Part shown: positions 1-64,000 of the stretch, piece after piece
How the letters are laid out: each line of letters starts with the position of its first letter
Position numbering within the stretch: position 1 is the first letter of the stretch
Assembly (NCBI GenBank): GCA_028715175.1
Contig: JAQUSJ010000001.1
Span: forward strand, 340,550-404,549
Origin: Candidatus Daviesbacteria bacterium
GTDB taxonomy: Bacteria > Patescibacteriota > Microgenomatia > Daviesbacterales > UBA10151
Direction: 5' to 3'
DNA: 64,000 nt
Made by a program: the position numbers and the translations under genes
The notes under the pieces: model-generated
The model's database searches: none
Told to the model about the DNA's origin: nothing
What the model saw: the letters and a program-made list of their open reading frames with translations, nothing else

Positions 1-830
1 TCGCCGGATTGATCATTTCTAATACTTCCTTTGTACTGGCTTTAATATTTCTCTTCGAGCTGATAAAGATTGATTTTTCAAAACAAATAGCATATTTGAC
101 AATTATTTTAATATTGATTTTTCCAACCTCGTTTTATTTTGGTGCAGTTTATAACGAATCGCTATTTTTGCTTTTGTCAGTTCTATCTTTTTATAATGCG
201 AGAAAAGGGAATTGGTTTATTGCAGGAGTGGCAGGTATGGTTTCGTCTGCAACTAGAGTTTTTGGCGTTTTCCTTTTACCGGCACTTTTAATTGAAGCCT
301 GGCAGCAGAAGGTAGATTTTTCCAGAGCTTTTTGGATTTTGTTGATTCCCTTTGGCCTTGGAGCGTATATGTGGTATTTACAAGCCAGCGTTGGAGATCC
401 TATTGCTTTTTACAATTTTCAGACTTTGGTCGGGGAGCAACATCAAAGAGGGATAATTACTTTACCTCAAGTCTATTTTCGTTATCTTAAAATGTTCGTA
501 ACTACAAGTATCCAAAATCCGATATTTCAAACCCTAATATTAGAATTTCTTACGGGGTTGATATTTTTTTTACTTCCTGTCTATGGTTACATAAAAAAGA
601 TTAGACTTTCGTATTTGGTTTACGCGATGTTTGTGTTTTTAACGCCAACTATTCAAGGGAGCTTTTCGTCAATCCCCCGCTATGTAATTATTTTATTTCC
701 TTCATTTCTGGCAGCTGCTATATGGTTTAGTCATTTGCCAAAATTATTTAGGGCAATATTTTTGATTGTTTCTGCCCTCTTGCTTATTGCAGAAACGACA
801 CTTTTTTTAAGGGGATATTGGGTAGCATGA
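1..830 (+). CDS. Polytopic integral membrane protein, GT-C-like (PIG-V/DUF2029 mannosyltransferase-like); 5' partial, no in-frame stop upstream so it likely continues beyond the window start
   Basis: ORF 9..830 is open back to base 1. The protein is very hydrophobic with many predicted TM helices. Call is by weak resemblance only. Confidence 0.4.
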   Translation, partial: AGLIISNTSFVLALIFLFELIKIDFSKQIAYLTIILILIFPTSFYFGAVYNESLFLLLSVLSFYNARKGNWFIAGVAGMVSSATRVFGVFLLPALLIEAWQQKVDFSRAFWILLIPFGLGAYMWYLQASVGDPIAFYNFQTLVGEQHQRGIITLPQVYFRYLKMFVTTSIQNPIFQTLILEFLTGLIFFLLPVYGYIKKIRLSYLVYAMFVFLTPTIQGSFSSIPRYVIILFPSFLAAAIWFSHLPKLFRAIFLIVSALLLIAETTLFLRGYWVA

Positions 831-2092
831 AAAAATATATTAAAGGGATAGTTACACATCCGTTATTTTCTGGAAGCGCCATTATGGTAATCGGTTCAAA
901 TAGCGTTAGTTTTATAAACTACTTATATCATTTGGTAATGGGAAGAATGCTTGGACCTGCAGGATACGGAGAATTGGCATCGCTTATTGCATTAATCGGT
1001 CTTGTGGGTATAATCCCTGGATCGGTGAGCCTTGTAATTGTCAAACAAGTCTCCTCTGCTAGAAGCGATCAGGAGATAAGTAATGTAATAGGATGGCTTA
1101 AGGCAAAGATCTTTTTAGCAGCTGTAATTTTTTCAATTTCTGTTTTGGTAATCTCCCCTTTTATTGCGTCTTTTTTGAATATTCATAAAACTTCTTATTT
1201 AATATTTATTGCAGTATCTTTTTTATTTTCTCTCCAGGCGGGTTTATTCAGAGCAATACTGCAGGGTCTTTTGAAATTTAAAGAGATGATTTTCAGTATG
1301 TTAATTGAAAATAGTGCAAAATTTATTCTAAGTATTTCTCTGGTATATCTGGGATTTCAAGTTAGCGGGGTAATGTTTTCTTTGGTTATATCTGCGATCT
1401 TAGGTTTATATATTACTAATTATTATTTAAGATACCGAACTGTAAATAATACTAAGCCATCATCACATGTTAAATCAATGATGTCATTTTTAATACCTTT
1501 TACTTTACAGTCCGTTGCAATAACTTCCCTTTATTCCTCGGACGTTATTTTAGTAAAACATTTCTTTCCTGCCCACGAGGCAGGTATTTATGCGGCACTG
1601 TCTACATTGGGAAAGATAATTTTTTTTGGTACAGGTCCTATTAACACGGTAATGTTTCCTTTGGTTTCCCAAAGAAAAGCTAAAGGGCAGGATTATAAGA
1701 AAATTTTTAAATATAGTTTTCTCATGACTGCGTTGGGAGCAATTTTCGTCTCGGGATTGTATTGGTTATTCCCAACTTTTGCTATAAATTTGCTTTATGG
1801 CAGCGCGTATCTTGAAGCAAAAAATTTATTAATCTGGTTTGCGGTTTTTATTAGTTTGTTTACCCTGGGATCGCTATTAGTAAGTTATTTATTGTCTTTA
1901 GGAAAAACCAAAGTTGTGGTATTTCCTCTTACAGCAGCCACCCTTCAAATTATTGCAATTATTTTCTTTCATCAAAATTTGCTTACAGTTATATCAATTT
2001 CAATTATTATAACCGCTTTACTACTTGTAGCCTTGCTTATATACTCTATATATGGAAATAAGATTAATTTCAGTAATCGTCCCATGTTATAA
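818..2092 (+). CDS. Wzx-like oligosaccharide flippase (MOP/polysaccharide biosynthesis protein family)
   Basis: 424 aa, about 12 TM helices, N-terminal 'MLGPAGYGELA' motif typical of Wzx/PST-family exporters. Overlaps neighbours in operon fashion. Confidence 0.7.
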   Translation: MGSMKKYIKGIVTHPLFSGSAIMVIGSNSVSFINYLYHLVMGRMLGPAGYGELASLIALIGLVGIIPGSVSLVIVKQVSSARSDQEISNVIGWLKAKIFLAAVIFSISVLVISPFIASFLNIHKTSYLIFIAVSFLFSLQAGLFRAILQGLLKFKEMIFSMLIENSAKFILSISLVYLGFQVSGVMFSLVISAILGLYITNYYLRYRTVNNTKPSSHVKSMMSFLIPFTLQSVAITSLYSSDVILVKHFFPAHEAGIYAALSTLGKIIFFGTGPINTVMFPLVSQRKAKGQDYKKIFKYSFLMTALGAIFVSGLYWLFPTFAINLLYGSAYLEAKNLLIWFAVFISLFTLGSLLVSYLLSLGKTKVVVFPLTAATLQIIAIIFFHQNLLTVISISIIITALLLVALLIYSIYGNKINFSNRPML

Positions 2093-2858
2093 ACAAGAAC
2101 GAACAATTATTGGAAATCTAAAAAGGATTAAAGAGGTTTTAGATAAACTCCGTTATCCTACAGAATTAATTTGTGTGGTAGACGGGAAGATCGATAAAAC
2201 ATTCGAGAAAGCTTCAAAATTTGCCAAGAAATACGAAAACGTTCAAGTGGTCGGATACGAAACGAATCGAGGCAAAGGTTATGCAATCCGTTTTGGAATG
2301 GCTGAAAGCCATGGAGATATCATAGGTTTTATTGATGCGGGTATGGATTTAAATCCAAACGGTTTATCAATGCTTTTAGAGCATTTTGAATGGTATGATG
2401 CTGATATTATTGCAGGTTCTAAAAGGCATCCGGTATCTAAGGTGTGTTATCCTTGGCAAAGAAGAATTCTTTCTATGGGATATCAATTTCTCGTCTGGTT
2501 ATTATTTGGACTCAAAATTAGGGATACACAAGTGGGGATGAAATTTTTCAAAAGAGAAGTGCTGGAAAAAGTACTCCCCAGGCTTTTGGTGAAACGGTTT
2601 GCTTTCGATGTGGAAATGCTGGCAGTTGCCAATGATTTAGGATTTACAAGAATTTTTGAAGCACCTATTGATATCGCATTGCGCTTCGGAGGTACCTCTA
2701 CTCTCACTAGCCAGCAATTTCTAAGGACAGTTTTCGCTATGTTTGTGGATACTCTGGCAGTTTTCTACAGGTTGAAAATATTAAATTACTATTCAGATAA
2801 GAATAAACGAAAATGGAGATTTGATCCGGAATTAAATTTCAGAGTAAATGTTGGATGA
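2052..2858 (+). CDS. Glycosyltransferase family 2 (DPM1/GtrB-like)
   Basis: N-terminal 'ISVIVPCYKQE' GT2 signature, DxD-like 'IDAG' region, hydrophobic C-terminus. Confidence 0.75.
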   Translation: MEIRLISVIVPCYKQERTIIGNLKRIKEVLDKLRYPTELICVVDGKIDKTFEKASKFAKKYENVQVVGYETNRGKGYAIRFGMAESHGDIIGFIDAGMDLNPNGLSMLLEHFEWYDADIIAGSKRHPVSKVCYPWQRRILSMGYQFLVWLLFGLKIRDTQVGMKFFKREVLEKVLPRLLVKRFAFDVEMLAVANDLGFTRIFEAPIDIALRFGGTSTLTSQQFLRTVFAMFVDTLAVFYRLKILNYYSDKNKRKWRFDPELNFRVNVG

Positions 2859-4885
2859 AAATTCTACAGATTGTTATTATAGTTGTTAGTTTTTTTGTAT
2901 GGATATTGCCGAATCATGCTTTAGCTAAAACAGAAACCCTCAATCAATTTGTAAATATAGTTAATCCGGTTCGTATATCTGCATATACTAAGGATCCTAA
3001 AGCGAGTATAGCTTCTCAGTATTTCGAAGTTACAAAAAGAAACCTTCCGGCAACTTGGCTTTTTACTTATGATGCAATACAAAATGATGGAGTTAGGTCT
3101 ATTGCTAATACAATGGATCGAAATCAAGAATTAGGTCTTTTTTTAGAGGTGACACCGCTTTTTGCACGGGATGCGGGTGTAATTTATAATCAAACAGATT
3201 CCTGGCATAGATCAAATTCACTTTTTTTGTCCGGATATACGCAAGATGATAGAGAAAAATTAATTGATCAGGTTTTTAATAAATTTAGAGAAAAATTTGG
3301 CTTTTATCCTGTTTCCGTAGGATCTTGGTGGATTGATAGTTTTTCATTAGAATACATGAAAAATAAGTATGGTGTGATCGCAAATTTGACTTGCGCTGAT
3401 CAATTCGAGACTGATGGGTATCATATTTGGGGGCAGTATTGGAGCACACCTTTTTTCCCAAGTAGATATCATGCCGGCATGCCTGCAAATGATATAAATT
3501 CAAAACTTGATTTGGTGACTATTCAATGGGCAGAGAGAGATCCTTTAAACGGATACGGGAAAGGGCCTGCAAGCCTTTTTAGTACCCAGGATTATTTTGA
3601 TATTGATTACTTTCAAGAACTGGTTCGTTTTTATGCCGAAAAACATAGTAATAGCTTTGGACAAATCACAATTGGCTTGGAAGGAGATTTTACACAAGAG
3701 ACATATGCAGGTACTTTTGCGAGGCAACTTGATTTTGTTTTGGATATGAAAAATAAAGGTCTTGTTGATGTGGTAACGATGAAAGATTTTGCCGGTTGGT
3801 ATAGAAATAGTTTTCCTACAATTTCCCCTTCTCAGATTCTTGAAACAGAAGATTTTTTGGGTAAAAAGATTAAAGCAATTTGGTATCAATCACCTTTTTT
3901 AAGAGCTCATTTGACTTACAATTACGAGACTTATGAAACAAAATTTTTAGATCTTCGATTTTATTTTAATAATTTTGAGGAACCTTATTATGTTTCTCCT
4001 AATCGCGATCTTGATTTATTTATCAATATACCATCAATTATTGATTCAGCCAGTGATGAGAAAGAAGCATGGGTTGTTTTAAAGAAGAAATTGGAGGAAA
4101 TAAATGTTAATGGTAGTGATTTAGTTTTGAAATATCAGGATGGAGCTTTGATCAAATTATCGAAAGATAATTTAACTTTTTCAGGGAAGATAAATCAGAT
4201 ACCAAAGGCTTTAACTCATACACCTGCTGCTAAAATAAATAAGCAAGACAATCTCTTCTTGATATCCCCCGTAAAGAGTTGGATTTTTTCTCAAGACGGA
4301 CTAGTATTTAGAGATTTAACTCCCGAAGCCACAAATTTTCTAAGACAGAAAAGGATTATGGTTGCGGAAGCTATAATCCTACTTATTTTTACAACCGCCC
4401 TATTTTTTATTCTAAAAAGAGATTCGTCTAAGAAGAAACGCCTTTTTTCAGCAATTACAATATCGTCAATAATTTTTGGTATATTTTTTTTGTACAATTC
4501 TAATACCCGAAATTACTTTGTATCTCAATCAGAACTGGATGCGTTAATACGTTTATCATTAATGCCGGATGGTAAAATTGTAGTTTTTGATAGGGTTTGT
4601 TTGCAGTGCTCATTCCACACAAAATACTTACCTGCAGTTTTTTCCAATAAACGTAGTTATGTACCTAATGTATCTAAAAAGAAAGTTGTGTATAATTCTT
4701 CAGTTTTTACCGCTAAAACCAGGGAAGAAGCTAGGAAAGAGTTAGTTAAGCTTGAAGCGAACTATATTTATGCAGTAAGATATGAAGATTATAAGGAGAT
4801 AGTTCCATTTTCGCCGGGAGATCTTAATCTTGAAGAAATTTATTCTAATGCGAATGTAATTATTTGGAGGATAAGGAAAAATTGA
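2855..4885 (+). CDS. Exported protein of unknown function with N-terminal signal peptide and C-terminal TM anchor; possibly a carbohydrate-active (deacetylase/hydrolase-like) ectodomain
   Basis: Signal peptide 'MKILQIVIIVVSFFVWILPNHALA', a long soluble domain, then the TM helix 'IMVAEAIILLIFTTALFFIL'. No confident family match by eye. Confidence 0.5.
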   Translation: MKILQIVIIVVSFFVWILPNHALAKTETLNQFVNIVNPVRISAYTKDPKASIASQYFEVTKRNLPATWLFTYDAIQNDGVRSIANTMDRNQELGLFLEVTPLFARDAGVIYNQTDSWHRSNSLFLSGYTQDDREKLIDQVFNKFREKFGFYPVSVGSWWIDSFSLEYMKNKYGVIANLTCADQFETDGYHIWGQYWSTPFFPSRYHAGMPANDINSKLDLVTIQWAERDPLNGYGKGPASLFSTQDYFDIDYFQELVRFYAEKHSNSFGQITIGLEGDFTQETYAGTFARQLDFVLDMKNKGLVDVVTMKDFAGWYRNSFPTISPSQILETEDFLGKKIKAIWYQSPFLRAHLTYNYETYETKFLDLRFYFNNFEEPYYVSPNRDLDLFINIPSIIDSASDEKEAWVVLKKKLEEINVNGSDLVLKYQDGALIKLSKDNLTFSGKINQIPKALTHTPAAKINKQDNLFLISPVKSWIFSQDGLVFRDLTPEATNFLRQKRIMVAEAIILLIFTTALFFILKRDSSKKKRLFSAITISSIIFGIFFLYNSNTRNYFVSQSELDALIRLSLMPDGKIVVFDRVCLQCSFHTKYLPAVFSNKRSYVPNVSKKKVVYNSSVFTAKTREEARKELVKLEANYIYAVRYEDYKEIVPFSPGDLNLEEIYSNANVIIWRIRKN

Positions 4886-6003
4886 ATATCTTAATTTTAT
4901 CTTGGAGGGGGCCGGGTCATCCGAATGCCGGAGGTGCTGAAATTTCTACTCATGAACACGCTAAAGGATGGGTTAAAGGAGGTCATCAGGTTACTCTTTT
5001 TACATCTTTATATCCTCGAGCAAATAAAGAGGAAATTGTAGACGGCGTGAGGATTGTCAGACGAGGAGGACAAGTTTTAGGCGTTCATTGGGAAGCTTTT
5101 AAATGGTATGTATTTGAAAATCATCAAAAATACGATTTGGTGGTAGATCAATTTCACGGCATCCCGTTTTTTACTCCTTTTTATGTTAAGGTTAGAAAAT
5201 TAGCTTTTATTCATGAAGTAACCAAAGAAGTATGGCGTCTAAATCCTTGGCCATGGCCATTTTGTTTAGGACCAAAGATACTCGGTCCCATTATTGAACC
5301 TCTTATATTTAAGTTATTCTATAGGAATATTCCATTTATGACAGTTTCCGAATCAACGAGAAAAGACCTGATAGAATGGGGAATCCCCAGGCAAAATATA
5401 AACGTAATTCATAATGGCATACAATTTCCAAGAATGGTTTTTCCTAAAAAACAAACAAAAAAAACAATAACGTTTCTGGGAGCTTTGGCAAAAGACAAAG
5501 GGATCGAAGATGCAATCAATATTTTTTCTATACTGCAGAGAAGATACAAGGATAGTCTTCAATACTGGATTATTGGGAAGGCCGACAGTCGATATCAAAA
5601 TTTTTTAAAAAATTTAATAACTAGTTTAGGTCTTACTGATGTTAAGTTTTGGGATTTTGTTTCAGAGAAAAAGAAGTTTGAGTTATTAGCAGGGTCTTAT
5701 ATTTTAATAAATCCCTCAATACGTGAAGGTTGGGGATTGGTGGTTATTGAGGCTGCTAGGGTCGGAACCCCTACAATAGCTTTTGATGTGTCTGGTCTTA
5801 GAGATTCTGTGATAGATAATAAGACGGGTGTTTTAAGTAAAGGTTTGACACAAAAGGATTTAGCTGATCAAGTAATAAATCTATTGGAAAATGAGCAAAA
5901 ATATAATAGAATGAGTCAAGCTGCAATGATATGGAGTAGGAATTTCTCATGGGAGAAAGCTTCAGCAATGAGTTTATGTCTGATTGAAAAAATAGCAGAT
6001 TAA
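4864..6003 (+). CDS. Glycosyltransferase family 4 (GT-B fold)
   Basis: C-terminal 'EGWGLVVIEAARVGTPTIAFDVSGLRDSV' matches the GT4 E-x7-E nucleotide-sugar binding motif. Confidence 0.8.
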   Translation: MEDKEKLNILILSWRGPGHPNAGGAEISTHEHAKGWVKGGHQVTLFTSLYPRANKEEIVDGVRIVRRGGQVLGVHWEAFKWYVFENHQKYDLVVDQFHGIPFFTPFYVKVRKLAFIHEVTKEVWRLNPWPWPFCLGPKILGPIIEPLIFKLFYRNIPFMTVSESTRKDLIEWGIPRQNINVIHNGIQFPRMVFPKKQTKKTITFLGALAKDKGIEDAINIFSILQRRYKDSLQYWIIGKADSRYQNFLKNLITSLGLTDVKFWDFVSEKKKFELLAGSYILINPSIREGWGLVVIEAARVGTPTIAFDVSGLRDSVIDNKTGVLSKGLTQKDLADQVINLLENEQKYNRMSQAAMIWSRNFSWEKASAMSLCLIEKIAD

Positions 6004-6017
6004 CAAGATTTAAGTAT

Positions 6018-7004
6018 ATGATTAAAAAAAAGAAAATAGCGATTACAGGAGCCGGTGGTTTTATTGGACATCATCTGGTTACTTATCTTCGGAAGAAAGG
6101 TTGCTTCGTTCGTGGTATTGATTTAAAACTTCCGGAATATAAAACTTCAGACGCCGATGAATTTTTATTGCTTGATTTAAGAAAGAAAGAAAATGCACTA
6201 GAAGCAACTAAGGGCGTGGATTATGTTTATGCGCTAGCAGCTGATATGGGTGGGATGGGTTATATTTCATCGCATAATGCGTTGATTTTATATAATAATG
6301 CTGCAATTAATTTAAATACCTTAGAATCTGCAAGAATAAATAAGGTAAAAAGACTGTTTTATTCGTCTTCAGCTTGTATTTATCCGGAATATAAACAAAT
6401 AAAAGCAAAGTTAGCTCCGTTGAAAGAGGAAGATGCATATCCCGCCCAACCACAGGATGCATATGGTTGGGAAAAGCTCTTTACAGAACTTATTGCGCGA
6501 TACTATAAAGAAGATTATGGTTTAGAAACCAGGGTAGCAAGGTTTCATAATATTTTTGGTCCGTTTGGCACCTGGGATGGAGGAAGAGAAAAAGCCCCAG
6601 CGGCTATTTGCAGAAAAGTCGCCATAGCCAAATTGACAGGCAAAAATAAAATAGAAATTTGGGGGGACGGGAAACAAACAAGATCATTCTGTTACATTGA
6701 TGATTGTACGAAAGGAATTTATAAATTAATGATGTCTGATTTTTCTGAACCTCTCAATATAGGTCAAGATAGAATGGTAACTATAGATCAGTTGGTTGAC
6801 ATAATCTCTGAAATTGCAGGAGTAAAATTAAAGAAAAATCATATTCTTGGACCTCAAGGTGTCAGAGGAAGGAATTCTGATAATAGTAAATTAAGGAAAA
6901 TTTTAAAATGGGAACCGGAAATCTCACTTGAAAAAGGCCTAGAAAAGACTTATAAATGGATAGAGAGACAAGTAGAAGGAAATTATATTAAGGAAACAAA
7001 ATAA
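6018..7004 (+). CDS. gme: GDP-mannose 3,5-epimerase-like NAD-dependent epimerase (plant GME type; makes GDP-L-galactose/GDP-L-gulose)
   Basis: Rossmann 'ITGAGGFIGHHL'. The blocks 'LAADMGGMGYISSHNALILYNNAAINLNTLESARINKVKRLFYSSSACIYPEYKQ' and 'RFHNIFGPFGTWDGGREKAPAAICRK' closely match blocks I recall from plant GME (ADMGGMGFIQSNHSVIMYNNTMISFNM...RFHNIYGPFGTWKGGREKAPAAFCRK). Confidence 0.75.
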   Translation: MIKKKKIAITGAGGFIGHHLVTYLRKKGCFVRGIDLKLPEYKTSDADEFLLLDLRKKENALEATKGVDYVYALAADMGGMGYISSHNALILYNNAAINLNTLESARINKVKRLFYSSSACIYPEYKQIKAKLAPLKEEDAYPAQPQDAYGWEKLFTELIARYYKEDYGLETRVARFHNIFGPFGTWDGGREKAPAAICRKVAIAKLTGKNKIEIWGDGKQTRSFCYIDDCTKGIYKLMMSDFSEPLNIGQDRMVTIDQLVDIISEIAGVKLKKNHILGPQGVRGRNSDNSKLRKILKWEPEISLEKGLEKTYKWIERQVEGNYIKETK

Positions 7005-7006
7005 CA

Positions 7007-7510
7007 ATGAAATTAGTTGCAGGGTTTTTTACAATATCCCTTTTTGTAATAATATTTTTTTCTACGCCATTTGATTTAATTTATGCTAATGAGGTTGAGC
7101 AGTTGGGTTTACCAGAAACCACCGTTAATCCCGGTTCGTTTTATTACTCTTTCAAAAGATTATTTGAAAAAGGTCAAGAAAAATTACTTTTTTTCCAGCA
7201 ATCCAAAAAAAGTTTTTATGAATCTTTAGTAAAAATGAGACTTTCGGAATTAAATTATGTAATTGACAAAAAAGCTTTATCAGAAGTTCAGCGTAGCAGT
7301 GAAAGATTTGCCTATCAAGCGGGTATTCTGACTGAAGAAGTAATAAAACAAAATCAAATTAACGATAAAGAAAATCTGATTAAAGAATTTGATAGGTACA
7401 ACAAATTCCTGTCTAATTTAAGAGATAAATATCCGGCAAATTCTAGTTTTTGGATGTTAGTTCAGCATGATATTAATACCCTAAATATATCATCTAATCG
7501 TTTGAAATAA
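7007..7510 (+). CDS. Small secreted/membrane-anchored helical protein (DUF5667-like motif 'NPGSFYYSFKRLFE')
   Basis: N-terminal hydrophobic signal/anchor, then a motif that resembles the DUF5667 'LPGSPLYFLKR' signature. Confidence 0.4.
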   Translation: MKLVAGFFTISLFVIIFFSTPFDLIYANEVEQLGLPETTVNPGSFYYSFKRLFEKGQEKLLFFQQSKKSFYESLVKMRLSELNYVIDKKALSEVQRSSERFAYQAGILTEEVIKQNQINDKENLIKEFDRYNKFLSNLRDKYPANSSFWMLVQHDINTLNISSNRLK

Positions 7511-7577
7511 GTTTTAAATTAAACTAGGGTCAAAAAACTATTGCAATAACTATTTTCTCCAGGTAGAATGTTTCGAT

Positions 7578-8846
7578 ATGAGTGTCGGGGCAAGGGAAAG
7601 AGGAACTGTTAAAAGAGAAGTCTTTAGGTTAGAAGTTTGCCGGGCTTGTGGAAGCAATAAATTATTGTTGTTTCTTCAATTGGGGCCTACACCTGCGCCT
7701 AATGGATTCTTGAAAGCGCACCACCGCCATCAGGCAGAAAAGTTTTATCCGCTTGATGTTTGTTTTTGTCAGGATTGTGGATTAGTGCAGCTTGCTCATG
7801 TTGTCTCTCCCCAAATAATGTTTAAAAATTACGTATATATTCCTTCTACATCTGAAACTATGCGTAATCATTTTGCCGGTTTGGCATTAGATGCTATCAA
7901 AAAAACAGCGGCAAAAGAAGACGATTTAGTAATAGATATCGGCAGTAATGACGGTACGCTCTTAAAATCGTTTAAAGCACACAAAATGAAGATATTGGGA
8001 GTTGATCCGGCTGAGAATCTTGTAAAAAAAGCAAACAAAGAAGGGGTGAATACAATGTGCGCTTTATTTACTAATAAGCTGGCAAAAGAAATTAAAAAAA
8101 AGTATGGGAAAGCCAGGATTATTACCGGTACTAATGTTGTTGCACACGTGCATGATCTAAACGATTTCCTGGAAGGTATAAATGCCCTTCTTTCTGATGA
8201 AGGATTATTTATTTGTGAGTTTCCATATTTAATTGGTTTGCTTGAGGGGATTGAGTTCGACACTATTTACCAGGAACATCTTTCTTATTTTTCAATTTCA
8301 CCGTTTAATAGATTATTAAAAAGACATGGGTTAACTTTAATTGATGTCCAAAGGCTTCCGGTTCATGGAGGTTCCGTGAGAGTTTTTGTCAGTAAAAAAT
8401 CCCTACCACAAAGTATGCGCGTAAAGAATTTACTGAAACTTGAGGAAAAAAAGAAAATTTTAAAACAGGAGACATATTTAAAGTTTAGAAAAAAGGTAGA
8501 TAAAGTGAGGCATGAATTAGTCCAATTGCTTTGGACCCTGCGGATAAAGAACAAAAGTATTGTGGGTTACGGTGCATCCGCAAAAGGAAATATAATATTG
8601 AATTATTGTAGAATTGGACCGGAAACATTAGATTATATCGTTGATTCTATATCGTATAAACAAGGTAAATTTACTCCGGGAATGCATATTCCGATTTTTC
8701 CAGAGTCGAAACTTTTAGAAGATCAACCTGATTATACTTTGCTTCTAGCTTGGAATTTTGCTGATGAGATAATAAAAAAGCAATCAGAGTATCGGAAACG
8801 CGGGGGAAAATTTATTCTTGCGTTACCTAAATTGACAATTGTTTAG
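7578..8846 (+). CDS. NDP-hexose C-methyltransferase (TylCIII/NovU-type: zinc-ribbon + class I SAM MTase + C-methyltransferase C-terminal domain)
   Basis: Cys pairs 'CRACGS...CQDCGLVQLAHV' (putative Zn-binding MTase domain), SAM motif 'VIDIGSNDGTLL', and about 420 aa length typical of sugar C3/C5-methyltransferases. Confidence 0.75.
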   Translation: MSVGARERGTVKREVFRLEVCRACGSNKLLLFLQLGPTPAPNGFLKAHHRHQAEKFYPLDVCFCQDCGLVQLAHVVSPQIMFKNYVYIPSTSETMRNHFAGLALDAIKKTAAKEDDLVIDIGSNDGTLLKSFKAHKMKILGVDPAENLVKKANKEGVNTMCALFTNKLAKEIKKKYGKARIITGTNVVAHVHDLNDFLEGINALLSDEGLFICEFPYLIGLLEGIEFDTIYQEHLSYFSISPFNRLLKRHGLTLIDVQRLPVHGGSVRVFVSKKSLPQSMRVKNLLKLEEKKKILKQETYLKFRKKVDKVRHELVQLLWTLRIKNKSIVGYGASAKGNIILNYCRIGPETLDYIVDSISYKQGKFTPGMHIPIFPESKLLEDQPDYTLLLAWNFADEIIKKQSEYRKRGGKFILALPKLTIV

Positions 8847-9726
8847 CGAGGGTCTCGATTGTTTCTTCCCATTTATTGAATTTGAGTTTGAGTATTTTTT
8901 GAGTCTTCTCCACTTTTAATCCTCCGTATTGCGGATATCTAGGTAGATTATTTTTTAGAAATCCTTCTATGCTAGTTTGTTTTACAACCTCCTTTTTACC
9001 TCTCGCTTTCTCTATCAGGAAATTTGCTAATTTAAATGGAGTAAAAATATTAGTACTGGAAATATGGTAAATTCCTGGTAGCCTTTTTGTTAAAAGTATT
9101 TCTAGACAATGTGTGACCTCGTCAATATATGTCAAGGTTAAATATTGATTATTAAACATAGGGTGAATCTTTTCCGTATCGTAAAGATTAAGAATTTTGC
9201 GGATATAATCTAGCTTACCGTCGTATTTAACTCTAACAGGGTTTGCAATTCGCAAAATTGCAGGATTTTTTAAATTGTTTACAATCAGCTTTTCTCCTTC
9301 TTTTTTGGTCCACCCATACCAGGATAATAGATTAAGATTATTCTCGGTAGGATAATTTTCATCATAGGGTCCAGGGTTATCTTTATTTCCAGAAAAAACT
9401 GCATCAGTGGATATATAGATAAAATATGTCTGATCTCCTGCAGCTTTAATTAGATTTGCCGTACCTTCTACATTAACAATCCAACAAAGAGCTTGTTTAT
9501 TATTTCTTTCTTCTTCAGCTCCTGTTACGTCAGTAAATGCTGCAAAATGCATAATAGTATCCGGTTTGTGTAATTTAAAGAAATTTTCTACGGATTTTTT
9601 ATCTGTGATATTTAACTCTTCTACTGAAGGCGTAAGAATAATATCTCCACTTTTTAAACTTGGGTGATAGTTTTCAACAAAATGAGAGCCAACTAAGCCA
9701 TTGCCGCCGGTTATTAGTATTTTCAT
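8827..9726 (-). CDS. NAD(P)-dependent sugar-nucleotide reductase/epimerase (RmlD-like SDR)
   Basis: 'MKILITGGNGLVGSHF' Rossmann motif, 'NVEGTANL', length about 300 aa. Confidence 0.65.
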   Translation of the reverse strand: MKILITGGNGLVGSHFVENYHPSLKSGDIILTPSVEELNITDKKSVENFFKLHKPDTIMHFAAFTDVTGAEEERNNKQALCWIVNVEGTANLIKAAGDQTYFIYISTDAVFSGNKDNPGPYDENYPTENNLNLLSWYGWTKKEGEKLIVNNLKNPAILRIANPVRVKYDGKLDYIRKILNLYDTEKIHPMFNNQYLTLTYIDEVTHCLEILLTKRLPGIYHISSTNIFTPFKLANFLIEKARGKKEVVKQTSIEGFLKNNLPRYPQYGGLKVEKTQKILKLKFNKWEETIETLAKQLSI

Positions 9727-10469
9727 AGTAAATTATGGTTTTTAAAAAGTTTTGTTTTAAATCCTAATTTAGCCAAAATAAATAAGAATAATATTTTAAA
9801 TGTTCCTAAAGAATATTTTATACTATTTTTCAAACTAGCTCCTCTTTTTTTGCCGGTATAGTTTGTTTCTACAGGTACTTGAGTTATTTGAATATTTTCA
9901 TAGATGGCTTGAGCAATAAGTTCAAAGCTAAACAGGTAATCGTTTGAGTTCTCCCAGAAGTTGACTTTACTTAGCATATTCCTAGTGTACACTCTAAAGC
10001 CTTGATGGAAATCATTTAACCTAACTCCAAACACCAAGCTATCAATAGAATTAAGTAGTCTAAGAGGAATTAATTTCCAAATATACATACCATTTTCTAT
10101 CGGTCTTAATAGATTAGTAAAACGGTTGCCCAATACGAATTGGCTTCCTTGTTGAATTTGTTTTAATGCTTCCGGGATAGCCGAGGGATTATATTCTCCG
10201 TCCGGGTGGATGTCTATGATGATATCTGCTCCTTGTTCTAGAGCCAAACTTAAGGCTCTTCTCATATTACCGCCATAGCCCAGATTAACTGGATTTTTAT
10301 AGGATATAATACCTAATTTTTTTGCTAATTCAAAAGTATTATCTTTTGAGGCGTCATCAACTAAAATTATTTCATCAGCTAAATCTTTAGGGAAGTCCTT
10401 GTAAAATTTTTCTAAAGTCTTGCCAGCGTTGTAGGCTATAAATAAAACAATTGTTTTTGGTTTATGCAT
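9723..10469 (-). CDS. Glycosyltransferase family 2 (DPM1/GtrB-like, C-terminal hydrophobic segment)
   Basis: 'IVLFIAYNAGKTL...ILVDDASKDNT' GT2 signature; 'IIDIHPDGE' DxD-like; C-terminal 'KILFLFILAKLGF'. Confidence 0.75.
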   Translation of the reverse strand: MHKPKTIVLFIAYNAGKTLEKFYKDFPKDLADEIILVDDASKDNTFELAKKLGIISYKNPVNLGYGGNMRRALSLALEQGADIIIDIHPDGEYNPSAIPEALKQIQQGSQFVLGNRFTNLLRPIENGMYIWKLIPLRLLNSIDSLVFGVRLNDFHQGFRVYTRNMLSKVNFWENSNDYLFSFELIAQAIYENIQITQVPVETNYTGKKRGASLKNSIKYSLGTFKILFLFILAKLGFKTKLFKNHNLL

Positions 10470-10512
10470 ATTTCCTTTTCAGCTCCTATAAATTATACTA
10501 GTTTTCGACAGT

Positions 10513-12411
10513 ATGAGAAATAACAAATTAATATTTTGGAAAATAACAACCTTTTTTACCAAGAGAAGTTCTCTACAAATTTTTTTAATTCTTTTTCTTT
10601 TTGTATTCCTAATACAGTTCTCCTTGCTTAACATTATTTTAAAAAATGGATTTACTATGGAGGAGTGGTTATTGTTGTTTGATTACAAAACAATTGGACT
10701 AAACGCAAATTTTTTAGACAAATTTTTGAATATTTTTTATATAAAAGGCTTTTATACCACCTATCAAGTTATTTATATAGGTGTACTTGAAAGCTTATTC
10801 AAAGGCAATTATCAAGCCTATCAAATAACTAATATAATCTTTAAAGCACTAGCGACTCTCTCTCTGTATCCGCTTATACTAATAGTATTCAAGAGAAGAC
10901 TGCTGGCTTTTTTAACTACAGTGCTTTACGCAATAAGCTATTCTTCTGCAGGAGCTTTACAGTTTGTAGTCAAGGGCAGTGACTACCTGGCGATATTTTT
11001 TATGAATGTGTGCTTAATAGCATATTATTTATCTTTTAGAAAGAAAATAAAATTTTTATACATAACTGCTATTCTCTTACCTATAACTTTTCTATTTTCG
11101 CCCATTAGAATATATCCATTTTTGTCATTTATTGTTTTAGTTGAAGTTGTGATTTGGGTAAGAATCAGAGGATTATTGGGTTTAGTAACTGCATTATTAA
11201 GGTTAACATTAGTATTTTCTCTTTTTTTAATAATGGTGCTTTTGTTATCTCCAACGACAAGCGGTTACTTAAATGGGCCATTGATCGTATATAGATTTTT
11301 ATCCCATGGTAATTATCAGCTCCTATTGACCCCCTTTGCTGGATTAGGATATACGTTTTTGACAAACGATTATTGGTCATTTATATTTGGGAATGTTACT
11401 TTTGATAGTTTTAGAAATTTTTTATTCTTTTTACTTCATGGACCAATACTTATTTACTCAATTCTGGCAATATTAATGGGGATTTTAATCACTAAAAACC
11501 CTCTTCGTCTAATTTTGGGAATTATATCTGCAAATTTGCTTTTTGAAATAGTCAGCTACTTTCTAATCACCAATATTAGAGGTTCGGTTGGACCTGATGT
11601 AAAGGTTTTTGATCCAATAGGCACTTATCCAATCTTCCTTGGATTCTTCTGCTTATCGATTGCCGTATCAAGTCTAATTTTATGGTTGAGAATTCATAGG
11701 TCAAATATTTTGCTGTTGGTTCTTTTTATCGGCCCAATTTTTTCCAGTGTATTCTTGTGGGGTACGTGGTTTATCATAGGTGATATTTTAAATTTTAAAG
11801 AAGGGATACATTGGTATTTGATAATACCGCCAATAGGCAGCAGTCTATTTTTAGCCGGTTTAATGGTATTGGGATTTGATCGGATAAAGCGGATAGTTAA
11901 TTCTTATTTAAAATATACTTTGATAGGTTTTTTGTTTCTAACGATACTACCTTTATACTTGATTAGTGGTAAGGAGATTAATACAACTTTTACTGCTTTA
12001 CTTAAAACAGGATATAAAGCTTCTGATCAAGAACAAATGAAGAGCAGATTGCTTAGTTATATTAAAGAGCCTCTGGATAAGAATCCTGCACTGTTCTATT
12101 TCGAGAGCGAAGAAAAGATATTTTATCCGGTATATCTGGTTGTAGGGTTCGAACAGACAATGCTTTTTAGGAATTGGGAAGTTGTCAACGGATGCGTAGG
12201 TATTATTTACGATAAGAGTGTTCTTGAAAAGTCAGTAGCAGTAAAGGACGGTATTGAGGGATTTCAGGCAAGTAGTCTGTGTGTATCCGATTATTTCGCC
12301 GTAGAACGCCGGAATGTATTTTTTAGATCTGATAACTTTTATGCATTCAGGTTGAAAGATAAAAATGTAGTAGATATTAAAGAAGAAGTTCTTAAGAATT
12401 TGAATTTTTAA
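10513..12411 (+). CDS. Polytopic membrane protein, putative GT-C-fold glycosyltransferase ('YGDDW'-family paralog with conserved C-terminal 'YAFRLKDKN' motif)
   Basis: 632 aa, more than 10 TM helices. The C-terminal soluble tail shares a motif with 13588, 15336 and 27699. Confidence 0.5.
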   Translation: MRNNKLIFWKITTFFTKRSSLQIFLILFLFVFLIQFSLLNIILKNGFTMEEWLLLFDYKTIGLNANFLDKFLNIFYIKGFYTTYQVIYIGVLESLFKGNYQAYQITNIIFKALATLSLYPLILIVFKRRLLAFLTTVLYAISYSSAGALQFVVKGSDYLAIFFMNVCLIAYYLSFRKKIKFLYITAILLPITFLFSPIRIYPFLSFIVLVEVVIWVRIRGLLGLVTALLRLTLVFSLFLIMVLLLSPTTSGYLNGPLIVYRFLSHGNYQLLLTPFAGLGYTFLTNDYWSFIFGNVTFDSFRNFLFFLLHGPILIYSILAILMGILITKNPLRLILGIISANLLFEIVSYFLITNIRGSVGPDVKVFDPIGTYPIFLGFFCLSIAVSSLILWLRIHRSNILLLVLFIGPIFSSVFLWGTWFIIGDILNFKEGIHWYLIIPPIGSSLFLAGLMVLGFDRIKRIVNSYLKYTLIGFLFLTILPLYLISGKEINTTFTALLKTGYKASDQEQMKSRLLSYIKEPLDKNPALFYFESEEKIFYPVYLVVGFEQTMLFRNWEVVNGCVGIIYDKSVLEKSVAVKDGIEGFQASSLCVSDYFAVERRNVFFRSDNFYAFRLKDKNVVDIKEEVLKNLNF

Positions 12412-12434
12412 GTAAATAACTCTGATGTTAAAAT

Positions 12435-12698
12435 TTGCTTCAAAATGGCAAATTGGAAAAAGACTGTACGGCAACTTTTTATCAAGGAATAGATAAGTTG
12501 AGTAAAATAACCGTCCATGATAACAGAATAAAAGGCTTTGTTTATAGCGGACAATGCAGCCAAGGCGTTAAGGGAGGTGAAAGGGTTTTTTATCCGATTG
12601 ATAACTTTTATCCTTTTAGAATTAAAAATGGAGAAATTATTAATATAAAACAGGAAATTTTGTCCGAACTCACTTTTTTGCTACGGTTAAATAAATAG
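12435..12698 (+). pseudogene. Orphan fragment homologous to the C-terminal tail of the upstream GT-C-like gene (remnant of a deleted or decayed paralog)
   Basis: The 87-aa ORF 'GFVYSGQCSQGVKGGERVFYPIDNFYPFRIKNGEIINIKQEILSELTF' aligns to the upstream gene's end 'GFQASSLCVSDYFAVERRNVFFRSDNFYAFRLKDKNVVDIKEEVLKNLNF'. It has no N-terminal membrane domain. Confidence 0.4.
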
Positions 12699-13551
12699 GT
12701 GATTGTCCGACAATAAAGAAACATATCTCTACGAATGTCGAAATTATAATTAATGGAAATAATAAAATAAGAAAAATCGAATTATTAGAATCTTTAAAAA
12801 AATCAATCGGTCGCGACGGAAATAAATTTAATGTACTTGCTATAAATCCGGTAATTGTATATTCAAATGCTGGAACTCCGGAATGAGATATACTTCTAAA
12901 TTTCGATCTAGTTAAAATCTTTTCTAATCCCTTTGGAGTTAGATGTGATAAATGGCGTGGAGGATCTAAATGATACCAAAAGCGTTTAAAAATATGTGAT
13001 TCTAAGCAGTCAGCTCTCGGATATTCTACGAAAAGATAACCCCCATCATTCAGGATACTAGCTGCTTTTTTTATATATTCATGAGGGGAAACAGTATGTT
13101 CTAAACTTTCCCAAAAAACTACTGCATCAAATTTTATTTTAGGTTTCCAAGTTAAAAAATCTGTTTTTATTACATCCGGGTTTTGAATTTTAGCAGAAGG
13201 GAGATCTAAAGATGTTGCTTCAAAATTTTTGTTTAAAAATTTACTAAAGATGGCTTCCCCAGCTCCTACATCTAAAATCCTTCCTTTTTTCAAAAAATCC
13301 ATGATCCAATATTTTCGTCTAAGTTGAAAAAGGTGGTACATGGTTTTTTTCAAGATTCCGAGAAATCCTTTGGGTATCCAGTAGCTATCATTGTAATATT
13401 GACCAATATTTTTTGGAACAGGATATGTAAATCCATTTAAGCATTTTTTACAAAAGTAAATTTGGAATTCATCGCAATTAAACCTTTGAAAAGTCGGTGA
13501 ACTATTGCAATTAGGGCATTTTATCCGATGCTTGTTGTCTTTAGCTTTCAT
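12670..13551 (-). CDS. Class I SAM-dependent methyltransferase with N-terminal zinc-ribbon
   Basis: 'CPNCNSS...CKKCLNGF' Cys4 ribbon; SAM motif 'ILDVGAGEAIF'. Confidence 0.7.
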   Translation of the reverse strand: MKAKDNKHRIKCPNCNSSPTFQRFNCDEFQIYFCKKCLNGFTYPVPKNIGQYYNDSYWIPKGFLGILKKTMYHLFQLRRKYWIMDFLKKGRILDVGAGEAIFSKFLNKNFEATSLDLPSAKIQNPDVIKTDFLTWKPKIKFDAVVFWESLEHTVSPHEYIKKAASILNDGGYLFVEYPRADCLESHIFKRFWYHLDPPRHLSHLTPKGLEKILTRSKFRSISHSGVPAFEYTITGFIASTLNLFPSRPIDFFKDSNNSIFLILLFPLIIISTFVEICFFIVGQSPIYLTVAKK

Positions 13552-13587
13552 AATAATGGATGGTAGTTTATCATTTATCTAGAAAAA

Positions 13588-15333
13588 TTATCTTTCTTCT
13601 AGTAATTTTTGGCGTGTGATATTGGTAATATTTATCAGATTATCCTTACCCTGAAGACGAAAAGCATAAATATGGTCGATAGGAATAGGTTTTAACGGAT
13701 ATCCGTATGCCTTAAGCGATTGACCGTCTTTAACGGCAGATACTACATCCTTCCAATTATCAGTTGCTCCAGGGAATTTATCGCTTTCTGTCAGGTTATA
13801 TAAAAGAGCTATATGAAAAGGAAATCCAAACATAACCGATTCTCCCAGGATCCTAGCATTAGTTTCGTCTCTTTCGAAAAATAACAGAAACGGTTCTTTT
13901 CCGATATTTGGAATACGGGGAATAGATGACCAGATTTTGTCAACTATTTGCTGACTATGTGAGTTTAATAATTTATCAATAGATGTTCGAGTTGATGTTA
14001 TATGCAGGATTAGAAATAACGATAGTAATAAAGCCAAATAGACTTGATTTTTAAATTTCTTACCTAAGCTTATTATGATTGCCAGTAATATTGAAATACC
14101 TATTGCCGATGTTGTTAGATATCTATGGGTACTATCAATAGGGGAAGCAGGATTCCAAAGCCAAGCCATAAAGAAAGAAAATAAAGTCCATGAAAATGAT
14201 ATAAAAAGTGCAGTAAGTATGTTTTTTTGAGTTTGATACTTGAACATTAATAAAATCCATATAATAATTGCCAATCCTCCTACGATAGACATTAGAATCA
14301 TATTTGAGCTGGAGAAAGTAACAATATTTAACTTCCGGACAACAAAGACACTAAATATCCATATACTTGCAGTTATTAAGCATTTTTTTATATCATCTTT
14401 ATCAAATTTCTCAATATTTGCTTTGAATATAATTAAAAAGATTAAAAATAAAGCAATAGCAGGGAGAGTAACGGAAGATAACATATCGCTTTTTGTATTT
14501 ATTTGAATATTGGGAAAGGCGAAATTAGGGATAAACATTCCACCTATAGTTATTATTGGGTATAGAAGAAAGTCAGAGCGTCCTTCACTTAGCATTTTTT
14601 GGATTGTAGTGATACTTGAATTTAGTCTACTAAACCAATCCCCGCTATTCCCTAATGAATATCCGGAAATACCGATAGTGAGTAGTATAGTGAAAACAAA
14701 TATAACTTTAAGGAAGGAATGTTTTAAGTTATCAAATGTCTTGTTTTTAATTAACCAAAAAGCTTCTAAGGATAAAATAAATAGCGGTGCTCCAATCATT
14801 CGCTGTGATGCAGTGACACACGCAAGGTAAAAAAATATCCCGGAAAATAATAGAGTTCTTATTTTCTTAGTTTCGTGAAAAATTATGTAGAAATATAAAA
14901 AAATATTGAAGAAGGCAATTGTAAGATATGTGGGCATAGTCAGCAACCAGCCTGTGCTATCAAATCCTATTGTTGTAATTGAAAAAAACAACATAGCAAA
15001 AAAGGTAGCCAACTTATTCTTTGTGAGGTAGAAAACAAGCGGATATAGTGAGAAAGCAGCAAATAACCGAAAGATATAAGAGGTGACTTCATAGTAAAAA
15101 GCATTATTGCCAAAAAATTGATGAAGTAAACCCATGATGATATCTTGAGAACCATAAGGAGTGAGATAGTAGCTAAATAAATTCCATCCCTCTTTTGAAG
15201 GAGGATTTACATGTACGACATATCTGAAAATAGCCAACCAATCATCACCATATAAACCAATACCGAAACTTGGGATTAAGATTAAATAACTGATAATCAA
15301 TACTAATAAAAATTGCAGATAAACTAGTTTCAT
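13588..15333 (-). CDS. Polytopic membrane protein, putative GT-C-fold glycosyltransferase ('YGDDW' family)
   Basis: 581 aa, many TM helices, 'LYGDDWLAIF' near the N-terminus, C-terminal 'YAFRLQGKDNLINITNI' shared with its neighbour. Confidence 0.5.
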   Translation of the reverse strand: MKLVYLQFLLVLIISYLILIPSFGIGLYGDDWLAIFRYVVHVNPPSKEGWNLFSYYLTPYGSQDIIMGLLHQFFGNNAFYYEVTSYIFRLFAAFSLYPLVFYLTKNKLATFFAMLFFSITTIGFDSTGWLLTMPTYLTIAFFNIFLYFYIIFHETKKIRTLLFSGIFFYLACVTASQRMIGAPLFILSLEAFWLIKNKTFDNLKHSFLKVIFVFTILLTIGISGYSLGNSGDWFSRLNSSITTIQKMLSEGRSDFLLYPIITIGGMFIPNFAFPNIQINTKSDMLSSVTLPAIALFLIFLIIFKANIEKFDKDDIKKCLITASIWIFSVFVVRKLNIVTFSSSNMILMSIVGGLAIIIWILLMFKYQTQKNILTALFISFSWTLFSFFMAWLWNPASPIDSTHRYLTTSAIGISILLAIIISLGKKFKNQVYLALLLSLFLILHITSTRTSIDKLLNSHSQQIVDKIWSSIPRIPNIGKEPFLLFFERDETNARILGESVMFGFPFHIALLYNLTESDKFPGATDNWKDVVSAVKDGQSLKAYGYPLKPIPIDHIYAFRLQGKDNLINITNITRQKLLEER

Positions 15334-15335
15334 AC

Positions 15336-17144
15336 TTAACGCTGGTTTTGTAAAAATTCCACTAATTTTTTTCTAGCATTATCGGTGATATTTATCAAAT
15401 TATCTTTGCCTTGAAGATGGAAGGCGTAAACGCTTGAAGGTGAGATTGGATTTAAAACACGGCCGCCAAAATGAGGTGCAAATGATTTTCCATCCAAAAC
15501 TGCAGATTCTACATCTTTCCAGACAATCATTGAAACAGGGTTCTTATTCATCTCCGGTATGTTATAAAGTATAGCCATATGAAACGGAAAACCAAAAGTA
15601 ACCGTATCATTTAATATAGATCCATTAGTCTCATCACCTTCAAAATAAAATATTAGTGGTTCCTTATTCTTACCAATTTCTGAAATATAAGGCATTTGGG
15701 ACCAAATTTTGTTACTGGTTTCAGCACTATGATTTTCTAAAAGCCTCTGAAGATGTATACGGGTATTTATTATATGTATTAGTATTAAGAAAAAAAATAA
15801 TGATAATACGATTTTTTGATACTTTTGATTTTTTACCAAAGAAACTAAAGTGGCAAGGAAAAGACTTATGCCTACTGCCGATCCAATTAGATACCGGTGA
15901 TAAGTAACCAAAAGAAAAAATGGGTCCCATAACCATGGTATTAAGAAAGCTACGACAGACCAACATAAAGATGAAAATATTGCCTGGGAGATTAATTGAT
16001 TTCGATAAAATTTATGAAGCAAATATATTCCTAATATTGATATATAACCCCCGATAAGAAGTGAAATTAAGAATTTAGGGCCTGGGAAAGTTGTTTGATT
16101 AGCAAAATAAACTACAGCAGAGATTAAACTCCATAATGCAGTAAAAACTAATGTTGTCCTGGAAGAATAAGTTTTTTTTGGAAATATTGAACGCATAATG
16201 AATAACGATATGATGGTGAATATGCTGTACACGAGCAATATCAAAAAAACTAACTGAGATTTTTTTAACGCTATCGGGAAATTATCTATAGCCGTATCAG
16301 GAATAAACATACTGCCGAATGAAATGACTGGATAAAATAGGAAGTCGAATCTGTAATTTTCTAATTGCTTGATCATCTTTGATAATGAATCTGTTGTTTG
16401 AGTAAGCAAAAAGATATTGGATTGAGGTTTTGCTTCATTTTTTTGTGTTGAGGAAAAAAAAGGATTTCCAGTAACATTAATAAATATTAAAATTAAGAAA
16501 ATAAAAGATAATCGTAAAGATACCTTTTTTAGAATTTTTTTGCTCCAATTTTGGATGATCCAAAAAAATTCAATTAAAAGAATAAATAGTAGAAGTCCAG
16601 TCATTCGAACAGGAACAGTTACAAAAGACAGATAAAAAAATAATCCTGCGTATAACAACTTTTTAACCTCTTTTTCTTCTCGTGATCTCAGGAAGTAATA
16701 TAGAAATAGATTAAAGAATGTTAGACCTATATATGAAGGAATATGAGGAAGATATTCTGTAGTTTCTAATCCAATAGTAGTGATGCAAAAAAACAACATT
16801 GCAAAAAAAGAAGCCAGTTTGCTTTTGGTGAGATAAAAAGTAAGGGGATAAAGCGAAAAAGCGACTATAATTCTTACGATCATTGAAGTCATATAATAAT
16901 AAGAAGCATGATAACCATAAATTGCCCGGAAAAAACCCATTAAAATAGCTTGTGATCCATATCTAGTTAATGCTTCATTTAAAAAATCCCTCATACTTGG
17001 AGTAGATCCTTGGGGAAATAGATAGTTATATATAGAGAATATCATCCAATCGTCGCCGTAAAAAGATAATTTAAGAGTTGGAAAGAATACTACTAGCCCG
17101 ACTAAGAAAATTATCAAGAACATTAACCATAGTTTCATTAGCAT
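15336..17144 (-). CDS. Polytopic membrane protein, putative GT-C-fold glycosyltransferase ('YGDDW' family, tandem paralog of 13588..15333)
   Basis: 602 aa, 'FYGDDWMIFSIY' N-terminal motif, C-terminal 'YAFHLQGKDNLINITDN'. Collinear with the neighbour. Confidence 0.5.
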   Translation of the reverse strand: MLMKLWLMFLIIFLVGLVVFFPTLKLSFYGDDWMIFSIYNYLFPQGSTPSMRDFLNEALTRYGSQAILMGFFRAIYGYHASYYYMTSMIVRIIVAFSLYPLTFYLTKSKLASFFAMLFFCITTIGLETTEYLPHIPSYIGLTFFNLFLYYFLRSREEKEVKKLLYAGLFFYLSFVTVPVRMTGLLLFILLIEFFWIIQNWSKKILKKVSLRLSFIFLILIFINVTGNPFFSSTQKNEAKPQSNIFLLTQTTDSLSKMIKQLENYRFDFLFYPVISFGSMFIPDTAIDNFPIALKKSQLVFLILLVYSIFTIISLFIMRSIFPKKTYSSRTTLVFTALWSLISAVVYFANQTTFPGPKFLISLLIGGYISILGIYLLHKFYRNQLISQAIFSSLCWSVVAFLIPWLWDPFFLLVTYHRYLIGSAVGISLFLATLVSLVKNQKYQKIVLSLFFFLILIHIINTRIHLQRLLENHSAETSNKIWSQMPYISEIGKNKEPLIFYFEGDETNGSILNDTVTFGFPFHMAILYNIPEMNKNPVSMIVWKDVESAVLDGKSFAPHFGGRVLNPISPSSVYAFHLQGKDNLINITDNARKKLVEFLQNQR

Positions 17145-17199
17145 AAAAACTACACTTTTTATAATTCAAAAGCAATATGCGTTATGGTAGTATTTATCT

Positions 17200-18039
17200 T
17201 TGATAATGAATAATAATATGCTTGTTTCAGTAATAATTACTTCAAAAAATGAAGCTGAAGTGATCGACAATTTAATTCAGTCATTGAAGGGACAGACCCA
17301 TAAAGATTTAGAGGTTATCCTGATTGATAATAATTCAAGAGATAATACAGTAAAAATTGTTGAAAAATTAGGAATTAAAATATATAACTATGGACCAGAA
17401 AGAAGCGCACAAAGAAATTTTGGAGCAAAGAAAACTAAAGGAAGATTCCTTTTTTTTCTTGATGCTGATATGAAGCTTTCACCGACTGTAGTAGAAGAGT
17501 GCGTTAAAACGAGCATCTCCGATAAAAAAATAGGCGCTGTATTTGTGCCGGAAAGATCAGTAGCTGCAAATTTCTGGGAAAAAGTAAAAGCATTTGAAAG
17601 ATCTTTTTACAACGAAAAAGGGGATGAAATAACTGATGCTGCGAGGTTTTTTAAAAGAGAAGCGTTTGAAAAAAGTGGAGGTTATGATGAGACTATTACT
17701 GGGCCGGAAGATTGGGAATTAACAGGGAGTATTAAAGCGCTTGGTTATAAAACAGGAAGGATACGATCTGTTATTTATCATTACGAGAGGATCGATTCAC
17801 TTATCAGTTTGGTTAGAAAAAAATTTTATTATGGTCTTCGTTCGCATAGGTATTTATCTAAACAAAATGTTCCGGTTATTAGTCCGAAAACTATTTATTT
17901 CCTAAGACCTGTATTCTATAAACACTTTGATAGAATAATCGCACATCCGATATTGAGTACAGGTATGTTCATTATGTTAACAATGGAACTGTTTGCCGGC
18001 GGATCGGGGTATTTAATCGGAAAGGCGAAACGGCTTTGA
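17200..18039 (+). CDS. Glycosyltransferase family 2
   Basis: 'VSVIITSKNEAEVI...ILIDNNSRDNT', 'LDADM' DxD. Confidence 0.75.
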   Translation: MIMNNNMLVSVIITSKNEAEVIDNLIQSLKGQTHKDLEVILIDNNSRDNTVKIVEKLGIKIYNYGPERSAQRNFGAKKTKGRFLFFLDADMKLSPTVVEECVKTSISDKKIGAVFVPERSVAANFWEKVKAFERSFYNEKGDEITDAARFFKREAFEKSGGYDETITGPEDWELTGSIKALGYKTGRIRSVIYHYERIDSLISLVRKKFYYGLRSHRYLSKQNVPVISPKTIYFLRPVFYKHFDRIIAHPILSTGMFIMLTMELFAGGSGYLIGKAKRL

Positions 18040-19154
18040 AGATATTACAATTAACAGCTCATTTTAAACCTAATATTGGTGGAGTAGAAACCCATCTAAT
18101 AGATTTAGTAAATATCTTAATAAAAAAGAACTGGGAGGTAACAGTTCTTACATATAATCCTTTGACTACCCAAGTGAAATCAAAAGTCTACGAGAAAGAC
18201 CGGTCTTTAACAATAATCAGATTGCCTTGGTTTTCAGGTTTATTTTATAGATTAATTAACTATCCGATATTGGAATTTCTTTATTTACTACCAGGATTAT
18301 TTTTTGCTGCTCCGATCCTTATGGTGATAAACAACACTGATGTAATCCATGCTCATGGTCTTGTAGCCGGATTCGTTGGTGTGTTTTGGGGAAAAATATT
18401 TAGAAAAAAAGTAATTATTTCCACCCATAGTATTTATAGCTTTCCTAAGAGTGGATTATATAGAGAATTTGTTACTTTTCTTTTTAAGAACGCTGATTGT
18501 TGCTTAGGTCTCTCGAAACAATCAGGAAATGAGATTAAATCTTTAGGAATAAATGAAAAACAGGTTAAAGTTTTTACCTATTGGGTTGATTTAGATAAAT
18601 TTAAGAAAATTTTATATGCCAAAAATAAATTGAAATGGAATCAAGATTTTGTTGTCCTATTTGTAGGAAGATTGGTACACGAAAAAGGGTTAGAGGTATT
18701 GCTTGAATCCGTTAAGAGTTGGAATAAAGAGATTAAATTAAAAATAATCGGATCAGGACCTCTTGAGACTAAAGTAAGAAAAGTCGCATCGCAATTATCA
18801 AATATGGATTTTATTGAAGGTATTGATTCAAAGAACCTACCTATATATTATAGCGGGGCTGACTTGTTAATTGTTCCATCTATCTCAGAAGAAGGTTTTG
18901 GAAGAGTTATAATTGAAGCGTTGGCATGTGGTACACCAGTACTTGGAGCAAAAAGAGGAGCTATTCCAGAGGCCTTAGATGAAACAGTTGGTAAGCTTAT
19001 AGATATTAGCCCGGATGATATTAAACAAGCAGTGAACTATTTCTTTAAGTCAAAAGATAAATTAAAAATGCTTGCGAGAAATTGTCGGAATTTTGCAGAA
19101 AGGAGATATTCTGAAAAAAATGCAGAAACAATCATTAAAGCATATAGATCATAA
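18036..19154 (+). CDS. Glycosyltransferase family 4
   Basis: 'EGFGRVIIEALACGTPVLGAKRGAIPE' GT4 C-terminal motif. Confidence 0.8.
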   Translation: MKILQLTAHFKPNIGGVETHLIDLVNILIKKNWEVTVLTYNPLTTQVKSKVYEKDRSLTIIRLPWFSGLFYRLINYPILEFLYLLPGLFFAAPILMVINNTDVIHAHGLVAGFVGVFWGKIFRKKVIISTHSIYSFPKSGLYREFVTFLFKNADCCLGLSKQSGNEIKSLGINEKQVKVFTYWVDLDKFKKILYAKNKLKWNQDFVVLFVGRLVHEKGLEVLLESVKSWNKEIKLKIIGSGPLETKVRKVASQLSNMDFIEGIDSKNLPIYYSGADLLIVPSISEEGFGRVIIEALACGTPVLGAKRGAIPEALDETVGKLIDISPDDIKQAVNYFFKSKDKLKMLARNCRNFAERRYSEKNAETIIKAYRS

Positions 19155-19185
19155 TTTAAATTTTTCTCTGAAAAATGTAGGTGAT

Positions 19186-19965
19186 ATGGCATTAAAGAGA
19201 AGGGCAAAAAAGATAATTGGAGGATTGGAATTAAAAGAAGGCGATAAAGTGCTAGAGGTTGGTTGTGGCAACGGGTACTACCTCAGCTTATTAAACAGGT
19301 TAGGAATTAATTTATCTCTAACAGGAATTGATATTGATGAATTGGCTTTGAAAGATGCAAAGAAATTTATTAATGACAAAAAAGTTAAACTGATAAAGGC
19401 GAGTGCGTCTAAAATTCCATTCCCAAATAATACTTTTGATAAAATTGTGATGAGTGAGGTGATAGAGCATGTTACCGATGATGAAAAAAATGTTTTAAAA
19501 GAAGCCTATCGGGTTTTAAAAAAAGATGGAATTCTTGCTTTGACAACAAATAATATTAATTATCCATTTTTATGGGATCCGGTAAATTGGATATTGCAAC
19601 ATTTTTTTAATACACATTTTAAATCAGGGTTTTGGGCTGGAATTTGGAATCAACATGACAGGCTTTATAAAAAGGAGCGAGTTGAAAAGTTAATGAAGTA
19701 TGCTGGTTTTGAAATTAACCAAAGCGAATCTCTAACATTTTGGTGTTTACCTTTTAATCATTATATTGTGAATTTAATAGCTAAACTTTTTTATTCAAAT
19801 AAATTGCCTAAAAGCATAGCTAAGGGAATGAATAAATTTCAAAATAATAAACAACCCTTTTTAATAAAAGCAACGTTTAGTTTTATCAATTTAATTGATA
19901 TGTTAAATGATGTTATGCCCCAAAAATCCGGGGTATCAATATTCGTCAAAGCCCAGAAAAGATGA
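19186..19965 (+). CDS. Class I SAM-dependent methyltransferase
   Basis: 'VLEVGCGNGYY' motif I. The listed ORF starts at 19072 inside the upstream gene. The ATG at 19186 is preceded by GGTGAT and avoids the overlap, so I prefer it. Confidence 0.65.
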   Translation: MALKRRAKKIIGGLELKEGDKVLEVGCGNGYYLSLLNRLGINLSLTGIDIDELALKDAKKFINDKKVKLIKASASKIPFPNNTFDKIVMSEVIEHVTDDEKNVLKEAYRVLKKDGILALTTNNINYPFLWDPVNWILQHFFNTHFKSGFWAGIWNQHDRLYKKERVEKLMKYAGFEINQSESLTFWCLPFNHYIVNLIAKLFYSNKLPKSIAKGMNKFQNNKQPFLIKATFSFINLIDMLNDVMPQKSGVSIFVKAQKR

Positions 19966-20852
19966 AAAAACCAATTGTTTCAATAATAATTCCAACTTAT
20001 TATGCATCTTTATATATCTTAGAGATTGCGCTAAAAAGCATAGCTAATCAGACGTGCTCGAAGAGTTTTTATGAGGTAATTATAGCTGATAATAATGGAG
20101 GCGAGGCAGTAAAGAGATTAGCAAAAAAATATGGAACACAAGTGATAAAGGTAGAGGGTAAGCCACCTCAAACTTGTAACCAGGTAAATTTAGGGGCAAA
20201 AAATGCTAGAGGTAGTTATATATTTATATTAGATCATGATATTGAGTTGAGCCCTAATCTCATAAAGAATTTTGTGAAATTAAGATCCATTAAAAGTGAT
20301 GTAGATGCTTGGTTTGTTCCATATAAAATTGTAGCCCGGGGGTATTTGTTAAATAGAATCAGAAATTTTGAAGAAAAATTTTATAAGAATTCAGTTGTGG
20401 CTGCAGCGCGAATTATTAAAAAGAATATTTTTTGGCAAACAGAGAAACAGTATGATCCATTACTTAATGCGGGGCCCGGAGATTGGGATTTAACTAATCA
20501 ACTAAGATTAATTGGTGCAAAATTCGATTACATCGGAGATTACGTTTATCATCATGAAGAAAACTTAGATTTTTGGAATTTTATTATAAAAAAAACAATT
20601 TACAGTAGGGGTGGTGAGGTCTATAAAAAAAAATGGAGAGAGAAAAATTTGAAAATCTACAATGATATAGTTAAAAAACAATATAGTCCTTTTTATCGGT
20701 TTTTTTGGATTTTTATTGAGAGAGCGAAATGGCGAAATCTTTTTCCAAAATTACCCCTATATTTTCTTTTTCTTCTCATTAAAATTAGTATGGCAGTTAG
20801 TTATCTATATAAGTTGAAAAGTCCGCGTTGTGAAAGTTCTAGCCATTTTTAA
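19962..20852 (+). CDS. Glycosyltransferase family 2
   Basis: 'VSIIIPTYYASLY...IIADNNGGEA', 'LDHD' DxD-like. Confidence 0.75.
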   Translation: MKKPIVSIIIPTYYASLYILEIALKSIANQTCSKSFYEVIIADNNGGEAVKRLAKKYGTQVIKVEGKPPQTCNQVNLGAKNARGSYIFILDHDIELSPNLIKNFVKLRSIKSDVDAWFVPYKIVARGYLLNRIRNFEEKFYKNSVVAAARIIKKNIFWQTEKQYDPLLNAGPGDWDLTNQLRLIGAKFDYIGDYVYHHEENLDFWNFIIKKTIYSRGGEVYKKKWREKNLKIYNDIVKKQYSPFYRFFWIFIERAKWRNLFPKLPLYFLFLLIKISMAVSYLYKLKSPRCESSSHF

Positions 20853-21609
20853 ACACCCACAATTTTAATCTAGAACAAACTGGACCTAAGTTTAGGGTTT
20901 CTCCTACTTTTGAAGAACTAGCAATTTTATTGAACTTAGAATTCCAGTTGAGTTCTTCCTCAAAATATGGTCGCAGTCCCCGTGTTAGCATAAAATATTC
21001 ACCTAATCCGTCTTCCTCAACAAATATATAACCATTCTTTCTCATAAAATTAATCAAAATTTGATCATTAAAAAATAAGTTGTGCCATTTGACAGGAATA
21101 GATTTTAATCCAAATGCACTCCTTAATTTATTTAATGTTTCTACCCCCTCCAAACTCCCTTCAAGCAAGATTAATTTGCCGCCCTTTTTAAGCATAGATT
21201 TGAAATCTAGTAAAACTTTTTGTTGTAGTTTCCATCCCAACAAATTAATAAGAAATCTTTGTGAAATAATAGCGTCATAATTATTATTTAATGAATATTT
21301 TCCTAAAAAATCAATTTTTCTTAAAGTGACGTTGTTGCATCTGGAGAGCCTACTAGCAGCCTTTTTTAATCTGGTTTCAGAAAAATCAACTGCATGAATT
21401 TTTACTCCAGGGATTTTAGAATATTCTAATGTCCCCTCACCTTCACCGCAGCCTGCGTCTAATATTTTAGATTTTTTTGCAAGCCGCTTTTTTATTAGCT
21501 TTATTTCAAGATTCAGGAGGTATTTATCATACATTGACTCAACGTTATCCTGGTTCCAATATTCCAATACTTCTTGAGAATTGTGAATGGGTTTGACCGT
21601 TATTTTCAT
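20839..21609 (-). CDS. Class I SAM-dependent methyltransferase
   Basis: 'ILDAGCGEGEGT' motif I. Confidence 0.7.
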   Translation of the reverse strand: MKITVKPIHNSQEVLEYWNQDNVESMYDKYLLNLEIKLIKKRLAKKSKILDAGCGEGEGTLEYSKIPGVKIHAVDFSETRLKKAASRLSRCNNVTLRKIDFLGKYSLNNNYDAIISQRFLINLLGWKLQQKVLLDFKSMLKKGGKLILLEGSLEGVETLNKLRSAFGLKSIPVKWHNLFFNDQILINFMRKNGYIFVEEDGLGEYFMLTRGLRPYFEEELNWNSKFNKIASSSKVGETLNLGPVCSRLKLWVFKNG

Positions 21610-21650
21610 ACGCTAATTTATTTATTTGGATTATATCAAATAGGGTCTTC

Positions 21651-21679
21651 TTTACAAAGAGTAAAATAGATAATATGAT
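21651..21679 (+). promoter_or_regulatory. Putative sigma70-like promoter (TTTACA-17-TATGAT) upstream of the aminotransferase gene
   Basis: Hexamers at 21651-56 and 21674-79 in the divergent intergenic region, about 28 nt upstream of the ATG at 21707. Confidence 0.25.
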
Positions 21680-21706
21680 TGTGAAAATTATTATAGAATA
21701 TTAATA

Positions 21707-22801
21707 ATGATTAATGTAACTAAAACAACTCTGCCTCCAATTAATAAATACATCAAATATTTAAAGAAAGTGTGGATGAATAATTGGATAACTAACAAGG
21801 GGGAATTTACTCTTCAGTTAGAAAAGGAATTAAAAAATTATCTTAAAGTAAAAAATTTATCAGTTGTCAGCAATGGGACCATTGCTATGCAACTTGCATT
21901 TAAAGCCTTAAAATTAAAAGGAGAAGTAATCACCACCCCCTTTACTTTTCCGGCAACAACGAATTCTTTAATATGGGAAGGGTTAAAACCGGTTTTTGCC
22001 GATATAGACCCCGAAACTTTTAATATTGACGCTAAAGAAATTGAGAAAAAAATAACTAAAGAAACATCCGCTATTTTAGCCGTGCACGTATTTGGTAATC
22101 CCTGTGATGTTGAGGCAATAGAAAAAATTGCCAAAAAATATAACTTAAAAATTATTTATGACAGCGCTCATGCTTTTGGAATAGAGTATAAAGATAAATC
22201 TGTCCTTTCCTGGGGCGATATAAACACTTTAAGTTTTCATGCAGCTAAAGTTTTTCATACTGCAGAGGGTGGAGCAGTAATAGCCAGGAAAAAGCGCGAC
22301 TACCAAATGCTCGATCTTCTTAAAAATCATGGGATTGAATATTACGATAAAGTAGTTATTGCCGGCATTAATGCTAAAATGAATGAACTGCAGGCAATAA
22401 TGGGACTGTGTGTTTTAGAAGATTTTGAAAAATCAATTATCAAAAGAAAGAAAATTTACCAAAGGTACAAAGAAGCTTTTTTAAAAAATCCCCTAATAAA
22501 AATACAAAAATTACATAATAATTTAACTAAATATACCTATCCTTATTTTCCAGTTTTTTTCCCCGATGAAAAAACAAGAGAACGCATTTTTAAAGTTTTA
22601 TTAAAAAATGGAATCAGGGCCAGAAAATATTTCTATCCTCCCTGTCACGAGTTTCCCTATATAAAATATTCTTCTTCTGATTTGCCTAATGCAACTAAAA
22701 TTTCTCACACAATTCTTTGTTTACCACTTTATGCAACCCTTACTACAAAAGATCATGAAAGAATTATTAACTTAGTTAACAAAGCTTTACTTAGCCTCTA
22801 G
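21707..22801 (+). CDS. DegT/DnrJ/EryC1/StrS-family PLP-dependent sugar aminotransferase
   Basis: 364 aa, 'FHAAKVFHTAEGGAV' (PLP lysine), N-terminal 'GEFTLQLEKELKNYL'. Confidence 0.8.
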   Translation: MINVTKTTLPPINKYIKYLKKVWMNNWITNKGEFTLQLEKELKNYLKVKNLSVVSNGTIAMQLAFKALKLKGEVITTPFTFPATTNSLIWEGLKPVFADIDPETFNIDAKEIEKKITKETSAILAVHVFGNPCDVEAIEKIAKKYNLKIIYDSAHAFGIEYKDKSVLSWGDINTLSFHAAKVFHTAEGGAVIARKKRDYQMLDLLKNHGIEYYDKVVIAGINAKMNELQAIMGLCVLEDFEKSIIKRKKIYQRYKEAFLKNPLIKIQKLHNNLTKYTYPYFPVFFPDEKTRERIFKVLLKNGIRARKYFYPPCHEFPYIKYSSSDLPNATKISHTILCLPLYATLTTKDHERIINLVNKALLSL

Positions 22802-22844
22802 TTATTAATTTTCAATTAAATTGAATAAAAAGCGAGACAATGAA

Positions 22845-22874
22845 TTGACAACTAGGGAGTCATGGTCATATTAT
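22845..22874 (+). promoter_or_regulatory. Putative sigma70-like promoter (TTGACA-18-TATTAT) just upstream of the carbamoyltransferase gene; would give a leaderless or near-leaderless mRNA
   Basis: TTGACA at 22845-50, TATTAT at 22869-74, ATG at 22882. Confidence 0.25.
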
Positions 22875-22881
22875 ACTGGGA

Positions 22882-24585
22882 ATGATTCTAAAGAATTCTT
22901 CTGTAATTGTTTTAGGTATTCATGACGGACACAACAGTGGAGCCGCTTTAATTCGCGACGGAGAAGTGCTTGCGGCAATCAACGAAGAAAGATTTAATAA
23001 TATTAAAAATTATTCAGGAGCTCCGGTTTTAGCCATAAAAAAGGTTTTTGAAATCTCAAAAATTAAGCCCAGTGAAGTTGACTTGATTACCATAGCTAGT
23101 TTTCTACGGCTTGATGATCCGGTGAAAGTAGAAGGCAATAAATTACATCTACTGGCAGAGTATCTTGCACCCTTGATGCATCAAAAATGGTTTATAAAAA
23201 ATAGCATTGCGATATTACATAAATTTAGAAGAATTAGTGAGGTAAAAAAAGTTTTAGATGATTTAGGCATTGGCAACAAGAAAATCAGTTTTATTGAACA
23301 TCATCTGGCTCATGCCGCCTGCGCTTTTTATCAAAGGTCATGGGACGGTAAAACACTGATATTAACTTTGGACGGAATGGGGGATGGTTTGTCTGCCACA
23401 GTTAATATTGGGTCAGGTTTTAATATTAAAAGAATAGCGGAAACTTCCTTTTACGATAGCCTTGGTAACAACTTGTATTCCGAAATTACTGCTTATTTAG
23501 GAATGAAACGGTGGGAACATGAATATAAAATCATGGGACTGGCGCCTTACGGAAAACCGGATAAAGTTCTTGATGTTTTGAGAAAGGGAATACGGATAAA
23601 TCCGCAACAGCCTTTAGAATTTGAGAATATCTCAGGATATTATTTGAAGAAGATGCAAACCTTTTATCAAAAAGCTTTGACCGGATATAGATTTGATAAT
23701 ATTGCAGCTGCTACTCAAAAACTCTTTGAAGATTTAGTGGTGCAGTGGGTCAAAAATGCTATTAAACAGACAAAACTGAATAAAATAGTTTGCGCCGGCG
23801 GTTCTTTTTTAAATGTTAAATTAAATAAATTAATTCGAGAGCTTAACGAAGTTGATGAAGTTTTCTTTTATCCGGCTGCTGAAGATGGTGGTTCTGCAGT
23901 TGGAGCGGCTTTAGAAGGTTACTATAGATTTTGCCAGCAGAATAAAATTTCTGCTAAAAAGATACAGATTTCGGATATATACTATGGACAATCGTTCTCC
24001 GATGAGCAGATTACCGAATTCATCAAATCTAAAAGATTAAAAAATGTTGCCAGGAAAGTTTCGCCAGCTAAAATAGCAAAATTGCTGACTCAAGGAAAAA
24101 TAATCGCCAGATTTTCCGGAAGAGATGAATGGGGACCAAGGGCTTTAGGTAACAGAAGTATTATGGCTGATCCCCGGGATATGCGAGTAATCAGAAAGAT
24201 TAATTTTGCCATCAAACAACGGGATTTTTGGATGCCTTTTGCTCCGGCGGTTTTAGAAGAGGATCAAGGTAGATACTTTAAAAAAAGCAGATTTGCTCCC
24301 TACATGATTGAGGCATTCGATACTACGGATGAAGCTCAAGAAATTATTGCCGGACTTCATCCTTATGATTTAACAGGTCGACCTCAAACAGTCAACAACT
24401 GGAATCCCTGCTGGCAGGCTATTATTAGAGAATTCAAAAAACTTACCAGTGTAGGAGGCATAGTGAATACGTCTTTTAATCTGCATGGTTATCCTTTGGT
24501 AGGTAATCTAGAGCAAGCTTTATGGACATTTAGAAACAGTAGGCTAGACGGTTTGTTATTAGGTGATTGGTTAATTGAAAAATAA
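22882..24585 (+). CDS. NodU/CmcH-family O-carbamoyltransferase
   Basis: 567 aa; 'IEHHLAHAACAFYQ' (HxxH...A carbamoyltransferase N-terminal motif) and a YrdC/Kae1-like fold region. Confidence 0.8.
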   Translation: MILKNSSVIVLGIHDGHNSGAALIRDGEVLAAINEERFNNIKNYSGAPVLAIKKVFEISKIKPSEVDLITIASFLRLDDPVKVEGNKLHLLAEYLAPLMHQKWFIKNSIAILHKFRRISEVKKVLDDLGIGNKKISFIEHHLAHAACAFYQRSWDGKTLILTLDGMGDGLSATVNIGSGFNIKRIAETSFYDSLGNNLYSEITAYLGMKRWEHEYKIMGLAPYGKPDKVLDVLRKGIRINPQQPLEFENISGYYLKKMQTFYQKALTGYRFDNIAAATQKLFEDLVVQWVKNAIKQTKLNKIVCAGGSFLNVKLNKLIRELNEVDEVFFYPAAEDGGSAVGAALEGYYRFCQQNKISAKKIQISDIYYGQSFSDEQITEFIKSKRLKNVARKVSPAKIAKLLTQGKIIARFSGRDEWGPRALGNRSIMADPRDMRVIRKINFAIKQRDFWMPFAPAVLEEDQGRYFKKSRFAPYMIEAFDTTDEAQEIIAGLHPYDLTGRPQTVNNWNPCWQAIIREFKKLTSVGGIVNTSFNLHGYPLVGNLEQALWTFRNSRLDGLLLGDWLIEK

Positions 24586-24598
24586 AGCCTATTAATTT

Positions 24599-25323
24599 AT
24601 GACTCAATATTTAACAAGAATACAAAAAGAAAACCGAAAAAGAATATTGGAGATTAGCTATAAGCATAAACTTTCTCATTTAGGTTCATGCCTTTCGGTT
24701 GTGGATCTAATTGATGCGGTTTATCGAATAAAGAAGACAGAAGAAAAATTTATATTAAGCGCAGGTCATGGAGGCGTTGCTTTGTATACAGTACTGGAAA
24801 AATACAGCAATGTTGATGCGGAAAAACTGTTTAAAAAGCATGGCGTGCATCCCAATAGAGATAAAAGAAATGAAATTCATTGCTCAACCGGTAGTTTAGG
24901 TCATGGTTTACCGAGATAGCTTTGGGTATGGCGCTGGCTGATAGGAATAAAAATGTTTATTGTTTGATATCAGACGGAGAATGTACGGAAGGGTCAGTTT
25001 GGGAATCATTCAGAATTGCTGACGATTTAAAAGTTAATAATTTAAAAATTATTTTAAACGCTAACGGCTGGGGAGCATATAGCAAAATTTCACTTAAGCC
25101 CTTAATAATAAGAATTAAATCATTTGATATGGCTCTTTGCGTTATTGATGGTCACAATATTAGTCAAGTCGTTGATGCCCTTAAGAAAAAAAGACAAGAT
25201 AAACCTTTAGTTATTTTTGCCAAAACTATTGTTGAGCAATTTCCCTTTTTGCAAGGTCAAGATGCTCATTATTATGTAATGAGTGATGAAGATTATTTAG
25301 CAGCAGTAAAGTTATTGAAGTAA
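24599..25323 (+). pseudogene. Transketolase-like TPP-binding N-terminal subunit, interrupted by a frameshift at about 24913-24916 (ORFs 24599..24919 and 24922..25323)
   Basis: 'SHLGSCLSVVDLIDAVY...SAGHGGVALYTVLE...HCSTGSLGHGLPR*' continues in the -1 frame as 'TEIALGMALADR...LISDGECTEGSVWES'. Removing 2 nt (AG) restores 'GHGLPIALGMALA'. Confidence 0.55.
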
Positions 25324-25324
25324 T

Positions 25325-25834
25325 ATGGCTATTCAAAAGAAATTACCATATCCAAGTATGAGAGGATATTTTGCCCATTATCTCTATGAGGAAATGGTAA
25401 AAAATAAAAAGATTTACATTATTACCGGCGATTTAGGATATAAGATGTGGGATCAAATAAAAAAAGATTTTCCGGACAGGTTTATTAATGCGGGAGCTTC
25501 GGAGCAGGCAATGATGGGGATTGCGGTAGGATTGGCGCTGGAAGGTAAAATTCCTTTTGTTTATTCTATACCAACTTTTCTGTTATATCGTGCCTTTGAA
25601 ACTATTAGAAATTATTTAAATATTGAAAAAATACCTGTAAGGTTGGTAGGGTCGGGAAGAGGTAGGGATTATACTCATGACGGAATAACACATTGGCCGG
25701 AAGAAGAAAAAGAAGTTATGGCAATTTTTCAAAACATTAAGTCTATTTGGCCGGAAAATCTAACAGAGATAGCAGTTTTAGTTAAAAAGATGGTAAAAGC
25801 CAATAGACCTTGGTACATTAACTTGAAAAGATAA
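25325..25834 (+). CDS. Transketolase-like pyrimidine-binding (C-terminal subunit) domain protein, short (169 aa; lacks the usual C-terminal domain)
   Basis: 'FINAGASEQAMMGIAVGLALEGKIPFVYSIPTFLLYRAFETIRN' is a Transket_pyr domain. Confidence 0.6.
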   Translation: MAIQKKLPYPSMRGYFAHYLYEEMVKNKKIYIITGDLGYKMWDQIKKDFPDRFINAGASEQAMMGIAVGLALEGKIPFVYSIPTFLLYRAFETIRNYLNIEKIPVRLVGSGRGRDYTHDGITHWPEEEKEVMAIFQNIKSIWPENLTEIAVLVKKMVKANRPWYINLKR

Positions 25835-25840
25835 GATTTA

Positions 25841-26794
25841 TCATTTTTTGTGATTATTTATAATTTCTTGAACTATTGCTTCGGGACGATTTTTAACTTC
25901 TTCAAAGATACGACGGATATATTCTGAAAGTAAGGTTAGAACTACAAGTTGTACGCTGCCAATAAATAAAATTGCTAGGAGTGTAGTAATAAATCCTTTG
26001 GGTGCATCAGGTACAACAAAATACATTGCGAAGTAAAAGAATATACCAAAGAGTGTTATAAAGGTGCTTAGTATAGCTGCGTAAAAAACCCATTCAAGGG
26101 GGGCATAAGAATAAGAAAATACTGCTTTTCTGGCCCACTGTAATCCTTTCCAAAAGCTAGTAGTTGAAACTCCTTCTCCCCAGTACCGCTCTGGTCTTAT
26201 GTATTCAATCCCAATTTGTTTAAATCCCACCCAGGCTCTAAGTCCTCTGATAAATCTGTCCTTTTCCGGGAGTCTGTTTATATGGTCAACAACAACTCTG
26301 TCCATGAGCGAGAAATCTCCTGCATCAAGCGGCACTTTAATATAGCTTAATTTGTTAAAAATAACGTAGAACATATGATAGATGAATTCCCAAATAGGTC
26401 CCATGCTTTGCTCTCGTTTTTTACGGCTACCATAAACTACTTGATATCCCTCCAACCATTTTTTAACAAATTGCTTTATTAGTTCAGGAGGATCTTGTAA
26501 GTCTCCATCCATTAAAACAACGATATCGCCGGTAGACTGTTTCATGCCGGTGGTAAAAGCATTTTGAGCGCCAAAATTTCTCGAATGAAGGATTACTGTT
26601 AAACGTTTATCTTCCTTGGCTAATTTTCTTAAAATTTGTTCCGAATTATCTGGGCTGTCATCATTAACGTAAATAATTTCCCAATTAGGTGTGATTTTTT
26701 TTAAAACTTTAACAGTTCTTCGGTACAACTCTTCAATATTACCTTCGTCGCGAAAAGCAATTGGTACAACAGAGATTTTTTTCCTTGTCAGCAT
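25841..26794 (-). CDS. GT2 polyprenol-phosphate sugar synthase-like glycosyltransferase (GtrB/ArnC/DPM1-like, two C-terminal TM helices)
   Basis: 'ISVVPIAFRDEGNIEEL...YVNDDSPDNS', 'MDGDLQDPPE' DxD, C-terminal TM pair. Confidence 0.75.
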   Translation of the reverse strand: MLTRKKISVVPIAFRDEGNIEELYRRTVKVLKKITPNWEIIYVNDDSPDNSEQILRKLAKEDKRLTVILHSRNFGAQNAFTTGMKQSTGDIVVLMDGDLQDPPELIKQFVKKWLEGYQVVYGSRKKREQSMGPIWEFIYHMFYVIFNKLSYIKVPLDAGDFSLMDRVVVDHINRLPEKDRFIRGLRAWVGFKQIGIEYIRPERYWGEGVSTTSFWKGLQWARKAVFSYSYAPLEWVFYAAILSTFITLFGIFFYFAMYFVVPDAPKGFITTLLAILFIGSVQLVVLTLLSEYIRRIFEEVKNRPEAIVQEIINNHKK

Positions 26795-27615
26795 AGTGGT
26801 TTTTTTAACTTTAGATGGAAAGATTCCATTTGGGATAGTATTTTAAAATAAATGTTAGAAGGTAGCAACTTAATAATTTTAAAAATAAAAAAGATACTTT
26901 TAGGATAAAAAAATTGTGCTTTATTACTTTTGGTTGAATTAATTATACAGTTTACTGCTTGATCTTCCGAAAGAATAAATGGGGCAATTTTCTTAAAAGG
27001 TCCCATCCCGGAGCCAATCGGTCCAAAATAAATAGTTTTAAATATGATGCCTTTGTCTTTATATTTTTGATAAAGACTCTCAAAACCGATAGATAGAGCT
27101 GCTTTGCTAGCAGCATAACCGATTCCCTCTATTCCGCTTCCTTTTAAGGCAGAAAAAGAAGATATTGCGATAAATTGGGTTCCTGGTTTTGCAAATGGAA
27201 TCAAGCTATTAATTCCTCTCATAATTCCTAGAAAATTTACGTCCACCATTTTTTTTAAAGTTTCTATCTCAATGCCATTTTTCAAATCATTTTGAGAAAT
27301 AGCTGCATTAAATATAATAATTTTTGGTATGAAATTTTTTTCTTTAAACTTATTGACAAGAGATTGCCAACAATTCTTTTCTGTCTGATCCATGGGTGTA
27401 TAAATGAAATTTGCGGAATTGTTTAATTCTTCCTTCAATTCTTTTAGTCGCTGTCCTCTTCTTGCTATTCCCCATACAATTTGTTTATCCGAAATGAGTT
27501 TTTTTGTTAAGGCTTTGCCTATTCCTGAAGAAACACCTGTTATTAAATACTTGCTCATGTTATTTTCTATGATTTTCTTTAGTAGAAGATTATTATACTC
27601 TAGATTTGAATTCAT
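26788..27615 (-). CDS. Short-chain dehydrogenase/reductase (SDR)
   Basis: 'YLITGVSSGIGKALTKKL' TGxxxGIG; 'YAASKAAL' YxxxK. Confidence 0.8.
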   Translation of the reverse strand: MNSNLEYNNLLLKKIIENNMSKYLITGVSSGIGKALTKKLISDKQIVWGIARRGQRLKELKEELNNSANFIYTPMDQTEKNCWQSLVNKFKEKNFIPKIIIFNAAISQNDLKNGIEIETLKKMVDVNFLGIMRGINSLIPFAKPGTQFIAISSFSALKGSGIEGIGYAASKAALSIGFESLYQKYKDKGIIFKTIYFGPIGSGMGPFKKIAPFILSEDQAVNCIINSTKSNKAQFFYPKSIFFIFKIIKLLPSNIYFKILSQMESFHLKLKKPLC

Positions 27616-27698
27616 TGAAATAAACTGCCATAATAAAAAATGGTCATAATGGTCATTTTATATAGTTTGTGGTTATGTAAATTTATGGAGAATAAAAG

Positions 27699-29231
27699 AT
27701 GGTAGAAGTACTTAGAAAAAAACAAAAATTAATATTTGTAATTTTTGTTTTCCTAATTTTTATGGTATCCTTTCTTACTTTTTGGAGAGCTTTTGGTTTT
27801 GACTTTTGGGGAGAGGATTGGGAGCAAATATGGTATGCAGTGTTTAGCCCATCACTTATTAATAATCAACAAATTTATCCTCATCCGATTGTGATCTATG
27901 AAGAATTGTTCTTGGCAAAGTTTTTGGGTTTTAATACATTATACTGGCAAACAATAGGATATTTATTAAAAGTTTTGGGTGCATTTGCAGTAAGTTTAAT
28001 GATGCTAGGGATTACAAGATCAAAAAGAGTGGCTATTTTTACGGGATTGATATATGCTTCTTCGGTTGGCGGTTTGGCGTCGGTAACCTGGGTAGCTGCT
28101 CAAGCCTCCGCGTTAGAAATTCCTTTTTTGTGTCTCGGGATATATTTTTGGATTACGAAAAAGAATTATGTACTAGCATTAGCACTGCTAATATTTAGCA
28201 TCTGGGCTGATCCTTCCAGGGGTATTTTTGGATGTCTTATTGTTATTTTATGGGATATCTTGACATATATTCAGAATACAAACAAAGTTATCTCCATTAA
28301 GCCTTGGAAAAGAGTATTAATTTTAATAATAGCAATCTTCTTCATAAAGTCTTTTCTTCTTGGTCAAAGATTTTTTGAGATATTACCCACACTAGATGTA
28401 AATATTAACTACATAGTTAATTATCCTATTGAAGTGTTGACTAATTTCCTTAATACGTTAGGCAATTTACTTGTTGGATGGTTTATCTCAATTCCACAAA
28501 ACGTTTTCGCCGTTTCGATACCAACTTTTATAGGGATAGCGGCGGGTTATCTTTTTTTATTTCAGACGATCTTTTTATTAGTTTATTTTCTAAAAAAGAA
28601 GAATGAATCTTTTAAGATATTATTTATTTTTTCAATATGGATAGTAGTTTTCTTTTTACCAAATTGGCTGTTAGCCGATAATTCGATGATTGGTTCCGAA
28701 AGACGGGTTTTAGGGCAGACACATCGCTATCTTACGCTTTCCGCCGTTGGTTTAGCTTGTTTTCTAGGATATGCGCTGTCAAGAGTAAAACGTAATCATC
28801 TCCAAGGGTTTTTACTATTATTTGTAGTAGGTAGCAATATCGTTATATCTAACCAAATTCTAAAAAAGGAAGCATATTACCGTTCTACGGAGGTGACAAA
28901 ACCTATGTGGGATAAAATCGAAAAAGATGTACCTGTGGGTGAAGAAAATAGTCTTTTCTTTATCCGGGGAGAGGATAAATTTAGAGTAAATGATATTTCT
29001 CAAATTAAAATTCCCTTTGCGATACGAAGAGGAATAATAAGCCGTGATAAGTGGCCCGGTTCTACTTCCGATCCTGGAGTAGTGAAAAGATACATGTGCG
29101 GTAATACTGATGATAGACGAATAGTGCCGCTTTCTCGTCTTCACGTCTGGTATATAAAAGGGAACACATTGGATAATATATCGGAAAAAGTACGAAAAGA
29201 ATTTAGTGAGATGGATTGTAGTTCTCAATAA
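27699..29231 (+). CDS. Polytopic membrane protein, putative GT-C-fold glycosyltransferase ('WGEDW', related to the YGDDW family)
   Basis: 510 aa, many TM helices, N-terminal 'FWGEDWEQIWYAV', C-terminal 'LHVWYIKGNTLDNISEKV' resembling the family's C-terminal motif. Confidence 0.5.
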   Translation: MVEVLRKKQKLIFVIFVFLIFMVSFLTFWRAFGFDFWGEDWEQIWYAVFSPSLINNQQIYPHPIVIYEELFLAKFLGFNTLYWQTIGYLLKVLGAFAVSLMMLGITRSKRVAIFTGLIYASSVGGLASVTWVAAQASALEIPFLCLGIYFWITKKNYVLALALLIFSIWADPSRGIFGCLIVILWDILTYIQNTNKVISIKPWKRVLILIIAIFFIKSFLLGQRFFEILPTLDVNINYIVNYPIEVLTNFLNTLGNLLVGWFISIPQNVFAVSIPTFIGIAAGYLFLFQTIFLLVYFLKKKNESFKILFIFSIWIVVFFLPNWLLADNSMIGSERRVLGQTHRYLTLSAVGLACFLGYALSRVKRNHLQGFLLLFVVGSNIVISNQILKKEAYYRSTEVTKPMWDKIEKDVPVGEENSLFFIRGEDKFRVNDISQIKIPFAIRRGIISRDKWPGSTSDPGVVKRYMCGNTDDRRIVPLSRLHVWYIKGNTLDNISEKVRKEFSEMDCSSQ

Positions 29232-29257
29232 ATTTACATGAGTTTAGTATATCGTTT

Positions 29258-30010
29258 ATGGAAAGATTTAGTTATGAATGGGTTAAATTTAATAAGATAG
29301 TTCCTGATTACGAGATTCAGTTTTTAAAATGGATTCATATATTTAAACCCGAAGATTTCAAAGATAAGAGAATATTAGATGCAGGATGTGGAATGGGCAG
29401 GAATAGTTACTGGCCACTTCTATATGGAGCAAAAGAGGTTGTAGCTTTTGATCATGATCATAATATAGTGAACGTAGCAAGAAAAAATTTGTCAAATTTT
29501 AAAAATGTTAAAATTTATTATCAGTCGATTTATAGAATAATATATAAAGATTATTTTGATATAGCATTTTCGATTGGAGTGATACATCATTTACAATATC
29601 CGCAAAAAGCCATTACCAATTTGATTAATTCTGTAAAAAAGAACGGTACGGTACTTATTTGGGTTTATGATAAAGAGGGGAGTAAACGGATAGTAGAAAT
29701 AGTTAATTTCTTACGGTATTTTACTTCTAGACTACCGCTACAGATTGTAGATGTTTTGTCTTATTTGATTACAGTTTTTTTGTGGGTATATTTAAAGATA
29801 ATAATGCAAACACATCCTTATTTTCAACAAATATCAAATTTTAATTTTTGGCACTTAAGATCAATAGTTTTTGATCAATTAATACCTAAAATTGCAAATT
29901 ATTGGTCTAGGGAAGAAGTACTTGCTTTATTTAAGGATAAAAGATTAAAAAATATTAAAATCTTTAAAGTTAACAATAATTCCTGGACCGTAACTGCACA
30001 AAAAAAGTAA
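29258..30010 (+). CDS. Class I SAM-dependent methyltransferase
   Basis: 'ILDAGCGMGRNS' motif I. Confidence 0.7.
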   Translation: MERFSYEWVKFNKIVPDYEIQFLKWIHIFKPEDFKDKRILDAGCGMGRNSYWPLLYGAKEVVAFDHDHNIVNVARKNLSNFKNVKIYYQSIYRIIYKDYFDIAFSIGVIHHLQYPQKAITNLINSVKKNGTVLIWVYDKEGSKRIVEIVNFLRYFTSRLPLQIVDVLSYLITVFLWVYLKIIMQTHPYFQQISNFNFWHLRSIVFDQLIPKIANYWSREEVLALFKDKRLKNIKIFKVNNNSWTVTAQKK

Positions 30011-30060
30011 ATTTATTTAAAACAGACATTATTACGGATAGTTTAATTTTATTCATTGGA

Positions 30061-31158
30061 TTAATGATTTAAAAGATAATCCACAATTACAGTAGAAGGT
30101 CTTTCGTTTAATTGTATCGGTCTTTTTCTATATTTTTTATAATTCTTAAGAAAATTTTTTATAATATGCTCATTATCTTGGCTTATAATTACATTTTTCC
30201 CTAAGCCTTCTATTCTTTCCGTTCTATTCCTTAAGGCGAGTACCGGCAGCCCCATATAAGAAGCTTCTTCTTGGTTAGTACAGCCATCAGTTGCTATGAA
30301 TTCCGCTTGGCTCATTAATTTCATGAAGTTGGTATAGGGTAGTTTCTCAATTGTGATTAATTTGTCTTGTCTATTTCGCGTGAGATTTTTTGGTAAAAGA
30401 TCCTTGTTGAGGAAGTGGATAGAAAATAAACAATTCAGATCAGCAGGGGCATTATTTAAGATTGTGTTGATAATTTTTCCAGTCCACTCTTTTTGAAAAT
30501 AGAGATGTTCCTGACGGCGGATATACAAAATATAATATTTTTTGTATTTTTGTTTAAAATCTAAATTTTTATTTGTCTTCATTGCCCATGTAAAAGCTTC
30601 TATCAATGTATTTTGTTTAGTATCAATCTTTGTTCCTTTAAAGGTTTTTATATTATTTATTGCCCATTGATTTGGGCAAAAAAGAATATCAGCAAGACGC
30701 ATATTTATTACTCTGCAAATTTCTTCCGGGAAAGGCTCTAAAAAGCTAAAAGAACGTAACCCAGACTCTATATGTGCTAACTTAAAACCATGAAATTTTG
30801 CAATTAAAGATCCTATAGTTGAAGAAACTGTGTCTCCATGCACAATAAAGTATGAGTTATTTTTATTTAAATCTTGAAACTCTTTTTTTAAAGAAATAAT
30901 CCCTTCAAACAGAGATTGAAAAGCCCATATAACAAATGAAAACATTGAAGATTTCCTGGGTTTTTCCTTGAGGGCTATATCTGTTTTTATTAAGCCGATA
31001 TAACCTTTTAAATCATCAAAATTGATAGGATTTTGACCGGAAGTAATGACTTTAAATTTTATTTTTTGTTTTTTAAATTCTTTTATCACAGGGGCAAGTT
31101 TGATAAACTCTGCTGTTGTCCCCATAAAAAAATATACCTTCTTTTCTACTGTGCCCAT
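30061..31158 (-). CDS. UDP-N-acetylglucosamine 2-epimerase-like (WecB/NeuC family)
   Basis: 'FFMGTTAEFIKLAPV', 'HGDTVSSTIG', 'HIESGLRSF', 'DGCTNQEEASYMGLPVLALRNRTER' parallel WecB conserved blocks. Confidence 0.7.
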   Translation of the reverse strand: MGTVEKKVYFFMGTTAEFIKLAPVIKEFKKQKIKFKVITSGQNPINFDDLKGYIGLIKTDIALKEKPRKSSMFSFVIWAFQSLFEGIISLKKEFQDLNKNNSYFIVHGDTVSSTIGSLIAKFHGFKLAHIESGLRSFSFLEPFPEEICRVINMRLADILFCPNQWAINNIKTFKGTKIDTKQNTLIEAFTWAMKTNKNLDFKQKYKKYYILYIRRQEHLYFQKEWTGKIINTILNNAPADLNCLFSIHFLNKDLLPKNLTRNRQDKLITIEKLPYTNFMKLMSQAEFIATDGCTNQEEASYMGLPVLALRNRTERIEGLGKNVIISQDNEHIIKNFLKNYKKYRKRPIQLNERPSTVIVDYLLNH

Positions 31159-31195
31159 TGTTAAGATAGAAGCACTATAATATACTTTTTACGCA

Positions 31196-33901
31196 ATGTC
31201 TATTATCCTAAGATTTAAGTTTCTTCTTCCTTTAATTCTTCTCCCGTTAGTTCTAGTTTTTATTTGGTTCAATAATGGTTTGATTATAGGTAGAGGAGAA
31301 GAAGGGTTGATTTTCTATAATCCTTCTAAAAATTTAGAACTTTCAAAATCAACCTGGGTTGAAATTAATACAGGTATGCCCAATTTATATTGGTTACCGA
31401 GACTACCTGTTTTGTATCTGACATCATTTTTAAATGATAAATTAGGATTGGCTCAATATCTAGTTCAAGCAGGTTTATTTTATTTGCTAATGGTAACTGG
31501 GACTATATCGATGTACTATTTGACACTATCTTTTTTAGAAGCTCACCCTTCAAGGCATTTAATATCTTTTATCTCTGCCCTATTTTATCTAATGAATCCA
31601 TTTTCAATCAGTCAAGTCTGGGGTAGGGGATTATATCCGCAATACTTTTCTTTTGTCTTATTCCCTCTATCTCTATTAATTTTGGTTAAGGCTTTAAAAC
31701 AAAAAAACTATTCTTATTTATTAATATTGATTCTTTCCTCATTAATTTTTTCTTGGTCATTTGGTTTTATCACTTCTTTTACAACTTACTGGTTAATTTT
31801 AGCGGGGTATTTCATTTGGTGGTTAGTAACTAATAAATTAAATAAAAAAGAAATTTTTTCTAGTTTGTCTCTTATGTTATTGTTTTTTTTAGGATGGTTA
31901 TTAGTTAATGCCTGGTGGTTTTTGCCTTTTATTACTGAAGGAAATGAAGTTTTTGCCGAATACTTAAATAATCAGTCAGAAAACTTAGGGACGTTATTAG
32001 GTGTAAGTAGGGCTTTTCCTCCCGATGTAATTATTAGACTCTTGCAGAAGGGATATTTCTTTGATGCTAGCGCATATAGTCAAATTTATTCAACGATTAC
32101 TTTTCAGCTGATTAGTTTTATTCCACCTTTTTTTGTTTTGATTGGTTTGATTAAAACAATTAAAAATAAAAATCCAAACCTTATGAAGTTTAGATTTTTA
32201 GCCGTATTATTAGTGGTGGGACTAGTTGTATCATTAGGTGCTAATCCTCCGTTTGGAAAATTATTCGTTTGGGTTTTTAAAAATTTTATCCCTTTGCAAG
32301 CTTTTAGGAATCCTTTTGAGAAATTTGGTCTTGTTTTTGTTTTAGGTTATTCTCCTTTTTTCGCTTATGGTTTAGTTTATATTTTTGAAAAAATAAAATT
32401 TAAATTTTTAGGATTATTTTTTATAATGTTTTTAATTTGTGGTATTTATGCCTGGCCAATGTGGACCGGACATGTTTTAACAGGAATAGACAAAAAAATA
32501 GGCGTTAATGTCCCGCAGTATTATGAAGATTTAAACGGATGGCTTAAAAATAACGATCCAGAGAATTATCGTTTGTTTACGACACCCATAAGGGGTGGTG
32601 AAGGAGCAACTTTTGGTTGGGACAGTACTACCTATAATGGGGTTGATCCCATGCATTTTATTTTGGATAGAGCTGCTGTTTCTAATGGAGCCCAGATTCC
32701 ATTTTATTACGATTTCGTTCAAGGTATTAGAAAATATATGGAAAGAGAAAACCTTACTCCCGTCCTCTCTCTTTTAAGAGCTAGGTTTTTAATTGATAGG
32801 AAAGATGCGATTCTCGTTACTGATGTAGAGAAAAAACAATATAAATTTTTAACGTCTGGCATATATCTCCCTGTAGGGGGAGAAAGCAATCTTAAAATTA
32901 TCTGCCCAAATATGGCAACAGATTTCAAAGTTAATGGTTTGGCTTGGATAGTTTGTCATATACCGTGGGAAGACAGAGATTTAAATAATATAAAATTTCT
33001 GCATGTAAAGATAAAAACTAATCCCCCAGCAGAGATAATAGTCTCTTTAAGAGATAATAAAGACGTAAGAATCGATTGGAATGGAAGAGTAGATTCAGAT
33101 TATCGGACTGACACCGATGATTGGCAATATATAACTCTTCCTCTGGGTACTCCAACTGAAAACGACAGTCATATGGATTTATCTAAGAGCGCTATACTAG
33201 AAGTATGGGCTTACTCTAAAGATAATTCGGAAAAGTCAGTCGAGCAAATTAATATTTCCGAAATAAAGTTAGATCCAGGGACGGAAACGGGAATAAATGA
33301 ATTTAAGAAAGCTGCAGAATTTGGTAAATTAACAGTTTTTGAACCAATTAATTTTAATCCTCCACCAGAGTTTGGAAATCTAACTTCAGTAAATTTTGTT
33401 AAAAGTTTCCCTCAATTTTTTGAAGAAGCTAATAAAAAAAGAGGTATTCTTGATAAAGAAGGATTTATCTTAATCTCGCAAAATAATCAGAAAAATTTGC
33501 AGGATTTAACGGATGCAGTTTTCGTAGAAGTTACTGATAAGTATAAAATTTCTGGCACCAGATATTGGGTAAAGGTTAATCAGGGTCAGGGTACAGGTTT
33601 GCTAATTTTAAGTAAGACTTTTAATCCGCAATGGAAAATTATAGCTGGTGTAAGCAAAGAAAAGCTTTCAGGTAGTTTTTTTGATGACTTGAATTTACTA
33701 AAAGCAGTTGTTCTGTCTGAAGAGAATCATTTTGTAGTAAACGGTTATGCTAATCTTTGGACTTTTGAAAATGATCAAAATCAATTAGCTATTGTTTTTC
33801 TTCCTCAAGTTTATGCAGACTTGGGATTAAAGATATCTGTAGCTTCTGTAGGCATACTTATATTAATTTGGGGAATATCTTCTATTATTAAAAAGATATA
33901 G
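31196..33901 (+). CDS. Giant polytopic membrane protein, AftD/DUF3367-like GT-C glycosyltransferase candidate with a large extracytoplasmic domain and C-terminal TM anchor
   Basis: 901 aa. The N-terminal 'GRGEEGLIFYNPSKNLELSKSTWVEINTGMP' parallels 'GGGDTGLPTYNPLFTATKIASNIWWDSLAPGIP' of the 45702/49589 proteins and the mycobacterial AftD 'DTKLDLTANPLRF...NLWNSDLPFG' block. Also shares the 'RNPFEKFG' motif and the C-terminal 'ANLW...LPQVYADLG' + TM helix. Confidence 0.5.
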   Translation: MSIILRFKFLLPLILLPLVLVFIWFNNGLIIGRGEEGLIFYNPSKNLELSKSTWVEINTGMPNLYWLPRLPVLYLTSFLNDKLGLAQYLVQAGLFYLLMVTGTISMYYLTLSFLEAHPSRHLISFISALFYLMNPFSISQVWGRGLYPQYFSFVLFPLSLLILVKALKQKNYSYLLILILSSLIFSWSFGFITSFTTYWLILAGYFIWWLVTNKLNKKEIFSSLSLMLLFFLGWLLVNAWWFLPFITEGNEVFAEYLNNQSENLGTLLGVSRAFPPDVIIRLLQKGYFFDASAYSQIYSTITFQLISFIPPFFVLIGLIKTIKNKNPNLMKFRFLAVLLVVGLVVSLGANPPFGKLFVWVFKNFIPLQAFRNPFEKFGLVFVLGYSPFFAYGLVYIFEKIKFKFLGLFFIMFLICGIYAWPMWTGHVLTGIDKKIGVNVPQYYEDLNGWLKNNDPENYRLFTTPIRGGEGATFGWDSTTYNGVDPMHFILDRAAVSNGAQIPFYYDFVQGIRKYMERENLTPVLSLLRARFLIDRKDAILVTDVEKKQYKFLTSGIYLPVGGESNLKIICPNMATDFKVNGLAWIVCHIPWEDRDLNNIKFLHVKIKTNPPAEIIVSLRDNKDVRIDWNGRVDSDYRTDTDDWQYITLPLGTPTENDSHMDLSKSAILEVWAYSKDNSEKSVEQINISEIKLDPGTETGINEFKKAAEFGKLTVFEPINFNPPPEFGNLTSVNFVKSFPQFFEEANKKRGILDKEGFILISQNNQKNLQDLTDAVFVEVTDKYKISGTRYWVKVNQGQGTGLLILSKTFNPQWKIIAGVSKEKLSGSFFDDLNLLKAVVLSEENHFVVNGYANLWTFENDQNQLAIVFLPQVYADLGLKISVASVGILILIWGISSIIKKI

Positions 33902-33938
33902 TTCATTGTATACTACAATCTAATTTAACCAAATTAAA

Positions 33939-36299
33939 ATGGAAGTTTTGATTTACTTAAAAACAATAGGTTTAATTTTAATCCTCTCCATTTGCGGATT
34001 TATAATTGTCAGAAGGATTTGTAATGACGTCCGTATCCAGATATTGCTTCCTACAGCAGTTATAACAGGGATGGCGCTTTATGTTTTTCTCCTGAACCTA
34101 GTAGCCTATATCATTAAAGGACCATCAGGATTTTATGTAGCTTTGGCGTTTGAAATCCTGTTGACGTACTTTTTAAAAGTAAAAATTAAACCTAAAGAAA
34201 TTATTTTTCCCCCAAAAAAAGAAAAAGCAGTTTGGATAATTTCTTTGTTAATCTGGTTCATTTTTTTGTTTCAAATTTGCGCAACTGGAAATGCCTCGAG
34301 TTGGGATTGGCTTTATCACTCAATACTTTCTTCTTTATTTGTCAGAGGTGATTTTCCAATACACACCCCTTTTCAACCTGATCGATTATCATCTTCTCAT
34401 GTTGGAGTACCGGAAATTTTAGGGTCATTAAGATTGTTTACAGGCGGAACTTATACTTTTTTAGGATCAACCATTTCACTAATTACTTTATTTGCAATAT
34501 CACAAATACTTCAGTGGATTCTTAAAATAAAAAACAGTATTTTTAATTTAATACTTCTTATATTTATTCCTCTGACAGCAATTGTGTCTCTGGGTAATTT
34601 TATGATTGTCTGGCCATACCAATTTAGTTTTCCTCAGATTGGCAATGGCATAATTAGTTGGCTTCATAATTTGCCAACTCTTTATAGCACTTACAATTCG
34701 TATGGAGCTCCGGTTTCATTAGATAGTTTAAATCTTTTTCTTCACCGGATGTTTGCGCTGTCAATTTTTTCAGCATTAATACCCCTTGCTTTATTCCCAA
34801 ATAAATTAAAAAGTTTTTTTTCTTCAGCCATAATTTTGATTTTACTTGCAGGATTAGCTCTTTCTGATGAGTCAGTTTTTATCGTGACAACCCCGGTTAT
34901 TATTTTAATATTATTTTTTACCTTGTTTAAAAAAAATATAAAGTTTTGGATTTTATTCTGTATGATTACTCTTGGTATAATCGTATTTCAAGGAGGACTT
35001 GTTAATGAAGTAATTTTCAAATCCAATACAACAATCGCAAAAGTATTGTTATTTCCAGACGATAATAAAGATCCTGCTGCAAGATTTGAAAAATACCGTT
35101 CCTATAGATTGGAAGCGCAATCCAGCAAGATGATTCCTGAAAAGAAAGAGTATAGTCCTTTCAGGTGGTTTCATTTTGGTGCTATATGGCAAGTAAGCGC
35201 TTTATTTATTGCATGTTTCGTATTTACTATAATTTTTAAAAACAAATTAACAGATAAATCGCCTTTGTATTTAACATGGTTGTTTTGTCTCTCGGGACTA
35301 ATTGCACTGGTTGCTTTTCATGGTATCGTACCTGAAGGTTGGACACATATAAACGGTAACCGTTTTCTATCTTTGTCTTATCAATTGTCAGGTATTGGAA
35401 TTATGATTTTTATCATTTTGGGTTGGATAAATCTTAAGGCTACAAATAGTTTTAGCAAATATTATTCTGTTGCCATAAAGATTTTCCTAGCATGGTTTGT
35501 GATAACATCCATTCTTCCAACTTTGGCTATTTTATTTCCAAGACAAAAGCAAAATTGGTTCAAAACAGTGATTGATTCTCCGAAAGCTGAACAGGTATGG
35601 ATAAAAGACAATTTAAAGGTAGATATAAGAATACTTCCTTTCATGGAAAAATTCCCTACCTCGGGATCTGTTCTGGAGGTAATTAATAATGTAGGAATAT
35701 TTACTCCTGTTTGGTACGAAGAGCCTGCAGCACAAGGTTTTGATGTCTCCCCTCCTTATTTAGATCTTTTCTTTACTCAAAATCCGGAAATTTTAAAAAT
35801 CTTAAAAGTAGATTATATTATGACAAATAAATCATATCGATCTATTCTTCCAGCCAAGCGGCTTGCCGATTTGAATAATCTAGAATATTTTAAGACCGTT
35901 TATAGTGACAAAGAAGGAGATGTGATAATTTCAAAAATTTTGCCTGATTATTTACTAAAGGCAGAAAATTATAAAGGCACATTTTACGAATTATCACAAA
36001 TTTTACCTGCAAAAGGCGCTTTTTTTATCGAACAGCCTTCTGGGATTGTAGAAGGAGTTTGGAGAGTAGCTTTTCTAACTTTGCAAATGCATAATTATCA
36101 GATGTATTATAGCTTAAAATTTATTCCTGTTTATAATTTCATTATTAATGTGCACTTGAAATTTAATGGTGAATCAAATAACAGGTATGATTATCTGGTA
36201 TTGGGACCAAAGACAGATCCGCAATCGATAGTAAAAACTCAGACTACATTAGTCTGGTCACAAATAGCAGGATATTTGAATGTATGGAAAGTAAACTAA
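33939..36299 (+). CDS. Large polytopic membrane protein of unknown function (possible GT-C-like)
   Basis: 786 aa, more than 12 predicted TM segments plus a soluble C-terminal domain. Confidence 0.4.
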   Translation: MEVLIYLKTIGLILILSICGFIIVRRICNDVRIQILLPTAVITGMALYVFLLNLVAYIIKGPSGFYVALAFEILLTYFLKVKIKPKEIIFPPKKEKAVWIISLLIWFIFLFQICATGNASSWDWLYHSILSSLFVRGDFPIHTPFQPDRLSSSHVGVPEILGSLRLFTGGTYTFLGSTISLITLFAISQILQWILKIKNSIFNLILLIFIPLTAIVSLGNFMIVWPYQFSFPQIGNGIISWLHNLPTLYSTYNSYGAPVSLDSLNLFLHRMFALSIFSALIPLALFPNKLKSFFSSAIILILLAGLALSDESVFIVTTPVIILILFFTLFKKNIKFWILFCMITLGIIVFQGGLVNEVIFKSNTTIAKVLLFPDDNKDPAARFEKYRSYRLEAQSSKMIPEKKEYSPFRWFHFGAIWQVSALFIACFVFTIIFKNKLTDKSPLYLTWLFCLSGLIALVAFHGIVPEGWTHINGNRFLSLSYQLSGIGIMIFIILGWINLKATNSFSKYYSVAIKIFLAWFVITSILPTLAILFPRQKQNWFKTVIDSPKAEQVWIKDNLKVDIRILPFMEKFPTSGSVLEVINNVGIFTPVWYEEPAAQGFDVSPPYLDLFFTQNPEILKILKVDYIMTNKSYRSILPAKRLADLNNLEYFKTVYSDKEGDVIISKILPDYLLKAENYKGTFYELSQILPAKGAFFIEQPSGIVEGVWRVAFLTLQMHNYQMYYSLKFIPVYNFIINVHLKFNGESNNRYDYLVLGPKTDPQSIVKTQTTLVWSQIAGYLNVWKVN

Positions 36300-36307
36300 A
36301 ATAGAGT

Positions 36308-37267
36308 ATGCCAAAAATATATCTTTCAATTATTGTACCTTTTTATAACGAAGTATCAAATTTGCCAGTACTGAATAAGGAATTATTGAAGGTCGTTGCG
36401 GCTATTAAGAGTAAATGTGAAATTATTTATGTGGATGATGCCTCAACTGATGGTTCTGTATATAGTTTGGTAAAGGATATTAAGAATAATGGAAACAAAA
36501 AAATCGATATTAAGCTTATATCGTTAAGAAAGAACTTTGGGCAAACAGCCGCAATTTCAGCAGGAATTGATTACGCAAATGGGGAAATAGTGGCAATTTT
36601 GGATGCAGACTTGCAAAATGATCCGACAGATCTGATAGTCATGATAGGGAAGCTGGAAATAGGATTTGACGCGGTTGTCGGATGGAGAAGAAATCGTCAA
36701 GATGGAAGCTCGCGAGTTCTTTTATCAAAGGTTGCCAACTGGCTAATCAGAATAATTTTTAAAACTCCTTTTCATGATTTGGGTTGTTCGCTGAAAGTAA
36801 TAAAAAGAAATTTTTTGAAAGATACCAGGTTTTATGGAGAATCGCATCGTTTAATATCTATCCTTTTATTCTGGAAAGGTGCAGCGGTTGAGGAAGTAAT
36901 AGTCAATCATAGGAAAAGACTTACCGGGCAATCAAAATACGGTTATTCACGGATAATAAAACTGATTCTTGATTTAGTTACATCCAAATTTTTAAGTGCT
37001 TATGGTACAAAACCAGCTTATGTTTTCGGTACATTTGGGATACTTAGTATTTTTGTAAGTATTCCCTTAATGGGGATGGTTTTGTATGATAAGTTTTACC
37101 ATGGTGTTTATGTACACAAAAATCCTCTATTTTTGATAGCCAGCTTTTTGATTTTACTGGGAATTCAGTTTTTGCTAATGGGTCTTCTGGCGGAGCTTAT
37201 TGTCAGGACTTATTTTGAAACCCAAAAGAAAACAACATATGAAATTAAAAATACAAAGGTTTACTAA
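36308..37267 (+). CDS. GT2 polyprenol-phosphate sugar synthase-like glycosyltransferase (GtrB/DPM1-like with C-terminal TM helices)
   Basis: 'LSIIVPFYNEVSNLP...YVDDASTDGS', 'LDADLQNDP', C-terminal TM pair. Confidence 0.75.
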   Translation: MPKIYLSIIVPFYNEVSNLPVLNKELLKVVAAIKSKCEIIYVDDASTDGSVYSLVKDIKNNGNKKIDIKLISLRKNFGQTAAISAGIDYANGEIVAILDADLQNDPTDLIVMIGKLEIGFDAVVGWRRNRQDGSSRVLLSKVANWLIRIIFKTPFHDLGCSLKVIKRNFLKDTRFYGESHRLISILLFWKGAAVEEVIVNHRKRLTGQSKYGYSRIIKLILDLVTSKFLSAYGTKPAYVFGTFGILSIFVSIPLMGMVLYDKFYHGVYVHKNPLFLIASFLILLGIQFLLMGLLAELIVRTYFETQKKTTYEIKNTKVY

Positions 37268-39114
37268 TGTGCGGAATTACAGGAATCGTAAGTTTTGATA
37301 AACCAATAGGAAGAAAAAATCTTTCTAAGATGCTCTCTCAAATTAAGTATAGAGGTCCTGATCAAAGAGGGACGTATATTAAGCCACATGTTTCTATGGG
37401 TATCCAAAGACTTAGCATCATTGATGTTATTACCGGTAATCAGCCTATTGAGAATGAGGACGGCAGTATTGCTGTTGTTTTTAATGGTGAAATTTATAAC
37501 TACCGTGAGTTAACTGAGAATTTAATAAAAAAGGGGCACATATTTAAGACTAAATCTGATACTGAGGTTTTGGTTCATTTGTATGAAGTTTACGGTGAAG
37601 ATATGAGTAAATATATAAACGGGATGTTCGCATTTGCCGTTTGGGACAGAAAAAGACAATTAATCTTTATTTCAAGAGATCCAGTGGGTATTAAACCTTT
37701 ATACTATTTTCAGAAGGGTGAGGAGTTAATCTTTGGGTCGGAATTAAAAACAATTTTAACTGATGAAAGCTTAAAAAGAGAGATTAATATTGATGCGCTA
37801 AGGATATATTCTTTATTCGGATATATTTCTTCGAATACTTCTATTTTTAAAAATATACATAAACTTCCTCCAGGAAGTAATTTAATTTTTTCCAAAACCA
37901 GAAAAAAAATTGTTAATTATTATTCTGTAGATTCTAAGAATTTTTCAGATGATCAGAATATAGATAAAATTTTAGAAGAAGCAGTAATATCACAATCTAT
38001 AGCCGATGTCCCTTTGGGGGTGTTATTGAGCGGAGGAATAGATTCCAGTCTAATTAGCTACTACCTTACTCAAAAACTGGGTAAAAGCATAAAAAGTTTT
38101 TCAATAGGCTTTGAGGAGAAAAGTTTTGACGAATCGTCGTATGCAAGAATAGTAGCTAAAATTTTAAAAACTGATCATTATCAAGAAAACTTTAGTTCCA
38201 AGGATGTCTATAGGTTGTTCCCAACAATGATAGAAAAAATGGATGAACCTTTAGCAGATCCCTCTCTTTTTCCTACATTTAAACTTTCTGCTTTGGCAAG
38301 AAAACACGTGAAAGTTGTTTTGAGTGGTGATGGGGGAGATGAACTTTTTGGTGGGTATCCCACATATCAGGGTCACTTGTTAGCTGAAAAATTAAATAAA
38401 TTCTTTCCTAAGTCTTTAGTTGATGCAGGGTTATGGTTAGTTGATCTTTCTGGTTCCTCTTTTGATAATTACCCGTTTGCAGAAACGACGAAAAGATTTT
38501 TAGGGGGTATTAACAAAGAGGGGATGCAAAGACACTTAGAATGGATGTCTCTGTATGGTTTAGAGAATTTATTGAGCAAGGAATTTTCAAGGAGTCAGAT
38601 TTTTAATGACAAATTATTTGAGAATTTCGAAAAGAAAATAGCAAAGATTACTAAAAAAACACCAACAAAATATCAGCTTTTGGATTTTTATACCTATTTA
38701 ACTGATGATCTTTTGGTAAAGATTGATAGGGCGTCTATGTTTAATTCCCTAGAAGTAAGGGTTCCTTTTTTAGATCTTAAAGTTATTCAATATGCGTTTA
38801 ACTTGCAACATAATCATGTTAGTTTATTTGAAACGAAAAGAATTTTAAGAGAGTTACTAAAAAAACATCTTCCTTCATCTATTGTGGATAGGAAGAAGAA
38901 AGGGTTTGGTATACCCCTTTCTAAATGGATTTATGCAGACCTAAAAAATTTAGTAAATGAGCATTTAGAAAATGAAGATTTATATAATTACTTTGATAAA
39001 GACAAGGTAAAAACGTTGCGGGATGATCATATGAAAAAAAGGCGAAATAATTCCAAGGTTTTATGGATGCTTACTATATTCAGCGGGTGGTTGAATAAAT
39101 GGTATGGTAATTAA
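37267..39114 (+). CDS. asnB: Asparagine synthetase B-type glutamine amidotransferase
   Basis: N-terminal 'MCGITGIV' Ntn Cys2; 'SGGIDSS' PP-loop; 615 aa. Confidence 0.85.
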   Translation: MCGITGIVSFDKPIGRKNLSKMLSQIKYRGPDQRGTYIKPHVSMGIQRLSIIDVITGNQPIENEDGSIAVVFNGEIYNYRELTENLIKKGHIFKTKSDTEVLVHLYEVYGEDMSKYINGMFAFAVWDRKRQLIFISRDPVGIKPLYYFQKGEELIFGSELKTILTDESLKREINIDALRIYSLFGYISSNTSIFKNIHKLPPGSNLIFSKTRKKIVNYYSVDSKNFSDDQNIDKILEEAVISQSIADVPLGVLLSGGIDSSLISYYLTQKLGKSIKSFSIGFEEKSFDESSYARIVAKILKTDHYQENFSSKDVYRLFPTMIEKMDEPLADPSLFPTFKLSALARKHVKVVLSGDGGDELFGGYPTYQGHLLAEKLNKFFPKSLVDAGLWLVDLSGSSFDNYPFAETTKRFLGGINKEGMQRHLEWMSLYGLENLLSKEFSRSQIFNDKLFENFEKKIAKITKKTPTKYQLLDFYTYLTDDLLVKIDRASMFNSLEVRVPFLDLKVIQYAFNLQHNHVSLFETKRILRELLKKHLPSSIVDRKKKGFGIPLSKWIYADLKNLVNEHLENEDLYNYFDKDKVKTLRDDHMKKRRNNSKVLWMLTIFSGWLNKWYGN

Positions 39115-40015
39115 GCAACTTTTTAATTCCTTCATCAATTGAGGTGATTGGTCTCCATTTAAGTAATTTTTTAGCTTTGTTGATATCAGCCTTTTTAAAC
39201 TTTTCTTCATACGGTCTAGGAGGAAGGAATTGAACATTACTTTTAAATAATTTTGCCATTTCTCTGATTGACTTTTGTTGTCCTCCGCCTAAATTTAATA
39301 TCTCGAAAGGACGCCTTAGTTTAGTAGTCATACCCAGTATTAATCCTCTTACTACATCAGTTATATAGGTAAAATCGCGGGTTTGGTCTCCTTTTCCGTA
39401 GATTGTTAATGGTTGCTTGTTCTTGATTTGTTCTAACCATTTAGTAAAAACTAATTTATAAGAACCTTTGGAAAACATTCTTGGGCCATAAACATTAAAC
39501 AGTCTAAAAATAATAATTTCTAAATTATAAGTTTGGCTGTAAATTTTGGAGTAATATTCACCCATCAATTTTTGATATGCATAGGGATTTTGGGGATTAG
39601 GTTGTAAAGATTCAAACAACGGTAAGCGTTTTTGGATCCCATAAACTGAGGAAGAGGATATGAAGAAGAATCGTTTAATCTTTAGTTGTCTTGCAAGCTC
39701 TAGAGCAACTATGGTTCCCTCTACGTTTGCCTGATGTGTTCCAATTGGGTCATCGATTGATCTTTCTATCCTTGGAAGAGCAGCTAGATGAAAAATATAA
39801 TCTGTATCCTTTAAAATTTTAGGTATTCTTTTTAGCACTTTTTCTATTGATAAGGATAAATTTAGGATTTTGACTTTTGTTTTACTTTTCTCCAAATTTT
39901 TTATGCTACCAGTGGAAAAATTATCAATAATTATTACATTGTGATTTTGTTTGACTAAGGCATCTACTAAGTGTGATCCAATAAAACCGGCACCTCCGGT
40001 AACTAAAATTTTCAT
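39080..40015 (-). CDS. NAD-dependent nucleotide-sugar epimerase/dehydratase (UDP-glucose 4-epimerase/UDP-glucuronate decarboxylase-like SDR)
   Basis: 'MKILVTGGAGFIGSHLVDAL'; 'YAYQKLMGE' YxxxK. Confidence 0.75.
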   Translation of the reverse strand: MKILVTGGAGFIGSHLVDALVKQNHNVIIIDNFSTGSIKNLEKSKTKVKILNLSLSIEKVLKRIPKILKDTDYIFHLAALPRIERSIDDPIGTHQANVEGTIVALELARQLKIKRFFFISSSSVYGIQKRLPLFESLQPNPQNPYAYQKLMGEYYSKIYSQTYNLEIIIFRLFNVYGPRMFSKGSYKLVFTKWLEQIKNKQPLTIYGKGDQTRDFTYITDVVRGLILGMTTKLRRPFEILNLGGGQQKSIREMAKLFKSNVQFLPPRPYEEKFKKADINKAKKLLKWRPITSIDEGIKKLLNYHTIYSTTR

Positions 40016-40125
40016 GATTTACTTACACTTTAATTAAGCAGTGGAATATTAATAGATTCATATATAAATTACAATTCTCCCCTTAGGTATAAATATTTTG
40101 TGGTAGTTATGTTAATATAATATTT

Positions 40126-40332
40126 ATGAAATTAGTGCTTGTATTAATACTATTTTGGGTTTTAGTTTTTCCAAAGAATGCAAATGCCTATCTTGATCCG
40201 GGGAGTGGTAGCTATATCATTTTTAATGAATACTTTGTGGAACAACTTCCTTTACTTGAAGACATAAGCTATGCGCAAGTAAGGTACCGTACACCTTATA
40301 ATGTTTTTAATGTGACAAATTTAATGAAATGA
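40126..40332 (+). CDS. Small hypothetical secreted peptide (68 aa, signal-peptide-like N-terminus)
   Basis: ORF only, 'MKLVLVLILFWVLVFPKNANA' followed by a mature region of about 47 aa. Sits between convergent genes directly upstream of a strong terminator hairpin. Confidence 0.25.
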   Translation: MKLVLVLILFWVLVFPKNANAYLDPGSGSYIIFNEYFVEQLPLLEDISYAQVRYRTPYNVFNVTNLMK

Positions 40333-40355
40333 TTATTAGTATCTAAAAATAGCTT

Positions 40356-40390
40356 AAGAGAGTATCTTAGTAAGATACTCTCTTCTTTTT
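40356..40390. terminator. Bidirectional rho-independent terminator (14-bp perfect stem AAGAGAGTATCTTA/TAAGATACTCTCTT then T-tract)
   Basis: Perfect inverted repeat at 40356-40369 and 40371-40384, followed by CTTTTT on the + strand and an A/T-rich run on the other side. Lies between the convergent genes 40126..40332(+) and 40409..41086(-). Confidence 0.6.
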
Positions 40391-40408
40391 ATCGGAGAAA
40401 ACAGCTTT

Positions 40409-41086
40409 CTATATATCTTTGTACTTCTGAGCGATAATTGCTTGCCCCATGGGCATGATTTTAAAATAACTTCCATCCCATTTGTATTGTATTAGTTTAA
40501 ATCCATTTTTCTCCAAAATTTTTCTTAAAGTGTTTTTTGTAAAAAATCGGATATGAGGAGTAGTCGGATCGAAATAAGTCTCAAAATAAAGTAGAGATAT
40601 AACGATTCTTTTGAGCAAATTGAAGTCAACAGTTGTTATTCCCAAGAAACCTCCCATTTTTAAAATTCTGTTAAGCTCTTGGAACATTTTTTCCGTATCT
40701 ACGATATGTTCCACAATTTCAAATGCAAAAATTGAATCGAAAGTTTTATCTTTGAAAGGCAGGTTTATAATGGATCCTGTTTTGAACTTTGCTTTGTTTG
40801 ATAATCTATTTTCCTTTGCCCTTTGAATGCATTTTTTTATGGCTGTTTGTGACAAATCTATGCCGTCAACCTGCCGGACATTTGCCATTGTTGCTATATG
40901 AAGCGCAAAATCACCCTGTCCGCATCCCGCGTCAAGAACTCTGCCGTTAATTGCTTTTCCATAAAATTCCACTCTTTTTTTAAGATTTTCCCTCCAATCA
41001 GGCAGCCCATGAAAGATATTTTCTTTTCCCAAATCTTCCTTCCAAAATTTCTCATAATATTCGGCTTCCTGATTTTTTATTTTCAT
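40409..41086 (-). CDS. Class I SAM-dependent methyltransferase
   Basis: 'VLDAGCGQGDFAL' motif I. Confidence 0.7.
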   Translation of the reverse strand: MKIKNQEAEYYEKFWKEDLGKENIFHGLPDWRENLKKRVEFYGKAINGRVLDAGCGQGDFALHIATMANVRQVDGIDLSQTAIKKCIQRAKENRLSNKAKFKTGSIINLPFKDKTFDSIFAFEIVEHIVDTEKMFQELNRILKMGGFLGITTVDFNLLKRIVISLLYFETYFDPTTPHIRFFTKNTLRKILEKNGFKLIQYKWDGSYFKIMPMGQAIIAQKYKDI

Positions 41087-41183
41087 AAGATTATCTTTTT
41101 AAGATTCTTAATTGTTCAGATTTTAGTTGAAGGTTTTATTAGAAGTCAAGTTAGTGTATTATCTTTGTTGAATTTACATAGAT

Positions 41184-42383
41184 ATGGAGAATAAGATATT
41201 CATTTTTGCCTTAGCCGCTCATGGACAAGGTATTTCCGGGGGAGACAGAATTTTTATCGAATTTGCAAGAAGATGGAGTAAAAAAATTCCTATTTCTATT
41301 TTTGTTTGGGAAGAAGGATACCGAATGTGCCAGAGGCAAGATTTAGACGTATCAAGTACCATGTATTATGTATCAAGCATGAATCCTTGGAAGCATCTAG
41401 GGTTTATCATAAATTATTTGGCATGCATAGTTGAAGGCGTAAAGATAGGACTAACTTTAAAAGTAGAGAACTCTAGCAATACAATTGTTTATTCGGCCTC
41501 AGAATTTTGGATGGATTCACTACCGGCTCTTTTTTTGAAACTGCGATGTTCTAAAATAAGATGGGTAGCGGCTTGGTTTCAAACTGCACCAAATCTTTGG
41601 ATGGGTTTTACAGAAGGAAAAAGGGAAGAAAGATACAGGTCAAAAGCTTTAATTTATTTTCTAATTCAGTTTCCAATAAAATTTTTTATTAATAAATTTG
41701 CTGATTTTGTTTTAGTAAATAATGAGGAAGAAAAAAAACAATTCCCGGCTTTTGATAAGAGAGGGAAGGCAATAGTTGTTTTAGGTGCAGTAAATATTAA
41801 AGAAATTGAAAAATGGAGGCTAAAATTTAAGAATTTAACCAAAGTTTACGACGGAGTTTTTCAAGGGAGATTTCATCCTCAAAAAGGAACTTTGGAATTA
41901 ATAGATATCTGGAAGTTGGTTGTAAGTCAAAAGAAAGATGCGAAATTAGTAATGATTGGGGATGGCCCATTGATGAAGAAAGTAAAAATAAAAATTAAAG
42001 ATGAAAAATTGGAAAATAATATTATTTTGACAGGGTATTTGTTTGATGGTGAGGAAAAGTATCGAATTTTTTCTCAAAGCAAGATTGTAGTACACCCTGC
42101 CTTTTATGATTCCGGAGGGATGGCAGCTGCCGAGGCTATGGCTTTTGGATTACCTGCAGTAGGTTTTAACCTAAAATCATTTGAATCGTATTATCCTCAG
42201 GGAATGATTAAGGTACAAATAGGTAATCTTGAAGATTTTGCAAGTAAGATATTAGATTTATTGAACAACGAAGTTAAAAGAAAAAGAGTTGGAAATAATG
42301 CTTTAGATATGATAAATCAAAAATGGTCTTGGGACATGAGAGCCCAAGAGATCCTGGGTAGATTGATGCCTATATGTATATAA
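41184..42383 (+). CDS. Glycosyltransferase family 4
   Basis: 'DSGGMAAAEAMAFGLPAVGFN' GT4 motif. Confidence 0.8.
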   Translation: MENKIFIFALAAHGQGISGGDRIFIEFARRWSKKIPISIFVWEEGYRMCQRQDLDVSSTMYYVSSMNPWKHLGFIINYLACIVEGVKIGLTLKVENSSNTIVYSASEFWMDSLPALFLKLRCSKIRWVAAWFQTAPNLWMGFTEGKREERYRSKALIYFLIQFPIKFFINKFADFVLVNNEEEKKQFPAFDKRGKAIVVLGAVNIKEIEKWRLKFKNLTKVYDGVFQGRFHPQKGTLELIDIWKLVVSQKKDAKLVMIGDGPLMKKVKIKIKDEKLENNIILTGYLFDGEEKYRIFSQSKIVVHPAFYDSGGMAAAEAMAFGLPAVGFNLKSFESYYPQGMIKVQIGNLEDFASKILDLLNNEVKRKRVGNNALDMINQKWSWDMRAQEILGRLMPICI

Positions 42384-42405
42384 TCAAGTTAAAGTAAACA
42401 AAATT

Positions 42406-43998
42406 ATGAAAAAAGATATGGTTGGAGTGTCAGCGGTTATTCCTAGTTTTAACTGTAAAAATAATCTATTTAGATTATTAGATACTTTAAAAAAATCCAG
42501 CTATAAAAATCTGGAAGTAATAGCTGTTGATAATGGTTCCAGAGATAATACTTTATCGGAAGGTATGAAAAAGTATAAATGGGTGAAGTGGGTAGATGCC
42601 GGGGGAAGAAATATCGGTCAGACCGGTTGCTATAACTTAGGAATGGCTTATATTAAAAAGGGGAATCATTTTCTTTATGTAGATTCTGATGTAACCGTGG
42701 AAAAAGAAATGGTTCAAAACTTAGTCACAAAGCTGAACTCTGATTTGAAAATCGGAATTGTCACACCAATGATTCTTTACCTTTCTGATAAGAATTGGGT
42801 TAATCAAGCAGGCGCTTATGTTGATCTTACTACCGGTAAAGTTACAGTAGGCTGGGGATCCAAGAAAAATTTCTTAGAGCCGAAAGAGGTTCAGAATTCC
42901 GGGACCGTAATGTTGATTAGGAATGAAGTTGTAGAAAAAATCGGCGGTTTTGATAACTGGTTTTTGTGTTATTTTGATCCGGATTATTGTTTAAGGGCAA
43001 AAAAAGTAGGCTATGAAATTTGGTATGAACCTAGCGCAGTCTGTTATCATGATCAATCAAAGAATCCTGCTGTTTGGCGGCCTAGGGTATTAAGCAGGGC
43101 TTATTTATTAGGCAGAAACAGAACGCTTTTCATGAGAAGGCACGGAAAGGTTTTTTCAACGTATGTGCTATTTTTACCATTCCTGTTTGGATATTATTTT
43201 GTTGAAGCTGCCAAATTTGGAATTTTTAATAAATGGTTGGAATTAGTGTTAGGTACATTGGTGGGTTTTGTTTATCCTTTAAAAAAAGGAAATTATATAA
43301 CTTTACCGAAAGGAGAAAATTATCCTTCATTTAGTGTCCCAAAAGAAAATTTATTACAAAAGATAACGGTTAAAACTCCATTTTCTTGGAGTTGGTTATT
43401 ACGTAAATTAATTGGAGATCCAAAGACCGTGTTAGATATTGGTTGCGGGGATGGGGCATTAATGAGAACTCTTTCTAAAGAGAAAAATTGGAAAATAGTT
43501 GGTATAGATATTTTTAAAGATTCAGTTATAAAGGCTAAAACTTTAGGCGTGTATGATTCAATTATACAAGGAGATGTCATTGAAGTTTTAAAAAAAATGA
43601 TAACCCAGAGGAATCGTTTTAATACAGTTTTTTGCTCCCAATTAATTGAACATCTAAGCAAAAAAGAGGGGAATAGACTATTGGATTTAATGGATCAACT
43701 TGCTTTGGAAAGAATAGTTGTAACTACACCCAGAGGTTTTGTGGAACAGCGCGAAGAATTTTTAGGTAATAACCACCATCAGCATCATAAATCCGGATGG
43801 ATGATTGAGGATTTTGTATCCAGAGGATATAAAGTCTATGGTTTGGGTCTTTCAGCGGTTTGGAGATATAGTAAGCTAGGTCTGAGTAAGGCAAGAATAC
43901 CTTTTATCTCGTTAGTATCTTACTTAATGTCGCCATTAGTTTATTTTATCCCAGCATTAGGAGAAGGAATTTTGGCTGTTAAAAAAATAAAAAAATGA
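42406..43998 (+). CDS. Bifunctional GT2 glycosyltransferase (N-terminal) + class I SAM methyltransferase (C-terminal) fusion
   Basis: N-terminus 'VSAVIPSFNCKNNL...VDNGSRDNT' and 'VDSDV' DxD. C-terminus 'VLDIGCGDGALM', about 50% identical to the downstream standalone MTase. Confidence 0.7.
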   Translation: MKKDMVGVSAVIPSFNCKNNLFRLLDTLKKSSYKNLEVIAVDNGSRDNTLSEGMKKYKWVKWVDAGGRNIGQTGCYNLGMAYIKKGNHFLYVDSDVTVEKEMVQNLVTKLNSDLKIGIVTPMILYLSDKNWVNQAGAYVDLTTGKVTVGWGSKKNFLEPKEVQNSGTVMLIRNEVVEKIGGFDNWFLCYFDPDYCLRAKKVGYEIWYEPSAVCYHDQSKNPAVWRPRVLSRAYLLGRNRTLFMRRHGKVFSTYVLFLPFLFGYYFVEAAKFGIFNKWLELVLGTLVGFVYPLKKGNYITLPKGENYPSFSVPKENLLQKITVKTPFSWSWLLRKLIGDPKTVLDIGCGDGALMRTLSKEKNWKIVGIDIFKDSVIKAKTLGVYDSIIQGDVIEVLKKMITQRNRFNTVFCSQLIEHLSKKEGNRLLDLMDQLALERIVVTTPRGFVEQREEFLGNNHHQHHKSGWMIEDFVSRGYKVYGLGLSAVWRYSKLGLSKARIPFISLVSYLMSPLVYFIPALGEGILAVKKIKK

Positions 43999-44657
43999 AG
44001 ATAATTGATATTTTAAAACTTAACCTACCCTTTTCTTATATGGGTGTTTTAAGGAATTCTATTGGAAATCCAAAAACAGTATTAGATCTCGGTTGTGGAG
44101 AGGGGACATTAATGCAGTTTGTTTCCGATGGAAAAAACTGGCAGATTACAGGTATCGAGATATATAAAAAAGCCATTGATGTTGCCCGTAAACGCAATGC
44201 TTATTATAAATTAATACAAGGTGACTTATTAAAGACAATCAAAAATAATCTTAAGTCTAAATATGACGTTGTATTTTTTTCCCAAGTAATTGAACATGTG
44301 ACAAGGAGCCAAGGAGAAAAAATATTAGATGAAATTGAAAAATTGGCAAAAAAAAGAATTATTGTAGGAACTCCGAGAGGATTCATGGAGCAGCCTCATG
44401 AATTTTTAGATGGTAATCCTCATCAGGTGCATAAATCTGGTTGGAGCATTGAGGATTTTACTTCAAGAGGATATGAAGTTTATGGAATAGGATTTTGGCC
44501 AATTTGGTCTCATCATGGTTTAGGAAGAAATGCCAGTTTTTTTACAATGATTCTATCAAATGTAATTTCCTATCTAATGTCGCCAATTGTATATTTTTTC
44601 CCGGTTCTCGGGGCAGGTATCATAGCAATAAAAAATAAAGAGAAAAAAAATGACTAA
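43995..44657 (+). CDS. Class I SAM-dependent methyltransferase (paralog of the C-terminal domain of 42406..43998; hydrophobic C-terminal tail)
   Basis: 'VLDLGCGEGTLM'. 'HQVHKSGWSIEDFTSRGYEVYGIG' and the tail 'YLMSPIVYFFPVLGAGIIAIK' mirror the upstream fusion protein. Confidence 0.7.
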   Translation: MKIIDILKLNLPFSYMGVLRNSIGNPKTVLDLGCGEGTLMQFVSDGKNWQITGIEIYKKAIDVARKRNAYYKLIQGDLLKTIKNNLKSKYDVVFFSQVIEHVTRSQGEKILDEIEKLAKKRIIVGTPRGFMEQPHEFLDGNPHQVHKSGWSIEDFTSRGYEVYGIGFWPIWSHHGLGRNASFFTMILSNVISYLMSPIVYFFPVLGAGIIAIKNKEKKND

Positions 44658-45708
44658 AAAATCAGCCAACCCCCCCCTCGTATCTGTAGTCATAGCAAAC
44701 TATAATGGTGAAGCCTATTTGGATACTTGTTTAACATCAGTCTTGAATTCTTACGATTCCTTTTCAGAAATATTAATAATTGACGATGGATCAACGGATA
44801 GAAGTATAGAAATCATTCAAGATTTTAAAAAAAAAGATGATCGCATTTTTTTATTAAAGAATGAAAAAAATATGGGAGCAGCAGCCAGTAGAAATAATGC
44901 CTTGGATAAAGTTAGAGGGGATATTATAGTTTTTCTTGATAATGATACAGAGATTAAAAAAGATTCTATAATGCAGCTTATAAAACCTTTAATAGAGGAT
45001 GAAACAGTTGGTGCAGCACAAGCATTATTGATAGATTTTGAAAATAGAAAGCTAGTCCAGATGGCCGGCGGCCACTTAATTCCTCAAGCAATTTGGTTGA
45101 TGGGTTTTTATGAAAAACAAGAATACAAGAAAGTAAAACACAGAGTACGTCTTACCAATATTATTGCAATTTCTGCAGCACTGGCAGTAAAAAAAGAAGT
45201 TATTGACAAGATCGGATATTTTGATAGCAAGGAGGCGGTTTATACTGAAGATTTAGATTTTTGTTGGAGAATTTGGATTGCAGGATATCGGATAGTTCTT
45301 GCACATAAATCTATAATTTATCATTACACTAAATCGATTACCAAAAGAGCTAATATGGGGGCAAATAAATTTAATATTTATTTTCAACTTGCTAAGAATT
45401 CATTTAGATCAATTATTAAAAACTACGAATTTATCAATACTGTTAGATTTTTACCGACTAGTCTTTTTGTAAATTTAGCGCGAGCAGTTTTAGTTCTTTT
45501 AAGGAGAGGTGATTTATCTGCTTTATCTGCTACCATTTACAGCATCTGGTGGAATTGTAAGAATCTGCCTGATACATTGCATAATCGTACAGAAATTCAG
45601 AGAACCAGAAAGTTTAGTGATAAGAAAATTTTAAATGAGGTTTTTGTTAATGGTAGTTTATTGGATATATACGATAGGAATTACAAGAGTTCAAAACTAC
45701 TATGGTAA
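44650..45708 (+). CDS. Glycosyltransferase family 2
   Basis: 'VSVVIANYNGEAYL...IIDDGSTDRS', 'LDNDT'. Confidence 0.75.
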   Translation: MTKKSANPPLVSVVIANYNGEAYLDTCLTSVLNSYDSFSEILIIDDGSTDRSIEIIQDFKKKDDRIFLLKNEKNMGAAASRNNALDKVRGDIIVFLDNDTEIKKDSIMQLIKPLIEDETVGAAQALLIDFENRKLVQMAGGHLIPQAIWLMGFYEKQEYKKVKHRVRLTNIIAISAALAVKKEVIDKIGYFDSKEAVYTEDLDFCWRIWIAGYRIVLAHKSIIYHYTKSITKRANMGANKFNIYFQLAKNSFRSIIKNYEFINTVRFLPTSLFVNLARAVLVLLRRGDLSALSATIYSIWWNCKNLPDTLHNRTEIQRTRKFSDKKILNEVFVNGSLLDIYDRNYKSSKLLW

Positions 45709-48700
45709 AAAAATTAGATAAATTCCCCATACTTTTTTTCCTGTTTCTTTCCGGAATATTAATATTTTGTTGGTTTAGGTTTGGACTGATGTATGGTGGG
45801 GGAGACACCGGTTTACCTACATACAATCCTCTTTTTACAGCCACCAAGATTGCCAGTAATATCTGGTGGGACTCGTTGGCTCCGGGCATTCCGGTGGCTC
45901 AGGGATTAACCTCGGTTCCGATGCTTTTTCTCTTATCTATCCCCCAGGTATTGGGAGCAAGTCCTGTTGTTATCCAGGCATTGCTGTTTTTTGTGCTTCT
46001 TTTTTTGATGGGTTATGGTATGCACCTTCTGGCTTTGAGTATTTTTGGGAAGCCTAATTATCTTTTAGCTATTTCAGCTGGAGTGTTCTATTTATTTAAT
46101 CCTTATATGATGATTCAGATTTGGCACCGTTTTATTCACAATTCTATGTTTTTTGTGGCTTTTTTGCCTTTTTTGATAATGACTTGGCTATGGTGGATTA
46201 GAAAACGTAGTCCTGTATGTCTATTATTATTCCTTCTGGTGAATTTTTTAGCTGTTTATGTATATGGAACGATTGCCTTTATAGTTCCTGTTTGGACACT
46301 GCTTTTTTTCTTAACTTTACTGGAAGGAGTGGTGCCCTGGAAAGGAAGGAAGAATGCCTTAAGGTTGCTTCTGGCTTTTTTAATTGGTTGTTTTTTTTGG
46401 CTGTTAACCAATAGTTGGTGGCTTATACCTACTTTTAGTGTAAGCCCAGCTCTATTTGCTTCAGTGCATACTACAGATGGCAGTTTAAATACTTTAATGT
46501 CGCTAAGTAATTCATCCATATTGCCTTACACCCTAAGACTTGTTAATCCTTTTTATCTTTACTGGCTTGCTGATTGGGGGAGCATCTATCAAAATCCAAT
46601 TTTCCTGATCATATCTTGGTTGTTTGTACCGGTAGTATTTATTGGTTTTATCAGGGGTTTAAAACAGACACAATATGTGGTATGGAGTCTGCTTCTCTTG
46701 GTAGTAATTTATCTTTCCAAAGGAGCAGCTCCGCCCTTTAATTTTCCCTACATATGGGGATTCTCCCATTTTTTCCCCTTAGGAGTTATCAGGAATCCTT
46801 TTGAAAAGCTGGGAATTATACTACCTCTTGTTTATGCAATTTTATTCTCCGTAGGGTTGCAATATTTGCTTATCACTTCAATCAAATTTATTGGTAAATC
46901 CAAAACCTATTTCCTTTTGATAATTTTTATTTGCCTCCATATGGCTTTTTTCTGGCCTATGTTTGCAGGGAAGTTATTTGGTACTATGGAGAAACAGAAT
47001 TTTGTGGAAGTCCCCCCAAGTTATACGGAAGCCAATAATTGGATTAAACAGGACCTTTCAGGTACAGCGGAAGGTAGAATTTTACATTTACCACTCCCTA
47101 GGTCAGAAAGCGTTACTTACAACTGGGGGTATGGCTACAACGGAGTAGAACCATCTGCCGCTATATTTACCGCACTGCCTTCCATAGCCAGGGGACTGGA
47201 TATTCCCGGGGTCAATGATGCTCTATCAGGACTTTCCCTTATATTTCATAAACCATATGCTGAAAATAATCAGTTTGTTATTTTAAAGATGCTGCAGGAT
47301 TTTAATGTTAAATACATTATTTTACATAAGGATATCCGGTGGTTAGGAGGAGAGCTCTATAATCCTCTGGAAACTGAAACAGTTCTTGATAACTTAGACT
47401 TCCTGGATCGGGAAACAACCTTTGGAGACCTGACCATCTACAAACTAAAGGATTCCTATTTTAGCCCAAAGATAAAATTAATAAATAATATCCAATATTA
47501 TATCTCACCGGAAAACAACACTTATTGGCCTTTGTGGTTGTCCTCTGATAATGTTGAGCTGCTATCTTCCTTAAAGACTGATACAAAAAATCTACTTATT
47601 AAATATGGAACGGAGATGATAGTATCTCCGGAAATTGTTTTTAAATATATACCTCAAGAAGTAATTAGAGAAAAATTATTAGTAGAAATGCCAGTTGTTA
47701 GAATTTTACCTGATTCTCCACTTTATCCATCTGTAAGATTAAAAGAAAATCTTCAATATTCTAGCTTACCGGCAGTTGAGAAATTTTCTTTTAAGGTAAC
47801 CTTAGCTGGTAAGAGATTAATTGAATGTTATCTTCTTAAAGAAAAAGGATCAGCTAAATCGATCATACCGCAACTTAGGGAATATCAACAAATGTTGCCA
47901 GAAATTAAGGAAGGAGTAGAGCTGAGAGTAAGTGGAAAGGAAGGTGTAAAAGAGATTTCCATTAATTTTATTTTAGCCCGTCATCTGGCTACCCTCAAAC
48001 TTATTGGGGAGAAAACTAATAATCAAGAAAAAATAGTCGCTGAAGAAGTTTTTAATAAATTAATTAATTTCCTTAAGGATACTAATGTTGTTCCGAATTC
48101 TTCTATAATAGAAGGAGAGAATTTACCTAATGTTGATCGCTTAATATCAAAATTCAATCTTCCATTTTCGGGTAAATATGAATTATTGCAAGCTCATCAG
48201 CAAATTAAGAATATTTATCCAAACAAGCTAGATACAAATAGGTTTCAGATAAATAACGAATTAAAGAAGTCCACAGGATCGCTTAAGGGTGATTTTATAT
48301 CCTATGGATTATTTGATTTGCCCGAAGGGTTTAATGAGATAAGTTTTAACTCTATTCCTTCAATCAATTTAGCTAAAATTACAGACAGTTTCACAAAAGG
48401 GAATGTGAAAAAAGCCAACGATGAGATTGAACTTAACTCAGGCTTGCATGACTCAAGTTATATAGATATAAATGTAGATCCCGTTTATGGAGGAAATTGG
48501 TATCGACTAACTTTTGACTCTTGGATTAAATTAGGTAATAGATTTAGAATTCAAATTCTTCAGGATATAGATCCTTATAATCCTATAAATCCAACAGAGA
48601 AATTGCCTCTTTACGATAGTGATTTTTCTAAAGATCCTTATATCAACCATTGGGTGAGTCAAACGTATAATTTTCATATTAGTCCTACAACTACAAAAGT

Positions 48701-49235
48701 TATTATACGCTTAGAGGTTGAACCTTGGGATGGCTGTACAGTTACTCAAAGTTCCAAGAAGTTATGTATGAATAAAGATTTTAGTTATCAATTTGAACGA
48801 TTAAGTCAAGTGACGTTAAGAAATATAAGAGTAGTTACATTTTTAACTAATCCGCTATTTTTACAATCAAAATTATCAGAACCAATTAATACATTTGCGG
48901 GAGAAATTAACTTTATTCAAAAAAATATTGTTTCTTATTCAGGAAAAGTAAGAATAAGCAAGTCCACATGGATGTTATTTAAGGAATCATTTGACCCCGG
49001 TTGGGAATTGTCGCTTATAAGAAATAAAGAGATTTACAAACCTAGCCAACATTTGATTGCTAATTTATTTGCTAATGTATGGCTTATTGAGCAACCGGGC
49101 GATTATGATTTTGTTTTAAAATATAGTCCTCAAAAGTTTATTAAAGTAGGTATGGTATTTGCTGGTTTAGGATTGGTTATAGTTTTAATATTTGTAGTGG
49201 GATATAATTTTCGAAGACTAATTTTCAAGAAATGA
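45702..49235 (+). CDS. Giant AftD/DUF3367-like GT-C membrane glycosyltransferase candidate (1177 aa), copy A of a duplicated pair
   Basis: N-terminal polytopic domain with 'GGGDTGLPTYNPLF...NIWWDSLAPGIP' and 'IRNPFEKLG' motifs, large C-terminal ectodomain, terminal TM helix. The first ~530 codons are nucleotide-identical to 49589..52615. Confidence 0.55.
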   Translation: MVKKLDKFPILFFLFLSGILIFCWFRFGLMYGGGDTGLPTYNPLFTATKIASNIWWDSLAPGIPVAQGLTSVPMLFLLSIPQVLGASPVVIQALLFFVLLFLMGYGMHLLALSIFGKPNYLLAISAGVFYLFNPYMMIQIWHRFIHNSMFFVAFLPFLIMTWLWWIRKRSPVCLLLFLLVNFLAVYVYGTIAFIVPVWTLLFFLTLLEGVVPWKGRKNALRLLLAFLIGCFFWLLTNSWWLIPTFSVSPALFASVHTTDGSLNTLMSLSNSSILPYTLRLVNPFYLYWLADWGSIYQNPIFLIISWLFVPVVFIGFIRGLKQTQYVVWSLLLLVVIYLSKGAAPPFNFPYIWGFSHFFPLGVIRNPFEKLGIILPLVYAILFSVGLQYLLITSIKFIGKSKTYFLLIIFICLHMAFFWPMFAGKLFGTMEKQNFVEVPPSYTEANNWIKQDLSGTAEGRILHLPLPRSESVTYNWGYGYNGVEPSAAIFTALPSIARGLDIPGVNDALSGLSLIFHKPYAENNQFVILKMLQDFNVKYIILHKDIRWLGGELYNPLETETVLDNLDFLDRETTFGDLTIYKLKDSYFSPKIKLINNIQYYISPENNTYWPLWLSSDNVELLSSLKTDTKNLLIKYGTEMIVSPEIVFKYIPQEVIREKLLVEMPVVRILPDSPLYPSVRLKENLQYSSLPAVEKFSFKVTLAGKRLIECYLLKEKGSAKSIIPQLREYQQMLPEIKEGVELRVSGKEGVKEISINFILARHLATLKLIGEKTNNQEKIVAEEVFNKLINFLKDTNVVPNSSIIEGENLPNVDRLISKFNLPFSGKYELLQAHQQIKNIYPNKLDTNRFQINNELKKSTGSLKGDFISYGLFDLPEGFNEISFNSIPSINLAKITDSFTKGNVKKANDEIELNSGLHDSSYIDINVDPVYGGNWYRLTFDSWIKLGNRFRIQILQDIDPYNPINPTEKLPLYDSDFSKDPYINHWVSQTYNFHISPTTTKVIIRLEVEPWDGCTVTQSSKKLCMNKDFSYQFERLSQVTLRNIRVVTFLTNPLFLQSKLSEPINTFAGEINFIQKNIVSYSGKVRISKSTWMLFKESFDPGWELSLIRNKEIYKPSQHLIANLFANVWLIEQPGDYDFVLKYSPQKFIKVGMVFAGLGLVIVLIFVVGYNFRRLIFKK
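45755..47335. repeat. Direct repeat copy 1 (1581 bp, apparently 100% identical to 49639..51219; offset 3884 bp)
   Basis: Side-by-side comparison of several sequence stretches (e.g. 45781-45900 vs 49665-49784; 47101-47160 vs 50985-51044). The internal shadow ORFs in the six-frame track are also identical. Identity breaks at 47336 (CCGGTGG vs TGATTGG). Confidence 0.85.
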
Positions 49236-49576
49236 GAAGTCGTATCTATTCAATATTAAAGTCAGTTCTTTTTTTTACTATCTCCTTTGTTGTATTTTAT
49301 ATTCTTGAATATGGATTTACTTTTAATCTGTGGGATAAGTTATTAAGTCCTTTTTTACTTTCAGGGCTTATGATAGTAATGTTTTTAAAACCTAGCACTA
49401 AGCGGTGTATGCTAGTTTTGGTTGGTGTTTGTTTCGTAATAATGATTTTGGCATACTTTTTTAATTTTCTAGATTTTTCTAATAGGCTTAGCAGTTTCGG
49501 ATTTAGTCTGTTGATAGTGACAATTTTTTTGTATCTTCCCCAAATTATCAAAGAAGGTTATATCAAAAAATTCTAA
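49232..49576 (+). CDS. Small 4-TM membrane protein (114 aa), possibly a GtrA-like flippase accessory
   Basis: Hydrophobicity pattern only. Sits between the duplicated giant genes with an ATGA start overlap. Confidence 0.4.
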   Translation: MRSRIYSILKSVLFFTISFVVFYILEYGFTFNLWDKLLSPFLLSGLMIVMFLKPSTKRCMLVLVGVCFVIMILAYFFNFLDFSNRLSSFGFSLLIVTIFLYLPQIIKEGYIKKF

Positions 49577-49588
49577 CTGATATTGAGA

Positions 49589-52500
49589 ATGAAGAAATCA
49601 ATTATTATCCCTCTGTTGTTCTTCCTGTTTTTGAGTGCAATATTAATATTTTGTTGGTTTAGGTTTGGACTGATGTATGGTGGGGGAGACACCGGTTTAC
49701 CTACATACAATCCTCTTTTTACAGCCACCAAGATTGCCAGTAATATCTGGTGGGACTCGTTGGCTCCGGGCATTCCGGTGGCTCAGGGATTAACCTCGGT
49801 TCCGATGCTTTTTCTCTTATCTATCCCCCAGGTATTGGGAGCAAGTCCTGTTGTTATCCAGGCATTGCTGTTTTTTGTGCTTCTTTTTTTGATGGGTTAT
49901 GGTATGCACCTTCTGGCTTTGAGTATTTTTGGGAAGCCTAATTATCTTTTAGCTATTTCAGCTGGAGTGTTCTATTTATTTAATCCTTATATGATGATTC
50001 AGATTTGGCACCGTTTTATTCACAATTCTATGTTTTTTGTGGCTTTTTTGCCTTTTTTGATAATGACTTGGCTATGGTGGATTAGAAAACGTAGTCCTGT
50101 ATGTCTATTATTATTCCTTCTGGTGAATTTTTTAGCTGTTTATGTATATGGAACGATTGCCTTTATAGTTCCTGTTTGGACACTGCTTTTTTTCTTAACT
50201 TTACTGGAAGGAGTGGTGCCCTGGAAAGGAAGGAAGAATGCCTTAAGGTTGCTTCTGGCTTTTTTAATTGGTTGTTTTTTTTGGCTGTTAACCAATAGTT
50301 GGTGGCTTATACCTACTTTTAGTGTAAGCCCAGCTCTATTTGCTTCAGTGCATACTACAGATGGCAGTTTAAATACTTTAATGTCGCTAAGTAATTCATC
50401 CATATTGCCTTACACCCTAAGACTTGTTAATCCTTTTTATCTTTACTGGCTTGCTGATTGGGGGAGCATCTATCAAAATCCAATTTTCCTGATCATATCT
50501 TGGTTGTTTGTACCGGTAGTATTTATTGGTTTTATCAGGGGTTTAAAACAGACACAATATGTGGTATGGAGTCTGCTTCTCTTGGTAGTAATTTATCTTT
50601 CCAAAGGAGCAGCTCCGCCCTTTAATTTTCCCTACATATGGGGATTCTCCCATTTTTTCCCCTTAGGAGTTATCAGGAATCCTTTTGAAAAGCTGGGAAT
50701 TATACTACCTCTTGTTTATGCAATTTTATTCTCCGTAGGGTTGCAATATTTGCTTATCACTTCAATCAAATTTATTGGTAAATCCAAAACCTATTTCCTT
50801 TTGATAATTTTTATTTGCCTCCATATGGCTTTTTTCTGGCCTATGTTTGCAGGGAAGTTATTTGGTACTATGGAGAAACAGAATTTTGTGGAAGTCCCCC
50901 CAAGTTATACGGAAGCCAATAATTGGATTAAACAGGACCTTTCAGGTACAGCGGAAGGTAGAATTTTACATTTACCACTCCCTAGGTCAGAAAGCGTTAC
51001 TTACAACTGGGGGTATGGCTACAACGGAGTAGAACCATCTGCCGCTATATTTACCGCACTGCCTTCCATAGCCAGGGGACTGGATATTCCCGGGGTCAAT
51101 GATGCTCTATCAGGACTTTCCCTTATATTTCATAAACCATATGCTGAAAATAATCAGTTTGTTATTTTAAAGATGCTGCAGGATTTTAATGTTAAATACA
51201 TTATTTTACATAAGGATATTGATTGGAAGAAAATGGTACTGGAGGATCCTGAGCAGGAACAAATGATTTTAGATGCTCTTTCTTATCTGGAGAAAAAAAG
51301 CATGTATGATAATTTGATTATTTATGAAGTTGTACCCGAACATTTCCAATCTAAAATTATTATTTCCGGTAATTTTGAATTAGCTTCATTAAATTCAAAT
51401 AGCACTATTTTTTGGCCCTGGATAATAGCAGATGTAAATAAAGATATGGTTACTGCTATAGATCAAAAGTCACAAACTCAGATTTTAGATAAAACCAAAG
51501 GTAAGATAATCTTTCCTACCCAAAGCTCTTTTTTCCGTCAAGAAAATCCTTTTTCAGGCATTAAGCATGTTACTCGATTTAATATCCCTGCCTCCGGTAC
51601 ATACGAGCTGGTATTAACCAATGCCTCAACCGGTGGTGCTTATCTAAATGGGTTTAATAAATTAGACGTGTTAATTGATGAGATGCAGAATTCTTTAACA
51701 GGGATTATTAAAGGTCAGTTGGTTTCATTTGGCAGCCTTAATCTTAATGCAGGTAACCATGAAATTATTTTTCTACCTCTGGAATCAATTAACTTATTCC
51801 CAAGTTTTAATTTAGTTCAAGCATCTGAAAATGTTAAATTATTAGATAATTCGACAATTCAGATTAGCGCTTCAGCAAAAAGTCTGCAATTTATCGCCGG
51901 GGAGCTTTTAAAAGTATACGGCGGGGATGCCTATAACATAAGTTTTGAATATAGATTCGCAGGGGAAAAGGGATTTTATCTTTTAATGGTACAGGATACT
52001 GACTTGGATAAAATGAATCCTGCGATTGCGGAATTGAATAAGCTCGAATCGGATAAATGGCAGCAATATAATAATATTTTCAACCCTCTTAGACTAAATA
52101 CTCAAAAATCAGCATTGGAGCTTGCCTTTAATCCGGAAACAAGCCAGCTTTTGGATACCCAGTCGACTTTGCAGATACGCAATATAAAAGTAGAGAGGCT
52201 ATTTAATAATCTGATTTTCCTAAGACAGGAAAGCACAGAGCAAAATAAAATTCTTAGTGGATTTTTGGATAATTATAAAAGAATAGATGTCGGACTTTAT
52301 GAGGGGAAATTAAAGGTAACTAAGCCGGTTTTGCTTATTTTTAAAGAAACATATCACCCGGGATGGAAACTTGAATTATCGGAAAATATCTCTCAGGGAA
52401 AGAAATTTAGAGTCGAAAACCATTATTTGGGAAACTTATATGCGAATGCCTGGTATATAGATAAATCCGGAGATTACAATTTTAAAATTATTTTTGAGCC

Positions 52501-52615
52501 TCAAAGTTATGTTAACTTAGGAATATTTACTGCAATATCTTCTTTGGTTGGAATAATTTTGTTAGAAGTTTATAACCACTTTGCCAAAACCCGTTCTCTT
52601 AGGGAGGGGATGTAG
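49589..52615 (+). CDS. Giant AftD/DUF3367-like GT-C membrane glycosyltransferase candidate (about 1008 aa), copy B of the duplicated pair
   Basis: Identical N-terminal domain to copy A through 'ILHKDI'. After that the ectodomain is only distantly similar, e.g. 'YNPLETETVLDNLDFLDRETTFGDLTIYKL' vs 'EDPEQEQMILDALSYLEKKSMYDNLIIYEV'. The C-terminal '...GDYNFKIIFEPQSYVNLG' + TM helix motif is conserved. I prefer the ATG at 49589; a TTG at 49583 is also in frame. Confidence 0.55.
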   Translation: MKKSIIIPLLFFLFLSAILIFCWFRFGLMYGGGDTGLPTYNPLFTATKIASNIWWDSLAPGIPVAQGLTSVPMLFLLSIPQVLGASPVVIQALLFFVLLFLMGYGMHLLALSIFGKPNYLLAISAGVFYLFNPYMMIQIWHRFIHNSMFFVAFLPFLIMTWLWWIRKRSPVCLLLFLLVNFLAVYVYGTIAFIVPVWTLLFFLTLLEGVVPWKGRKNALRLLLAFLIGCFFWLLTNSWWLIPTFSVSPALFASVHTTDGSLNTLMSLSNSSILPYTLRLVNPFYLYWLADWGSIYQNPIFLIISWLFVPVVFIGFIRGLKQTQYVVWSLLLLVVIYLSKGAAPPFNFPYIWGFSHFFPLGVIRNPFEKLGIILPLVYAILFSVGLQYLLITSIKFIGKSKTYFLLIIFICLHMAFFWPMFAGKLFGTMEKQNFVEVPPSYTEANNWIKQDLSGTAEGRILHLPLPRSESVTYNWGYGYNGVEPSAAIFTALPSIARGLDIPGVNDALSGLSLIFHKPYAENNQFVILKMLQDFNVKYIILHKDIDWKKMVLEDPEQEQMILDALSYLEKKSMYDNLIIYEVVPEHFQSKIIISGNFELASLNSNSTIFWPWIIADVNKDMVTAIDQKSQTQILDKTKGKIIFPTQSSFFRQENPFSGIKHVTRFNIPASGTYELVLTNASTGGAYLNGFNKLDVLIDEMQNSLTGIIKGQLVSFGSLNLNAGNHEIIFLPLESINLFPSFNLVQASENVKLLDNSTIQISASAKSLQFIAGELLKVYGGDAYNISFEYRFAGEKGFYLLMVQDTDLDKMNPAIAELNKLESDKWQQYNNIFNPLRLNTQKSALELAFNPETSQLLDTQSTLQIRNIKVERLFNNLIFLRQESTEQNKILSGFLDNYKRIDVGLYEGKLKVTKPVLLIFKETYHPGWKLELSENISQGKKFRVENHYLGNLYANAWYIDKSGDYNFKIIFEPQSYVNLGIFTAISSLVGIILLEVYNHFAKTRSLREGM
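49639..51219. repeat. Direct repeat copy 2 (1581 bp, identical to 45755..47335)
   Basis: See copy 1. Confidence 0.85.
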
Positions 52616-52689
52616 ACGAAGACAGGTTACCATTTGTGTTAAGGTGATGTGAAAAACCGCTTTTTGCTATACTTAATATAGCTGTAGTT

Positions 52690-54333
52690 ATGAAATCCTT
52701 CCGGTTATTTGTTATTTATCCTTGGCTTTTCCCCGCGATCATATTTACCATCCTCGTTCTTCTGGGTGCCAACATGCATCCACTGTGGGGTGATGAGGCA
52801 GAAACAGCACTTTTTGGAAGAAACGTCTTGAAATACGCTCTCCCAAAAGGATGGGATGGAGTGAATATCATGGGAATTTATGATGCAGTGGTTTTGGATA
52901 AGGATTTGATAAATCATACCTCTCCTTGGGTACAATATTACCTGGTAGCTATCTCTTTTAAGCTTTTTGGTGAATCTTCTTTTGCTGCCCGTTTACCCTT
53001 TATCATTTTGTCTATTCTATCCATTCCTTTAATGTATATTCTAAGTTTTAAACTTACTCAAAATAAGTTTATCTCATTTCTTACAGTTTTAATCCTATCA
53101 ATATCCGTACCCTTTATCCTTTTTGCATATCAGGCCAGGTATTATTCTGTTAGCTCTTTTGCAAGTATATTACTTGTTTTAGCTACACTGCATATTTTAG
53201 AGAAAAAGCTTTGGCCAAAGTTACTTTTTGTATTTGCTTCGGTTTTGTTTTTCTATGGAAATTATGTTTCTTTTCTGGCTTTTTATATATCACTATTTTT
53301 GAGCTTTTCCATTAATCTCTTGGTAAAAAAAGAATTCTTCATAAGAATTAAAAGATTCACTTTGCTTTTTTCAGGATTGAGTATCATCATAGCGGTTCTG
53401 ACAGCGCCCTGGTTTTTTATCCTTAAACCACTTGATTCCAGAGGTGAAATTATATTTCCTTCTTTTTTTAAGGCGGTAGTTAATCTTTTCTCTTTAGGGT
53501 TTTCTATGTATAACAACAATAATACTTTACCGTTAGGTTTTGCGATTTTTGTGGTGGCTTTCTTGATAGTCAAGATCTATAAGAAAAAACCTGATCCTGC
53601 TTTAACTTTTGTAGCACTTCTTTCGTTTTTCTTCCTTTTGACCATGGTTGTTTTTTCAACGATGGCCGTAGCGGACGCAAGGTTTATAGATAATCGTTAT
53701 ACAACTCCCGTATTTTATTTTATGTTTATTCTTTCAGCGTATATTATAAATGTCTTCTGGCAATGGAAAAAAATAATAGGGCTTTTGGTGCTCATTTTAT
53801 ATGCCGCTACTAATTTCTTTACTTTTCAACCTTTGAGGAGTTTCCCGCAGGAGTACTTACATGAACTAATTTATTCTTATCTTACCCCTGATAAAGTAGT
53901 GGCAGATTATTTAAAAAAGTATGCCAAAGATGGAGATACCGCCTTTGTCAATTTAGATCGCGATCATGAACCACTAATTTTTCACCTAAAAGATAAAATT
54001 CGCTTTGTTAACAGAGTAACTCCTACCAATCAGCGGATCTTCCCCGAAAATCTCAATATCATTCCCGAATATATTTACTCTTATCTTGATGAACCCGATT
54101 GGGTTATTTTATATAGCAAGAGGGGAAATGATAGAAGTTTTTTAACCTTTGGTTACAGGGGAGTTTTTCCCTTGGGACTTGCGCAAACTGTTGATTTAAA
54201 AAATCACTACGAAGAAATAGTACTGCCAGTATATTTTTCAGATTTATCACGGCCTGAGATAGACCTTCGGTCTTTTTCAGAAATAAAACCAGAGTATAAT
54301 GATCAAGTATTTATATATAAAAAAAGATCGTAA
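52690..54333 (+). CDS. ArnT/PMT-like GT-C glycosyltransferase (GT39/GT83-type, lipid-linked-sugar dependent)
   Basis: 547 aa polytopic protein. The first extracytoplasmic loop has 'WGDEAETALFGRNVLKY', matching the DE(A) catalytic motif of ArnT/PMT_2 families. Confidence 0.65.
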   Translation: MKSFRLFVIYPWLFPAIIFTILVLLGANMHPLWGDEAETALFGRNVLKYALPKGWDGVNIMGIYDAVVLDKDLINHTSPWVQYYLVAISFKLFGESSFAARLPFIILSILSIPLMYILSFKLTQNKFISFLTVLILSISVPFILFAYQARYYSVSSFASILLVLATLHILEKKLWPKLLFVFASVLFFYGNYVSFLAFYISLFLSFSINLLVKKEFFIRIKRFTLLFSGLSIIIAVLTAPWFFILKPLDSRGEIIFPSFFKAVVNLFSLGFSMYNNNNTLPLGFAIFVVAFLIVKIYKKKPDPALTFVALLSFFFLLTMVVFSTMAVADARFIDNRYTTPVFYFMFILSAYIINVFWQWKKIIGLLVLILYAATNFFTFQPLRSFPQEYLHELIYSYLTPDKVVADYLKKYAKDGDTAFVNLDRDHEPLIFHLKDKIRFVNRVTPTNQRIFPENLNIIPEYIYSYLDEPDWVILYSKRGNDRSFLTFGYRGVFPLGLAQTVDLKNHYEEIVLPVYFSDLSRPEIDLRSFSEIKPEYNDQVFIYKKRS

Positions 54334-54476
54334 TTTTAAGCTTGGAATTGACCCTTGTGTGTAATAATTAGTACACTGAAGCTATAAATATTATCAAAAG
54401 TTATAAGTTATTAATAATAGTCCTATTTGTTGCTGCTATATTACGACTTTGGAATTTAGGAGGTATACCTCCCCAT

Positions 54477-55955
54477 TTGAGAAACGATGAAGCATCTTTT
54501 GGATATGATGCATATTCAATCTTAAGTACCGGAAGAGATCAACACGGTGAATTTTTACCAATTCTTTTTAAATCATTCGGTGACTTCAAACCTGGTTTTT
54601 ATATTTATTTGACAGTACCTTTTGTAGCTATGCTGGGATTGAATGAATGGGCAATCAGGTTGCCTGCTGCAATATCAGGAATACTAGGTGTTTATCTCTT
54701 GTATCTAGTAGTGTGGAATTTATTCAAAAATCAGAAAATTGCTTTAGCCTCTGCTTTTTCCTTATCAATCTCTCCTTGGCATATAGCTTTTTCCAGAGGT
54801 GCCTGGGAAGCTCAAGTGACTGTAACCTTAGTTTTAGCCGGGCTATTATTTTTTATAAAAGCTTTAAATCAAAATAACAAGTATCTAGTATTCTCAACTG
54901 GATTTTTTGGGGTAAGTCTTCTAATGTCTCACGGAGCAAAACCAGCAATTCCACTTTTACTGTTGTCATTTCTACCGGTTTACTGGAAAAAGATTATAAA
55001 AATCCCCTTTAGAATAGTATTACTTAGTAGTTTTTTGTTCATTATGTTGTCTTTACCCATTATTTTTTCCTTTTTTAATGGTAAAAGCACTCGTGTGGCT
55101 TTCTTATTGTTTACGAATAAATATCAAAATGCAAAGGTTGAAACGATAGCTCGTGATTTTTTAAATAATTGGTCTAATCACTATAGTTTGCCAATTTTAT
55201 TTATTAAAGGAGATGGTAATCCTCAACATTCTGCTGCCGACTTTGGTGCGTTTATTACTTTAGATATTGTATTTCTATTTTTAGGTTTAAAAACTCTTGT
55301 CAATTTTAAAGATGTAAAAGGAGAAGCTAAAGTTTTCATACTTATCCTGTTGATTTTAGCTCCCTTATCATCAACACTTACTTCAGAAGGCGTTAATTTT
55401 GAGCGTTACTTAATGTTTTTCATACTCATAAATATTATCCTTGGTCTAGGAATAAGCAATTTTAAAAGGAATCTGTTTTGGGGAATATTTTTGTTACTTT
55501 ACCTTTTCTCTTTTTTACTTTTTCTTGATGCTTACTTTATTCATACTTCTGCAAAAAACGGCGCTTGGCAAACTGGTTATAAAGAGATTGTTCAATTCAT
55601 CACACCAATACAAGAAAATTTTCAAAAAATATATATACCTCAAGGAGGTGACCAGCCTTATATTTTTTTCCTGTTGTATCAAAGGTATTCTCCTGAAAAG
55701 TTTCAAGCTTTTTCAGCTTCTGTGAATATTCCCAATGGTTCAGGTACAGGGATGGATTATATTTCTAAATTAGATAATATTGAATTTGTCGACCTTAATA
55801 AGTTCAATCCACCCTTAAATCAATCGTTTCTTATCGTATTGCCTGTAAATAATACTTACAAATTTGAAGGTTTTCTAAAATCTATACATGGAGTCAAAGA
55901 CCCGATTGGATTTCCAATATATAAGATTGATGAGTATGTTCCTAAAAGACTATGA
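54477..55955 (+). CDS. ArnT/PMT-like GT-C glycosyltransferase; N-terminus probably longer than annotated (non-canonical or eroded start)
   Basis: 'LRNDEASFGYDAYSIL' DEA motif. The in-frame upstream sequence encodes the expected first TM helix + 'LRLWNLGGIPP' but has no ATG/GTG/TTG before the stop at 54369-71. Confidence 0.6.
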   Translation: MRNDEASFGYDAYSILSTGRDQHGEFLPILFKSFGDFKPGFYIYLTVPFVAMLGLNEWAIRLPAAISGILGVYLLYLVVWNLFKNQKIALASAFSLSISPWHIAFSRGAWEAQVTVTLVLAGLLFFIKALNQNNKYLVFSTGFFGVSLLMSHGAKPAIPLLLLSFLPVYWKKIIKIPFRIVLLSSFLFIMLSLPIIFSFFNGKSTRVAFLLFTNKYQNAKVETIARDFLNNWSNHYSLPILFIKGDGNPQHSAADFGAFITLDIVFLFLGLKTLVNFKDVKGEAKVFILILLILAPLSSTLTSEGVNFERYLMFFILINIILGLGISNFKRNLFWGIFLLLYLFSFLLFLDAYFIHTSAKNGAWQTGYKEIVQFITPIQENFQKIYIPQGGDQPYIFFLLYQRYSPEKFQAFSASVNIPNGSGTGMDYISKLDNIEFVDLNKFNPPLNQSFLIVLPVNNTYKFEGFLKSIHGVKDPIGFPIYKIDEYVPKRL

Positions 55956-56446
55956 AAAAAGTTTTCATCTATATCATTTTAATTTTTACCATTTTATGGC
56001 TGATTCTATTTTTATTTGCTTATAAGCGAAGCTTGAACGAAAACTATCAATTTAGTGCCGATACTATATGGAAGATAGAACAACAAAGAAGAGAGCACAC
56101 CTACCTATTCCCATTTGTTGCAAAATTTATTCATAATAAAGGCTTCTATTTTAGTTATACGGTTTTTGAAAACTATTTATCTTATTATTCTCCATCAATC
56201 TTTTTCTGCTGCAATCAACCTCTAGTGCTAGAGTTAGTAATTTTACTAATGTTCTATGGGGGAGCTTTTATACTTCTGCGGGAAGTTTCAAAACTAGTCA
56301 AGGCAATTCTATTTTGGATTTTAGCGTATCCTATTTTTCTTTCTTTGATGTTATGGCCACCGTCGCTTGTGTTAGCGCTTCCGATTATTATTCCTGCATC
56401 AGGAATTTTGGTATACAGCCTGTATAAAGAAATAAAGTTCAAATAA
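55952..56446 (+). CDS. Small polytopic membrane protein (164 aa) of unknown function
   Basis: Hydrophobic ORF coupled (ATGA) to the upstream ArnT-like gene. Confidence 0.4.
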   Translation: MKKVFIYIILIFTILWLILFLFAYKRSLNENYQFSADTIWKIEQQRREHTYLFPFVAKFIHNKGFYFSYTVFENYLSYYSPSIFFCCNQPLVLELVILLMFYGGAFILLREVSKLVKAILFWILAYPIFLSLMLWPPSLVLALPIIIPASGILVYSLYKEIKFK

Positions 56447-56497
56447 ACCCTACAACATATACTAAACTGTATATCAAAATGTAATATAATCTCTTAG

Positions 56498-56671
56498 ATG
56501 AAACTTTTAAGCAAGCACATTTTTTTAATAGGATTATTTTTTGTTTTATTAAGCGGTCTATTCATTCTTTTAAATCACTCGGGATTTGCATTAAGATTTT
56601 TAGGTTTTTCATTTTGGATTATGGCAGGAGGGACGTTACTCTATATACTAGAGTTAAAAAATGAAAGGTAA
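56498..56671 (+). CDS. Unlisted small ORF (57 aa, 2 predicted TM helices)
   Basis: Reads ATG at 56498 ... TAA at 56669-71 and overlaps the start of the next gene by 11 nt. TATAAT-like box at 56485-90. Below the ORF-track length cutoff. Confidence 0.25.
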   Translation: MKLLSKHIFLIGLFFVLLSGLFILLNHSGFALRFLGFSFWIMAGGTLLYILELKNER

Positions 56672-59360
56672 ATTTGTAGTAATAGTTTTATTACTTCTAT
56701 TATTTGTGGTTTACTGGCAATGGTTTTTACCGGGGTTAAAAGTTGCAAATGATTTTCCAATAGTTTCCGAATCTTTACTTAAATCTTCTATAAATTTTCC
56801 TTATGCCTGGTCAGAAAATGGTGCCGAAGGGTTAGGGGAGTATTCAACATTTTTTCTTTGGTCCTGGCCACTGTCATTTTTATGGGGTATTCTCGCAAAT
56901 ACTGGTTTAAGTTTCATAATCCTGGAAAGAGTTCTTTTTTTAATGCCATTTTTGCTTATAGGGTGTGTTGGAATTTGGAAATTTTGCGGAAGTATTAAAT
57001 TAACTAATGCTGCTAAATTTATTTCATCCTTTTTTTATTTAACAACTACTTATATTCTCTTAGTTATTGATGGCGGACAATTATCCATAGCGCTTGCTTA
57101 TGCCTGGTTTCCTGTAGCCTTCTTAGCAGTGGAAAAATCTATTAAGGGGGGGTTTAATAAGAAAGTTCTGGCGGGTTTGGCAATCTCAATTTTAGGATTT
57201 TTGGATTTTAGATTTATTTACGTTTTATTTTTACTAAGTTCAGCACTATTTTTTTATCAATTATTTTTAGATTTTAAAAAAAAATACTCATGGTATTTAG
57301 ATTGGATAAGTAGCGGAGTAATTATTGCCATAATAATAACGGGATTGAATATTTATTGGTTATTGCCTTTATTTAAAGCTCCAATCTCCTCCAATACTTA
57401 TGCTTTTTTTACTCAAACTTCTTTCTTAAGCTTTATAAATTTAGGTCATAGCATATTACTTCTTGCGCCTCACTGGTTTAAAAATATTTTTGGAAATATC
57501 ACAACTTTACGTCCTGAATTTATCTTTATCCCGATACTGGTATTCCTAGCACCCATTCTGCGACCTAAAAATCCGGTTGTTGGATTCTGGTTATTAATTG
57601 CTGTGTTTTCCATCTTTTTAACTAAAGGCGCTGAAGGTCCTCTACCAGGAATCTACCCTTGGCTTTTTTCACATATACCAGGTTTTTCATTATTCCGCGA
57701 TTCAACAAAGTTTTTCTTTTTAGGAGCGCTTTCGTATAGTATCTTACTAGGAATAACTACAGATGAGATTCTTAAAAAGACAATTAAATTCCCAAAATTT
57801 AAAATATTTTTTTTAATATTACTATCTAGCTATCTTATATTTCTGATAAGGCCGATTTGGCTTGGACAAACGACCGGTACATTTTCTCATCCTCTATTTC
57901 AACAGGAGTTTACAGGACTTAGTCGATTTATAGAAAGCGATAAAAGTTTCAGTCGGGTATTTTGGATTCCGTTTTTCCCCTCTTTAGGTTATTCAAGTCA
58001 AACTCATCCTAGGGTAGAAGCTGCCCGTTTGGTTCAGAAGAGATCTTTTGCTATTGGTACAAGCGGTACTTATGAAACATTTAATTTTTTAAGGGAAGCA
58101 CCATACATGGGAGAGATTTTTGATGTTGCAGGAATAGGCTATGTTTCTTATCCTTATCTTGATCCGAGGAGAGATAATGTGTACCCGGATAATATAAAAT
58201 ATTACTATACTTTTCTAGACCAGCTTTTAAAAAAATCATGGTTTTCAAAGGTTGAAAATTCAAAAGTTCCACTTCTTAAGACAAAAGAGCACCAGGATAG
58301 ATTTTTTGTTACATCAAACATCTGGTGGGTGATAGGGTCTGATAATCTCTACAACGAATCAACAAAAAGTGCCAAATTAAAACTTTCTAATAATGCTTTA
58401 ATCTTTGCTGAAGAATATCCCGGAATGGGTATAAAGCTTAACGATTTTCCTGAAGCTAAAATTGTACTAAATAGCAAGACAGATTTAGATTTAGCGGCGA
58501 GCTTCATAAAGCCTCTAAATTATATTTTTCCTGCTAAGAATTTAGATTTTGCTCCCAATAAATCCGGTTGGTGGAAAAGGGAGACAGTAGATTTAATTTC
58601 GTGGAGAAGTTTTTTGCAGGAGGAATATGGAATTGATAATCAGGATTTTGATTTAGGAGGCGGATGGGCGATAGGAGAGGGAGACAGGCAATTGACAATT
58701 GACAATTTACAATTTAAAAAAGAAAAAATACTTTTAGCTAGAGTGATGGAAAGCGCAAGAAGCGGAAAGTTGAGTTTTTATCAAAGAAATCAAAAGGTAG
58801 GAGAAGTTTCAACAAAGATTAATGGAGATGCTAATGTCAGATGGTTTGAGGTAGGTCAGTTGATACAAGATGGGGGAGAACTAGGAATAACTTCTTCTGG
58901 AGATATTAATGTAGTTAATGCATTAGCGGTTTTGGACAAAGCTGAATGGGTAAGCTATCAGGATAAAGCTGAAAAGTTGCAGGAGAGGATAGTAAATTTT
59001 GATGAAAAGAATGCGGAAGGTAATAGCGATCCCACTATTGCCTACCAGAAAATAAACCCCACAAAATACAAAGTTATTGTAAGCCATTTAACCAAGCCGT
59101 CACTGATGATATTTTCCCAAAATTATGACGGACTTTGGAAAATTAACGGAAGTCAGACTCCCCTGCCGGTGTATAGTTTGTTGAATGGATTTAGGATAGA
59201 AGGGGATGGAGAGTATATTGTGGAATTTGAAGTACAGAAATATGTTTATTTGGGCTTAATTATCACTGGAGTCACGTTAACGATCTTACTTATATTTTTG
59301 TTAAGATTGCCACGCCGTTTGCAGACTGAAGATCCTGTAAGGGCTCGTTCCTCGCAATGA
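56661..59360 (+). CDS. Giant polytopic membrane protein with large ectodomain and C-terminal TM anchor, distant member of the AftD-like family
   Basis: 899 aa. N-terminal 'FPYAWSENGAEGLGE' loop, 'FRDSTKFF' (cf. RNPFEKLG), C-terminal 'GDGEYIVEFEVQKYVYLGLIITGVTL' matching the family C-terminal motif. Confidence 0.45.
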   Translation: MKGKFVVIVLLLLLFVVYWQWFLPGLKVANDFPIVSESLLKSSINFPYAWSENGAEGLGEYSTFFLWSWPLSFLWGILANTGLSFIILERVLFLMPFLLIGCVGIWKFCGSIKLTNAAKFISSFFYLTTTYILLVIDGGQLSIALAYAWFPVAFLAVEKSIKGGFNKKVLAGLAISILGFLDFRFIYVLFLLSSALFFYQLFLDFKKKYSWYLDWISSGVIIAIIITGLNIYWLLPLFKAPISSNTYAFFTQTSFLSFINLGHSILLLAPHWFKNIFGNITTLRPEFIFIPILVFLAPILRPKNPVVGFWLLIAVFSIFLTKGAEGPLPGIYPWLFSHIPGFSLFRDSTKFFFLGALSYSILLGITTDEILKKTIKFPKFKIFFLILLSSYLIFLIRPIWLGQTTGTFSHPLFQQEFTGLSRFIESDKSFSRVFWIPFFPSLGYSSQTHPRVEAARLVQKRSFAIGTSGTYETFNFLREAPYMGEIFDVAGIGYVSYPYLDPRRDNVYPDNIKYYYTFLDQLLKKSWFSKVENSKVPLLKTKEHQDRFFVTSNIWWVIGSDNLYNESTKSAKLKLSNNALIFAEEYPGMGIKLNDFPEAKIVLNSKTDLDLAASFIKPLNYIFPAKNLDFAPNKSGWWKRETVDLISWRSFLQEEYGIDNQDFDLGGGWAIGEGDRQLTIDNLQFKKEKILLARVMESARSGKLSFYQRNQKVGEVSTKINGDANVRWFEVGQLIQDGGELGITSSGDINVVNALAVLDKAEWVSYQDKAEKLQERIVNFDEKNAEGNSDPTIAYQKINPTKYKVIVSHLTKPSLMIFSQNYDGLWKINGSQTPLPVYSLLNGFRIEGDGEYIVEFEVQKYVYLGLIITGVTLTILLIFLLRLPRRLQTEDPVRARSSQ

Positions 59361-59391
59361 CAGGTGGAATTTGGATATAATGATATGATAT

Positions 59392-60651
59392 ATGCTTAAG
59401 GTTATCCTTTCAACTGCGACGTTTAAACAATCACAAATTACGGTTATCGGCACTATTATTAACGGATGCTTAGGCGCCTTGTTTTATATAGTGCTGGCAA
59501 GGTTTTTGGGCCCTTATAGTTTTGGATTACTAACTGTTTCGGTTGCTAGCTTGACATTAATAGCCGACATCGTTGATTTTGGGACAAATACGGGTATAGT
59601 CCGGTTTGTATCATCCAGTTTAGCTTCCAACCGGGACGCAGCATTGAAATTTCTCAAGTTAAGCCTGGAAATAAAGATTGTAGTCTGGATATTGGTACTT
59701 GCCGGCGGGATCATACTTGCTCCTTTTATTGCAGATAAAATTTTTAATAAGACAGAACTTGTTATGCCGCTTAGGCTGGTTATGGTTGGGGTAGGAGGAG
59801 CCCTTCTTTTTTCCTTTGCCACCTCTTCTTTGCAAGCGTTCCAAAAATATTTAACCTGGAGTTTTGTGAATATATTTACAAATTTTCTAAGATTATTATT
59901 CATTTTATTACTAATTTTTTATCAACAACTGAATTTAACCTCAGGGCTTCTTGTTTACTTGTTATTGCCCTTTTTCGGATTTTCCTTAACGCTGTTTTTT
60001 ATTCCTGCCCGAAAAATTTTTCAAGTCAGAGGTGAGTTTGGCGTAGCTAAACAATTTTTCAAGTTTAATTTTTGGGTTGCCGCCTTTACTTTGGTTGCTG
60101 CTATCTCGTCCCGTCTGGATACTTTTCTAATTGCCCGTCTGCTTTCTCCAAAAGAACTGGGTATTTATGGCGCCGCAAACCAGCTGGTTCAAGTGGTTCC
60201 GCAAATAGTTAGTGCCTTAGGAATTGTAGCAGCCCCGAAATTTGCAAGTTTTGTTAGTATTGCACAAATGATTCAATTTTTTAAAAAGTTTCAATTGTTG
60301 GTTTTGGGGTTAGCAGTTTTGGGAAGTTTAGTAATTCTAATTTCCTACCTAATTATTCCGTTTATTTATGGAGGACAATACAAAGAGGCAGTGCTGCCCT
60401 TTATAATTCTTTTTTTAGCCATGCTGGTATTTCTAATTTCAGTGCCGGTGCACAACAGTATAATTTATTATTTTGGCAAGCCTCAGGTTTTTGTCTGGGT
60501 CAGCATTGGCCATCTGTTGATAATTGGCTTTTTAGGCTATTTGCTTGTTTCAAATTATGGTGTGGTTGGAGCTGCAGTTTCCGTGCTGGCAGGTATGATA
60601 TTTAATTTTCTGATTCCGCTCGGATGGTTCCTGATGAAAGTACGAAGATGA
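59392..60651 (+). CDS. Wzx-like flippase / polysaccharide biosynthesis protein (MOP superfamily), second copy in the window
   Basis: 419 aa, about 12 TM helices, 'LARFLGPYSFGLLTV' motif. Confidence 0.65.
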   Translation: MLKVILSTATFKQSQITVIGTIINGCLGALFYIVLARFLGPYSFGLLTVSVASLTLIADIVDFGTNTGIVRFVSSSLASNRDAALKFLKLSLEIKIVVWILVLAGGIILAPFIADKIFNKTELVMPLRLVMVGVGGALLFSFATSSLQAFQKYLTWSFVNIFTNFLRLLFILLLIFYQQLNLTSGLLVYLLLPFFGFSLTLFFIPARKIFQVRGEFGVAKQFFKFNFWVAAFTLVAAISSRLDTFLIARLLSPKELGIYGAANQLVQVVPQIVSALGIVAAPKFASFVSIAQMIQFFKKFQLLVLGLAVLGSLVILISYLIIPFIYGGQYKEAVLPFIILFLAMLVFLISVPVHNSIIYYFGKPQVFVWVSIGHLLIIGFLGYLLVSNYGVVGAAVSVLAGMIFNFLIPLGWFLMKVRR

Positions 60652-61442
60652 AAATTTATGCAAACACAATCGTTCATAACGAAGAAAATTTTATCTGGTT
60701 TGCTTTGATGAGCGTAGTAGACTATGTGGATAAAATTTTGGTTTGGGATACGGGGTCAACAGATAAAACAGTTGAAATAATTAAAGAAATTATAAAGATA
60801 AAAGGAGATAAAATTGAATTTAAGGAAGTGGGAATAGTTGATAAATATGGAATGACAAAAATGCGCCAGGCACAGCTTACGCAGTCCAATTGCGACTTCC
60901 TTTTAATTTTAGACGGGGATGAGATTTGGTGGGAAGATTCTATAAAACAAGTAATCAGAGAAATTAATACAAGAGGTGCAAAGATTGAGGGAATTGTTGT
61001 GCCGATGGTTGTACCGGTCGGCGATATTTATCATTTACAAGACGAAAAGGCAGGCCAATATAACCTTTTAGGACGTAAAGGGCATTATAATTTGAGGGTA
61101 ATAAATAGAAAAATTTCAGGATTGCATGTAGAAAAAGCTTATCCTTTAGAAGGATATTTTGATGACAATAACAAGCTGCTTCAAGAAAGGGATGAGGTAA
61201 TCTTTTTAGATGTGCCTTATCTGCATGTTACTCATCTACCAAGATCTACAAAAGTGAGAAACTATAACAAATTTAAACTAGAGATGGGTAAACTTCCCTC
61301 CAAAGATTTTAAATATCCGGAAATTTTATACGATTCATATCCGGATATTGTTTCTAATCCGTGGAAAAAATTGTCCGGGATAGAATTTGTTTTAGCTAAA
61401 GCAATAACTCCGTTAAAGAAGATTAAAAGAACTCTTATATGA
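60624..61442 (+). CDS. GT2-like glycosyltransferase (soluble)
   Basis: 'KIYANTIVHNEENFIWFAL...VWDTGSTDKT', 'LILDGDE' DxD. Confidence 0.55.
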   Translation: MVPDESTKMKIYANTIVHNEENFIWFALMSVVDYVDKILVWDTGSTDKTVEIIKEIIKIKGDKIEFKEVGIVDKYGMTKMRQAQLTQSNCDFLLILDGDEIWWEDSIKQVIREINTRGAKIEGIVVPMVVPVGDIYHLQDEKAGQYNLLGRKGHYNLRVINRKISGLHVEKAYPLEGYFDDNNKLLQERDEVIFLDVPYLHVTHLPRSTKVRNYNKFKLEMGKLPSKDFKYPEILYDSYPDIVSNPWKKLSGIEFVLAKAITPLKKIKRTLI

Positions 61443-62236
61443 ATATTAAAACTAAATTAGAAAATGAAGTTTGGAGATCAGATACATATTTTCTGCTGGC
61501 AAAAAAAGGAAGTATGGATATTAATCATCCAGGCATAAAAATTTTACAGAAATTATCATATAATGCACGGAACATATTGGATTTGGGGTGCGGTGAAGGT
61601 ACGCGATTAAATTTGTTACTGGGAAGAAGAACAAATGGAACAGGAGTGGATATCAGCCCGAAAGCTTTAGAAATGGGTAAAAAAAGCTACCCTAAAATTA
61701 AGTTCATTAAAGCTGATCTTGAAAAAATACCATTGAGAAGTGAAAGTTTTGATTTGGTATATTCAGCTTATGTTTTTGAGCATTTAACAAATCCCGCAAA
61801 AGTTTTAGATGAGGCTATACGTTTAATATCTCCAAAAGGACGTTTAGTTTTACTTTCTCCTAATTATGGAGCACCTAATCGGGCATCACCTCCCTTTAAA
61901 GGGTCAAGAATTAAGAAGTTGATTGAAGGTATATTTAATGATTTTTGGAATTTGTTTGCAGTCGGAAATTTGGTGTGGAGAAGGGTAGAGCCCATTGTAA
62001 ATAAGGATAGATATGAAATGGATTGGGATACGACAGTAGAACCATATCTAGGTAGCTTCTTGAGTTACATCAAGTCACTAAACTTAAAGATAGAACAATA
62101 TAGTTCATGCTGGTCAGAAGAATTACCTGACGCCAGGATTTACCAGAAACTTTTTAGAATATTAGGCGAGTCAGGAATTTACCCGTTTAATTTATGGGGA
62201 CCGCATTTAGTTGTAGTAGCAAAGAAGATTCTATGA
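61439..62236 (+). CDS. Class I SAM-dependent methyltransferase
   Basis: 'ILDLGCGEGTRL' motif I. Confidence 0.7.
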   Translation: MNIKTKLENEVWRSDTYFLLAKKGSMDINHPGIKILQKLSYNARNILDLGCGEGTRLNLLLGRRTNGTGVDISPKALEMGKKSYPKIKFIKADLEKIPLRSESFDLVYSAYVFEHLTNPAKVLDEAIRLISPKGRLVLLSPNYGAPNRASPPFKGSRIKKLIEGIFNDFWNLFAVGNLVWRRVEPIVNKDRYEMDWDTTVEPYLGSFLSYIKSLNLKIEQYSSCWSEELPDARIYQKLFRILGESGIYPFNLWGPHLVVVAKKIL

Positions 62237-62934
62237 AAAATTCGATAACTTATGCCGGTACAAAAACTTTGGAAACAATGAATCAGGCAAAGTTTTATAA
62301 TAAGTGGACTTTTTCTAAATTTGATAAATACCTTAAAGGGGATATTTTAGAAGTTGGCTGTGGTACCGGGAATTTTAGTTCCACTTTATCTAAATACGGA
62401 GAAGTTACCGCTATTGATATCGATCAAAGCTTGATACAAAGAGTAGGGGAAGATAAGAGCTTAAAAGTAGCTACCGGATATGGAGATATAGAAAAAGGTA
62501 ATTATTTTTTTCCAGAAAAATCTTTCGATACAGTCGTTTGTATTAATGTTTTAGAACACATTAAAGATGATGAAAGAGCCTTACAAAATATGTGCCGTCT
62601 TTTAAAAAAAGGCGGGAAATTAATTCTTTTAGTACCCATATATAATTTTTTATACGGAGAAATAGATAGAGCCATTAATCATTTCCGAAGGTATAATCCC
62701 GAGCAATTAAAAGTAAAGCTTGAGCAAATTGGATTTACTATTGAAGAAAGCAGAAAATTAAATTTTCTGGGAGCGCTTGGTTGGTTTATTGCCGGAAGAA
62801 TCTTTAAAAATAAACAGGTAGAAGATAGCAAGATTCAATTGTTTAACACCATCGCTCCTTTTTATCTTTTTATAGAGGATTTTATTGAACCTGTGATTGG
62901 AACTTCTGTTTTAATAATTGCACAAAAGCCATGA
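62233..62934 (+). CDS. Class I SAM-dependent methyltransferase
   Basis: 'ILEVGCGTGNFS'. I chose the start at ATG 62233 (ATGA overlap with the upstream stop) rather than the listed 62194. Confidence 0.7.
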   Translation: MKNSITYAGTKTLETMNQAKFYNKWTFSKFDKYLKGDILEVGCGTGNFSSTLSKYGEVTAIDIDQSLIQRVGEDKSLKVATGYGDIEKGNYFFPEKSFDTVVCINVLEHIKDDERALQNMCRLLKKGGKLILLVPIYNFLYGEIDRAINHFRRYNPEQLKVKLEQIGFTIEESRKLNFLGALGWFIAGRIFKNKQVEDSKIQLFNTIAPFYLFIEDFIEPVIGTSVLIIAQKP

Positions 62935-63635
62935 AACTTTCCATCATAGTCCCTATATATAATGAAGAAAAGACAATCCAGGAAGTTTTGCAGAGAATTG
63001 CTAATATCGATCTGGCTACCATAAAGAAAGAAATTATCATAGTAGATGATGGGTCGACGGATAGTTCGAAGTTTAAAGTGCAAAGTTCAAAATTATTTAA
63101 AAAAATAAAATTTATAGCCCATCAAAAAAATTTAGGCAAGGGTGCAGCGATCAGAACCGGAATAGCGCATTCGACCGGTGATCTGGTAATTATTCAGGAT
63201 GCTGATTTAGAGTATGATCCGAGTTACTATATGCCACTTTTACGACCGATTATGCAAAATAAAGCCAGTGTGGTGTATGGGACACGACTACTTACTTATC
63301 CCCTGAGACTTTGGGGTAAAAATAAAACGGTTTTGCCCGTACACTTAATTGCAAATAAATTTTTGACATTATTAACTAATATTCTTTATCGGAGTAGACT
63401 GACTGATATGGAAACAGGCTATAAGGTGTTTAAGAGCGAAGTACTAAAAAGCATAAATATAGATTCTAATAGATTTGATTTTGAAGCAGAAATAACTGTG
63501 AAACTGCTAAAAAAGAAAGTTCCTATTACAGAGGTACCAATATCTGTTAAACCAAGAACATACAAGGAAGGTAAAAAAATCGGTTTAATTGATGGCTTTA
63601 TTGCCATATGGACATTAATAAAATATAGATTTTAA
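62931..63635 (+). CDS. Glycosyltransferase family 2
   Basis: 'LSIIVPIYNEEKTIQEVL...IVDDGSTDSS', 'QDADLEYDP'. Confidence 0.75.
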   Translation: MKLSIIVPIYNEEKTIQEVLQRIANIDLATIKKEIIIVDDGSTDSSKFKVQSSKLFKKIKFIAHQKNLGKGAAIRTGIAHSTGDLVIIQDADLEYDPSYYMPLLRPIMQNKASVVYGTRLLTYPLRLWGKNKTVLPVHLIANKFLTLLTNILYRSRLTDMETGYKVFKSEVLKSINIDSNRFDFEAEITVKLLKKKVPITEVPISVKPRTYKEGKKIGLIDGFIAIWTLIKYRF

Positions 63636-63636
63636 A

Positions 63637-64000
63637 ATGAAAATTGTATTTTTAAGTAGGTTACAAAATAAAGTCAGTCGGGGTGCAGAGAATTTTGTAT
63701 TGGAATTGTCGAAAAGACTTTCTAAAAACTATCAGGTGGACATATTGTCCGGTAATGATGCGGATAATATATTGAAAGTTATAAAAGGGGGTTATGATAT
63801 TGCGATTCCTATTAACGGTAGATTACAAAGTTTAAAGACTTCTCTAGGTAGAATAACAGGTAAATACAAACTATTGATTACCGGGCATAGCGGTATTGGC
63901 AGGGATGATATCTGGAATATCGCAGTTGCCAGACCTGATGTATTTGTGGCGCTAACTGATTTTATGGCCAAATGGGCCAAGCAATGGGCCTGGGCAAGTA
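63637..64000 (+). CDS. GT4-type glycosyltransferase, N-terminal part (3' partial, runs off window end)
   Basis: Open frame from ATG 63637 to the window end: 'MKIVFLSRLQNKVSRGAENFVLELSKRL...', which is typical of a Glyco_trans_4 N-terminal domain. Confidence 0.55.
   Translation, partial: MKIVFLSRLQNKVSRGAENFVLELSKRLSKNYQVDILSGNDADNILKVIKGGYDIAIPINGRLQSLKTSLGRITGKYKLLITGHSGIGRDDIWNIAVARPDVFVALTDFMAKWAKQWAWAS

What the first reader, a model, noticed from the sequence alone, without database searches (positions are those of the whole stretch)
31196..59360. Four-member family of AftD/DUF3367-like giant membrane proteins with a shared C-terminal 'GDYxFxxxFxPQxYxxxG + TM helix' signature
Proteins 31196..33901, 45702..49235, 49589..52615 and 56661..59360 share three features. 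First, an N-terminal loop motif (G-x-G-D/E-x-G-L...YNP...W...G-x-P) that matches what I recall of the mycobacterial arabinofuranosyltransferase AftD 'DTKLDLTANPLRF...NLWNSDLPFG' block. Second, an 'RNPFEK(F/L)G' motif. Third, a conserved C-terminal block followed by a single terminal TM helix. AftD-type enzymes are best known from Corynebacterineae cell-wall arabinan synthesis. Four paralogs in a low-GC small-genome organism suggest an analogous but undescribed furanose or other polymer-branching activity.
Basis: partly seen in the sequence, partly recalled or inferred. Interest (0 to 1): 0.6.

Follow-up and report, generated by a model that had tools for sequence, protein, structure and literature searches.

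The report
AftD-like membrane glycosyltransferases in Daviesbacteria
Four large membrane proteins in a sugar-chain gene island of a tiny-genome Daviesbacteria bacterium are distant relatives of the mycobacterial cell-wall enzyme AftD; they most likely attach lipid-carried sugars to surface polymers, which makes them uncharacterised but not a new kind of enzyme.

Summary
The four ORFs exist as described and are the only family members in the window. Reciprocal profile searches give E-values of 1e-15 to 1e-150. The literal motifs hold for A, B and C; D (56661-59360) carries divergent versions. None of the four hits Pfam GT-C_AftD directly. The link to AftD is nevertheless solid:
- Intermediate homologs pass the Pfam threshold (60-62 bits).
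- AftD is the best PDB hit for a family profile.
- A profile-to-sequence hhalign comparison with a mycobacterial AftD gives 95.5% probability.
- High-confidence AlphaFold models of A and D both find AftD first (E 1e-13 and 4e-11).

Equivalents of AftD K361 (RNPFEK) and D474/E475 (G-x-D/E-P) are near-invariant, as is an acidic residue in the first outer loop. All lie outside the membrane.

The neighbourhood encodes ArnC/PgfS-like polyprenyl-phosphate sugar synthases and Wzx-like flippases. [quoted passage not shown] Donor sugar and acceptor are unknown, and nothing supports arabinofuranose.

The C-terminal block plus TM helix probably also exists in AftD, before TM12.

Two extras: B and C share a perfect 1581-nt stretch, best read as gene conversion of the catalytic module. 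A conserved 114-aa four-TM ORF follows B.

The family is large (over 8,500 clusters at 50% identity). Verdict: new members of a known kind.

The parts
31196..33901 (+). Paralog A, 901 aa. It has an 11-TM GT-C module (res 1-424), a periplasmic alpha/beta domain, two beta-sandwiches, and a terminal TM helix (res 869-895).
   Evidence: ORF. AlphaFold pLDDT 92.3, pTM 0.90. Foldseek top hits are AftD 6wby/6w98/6wbx at E 1e-13 to 1e-11, and the ectodomain resembles CBM11/CBM30. Topology.
31298..31303 (+). Codons for E35-E36 of A, in the first outer loop just after TM1. This is the candidate catalytic acid.
   Evidence: Position 35 is E or D in 67 of 67 family members. It lies 6-7 residues before the 'NP' that aligns with AftD N45-P46.
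32306..32323 (+). Codons for R371-N-P-F-E-K376 of A, in outer loop EL5.
   Evidence: R371, N372 and K376 are each conserved in 66 of 67 members. hhalign pairs RNPFEK with AftD 'RNVHK', where K361 is essential.
32639..32650 (+). Codons for G482-V-D484-P485 of A, in the periplasmic domain.
   Evidence: G482 is invariant in 67 of 67, and position 484 is D or E in 63 of 67. It aligns with AftD H473-D474-E475-P.
33527..33880 (+).
   Evidence: Secondary structure. A-family versus D-family block: hhalign 99.5%, E 2e-22. Versus the AftD block before TM12: E 2.4e-4, 43%.
45702..49235 (+). Paralog B, 1177 aa. Same GT-C module and a long ectodomain that includes DUF5667 (res 668-767).
   Evidence: Its start overlaps the stop of the upstream GT2 gene by 7 nt.
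45755..47335 (+). Copy 1 of a perfect 1581-nt repeat. It encodes B residues 18-545: the GT-C module plus the start of the periplasmic domain.
   Evidence: 100% identity, with sharp boundaries inside the coding sequences.
49639..51219 (+). Copy 2 of the perfect 1581-nt repeat, encoding C residues 17-544.
   Evidence: Tandem pairs in relatives show 98.7% (L038) and 80.3% (L044) N-terminal identity, against ~33% C-terminal identity.
49232..49576 (+). Unannotated 114-aa ORF with four predicted TM helices. Its start overlaps the stop of B (ATGA).
   Evidence: It is conserved directly downstream of B-like genes in 14 related loci (tblastn E 2e-27 to 7e-5). No Pfam hit.
49589..52615 (+). Paralog C, 1008 aa. 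Its GT-C module is identical to that of B; its ectodomain differs.
56661..59360 (+). Paralog D, 899 aa. It is a divergent member with the same architecture.
   Evidence: hhalign. AlphaFold pLDDT 85.3. Foldseek top hit AftD 6w98_A at E 3.7e-11, with a CBM6-like ectodomain. Invariant D31, D137, D347, K350 and E472.
36308..37267 (+). GT2 enzyme of the ArnC/PgfS/GtrB type, with two C-terminal TM helices. It is the likely polyprenyl-phosphate sugar synthase (donor supply) and sits in the run of genes A, 786-aa protein, GT2, AsnB.
   Evidence: Pfam GT2 hit. Full-length NCBIfam matches to ArnC (E 2e-46) and PgfS (E 2e-35). TM helices at res 236-254 and 271-289.
25841..26794 (-). A second ArnC/PgfS-type GT2 with two C-terminal TM helices.
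   Evidence: PgfS E 2e-67 and ArnC E 2e-38, both full length. TM helices.
44650..45708 (+). Soluble GT2 glycosyltransferase whose stop overlaps the start of B.
   Evidence: no TM helices predicted.
59392..60651 (+). Wzx-like polysaccharide flippase immediately downstream of D.
   Evidence: Pfam Polysacc_synt at 3e-23.
33939..36299 (+). 786-aa polytopic membrane protein of unknown family. It is a conserved neighbour of A.
   Evidence: No Pfam or NCBIfam hit. 13 hydrophobic segments. Found next to or near A-type genes in L025, L011 and L054.

Best explanation
A, B, C and D are extracytoplasmic GT-C-fold glycosyltransferases of the AftD clade. The proposed mechanism has four steps:
1. Membrane-anchored GT2 enzymes of the ArnC/PgfS/GtrB type load a sugar from a nucleotide sugar onto polyprenyl phosphate at the inner face of the membrane.
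2. A flippase moves the lipid-linked sugar to the outer face. Candidates are the Wzx-like proteins, or possibly the small four-TM protein that follows B.
3. The 11-TM module of each paralog binds the lipid-phosphate sugar. An active site built from outer loops (the EL1 acid at position 35, the EL5 R-N-x-x-x-K motif, and the periplasmic G-x-D/E-P) transfers the sugar.
4. The acceptor is a polymer held by the paralog-specific beta-sandwich (CBM-like) ectodomain. A conserved last beta-sandwich and one TM helix tie the ectodomain back to the membrane.

The four paralogs would decorate different acceptors or different positions. B and C share one catalytic module and so presumably the same donor chemistry, with different ectodomains.

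Shown here: homology, fold, residue conservation, topology and gene context. Inferred: catalysis, the lipid-linked donor, the flippase assignment and a glycan acceptor. The sugar and the acceptor are unknown.
For: Homology to AftD:
- Homologs pass Pfam GT-C_AftD.
- AftD is the top PDB hit of the family profile, in three colinear stretches.
- hhalign against a mycobacterial AftD gives 95.5%, E 1.4e-8 over 635 columns.

Fold:
- Models with pLDDT 92 and 85.
- AftD is the first Foldseek hit for both A and D. STT3, PglB, AglB, AftA and DPY19 follow.

Active site:
- AftD K39, D41, E251, K361 and D474 are essential (bioRxiv 10.1101/2019.12.22.885152).
- Equivalents of K361 and of D474/E475 are near-invariant, and position 35 is acidic in 67 of 67 members.
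- D31, K350 and E472 are invariant in the D family.

Topology:
- Every short cytoplasmic loop is K/R-rich and all conserved motifs lie outside.

Context:
- Two full-length ArnC/PgfS-like GT2 enzymes with C-terminal TM pairs.
- Two Wzx-like proteins.
- The whole window is a glycan-biosynthesis island.

Ectodomains resemble CBM11, CBM30 and CBM6.
Against: - None of the four proteins reaches any Pfam or NCBIfam glycosyltransferase model directly.
- The EL1 acid aligns one to two residues away from AftD D41, falling between D37 and D41.
- The equivalent of E251 is ambiguous in A, B and C and apparently absent in D.
- The structural comparison has TM-scores of only about 0.5 at 10% identity.
- No residue-level superposition could be made.
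- No GtrA-family flippase was recognised.
- No biochemical data exist for any member of this subfamily.
Confidence: 0.8

Rival explanations
1. They act as oligosaccharyltransferase-like enzymes on proteins such as S-layer proteins or pilins, rather than decorating a polysaccharide or lipoglycan.
For: After AftD, the next best structural matches are STT3, PglB and AglB. One neighbouring GT2 resembles PgfS, which belongs to a protein-glycosylation system, and another resembles AglJ. Two PMT_2-type GT-C genes lie between C and D.
Against: AftD ranks five to seven orders of magnitude better than the oligosaccharyltransferases. The only WWD in the four sequences is 'NIWWDS' in the first outer loop of B and C, not in the periplasmic domain where, from my own knowledge, oligosaccharyltransferases carry WWDYG. 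The ectodomains look like carbohydrate-binding modules.
Confidence: 0.12
2. They are true arabinofuranosyltransferases that use decaprenyl-phospho-arabinose, as mycobacterial AftD does.
For: AftD is the closest characterised relative by sequence profile and by fold.
Against: Identity to AftD is about 10%. The window's 64-kb glycan island has no UbiA-type phosphoribosyltransferase, DprE1-like FAD oxidase or Glf. The donor-supplying GT2 enzymes are of the ArnC/PgfS type. The ACP-binding TM13-16 bundle of AftD is absent.
Confidence: 0.04
3. They are catalytically inactive membrane-anchored carbohydrate-binding or scaffold proteins derived from GT-C enzymes.
For: There is no direct match to any curated glycosyltransferase model. 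D has a weak partial NCBIfam match (E 1e-6) to MmpA, which is described as a lipid delivery protein rather than an enzyme. The E251 equivalent is uncertain.
Against: Acidic and basic residues at AftD active-site positions are near-invariant across 67 and 46 diverse homologs. The genes are tightly linked to lipid-sugar synthases.
Confidence: 0.05
4. The identical B and C N-termini are an assembly artefact, a collapsed or chimeric repeat in a metagenome-assembled genome, rather than real biology.
For: A perfect 1581-nt identity in a metagenome-assembled contig is unusual. I could not inspect any reads.
Against: Independent assemblies of related genomes show the same pattern without perfect identity: 98.7% in L038 and a mosaic 80.3% in L044. 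In both, the ectodomains are about 33% identical and the breakpoints fall near the same domain boundary. More distant relatives have the same tandem gene pair with 31-50% N-terminal identity.
Confidence: 0.1

Closest known systems
AftD, alpha-(1->3)-arabinofuranosyltransferase of Mycobacteriales (Pfam PF11847 GT-C_AftD; PDB 6W98, 6WBX, 6WBY)
   Same: - Overall plan: an N-terminal 11-TM GT-C module, a periplasmic alpha/beta domain, beta-sandwich (CBM-like) domains, then re-entry into the membrane.
- It is the best hit by profile and by fold.
- Shared motifs: an EL1 acid followed by 'NP' and W, R-N-x-x-(x)-K in EL5, W...G/H-x-[DE]-P in the periplasmic domain, and a 'F/I-N-P-G/Q-W ... V-N-G-[WY] ... 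W' block before the re-entrant TM helix.
   Different: - About 10% identity.
- 900-1180 aa against about 1400 aa.
- One C-terminal TM helix instead of TM12 plus the ACP-binding TM13-16 bundle.
- No PF24607 CBM_AftD hit.
- The EL1 acid is offset from D41, and the E251 equivalent is unclear.
- A different phylum (Patescibacteria) with no sign of arabinan synthesis.
- The four window proteins fall below the Pfam threshold.
Multi-component transmembrane glycosylation systems of Gram-positive bacteria (CsbB/GtcA/YfhO, GtrB-type GT2 plus PMT_2-type GT-C; review PMC8035078)
   Same: The working logic matches: a membrane-linked GT2 makes a polyprenyl-phosphate sugar, a GtrA- or Wzx-type flippase moves it, and a polytopic GT-C enzyme transfers it to a wall polymer outside the cell. 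Genes for these parts are often adjacent. NCBI names a 72%-identical homolog of A 'YfhO family protein'.
   Different: None of the four window proteins matches Pfam YfhO at E<=10, and none of nine homologs matches it at E<=1; the four also have no PMT_2 match. No GtrA-family protein was recognised. Donor, acceptor and partners have not been tested.
Oligosaccharyltransferases STT3, PglB and AglB (GT-C)
   Same: The same GT-C fold class. They are the second-best structural matches, at E 1e-6 to 1e-4.
   Different: No WWDYG-type motif in the periplasmic domain (the motif itself is from my own knowledge). The ectodomains are CBM-like. AftD matches far better.

Membership tests
Pfam PF11847 GT-C_AftD (formerly DUF3367) | Whole-protein score at or above the Pfam gathering threshold (26 bits). 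| tested here: not met
   A, B, C and D give no PF11847 hit even at E<=10. Homologs linked to A at E 1e-103 and 6e-67 do pass (P0097 60.9 bits, P0111 62.2 bits, P0096 42.8, P0119 38.3). Membership is therefore transitive, at superfamily level.
AftD-type GT-C enzymes | An 11-TM GT-C fold followed by a periplasmic alpha/beta domain, with AftD as the nearest structure. | tested here: met
   AlphaFold models have pLDDT 92.3 and 85.3. Foldseek top three hits are AftD entries for both: E 1.3e-13 and 3.7e-11, TM-score about 0.5 normalised to the query.
AftD-type GT-C enzymes | Conservation of residues shown to be essential in AftD (K39, D41, E251, K361, D474). | tested here: inconclusive
   - K361 corresponds to K376 (66 of 67) and to K350 in D (46 of 46).
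- D474/E475 correspond to D/E484 (63 of 67) and to E472 in D (46 of 46).
- An EL1 acid is always present (position 35; D31 in D) but aligns between AftD D37 and D41.
- K39 has no basic counterpart.
- The E251 equivalent (E262?) is ambiguous because of an 8-residue indel.
Sources.
AftD-type GT-C enzymes | The conserved loops face the extracytoplasmic side. | tested here: met
   The positive-inside pattern on the model helices is consistent throughout. The N-terminus, CL2-CL5 and the C-terminus are K/R-rich. EL1, EL2, EL4, EL5 and the ectodomain lie outside. No dedicated topology predictor was available.
AftD-type GT-C enzymes | A C-terminal membrane domain of TM12 plus the four-helix bundle TM13-16 that binds acyl carrier protein. 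| tested here: not met
   Only one terminal helix is predicted: A residues 869-900 and D residues 859-882. The AftD architecture is described.
AftD-type GT-C enzymes | Carbohydrate-binding modules in the periplasmic region (Pfam PF24607 CBM_AftD). | tested here: inconclusive
   No PF24607 hit. The model ectodomains do match CBM11, CBM30 and CBM6 folds at E about 3e-3 to 8e-3.
AftD-type GT-C enzymes | Arabinofuranosyl transfer from decaprenyl-phospho-arabinose. | not testable with these tools
   Only indirect evidence is available. The window contains no UbiA-, DprE1- or Glf-like genes. The rest of the genome was not examined.
YfhO family (Pfam PF09586) | A significant match to the YfhO model. 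| tested here: not met
   No YfhO hit for the four proteins at E<=10, nor for nine homologs at E<=1. The only link is NCBI's name for homolog P0009.
Multi-component transmembrane glycosylation system | A membrane-linked GT2 polyprenyl-phosphate sugar synthase, a flippase and a GT-C enzyme encoded together. | tested here: met
   ArnC/PgfS-like GT2 enzymes with two C-terminal TM helices lie at 36308-37267 and 25841-26794. Wzx-like genes lie at 818-2092 and 59392-60651. The GT-C genes are A-D. Which parts work together is inferred from proximity only.
Oligosaccharyltransferases (STT3/PglB/AglB) | A WWDYG-type motif in the periplasmic domain (the motif is from my own knowledge). | tested here: not met
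   By inspection of the translations, the only 'WWD' is in the first outer loop of B and C.

The most novel reading that the evidence does not exclude
The tandem B/C-type genes could form a modular diversification system. Gene conversion would keep one catalytic GT-C module identical or nearly identical between neighbours. Fast-evolving ectodomains (about 30% identity even between close relatives) would retarget the same sugar transfer to different surface acceptors. A dedicated, previously unrecognised four-TM partner (49232-49576) would serve as their flippase or coupling subunit. In episymbiotic small-genome bacteria this could be a way to vary the surface glycan coat under pressure from hosts or phages.
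Probability: 0.15. Interest if true: 0.55.

Novelty: new member of a known kind. Interest (0 to 1): 0.33.

Why it matters
Candidate Phyla Radiation bacteria such as Daviesbacteria have tiny genomes. This one still devotes at least 64 kb to surface-glycan genes, including four AftD-like enzymes.

The result places a large uncharacterised protein family among the relatives of a structurally and genetically characterised enzyme. The family has more than 8,500 clusters at 50% identity with E<=1e-10. In a motif-restricted genome scan it was seen only in Patescibacteria-type genomes.

The work names the residues to mutate. It proposes the donor-supplying GT2 partners. It also shows that many members escape the current Pfam model, so extending that model would improve annotation of thousands of 'hypothetical proteins'.

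It does not reveal a new mechanism.

Tried and rejected
- Direct Pfam and NCBIfam scans of the four proteins gave nothing relevant.
- A PDB sequence search with the four-sequence profile and with the 67-sequence A-family profile found no AftD hit. Only the profile enriched in short AftD-like homologs found it.
- phmmer of P0111 alone against PDB found nothing.
- Searching the large protein database with an AftD fragment returned only N-terminal fragments of 300 aa or less. hhalign with those fragments was weak (5% probability).
- I therefore rebuilt a near-full-length AftD from a frameshifted mycobacterial contig, L001. Its numbering is approximate: spacings between landmark residues differ by 2-6 from the published ones.
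- Pfam scans of the isolated C-terminal blocks, the ectodomains and the small ORF gave no significant hits. CBM_4_9 and PA14 scored E about 0.04 in C.
- A literature search for Patescibacteria together with GT-C found nothing.
- I considered whether the six other large membrane proteins in the window belong to the family. They do not.
Full report
**Source and layout.** The window has 31-35% GC. Protein A is 100% identical to a hypothetical protein (PHE48_02020) of a Candidatus Daviesbacteria metagenome-assembled genome, on a 743,708-bp contig. Protein D is PHE48_02100 on the same contig.

**Is it one family?** Yes.
- HMMs built from database homologs of A and of D pick out exactly these four ORFs among all window ORFs of 300 aa or more.
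- The A-family HMM hits C at 5e-150, B at 2e-141 and D at 2e-25.
- The D-family HMM hits B, C and A at 4e-19 to 9e-15. The next best ORF is at E 0.016 or worse.
- A profile-profile comparison of the two families gives 100% probability, E 2.7e-40, over the N-terminal membrane domain.
- Compared separately, the last ~100 residues give 99.5% probability, E 2e-22.

**Relationship to AftD.** None of the four proteins hits PF11847 or any other glycosyltransferase model in Pfam or NCBIfam, even at E<=10. Five independent lines still connect them to AftD.
1. Database homologs of A carry PF11847. Rescanning confirms whole-protein scores above the 26-bit threshold, covering profile positions 10-543 of 661. 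P0111 scores 62.2 bits and P0097 60.9 bits; they are related to A at E 6e-67 and 3e-103.
2. A profile of A, B, C and the shorter homologs finds AftD (6w98_A, 6wbx_A) as its best PDB hit. The E-value is 0.0011, in three colinear stretches.
3. I reconstructed a mycobacterial AftD from a frameshifted contig. Local hhalign of the family profile against it gives 95.5% probability, E 1.4e-8, over 635 columns.
4. The AlphaFold model of A (pLDDT 92.3, pTM 0.90) and the model of D (pLDDT 85.3, pTM 0.82) both have the three AftD entries as top Foldseek hits. E-values are 1.3e-13 to 1.4e-11 for A and 3.7e-11 to 5.4e-10 for D. STT3, PglB, AglB, AftA, DPY19 and EmbB follow by five or more orders of magnitude.

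**Active-site residues.** The AftD paper reports that K39, D41, E251, K361 and D474 are essential, and that E251, D474 and E475 are the likeliest catalytic residues. The hhalign alignment gives these correspondences:
- 'FRNPFEK' pairs with AftD 'LRNV-HK', so K376 corresponds to K361.
- 'W475...G482-x-D484-P' pairs with 'W469...H473-D474-E475-P'.
- 'N42-P43' and W54 pair with N45-P46 and W57.

Conservation across homologs:

| Position | A-family (67 sequences) | D-family (46 sequences) |
|---|---|---|
| EL1 acid | position 35 is E or D in 67 | D31 in 46 |
| EL5 arginine | R371 in 66 | R346 in 45 |
| EL5 asparagine / aspartate | N372 in 66 | D347 in 46 |
| EL5 lysine | K376 in 66 | K350 in 46 |
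| Periplasmic acid | position 484 is D or E in 63 | E472 in 46 |

Two weaknesses remain. The EL1 acid aligns between AftD D37 and D41 rather than on D41. The E251 region contains an 8-residue indel, so E262 is only a candidate, and D seems to lack it.

**Topology.** I used the model helices of A and the positive-inside rule. The N-terminus, all short cytoplasmic loops and the C-terminal tail carry the K/R clusters. EL1, EL2 (invariant N134 and R144), EL4, EL5 and the 444-residue ectodomain lie outside.

**Architecture.**
- The 11-TM GT-C module.
- A periplasmic alpha/beta domain. It ends at '...VKYIILHKDI', which aligns with AftD '...ISYVVVRNDLD'.
- A variable middle part. In A it is one CBM11/30-like sandwich. 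In D it is CBM6-like. In B it is about 500 residues including DUF5667.
- A conserved last beta-sandwich.
- One TM helix.

AftD has the same plan but with three CBMs, and TM12 is followed by an ACP-binding four-helix bundle. That bundle is absent here.

AftD has 'ESINPGW...VNGWQQGW...GTVTLNFPSNALYRAGL' immediately before TM12. This aligns colinearly, though weakly (E 2.4e-4, 43% probability with a single sequence), to 'FNPQW...VNGYANLW...AIVFLPQVYADLG'.

**Context and mechanism.** The whole 64-kb window is a glycan-biosynthesis island. It contains:
- at least eleven GT2 genes and three GT4 genes;
- about ten SAM methyltransferases;
- NAD-dependent epimerases and reductases, a UDP-GlcNAc 2-epimerase, a DegT aminotransferase, a carbamoyltransferase and AsnB;
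- two Wzx-like flippases;
- two PMT_2-type GT-C proteins.

Two GT2 proteins (36308-37267 and 25841-26794) match ArnC and PgfS over their full length and carry the two C-terminal TM helices typical of polyprenyl-phosphate sugar synthases. The first lies in the tight run of genes A, 786-aa membrane protein, GT2, AsnB. A soluble GT2 overlaps the start of B by 7 nt, and a Wzx-like gene follows D.

[quoted passage not shown] I therefore propose that A-D transfer single sugars from polyprenyl-phosphate donors to extracytoplasmic polymers selected by their ectodomains.

There is no UbiA-, DprE1- or Glf-type gene in the window. Arabinofuranose, or furanose in general, has no support.

**Distribution.**
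- The A-family profile finds 11,888 cluster representatives at E<=1e-3, 8,536 at E<=1e-10 and 3,253 at E<=1e-30, among 1.84 billion representatives. Lengths run from 650 to 1200 aa. Matches usually run end to end, so the variation sits in the middle.
- A motif-based scan of one genome per species found 61 loci. All those carrying a lineage name are Daviesbacteria, Woesebacteria, Amesbacteria, Microgenomates, Saccharibacteria or Patescibacteria genomes. Many titles read 'uncultured Gammaproteobacteria', probably placeholder labels, because several of those contigs carry the same syntenic genes.
- The order B-like, B/C-like, D-like, and the pairing of A with the 786-aa protein, recur in many of these genomes. 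The four-paralog set is therefore ancestral to the clade, not an expansion in this genome.

**B/C duplication.**
- B and C share 1581 nt of perfect identity: 45755-47335 = 49639-51219. This covers B residues 18-545. It starts after the divergent first 17 codons and ends right at the end of the periplasmic alpha/beta domain.
- In most relatives the tandem pair is 31-50% identical in this region.
- In the two closest lineages it is 98.7% (L038) and 80.3% with 100%-identical sub-tracts (L044). The ectodomains stay at about 33%.
- Independent assemblies thus show the same pattern without perfect identity. Gene conversion of the catalytic module is the best reading, and an assembly artefact is unlikely though not excluded.

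**Small ORF.** A 114-aa ORF with four hydrophobic helices (49232-49576) starts on the stop codon of B (ATGA). It is conserved directly after B-like genes in 14 related loci. It has no Pfam match. It may be a partner of the B-type enzymes.

**Verdict.** What is there is a set of distant, uncharacterised members of a known enzyme class working in a known type of pathway. The catalytic-residue mapping, the donor-synthase candidates, the conversion tract and the small partner ORF are useful leads. None of them changes the category.

Noticed in passing
window 45755-47335 and 49639-51219: A perfect 1581-nt direct repeat lies inside the coding sequences of B and C. It covers the whole GT-C module and ends at a domain boundary. 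Tandem pairs in the closest relatives are 98.7% and 80.3% identical in the same region, while their ectodomains are about 33% identical. This suggests gene conversion.
   Followed up: yes
window 49232-49576 (+): An unannotated 114-aa ORF has four predicted TM helices, and its ATG overlaps the stop codon of B. It is conserved right after B-like genes in 14 related loci. It has no Pfam family. It may be a partner or flippase.
   Followed up: partly
window 2855-4885, 10513-12411, 13588-15333 (-), 15336-17144 (-), 27699-29231, 33939-36299: Six further large proteins of 510-786 aa have no Pfam hit and are not members of the AftD-like family. The two I checked for hydrophobic segments (27699-29231 and 33939-36299) are polytopic membrane proteins. 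The 786-aa and 510-aa proteins have homologs near A-type genes in related genomes.
   Followed up: partly
window 1-64000: The entire window is one glycan-biosynthesis island. It holds many GT2 and GT4 genes, about ten SAM methyltransferases, sugar-nucleotide modifying enzymes, a carbamoyltransferase, AsnB, two Wzx-like flippases and two PMT_2-type GT-C genes (52690-54333 and 54477-55955). This is a large investment for a genome whose main contig is about 0.74 Mb.
   Followed up: partly
window 47703-48002 (B residues 668-767) and 7007-7510: DUF5667 (PF18915) occurs inside the ectodomain of B (E 1e-6) and again in a separate 167-aa ORF (E 3e-6). B-like homologs elsewhere carry it too.
   Followed up: no
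window 57537-57779 (D residues 293-373): D has a weak partial NCBIfam match (E 1e-6, 27.6 bits against a 210-bit cutoff) to the 'MmpA family trehalose lipid delivery protein'. The match covers the EL5 region that holds the R-D-x-x-K motif. This may mean MmpA shares this GT-C loop.
   Followed up: no
window 24586-25834: Transketolase-like sequence is split into at least three consecutive pieces: an uncalled N-terminal fragment at about 24600-24920, then ORFs 24922-25323 and 25325-25834. It is either a split sugar-modifying transketolase or a decayed gene.
   Followed up: no
loci L005, L007, L014, L015, L017, L019, L020, L022 and others (genome contigs): Many records titled 'uncultured Gammaproteobacteria bacterium' carry Daviesbacteria- or Microgenomates-type syntenic genes. 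For example, L022 is the same 192,519-bp contig that holds P0080 and P0145. The organism labels look like placeholders or errors.
   Followed up: partly
L001 (ENA contig_26173, 6001-11179): The mycobacterial aftD gene in this metagenomic contig is broken by many frameshifts into four called ORFs. This explains why the large protein database returned only short AftD fragments.
   Followed up: yes

Follow-up and report, generated by a model that had tools for sequence, protein, structure and literature searches.

Probable recurrent gene conversion of the membrane module in tandem AftD-like glycosyltransferase genes of Candidatus Daviesbacteria

Two adjacent giant genes of a Candidatus Daviesbacteria genome, here termed A and B, share a perfect 1.58-kb direct repeat in their 5' parts. 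This segment has very probably been homogenized by recent, recurrent intrachromosomal gene conversion that was restricted to it and acted between old tandem paralogs encoding AftD-like proteins. Conversion of this kind has also taken place, independently each time, in seven or more related genomes. The genes were studied in a 64-kb window (the whole stretch analyzed, 64,000 nt, 33% GC; all coordinates refer to it) on a 744-kb contig of a metagenome-assembled genome from the Patescibacteria/CPR. Both belong to a very large island for surface-glycan biosynthesis, glycan biosynthesis genes making up the entire window.

An exact repeat within two tandem genes

Gene A (45702..49235, plus strand; NCBI MDD5415775.1) encodes a protein of 1,177 aa and gene B (49589..52615, plus strand; MDD5415776.1, PHE48_02080) a protein of 1,008 aa when read from its ATG; both ORFs are intact. 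A TTG is present at 49583, ahead of this ATG. Between the two genes, the ORF list contains the small membrane-protein ORF (49232..49576, plus strand, 114 aa) reported in the initial annotation, and an ORF of 113-117 aa occupies the same place in all syntenic loci. No protein identical to its product was found in the sequence collection, and the NCBI accessions of A and B are consecutive.

In-register comparison demonstrated that 45755..47335 (plus strand, encoding aa 18-545 of A) and 49639..51219 (plus strand, aa 17-544 of B) form a single uninterrupted run of 1,581 nt with 0 mismatches at an offset of 3,884 nt, exactly where the repeat had been placed from the sequence. The identity covers every synonymous site of 527 codons. 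BLASTN of the repeat against the whole window returned these two copies only. Calculated per 100 nt, identity was 26% upstream, 75% in the block at the 5' edge, 100% in the repeat, and 61, 43, 35, and 33% downstream; on both flanks it drops to background within about 100 nt. An exact run of this length is far beyond chance, since the unconverted paralog background in relatives is approximately 70% at the nucleotide level and GC content is 33%. The value of 100% was read from the assembly alone and may stand for 99+%, because a de Bruijn-graph loop writes a shared edge twice and could have collapsed sparse differences.

The 5' edge of the tract lies around codon 18, where homology between A and B starts, and the 3' edge lies at a conserved LHKD motif. 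The sharp boundary between identity and divergence noted earlier is present at this motif, but in the AlphaFold2 (AF2) models it falls inside a β-strand of the soluble GT-C domain, which runs on to about aa 600 in both proteins, rather than at a domain border. The repeat includes the entire N-terminal polytopic module of both genes, as proposed, and additionally most of the soluble GT-C domain; in A, it encodes the whole transmembrane (TM) GT-C module (helices within aa 7-422) and the first ~115 aa of the soluble domain.

Two further paralogs in the window, both on the plus strand, are distant from the pair: the third (31196..33901, 901 aa) has 28.7% amino acid identity over 540 aa of the N-domain (E = 2e-45), and the fourth (56661..59360, 899 aa) has 24% over 285 aa (E = 2e-7). 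Neither gave a blastn match to the repeat, the longest exact matches being 14 and 12 nt, respectively. These genes were thus correctly recognized as paralogs, but without nucleotide homology to the repeat they do not constitute the suggested reservoir for recombination.

Architecture and predicted fold of A and B

The AF2 model of A (pLDDT 89.8, pTM 0.87) has the GT-C fold, composed of a polytopic TM module and an extracytoplasmic soluble GT-C domain. The A-specific part (47336..49235, plus strand) encodes the remaining soluble GT-C domain, a helical bundle corresponding to DUF5667 (nt 47703..48002; Pfam E = 1.3e-6), CBM-like β-sandwich modules, and a C-terminal TM helix (nt 49125..49229). The model of B (pLDDT 82.4) has the same architecture minus the helical bundle, and the B-specific part (51220..52615, plus strand) comprises a β-sandwich ectodomain and a C-terminal TM helix (nt 52502..52609). 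The all-β modules span aa 813-1141 in A and aa 658-969 in B; both proteins end in one C-terminal TM helix only (aa 1142-1176 and aa 972-1007, respectively). Partial Foldseek matches included CBM4 and GH101 β-sandwich domains, and the modules are predicted to be carbohydrate-binding-like. Downstream of the repeat, the two proteins retain a common C-terminal motif and TM anchor within otherwise diverged ectodomains, as the initial annotation had described, with 26% amino acid identity over 419 aa by BLASTP (the earlier estimate was roughly 30%).

The top Foldseek match of the A model in the PDB was AftD (6w98_A, E = 9.7e-18); the AftD structures 6w98, 6wby, and 6wbx (E = 1e-17 to 7e-17) were followed by STT3 and PglB (E = 1e-5 to 7e-4). 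Residue D35 in the motif YGGGD(T/V)G, located right after TM1, is at least 90% conserved in 106 homologs. No match to PF11847 (GT-C_AftD) was obtained for A, B, or the other window paralogs even at E<=10, and the window proteins fell below every Pfam, NCBIfam, and PDB sequence threshold for GT-C; a PDB sequence search gave no match even with the family profile. Relatives 36-68% identical passed the PF11847 gathering score (cutoff 26) with 26-40 bits over aa ~40-580. The assignment to AftD-like GT-C proteins, proposed from the sequence, is thus backed by the fold and by the PF11847 matches of relatives, the window proteins themselves scoring below that profile. We infer from the models that A and B are AftD-like GT-C membrane glycosyltransferases, their enzyme activity, donor, and acceptor being entirely predicted.

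Comparison of syntenic loci

Five loci from Daviesbacteria assemblies were compared, namely the window and the loci L001, L002, L003, and L004. All have the gene order GT2, giant gene 1 (A in the window), 114-aa ORF, giant gene 2 (B), ~900-aa paralog, and Wzx. Gene 2 and the ~900-aa paralog are either adjacent or separated by a ~55-aa ORF or, in the case of the window, by three extra genes; this gene of ~890-905 aa, the counterpart of the fourth paralog, is kept in all syntenic loci. The two-gene architecture is common to genomes whose N-domains are 22-31% apart at the nucleotide level, and therefore the duplication predates the splits between them.

Within the five genomes, the N-domains of genes 1 and 2 are 100, 84, 100, 85, and 82% identical at the nucleotide level, compared to 69-78% between genomes, so that the within-genome pair is always the closer one. 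Other segments demonstrate an incongruent phylogeny. The last ~97 codons mostly group by gene position, with 57-72% nucleotide identity among gene-1 copies, 54-67% among gene-2 copies, and 47-57% across positions, contact between the ranges being limited to L002 and L004, the most divergent loci. The first ~10 codons also group by gene position, and the A ectodomain is 81% identical to that of gene 1 of L001 at the nucleotide level. Within-genome likeness of the N-domains between position-specific flanks supports the earlier proposal that recent gene conversion or recombination has homogenized one domain.

Exact tracts differ in length and ends among the genomes: 1,744 nt in L064, 1,674 nt in L002 (gene positions 28-1701), 1,581 nt in the window (54-1634), 680 nt in L003 (52-731), and 628 nt in L004 (155-782). 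Beyond the tract, the L003 and L004 pairs are ~59-87% identical per 30-codon block (~70% on average), and the N-domains of L001 are patchy (73-92%). The tandem paralogs of more distant Daviesbacteria have only ~65-68% nucleotide identity, which confines the process to one subclade. Other assemblies are interrupted at the edges of the repeat. The contig of L005, a strain 98.4% identical to the window, begins exactly 127 nt ahead of the 3' edge; the L047 contig opens with 121 nt, and the L059 and L065 contigs close with 77 and 62 nt, respectively, that exactly match the N-domain edge of the partner gene. The first 67 nt of L005 differ from the window at 11 sites compared to ~1.5% elsewhere (Poisson p = 6e-6), and this excess of differences indicates that the N-domain was replaced after the two strains had split.

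Based on these results, we propose that a recent event of non-reciprocal homologous recombination, presumably of the RecA type, replaced the 5' 1.58 kb of one gene by that of its neighbor. The same process has acted repeatedly in related genomes, each time independently and with varying tract lengths. In every genome, the two GT-C modules therefore evolve in concert, and only the remaining parts keep their position specificity, namely the first ~10-17 codons, the CBM-like ectodomains, the C-termini, and the small ORF between the genes.

Alternative explanations

An identical repeat in a metagenome-assembled genome may arise when a repeat is duplicated or collapsed, or when two strain alleles are stitched in tandem. 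The contig names suggest that the related contigs are SPAdes and MEGAHIT short-read assemblies, in which an edge that the graph path passes twice necessarily yields the same sequence both times; the region was left unresolved in a sister assembly. However, L001 has the same gene order with N-domains only about 83-84% identical, which cannot have been collapsed by an assembler, and each copy has a distinct position-specific 5' end and flanks that are kept across genomes. Exact tracts of varying length also occur in five independent assemblies made, to judge by contig names, with different assemblers, and strain alleles at one locus would produce a bubble rather than a loop through the small ORF. 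We therefore regard an artefact as highly improbable. Purifying selection on a critical catalytic domain would not require recombination, and the N-domain is indeed the most conserved part of the family; nevertheless, this explanation is refuted by identity at all synonymous sites of 527 codons while orthologous N-domains are 22-31% apart at the nucleotide level, and where L003 and L004 lack conversion, this domain is ~70% identical. We give it practically no weight.

Recent tandem duplication with subsequent horizontal replacement of one ectodomain, instead of conversion between old paralogs, would account for the 44-46% nucleotide identity, i.e., background, between the B ectodomain and the gene-2 ectodomains of L001-L004. 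Ectodomain replacement is moreover known in the family from the mosaic protein P0005, whose N- and C-termini resemble those of A while the ectodomain between them differs. This scenario is nonetheless very improbable given that genomes with N-domains 22-31% apart share the two-gene arrangement with its small ORF as well as position-specific 5' ends and C-termini, that the C-terminal ~100 aa of B group with other gene-2 copies (64-67% nucleotide identity), and that L006 has an 86.5% identical ortholog of the B ectodomain at the same position. Only two relatives of the B ectodomain were found, 99% and 82% identical, both at contig ends.

The repeat could also belong to a programmed variation device, in which 1.6-kb direct repeats serve reversible deletion or amplification, turning the ectodomain of A and the small ORF on or off, or in which ectodomain cassettes are switched onto a common module. 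Deletion or amplification through the direct repeat is mechanistically possible; in bacteria, direct repeats this long readily undergo recombination, and surface glycan loci are typical targets of variation. The "cassette-like mechanism" of the initial annotation holds only in an evolutionary sense, as deeply divergent ectodomain alleles occur at each gene position across genomes and P0005 is a mosaic. A Pfam scan of window ORFs of at least 100 aa found glycan-synthesis enzymes only and no site-specific recombinase, inverted repeats of at least 40 nt are absent from 30-64 kb of the window, and no truncated silent cassettes were found, A and B both being complete ORFs. Both full-length genes are retained in all complete syntenic loci, and no deletion or chimeric junction was seen in the contigs, which cannot reveal minority variants. 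A programmed device is accordingly improbable. A broader reading is that the tandem AftD-like genes of this subclade serve modular surface-glycan diversification, combining a continually homogenized GT-C module with ectodomain alleles that can be exchanged. At each gene position, at least two deeply divergent ectodomain forms would then be swapped by recombination within the conserved N- and C-terminal flanks, and the 1.6-1.7-kb direct repeats would permit reversible loss and gain of one enzyme. We consider this rather unlikely; if true, the envelope glycans of these reduced-genome bacteria would vary in structure from strain to strain, and strains might even switch between structures. Host dependence is generally assumed for CPR members.

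Discussion

Gene conversion is a known process, and the A/B repeat adds a new case of it. In tufA/tufB and rRNA operons, the paralogs of one genome stay almost identical through gene conversion; there it involves the entire gene and functionally equivalent copies, whereas in A/B it involves one module of two functionally distinct genes. The mycobacterial embC-embA-embB genes resemble A/B in being neighboring GT-C paralogs whose products carry carbohydrate-binding domains at the C-terminus and, as predicted for A and B, differ in acceptor role. Divergence extends over the full length of the Emb paralogs, which are not known to show domain-restricted homogenization.

AftD, a mycobacterial GT-C arabinofuranosyltransferase (PDB 6W98), is the best structural match to A. 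AftD and A/B share an N-terminal polytopic GT-C module, a soluble GT-C domain, and subsequent β-sandwich carbohydrate-binding-like modules. A putative further likeness is the conserved acidic residue after TM1, D35, which may be the counterpart of D41 in the first extracytoplasmic loop of AftD; the essential residues of AftD are K39, D41, E251, K361, and D474. Sequence identity is about 11%. In contrast to the single C-terminal TM helix of A/B, AftD has a C-terminal helical TM bundle that binds acyl carrier protein, and it lacks the helical DUF5667 insertion of A. Unlike that of AftD, the host of A/B is a CPR bacterium without known arabinan.

The outer membrane protein pairs babA/babB, homA/homB, and sabA/sabB of Helicobacter pylori have one segment that is alike within a strain and others that cluster between strains, a pattern attributed to RecA-dependent intragenomic gene conversion producing chimeras (PMC3960876). 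Segment-restricted concerted evolution of surface-related paralogs is thus common to babA/babB and A/B. The H. pylori genes, however, encode adhesins at unlinked loci with a homogenized 3' segment, whereas A/B are tandem enzyme genes with a homogenized 5' catalytic module. In H. pylori, the functional middle region is switched by conversion as well, and there is a link to phase variation; functional switching in A/B would be hypothetical.

The pair A/B offers a clean example, replicated several times, of concerted evolution limited to one domain, from a CPR lineage that is uncultivated and has a reduced genome. Homologous recombination appears to be active enough in these organisms to have repeatedly removed all divergence over 1.6-1.7 kb. 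For this family, N-domain-based phylogenies or orthology calls will be misleading. Clustering at 90% identity can hide one gene of a pair, as happened to B behind a partial representative, and the repeats break short-read assemblies at predictable places. Homogenization may be largely a self-reinforcing by-product of tandem similarity, and it may also be favored because both enzymes would have to match the same donor or partner. The shared module would use the same lipid-linked donor in both enzymes, while the differing ectodomains would address different acceptors. The finding suggests a division of labor in which one shared catalytic/donor module is combined with different acceptor-targeting ectodomains.

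Exact repeat shared by two tandem genes

The two adjacent giant genes A (45702..49235) and B (49589..52615) have intact open reading frames of 1,177 aa and, counted from the ATG, 1,008 aa, respectively. In-register comparison bore out the direct repeat described in the initial annotation: nucleotides 45755..47335 of A and 49639..51219 of B form one unbroken identical run of 1,581 nt at an offset of 3,884, with divergence past the motif 'ILHKDI'. Per 100 nt, A and B are 26% identical ahead of the run and 61, 43, 35, and 33% identical past it. The repeat encodes aa 18-545 of A (the N-domain); past 'ILHKDI' the two proteins are ~26% identical over 419 aa, with the C-terminal motif and TM helix still in common. 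A BLASTN search with the repeat, along the lines of the proposed self-comparison, recovered its two copies and no others in the whole window, and a repeat finder, which also returned the A/B direct pair with its length capped at 300 nt, detected no inverted repeats of at least 40 nt in the 30- to 64-kb region. The 100% identity is to be read with the reservation that sparse differences may have been collapsed in the assembly graph; the two-gene layout itself is safe from such collapse, because the related locus L001 (GCA_030689965.1) is laid out in the same way and its copies differ too much to be merged.

The initial annotation also regarded two flanking paralogs as a reservoir for recombination. 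Identity to A/B is 28.7% over 540 aa for the third paralog (31196..33901) and 24% over 285 aa for the fourth (56661..59360). At the nucleotide level both lack similarity to the repeat, the longest exact matches being 14 and 12 nt, respectively, and they therefore cannot act as homologous-recombination donors, which rules them out as sources of the shared sequence.

Gene conversion in the syntenic loci

The gene order GT1, GT2, methyltransferase, GT2, giant 1, 113- to 117-aa ORF, giant 2, (55-aa ORF), ~900-aa paralog, and Wzx is common to L001 and four other loci, L002 (GCA_964415615.1), L003 (GCA_041643115.1), L004 (GCA_964649615.1), and L064 (ENA ERZ28563625 scaffold_34). Giant 1 and giant 2 are identical without interruption over at most 1,744 nt in L064, 1,674 nt in L002 (gene positions 28-1701), 1,581 nt in the window (54-1634), 680 nt in L003 (52-731), 628 nt in L004 (155-782), and 71 nt in L001, where identity is 83% over 1,758 nt. 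In 30-codon windows, the giants of L003 and L004 show 100% identity within the tract and a mean of about 70% beyond it, and those of L001 are patchy (73-92%).

Segment identities were calculated after codon-aligning the ten genes of L001-L004 and the window. Nucleotide identity of the N-domain is 100, 84, 100, 85, and 82% within genomes; between genomes it is 69-78%. The last ~97 codons cluster according to gene position, with 57-72% identity among gene-1 copies, 54-67% among gene-2 copies, and 47-57% across positions; these ranges touch for L002 and L004 only. Position also marks the first ~10 residues (MVK[KR]... in gene 1 and M[KL]K... in gene 2), and A and gene 1 of L001 share 81% identity in the ectodomain. 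The comparison with orthologous loci suggested in the initial annotation supports gene conversion between A and B, since N-domains are alike within a genome and C-termini are alike by position.

These segment-wise identities show that the duplication giving gene 1 and gene 2 is older than the compared genomes, and that the N-domain was homogenised independently and recently in each. Non-reciprocal conversion is a process that fits. Unequal crossing-over is ruled out by the unique segment between the repeats, which has been kept and is orthologous. A one-codon indel (AENNQ versus ASNP type) in the last 217 nt of the repeat is not position-specific across the orthologs compared, and therefore no direction of conversion can be read from it. 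In wider Daviesbacteria and Woesebacteria (L011-L041), tandem paralogs are present at ~65-70% nucleotide identity over short stretches only; the phenomenon is therefore not family-wide, and concerted evolution is limited to one subclade. A separate contig, L042 (Ga0209515_10014966), carries three giants in a row, and its positions 1..2560 and 3941..6489 are repeated (77.9% over 2,580 nt), the repeated unit starting at the C-terminus of one giant, passing over the small ORF, and reaching into the N-domain of the following giant. Positions 3941..4043 recur exactly as the first 103 nt of this contig, and C-terminal segments may therefore also be homogenised.

Assembly breaks and a sister strain

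In other assemblies, contigs that end at the repeat edges provide independent support for the conversion. The contig of L005 (GCA_028712705.1), a strain 98.4% identical to the window, begins at a point exactly 127 nt short of the repeat's 3' edge, as is typical of a k-mer overlap where a graph branches. L047 opens with 121 nt identical to the end of its own gene-2 N-domain, and L059 and L065 close with 77 and 62 nt, respectively, identical to the start of their own gene-1 N-domains. From the k=127 contig break only, we infer that GCA_028712705.1 would also have two identical copies; its A-type copy was not among the protein matches. Of the first 67 nt of L005, 11 differ from the window, compared to ~1.5% elsewhere (p 6e-6), and this excess indicates that, since their split, one of the two strains has had its N-domain sequence replaced. 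Divergence between L005 and the window is patchy, reaching 3-6% at 57593..58593 and 59593..61593 (within the fourth paralog and over the genes for Wzx, GT2, and methyltransferase) and staying <1% in most other 500-nt blocks, which suggests recombination imports in the island.

Fold of the proteins and ectodomain variation

A and B correspond to MDD5415775.1 and MDD5415776.1 (PHE48_02080), encoded together on a 743,708-bp contig from a Candidatus Daviesbacteria MAG; B was missed by the first homolog search, its 90%-identity cluster being represented by a partial protein. Neither protein reached a GT-C model in Pfam or NCBIfam, permissive thresholds included, and neither matched PDB sequences by phmmer or by a 106-sequence profile, so that a family assignment at the sequence level was dropped. 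The sole Pfam/NCBIfam match is DUF5667 (A aa 668-767), a domain inserted in the A ectodomain that also occurs in a stand-alone 167-aa protein at 7007..7510. Relatives sharing 36-68% identity pass the Pfam model PF11847 (GT-C_AftD), scoring 26-40 bits over aa ~40-580. The high-confidence AlphaFold model of A (pLDDT 89.8, pTM 0.87) has as its best PDB match in a fold search mycobacterial AftD 6w98 (E 9.7e-18), followed by the oligosaccharyltransferases STT3 and PglB. The link to AftD comes from this fold search and the Pfam matches of relatives only; by fold and transitive homology, A and B are predicted to be AftD-like GT-C enzymes, which does not imply an arabinosyltransferase role.

The model of A opens with a polytopic TM module, whose helices lie within aa 7-422, and continues with an alpha/beta soluble domain (aa ~430-600), a helical bundle in the DUF5667 region (aa 675-793), beta-sandwich modules (aa 813-1141), and a single C-terminal TM helix (aa 1142-1176). 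The B model (pLDDT 82.4) follows this plan apart from the helical bundle, which it lacks. D35 of the GGGD motif, after TM1, is nearly invariant across the family. In AftD, the essential residues K39, D41, E251, K361, and D474 surround the site between the TM and soluble GT-C domains, and the glycan acceptor binds to three CBMs; its ACP-binding C-terminal helical bundle is missing in A and B. The repeat takes in the TM module completely and the soluble GT-C domain for the most part, ending within strand 536-542 of the A model rather than on a domain border.

The gene-1 ectodomain occurs in two deeply divergent forms among related genomes: the A type in the window and in the homologous proteins P0002-P0004, and an alternative, ~25-30% aa identical to A, in P0005-P0007, P0010, and P0012. 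P0005, from a 5,480-bp ENA contig, is a mosaic that is 72-92% identical to A in the N-domain and 90% in the last ~50 aa, with a middle (~500-aa ectodomain) of the alternative type, and is evidence that its ectodomain was replaced between conserved flanks. The B ectodomain is 20-40% identical to other gene-2 ectodomains, and only two relatives of it were found, at 99% and 82% identity. The cassette-like mechanism considered in the initial annotation holds at the evolutionary scale, given the divergent forms and the P0005 mosaic; nothing points to a programmed one.

The surrounding glycan island

Nearly all window ORFs with a Pfam match belong to glycan synthesis, and this 64-kb island makes up ~9% of the 744-kb contig. 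It contains many GT2 and GT1 genes, about ten SAM methyltransferases, epimerases/dehydratases, PMT_2-like GT-Cs, two Wzx-type flippases (818..2092 and 59392..60651), and one each of an aminotransferase, an asparagine synthase, and a carbamoyltransferase. No recombinase, integrase, or transposase was present among the Pfam-matched ORFs, and an Rfam search of the window gave no match. The 114-aa membrane ORF separating A from B (49232..49576) has no Pfam or NCBIfam match, and its position and size (113-117 aa) are kept in every syntenic locus. Since the NCBI accessions of A and B are consecutive and the exact 114-aa sequence was not found in the protein collection, this ORF was probably left unannotated in the NCBI record.

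Between B and the ~900-aa paralog, 52690..56446 holds two PMT_2-like GT-Cs (one weak and one clear Pfam match) and a 164-aa ORF. These three genes are present in the window and L005 and absent from L001-L004 and L064, and the segment is therefore an insertion within the island. The GT2-methyltransferase fusion at 42406..43998 is 46.5% identical in its C-terminal half (aa 316-530) to the adjoining downstream stand-alone methyltransferase (43995..44657), which makes this a partial tandem duplication or fusion. A second, unannotated family of 510- to 632-aa proteins without a Pfam match (10513..12411; 13588..15333 and 15336..17144, both on the minus strand; 27699..29231) may represent further membrane glycan enzymes; its tandem pair, 13588/15336, shares 40.7% identity over 600 aa, and each member is related to 10513 and 27699.

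Known parallels and significance

The pattern in A and B, with N-domains alike within a genome and other segments alike between genomes, is that of babA/babB and homA/homB of H. pylori, where within-genome likeness in one segment and between-genome likeness elsewhere is credited to RecA-dependent gene conversion (PMC3960876). A literature search found no published reports of segment-restricted gene conversion in Patescibacteria or AftD-like enzymes, and nothing pertinent on AftD in Patescibacteria. Based on these results, we concluded that the A/B case is real and well explained as a new example of a known process, noteworthy because it recurs cleanly, lies in a CPR glycan island, and has implications for how assemblies and orthology are inferred.
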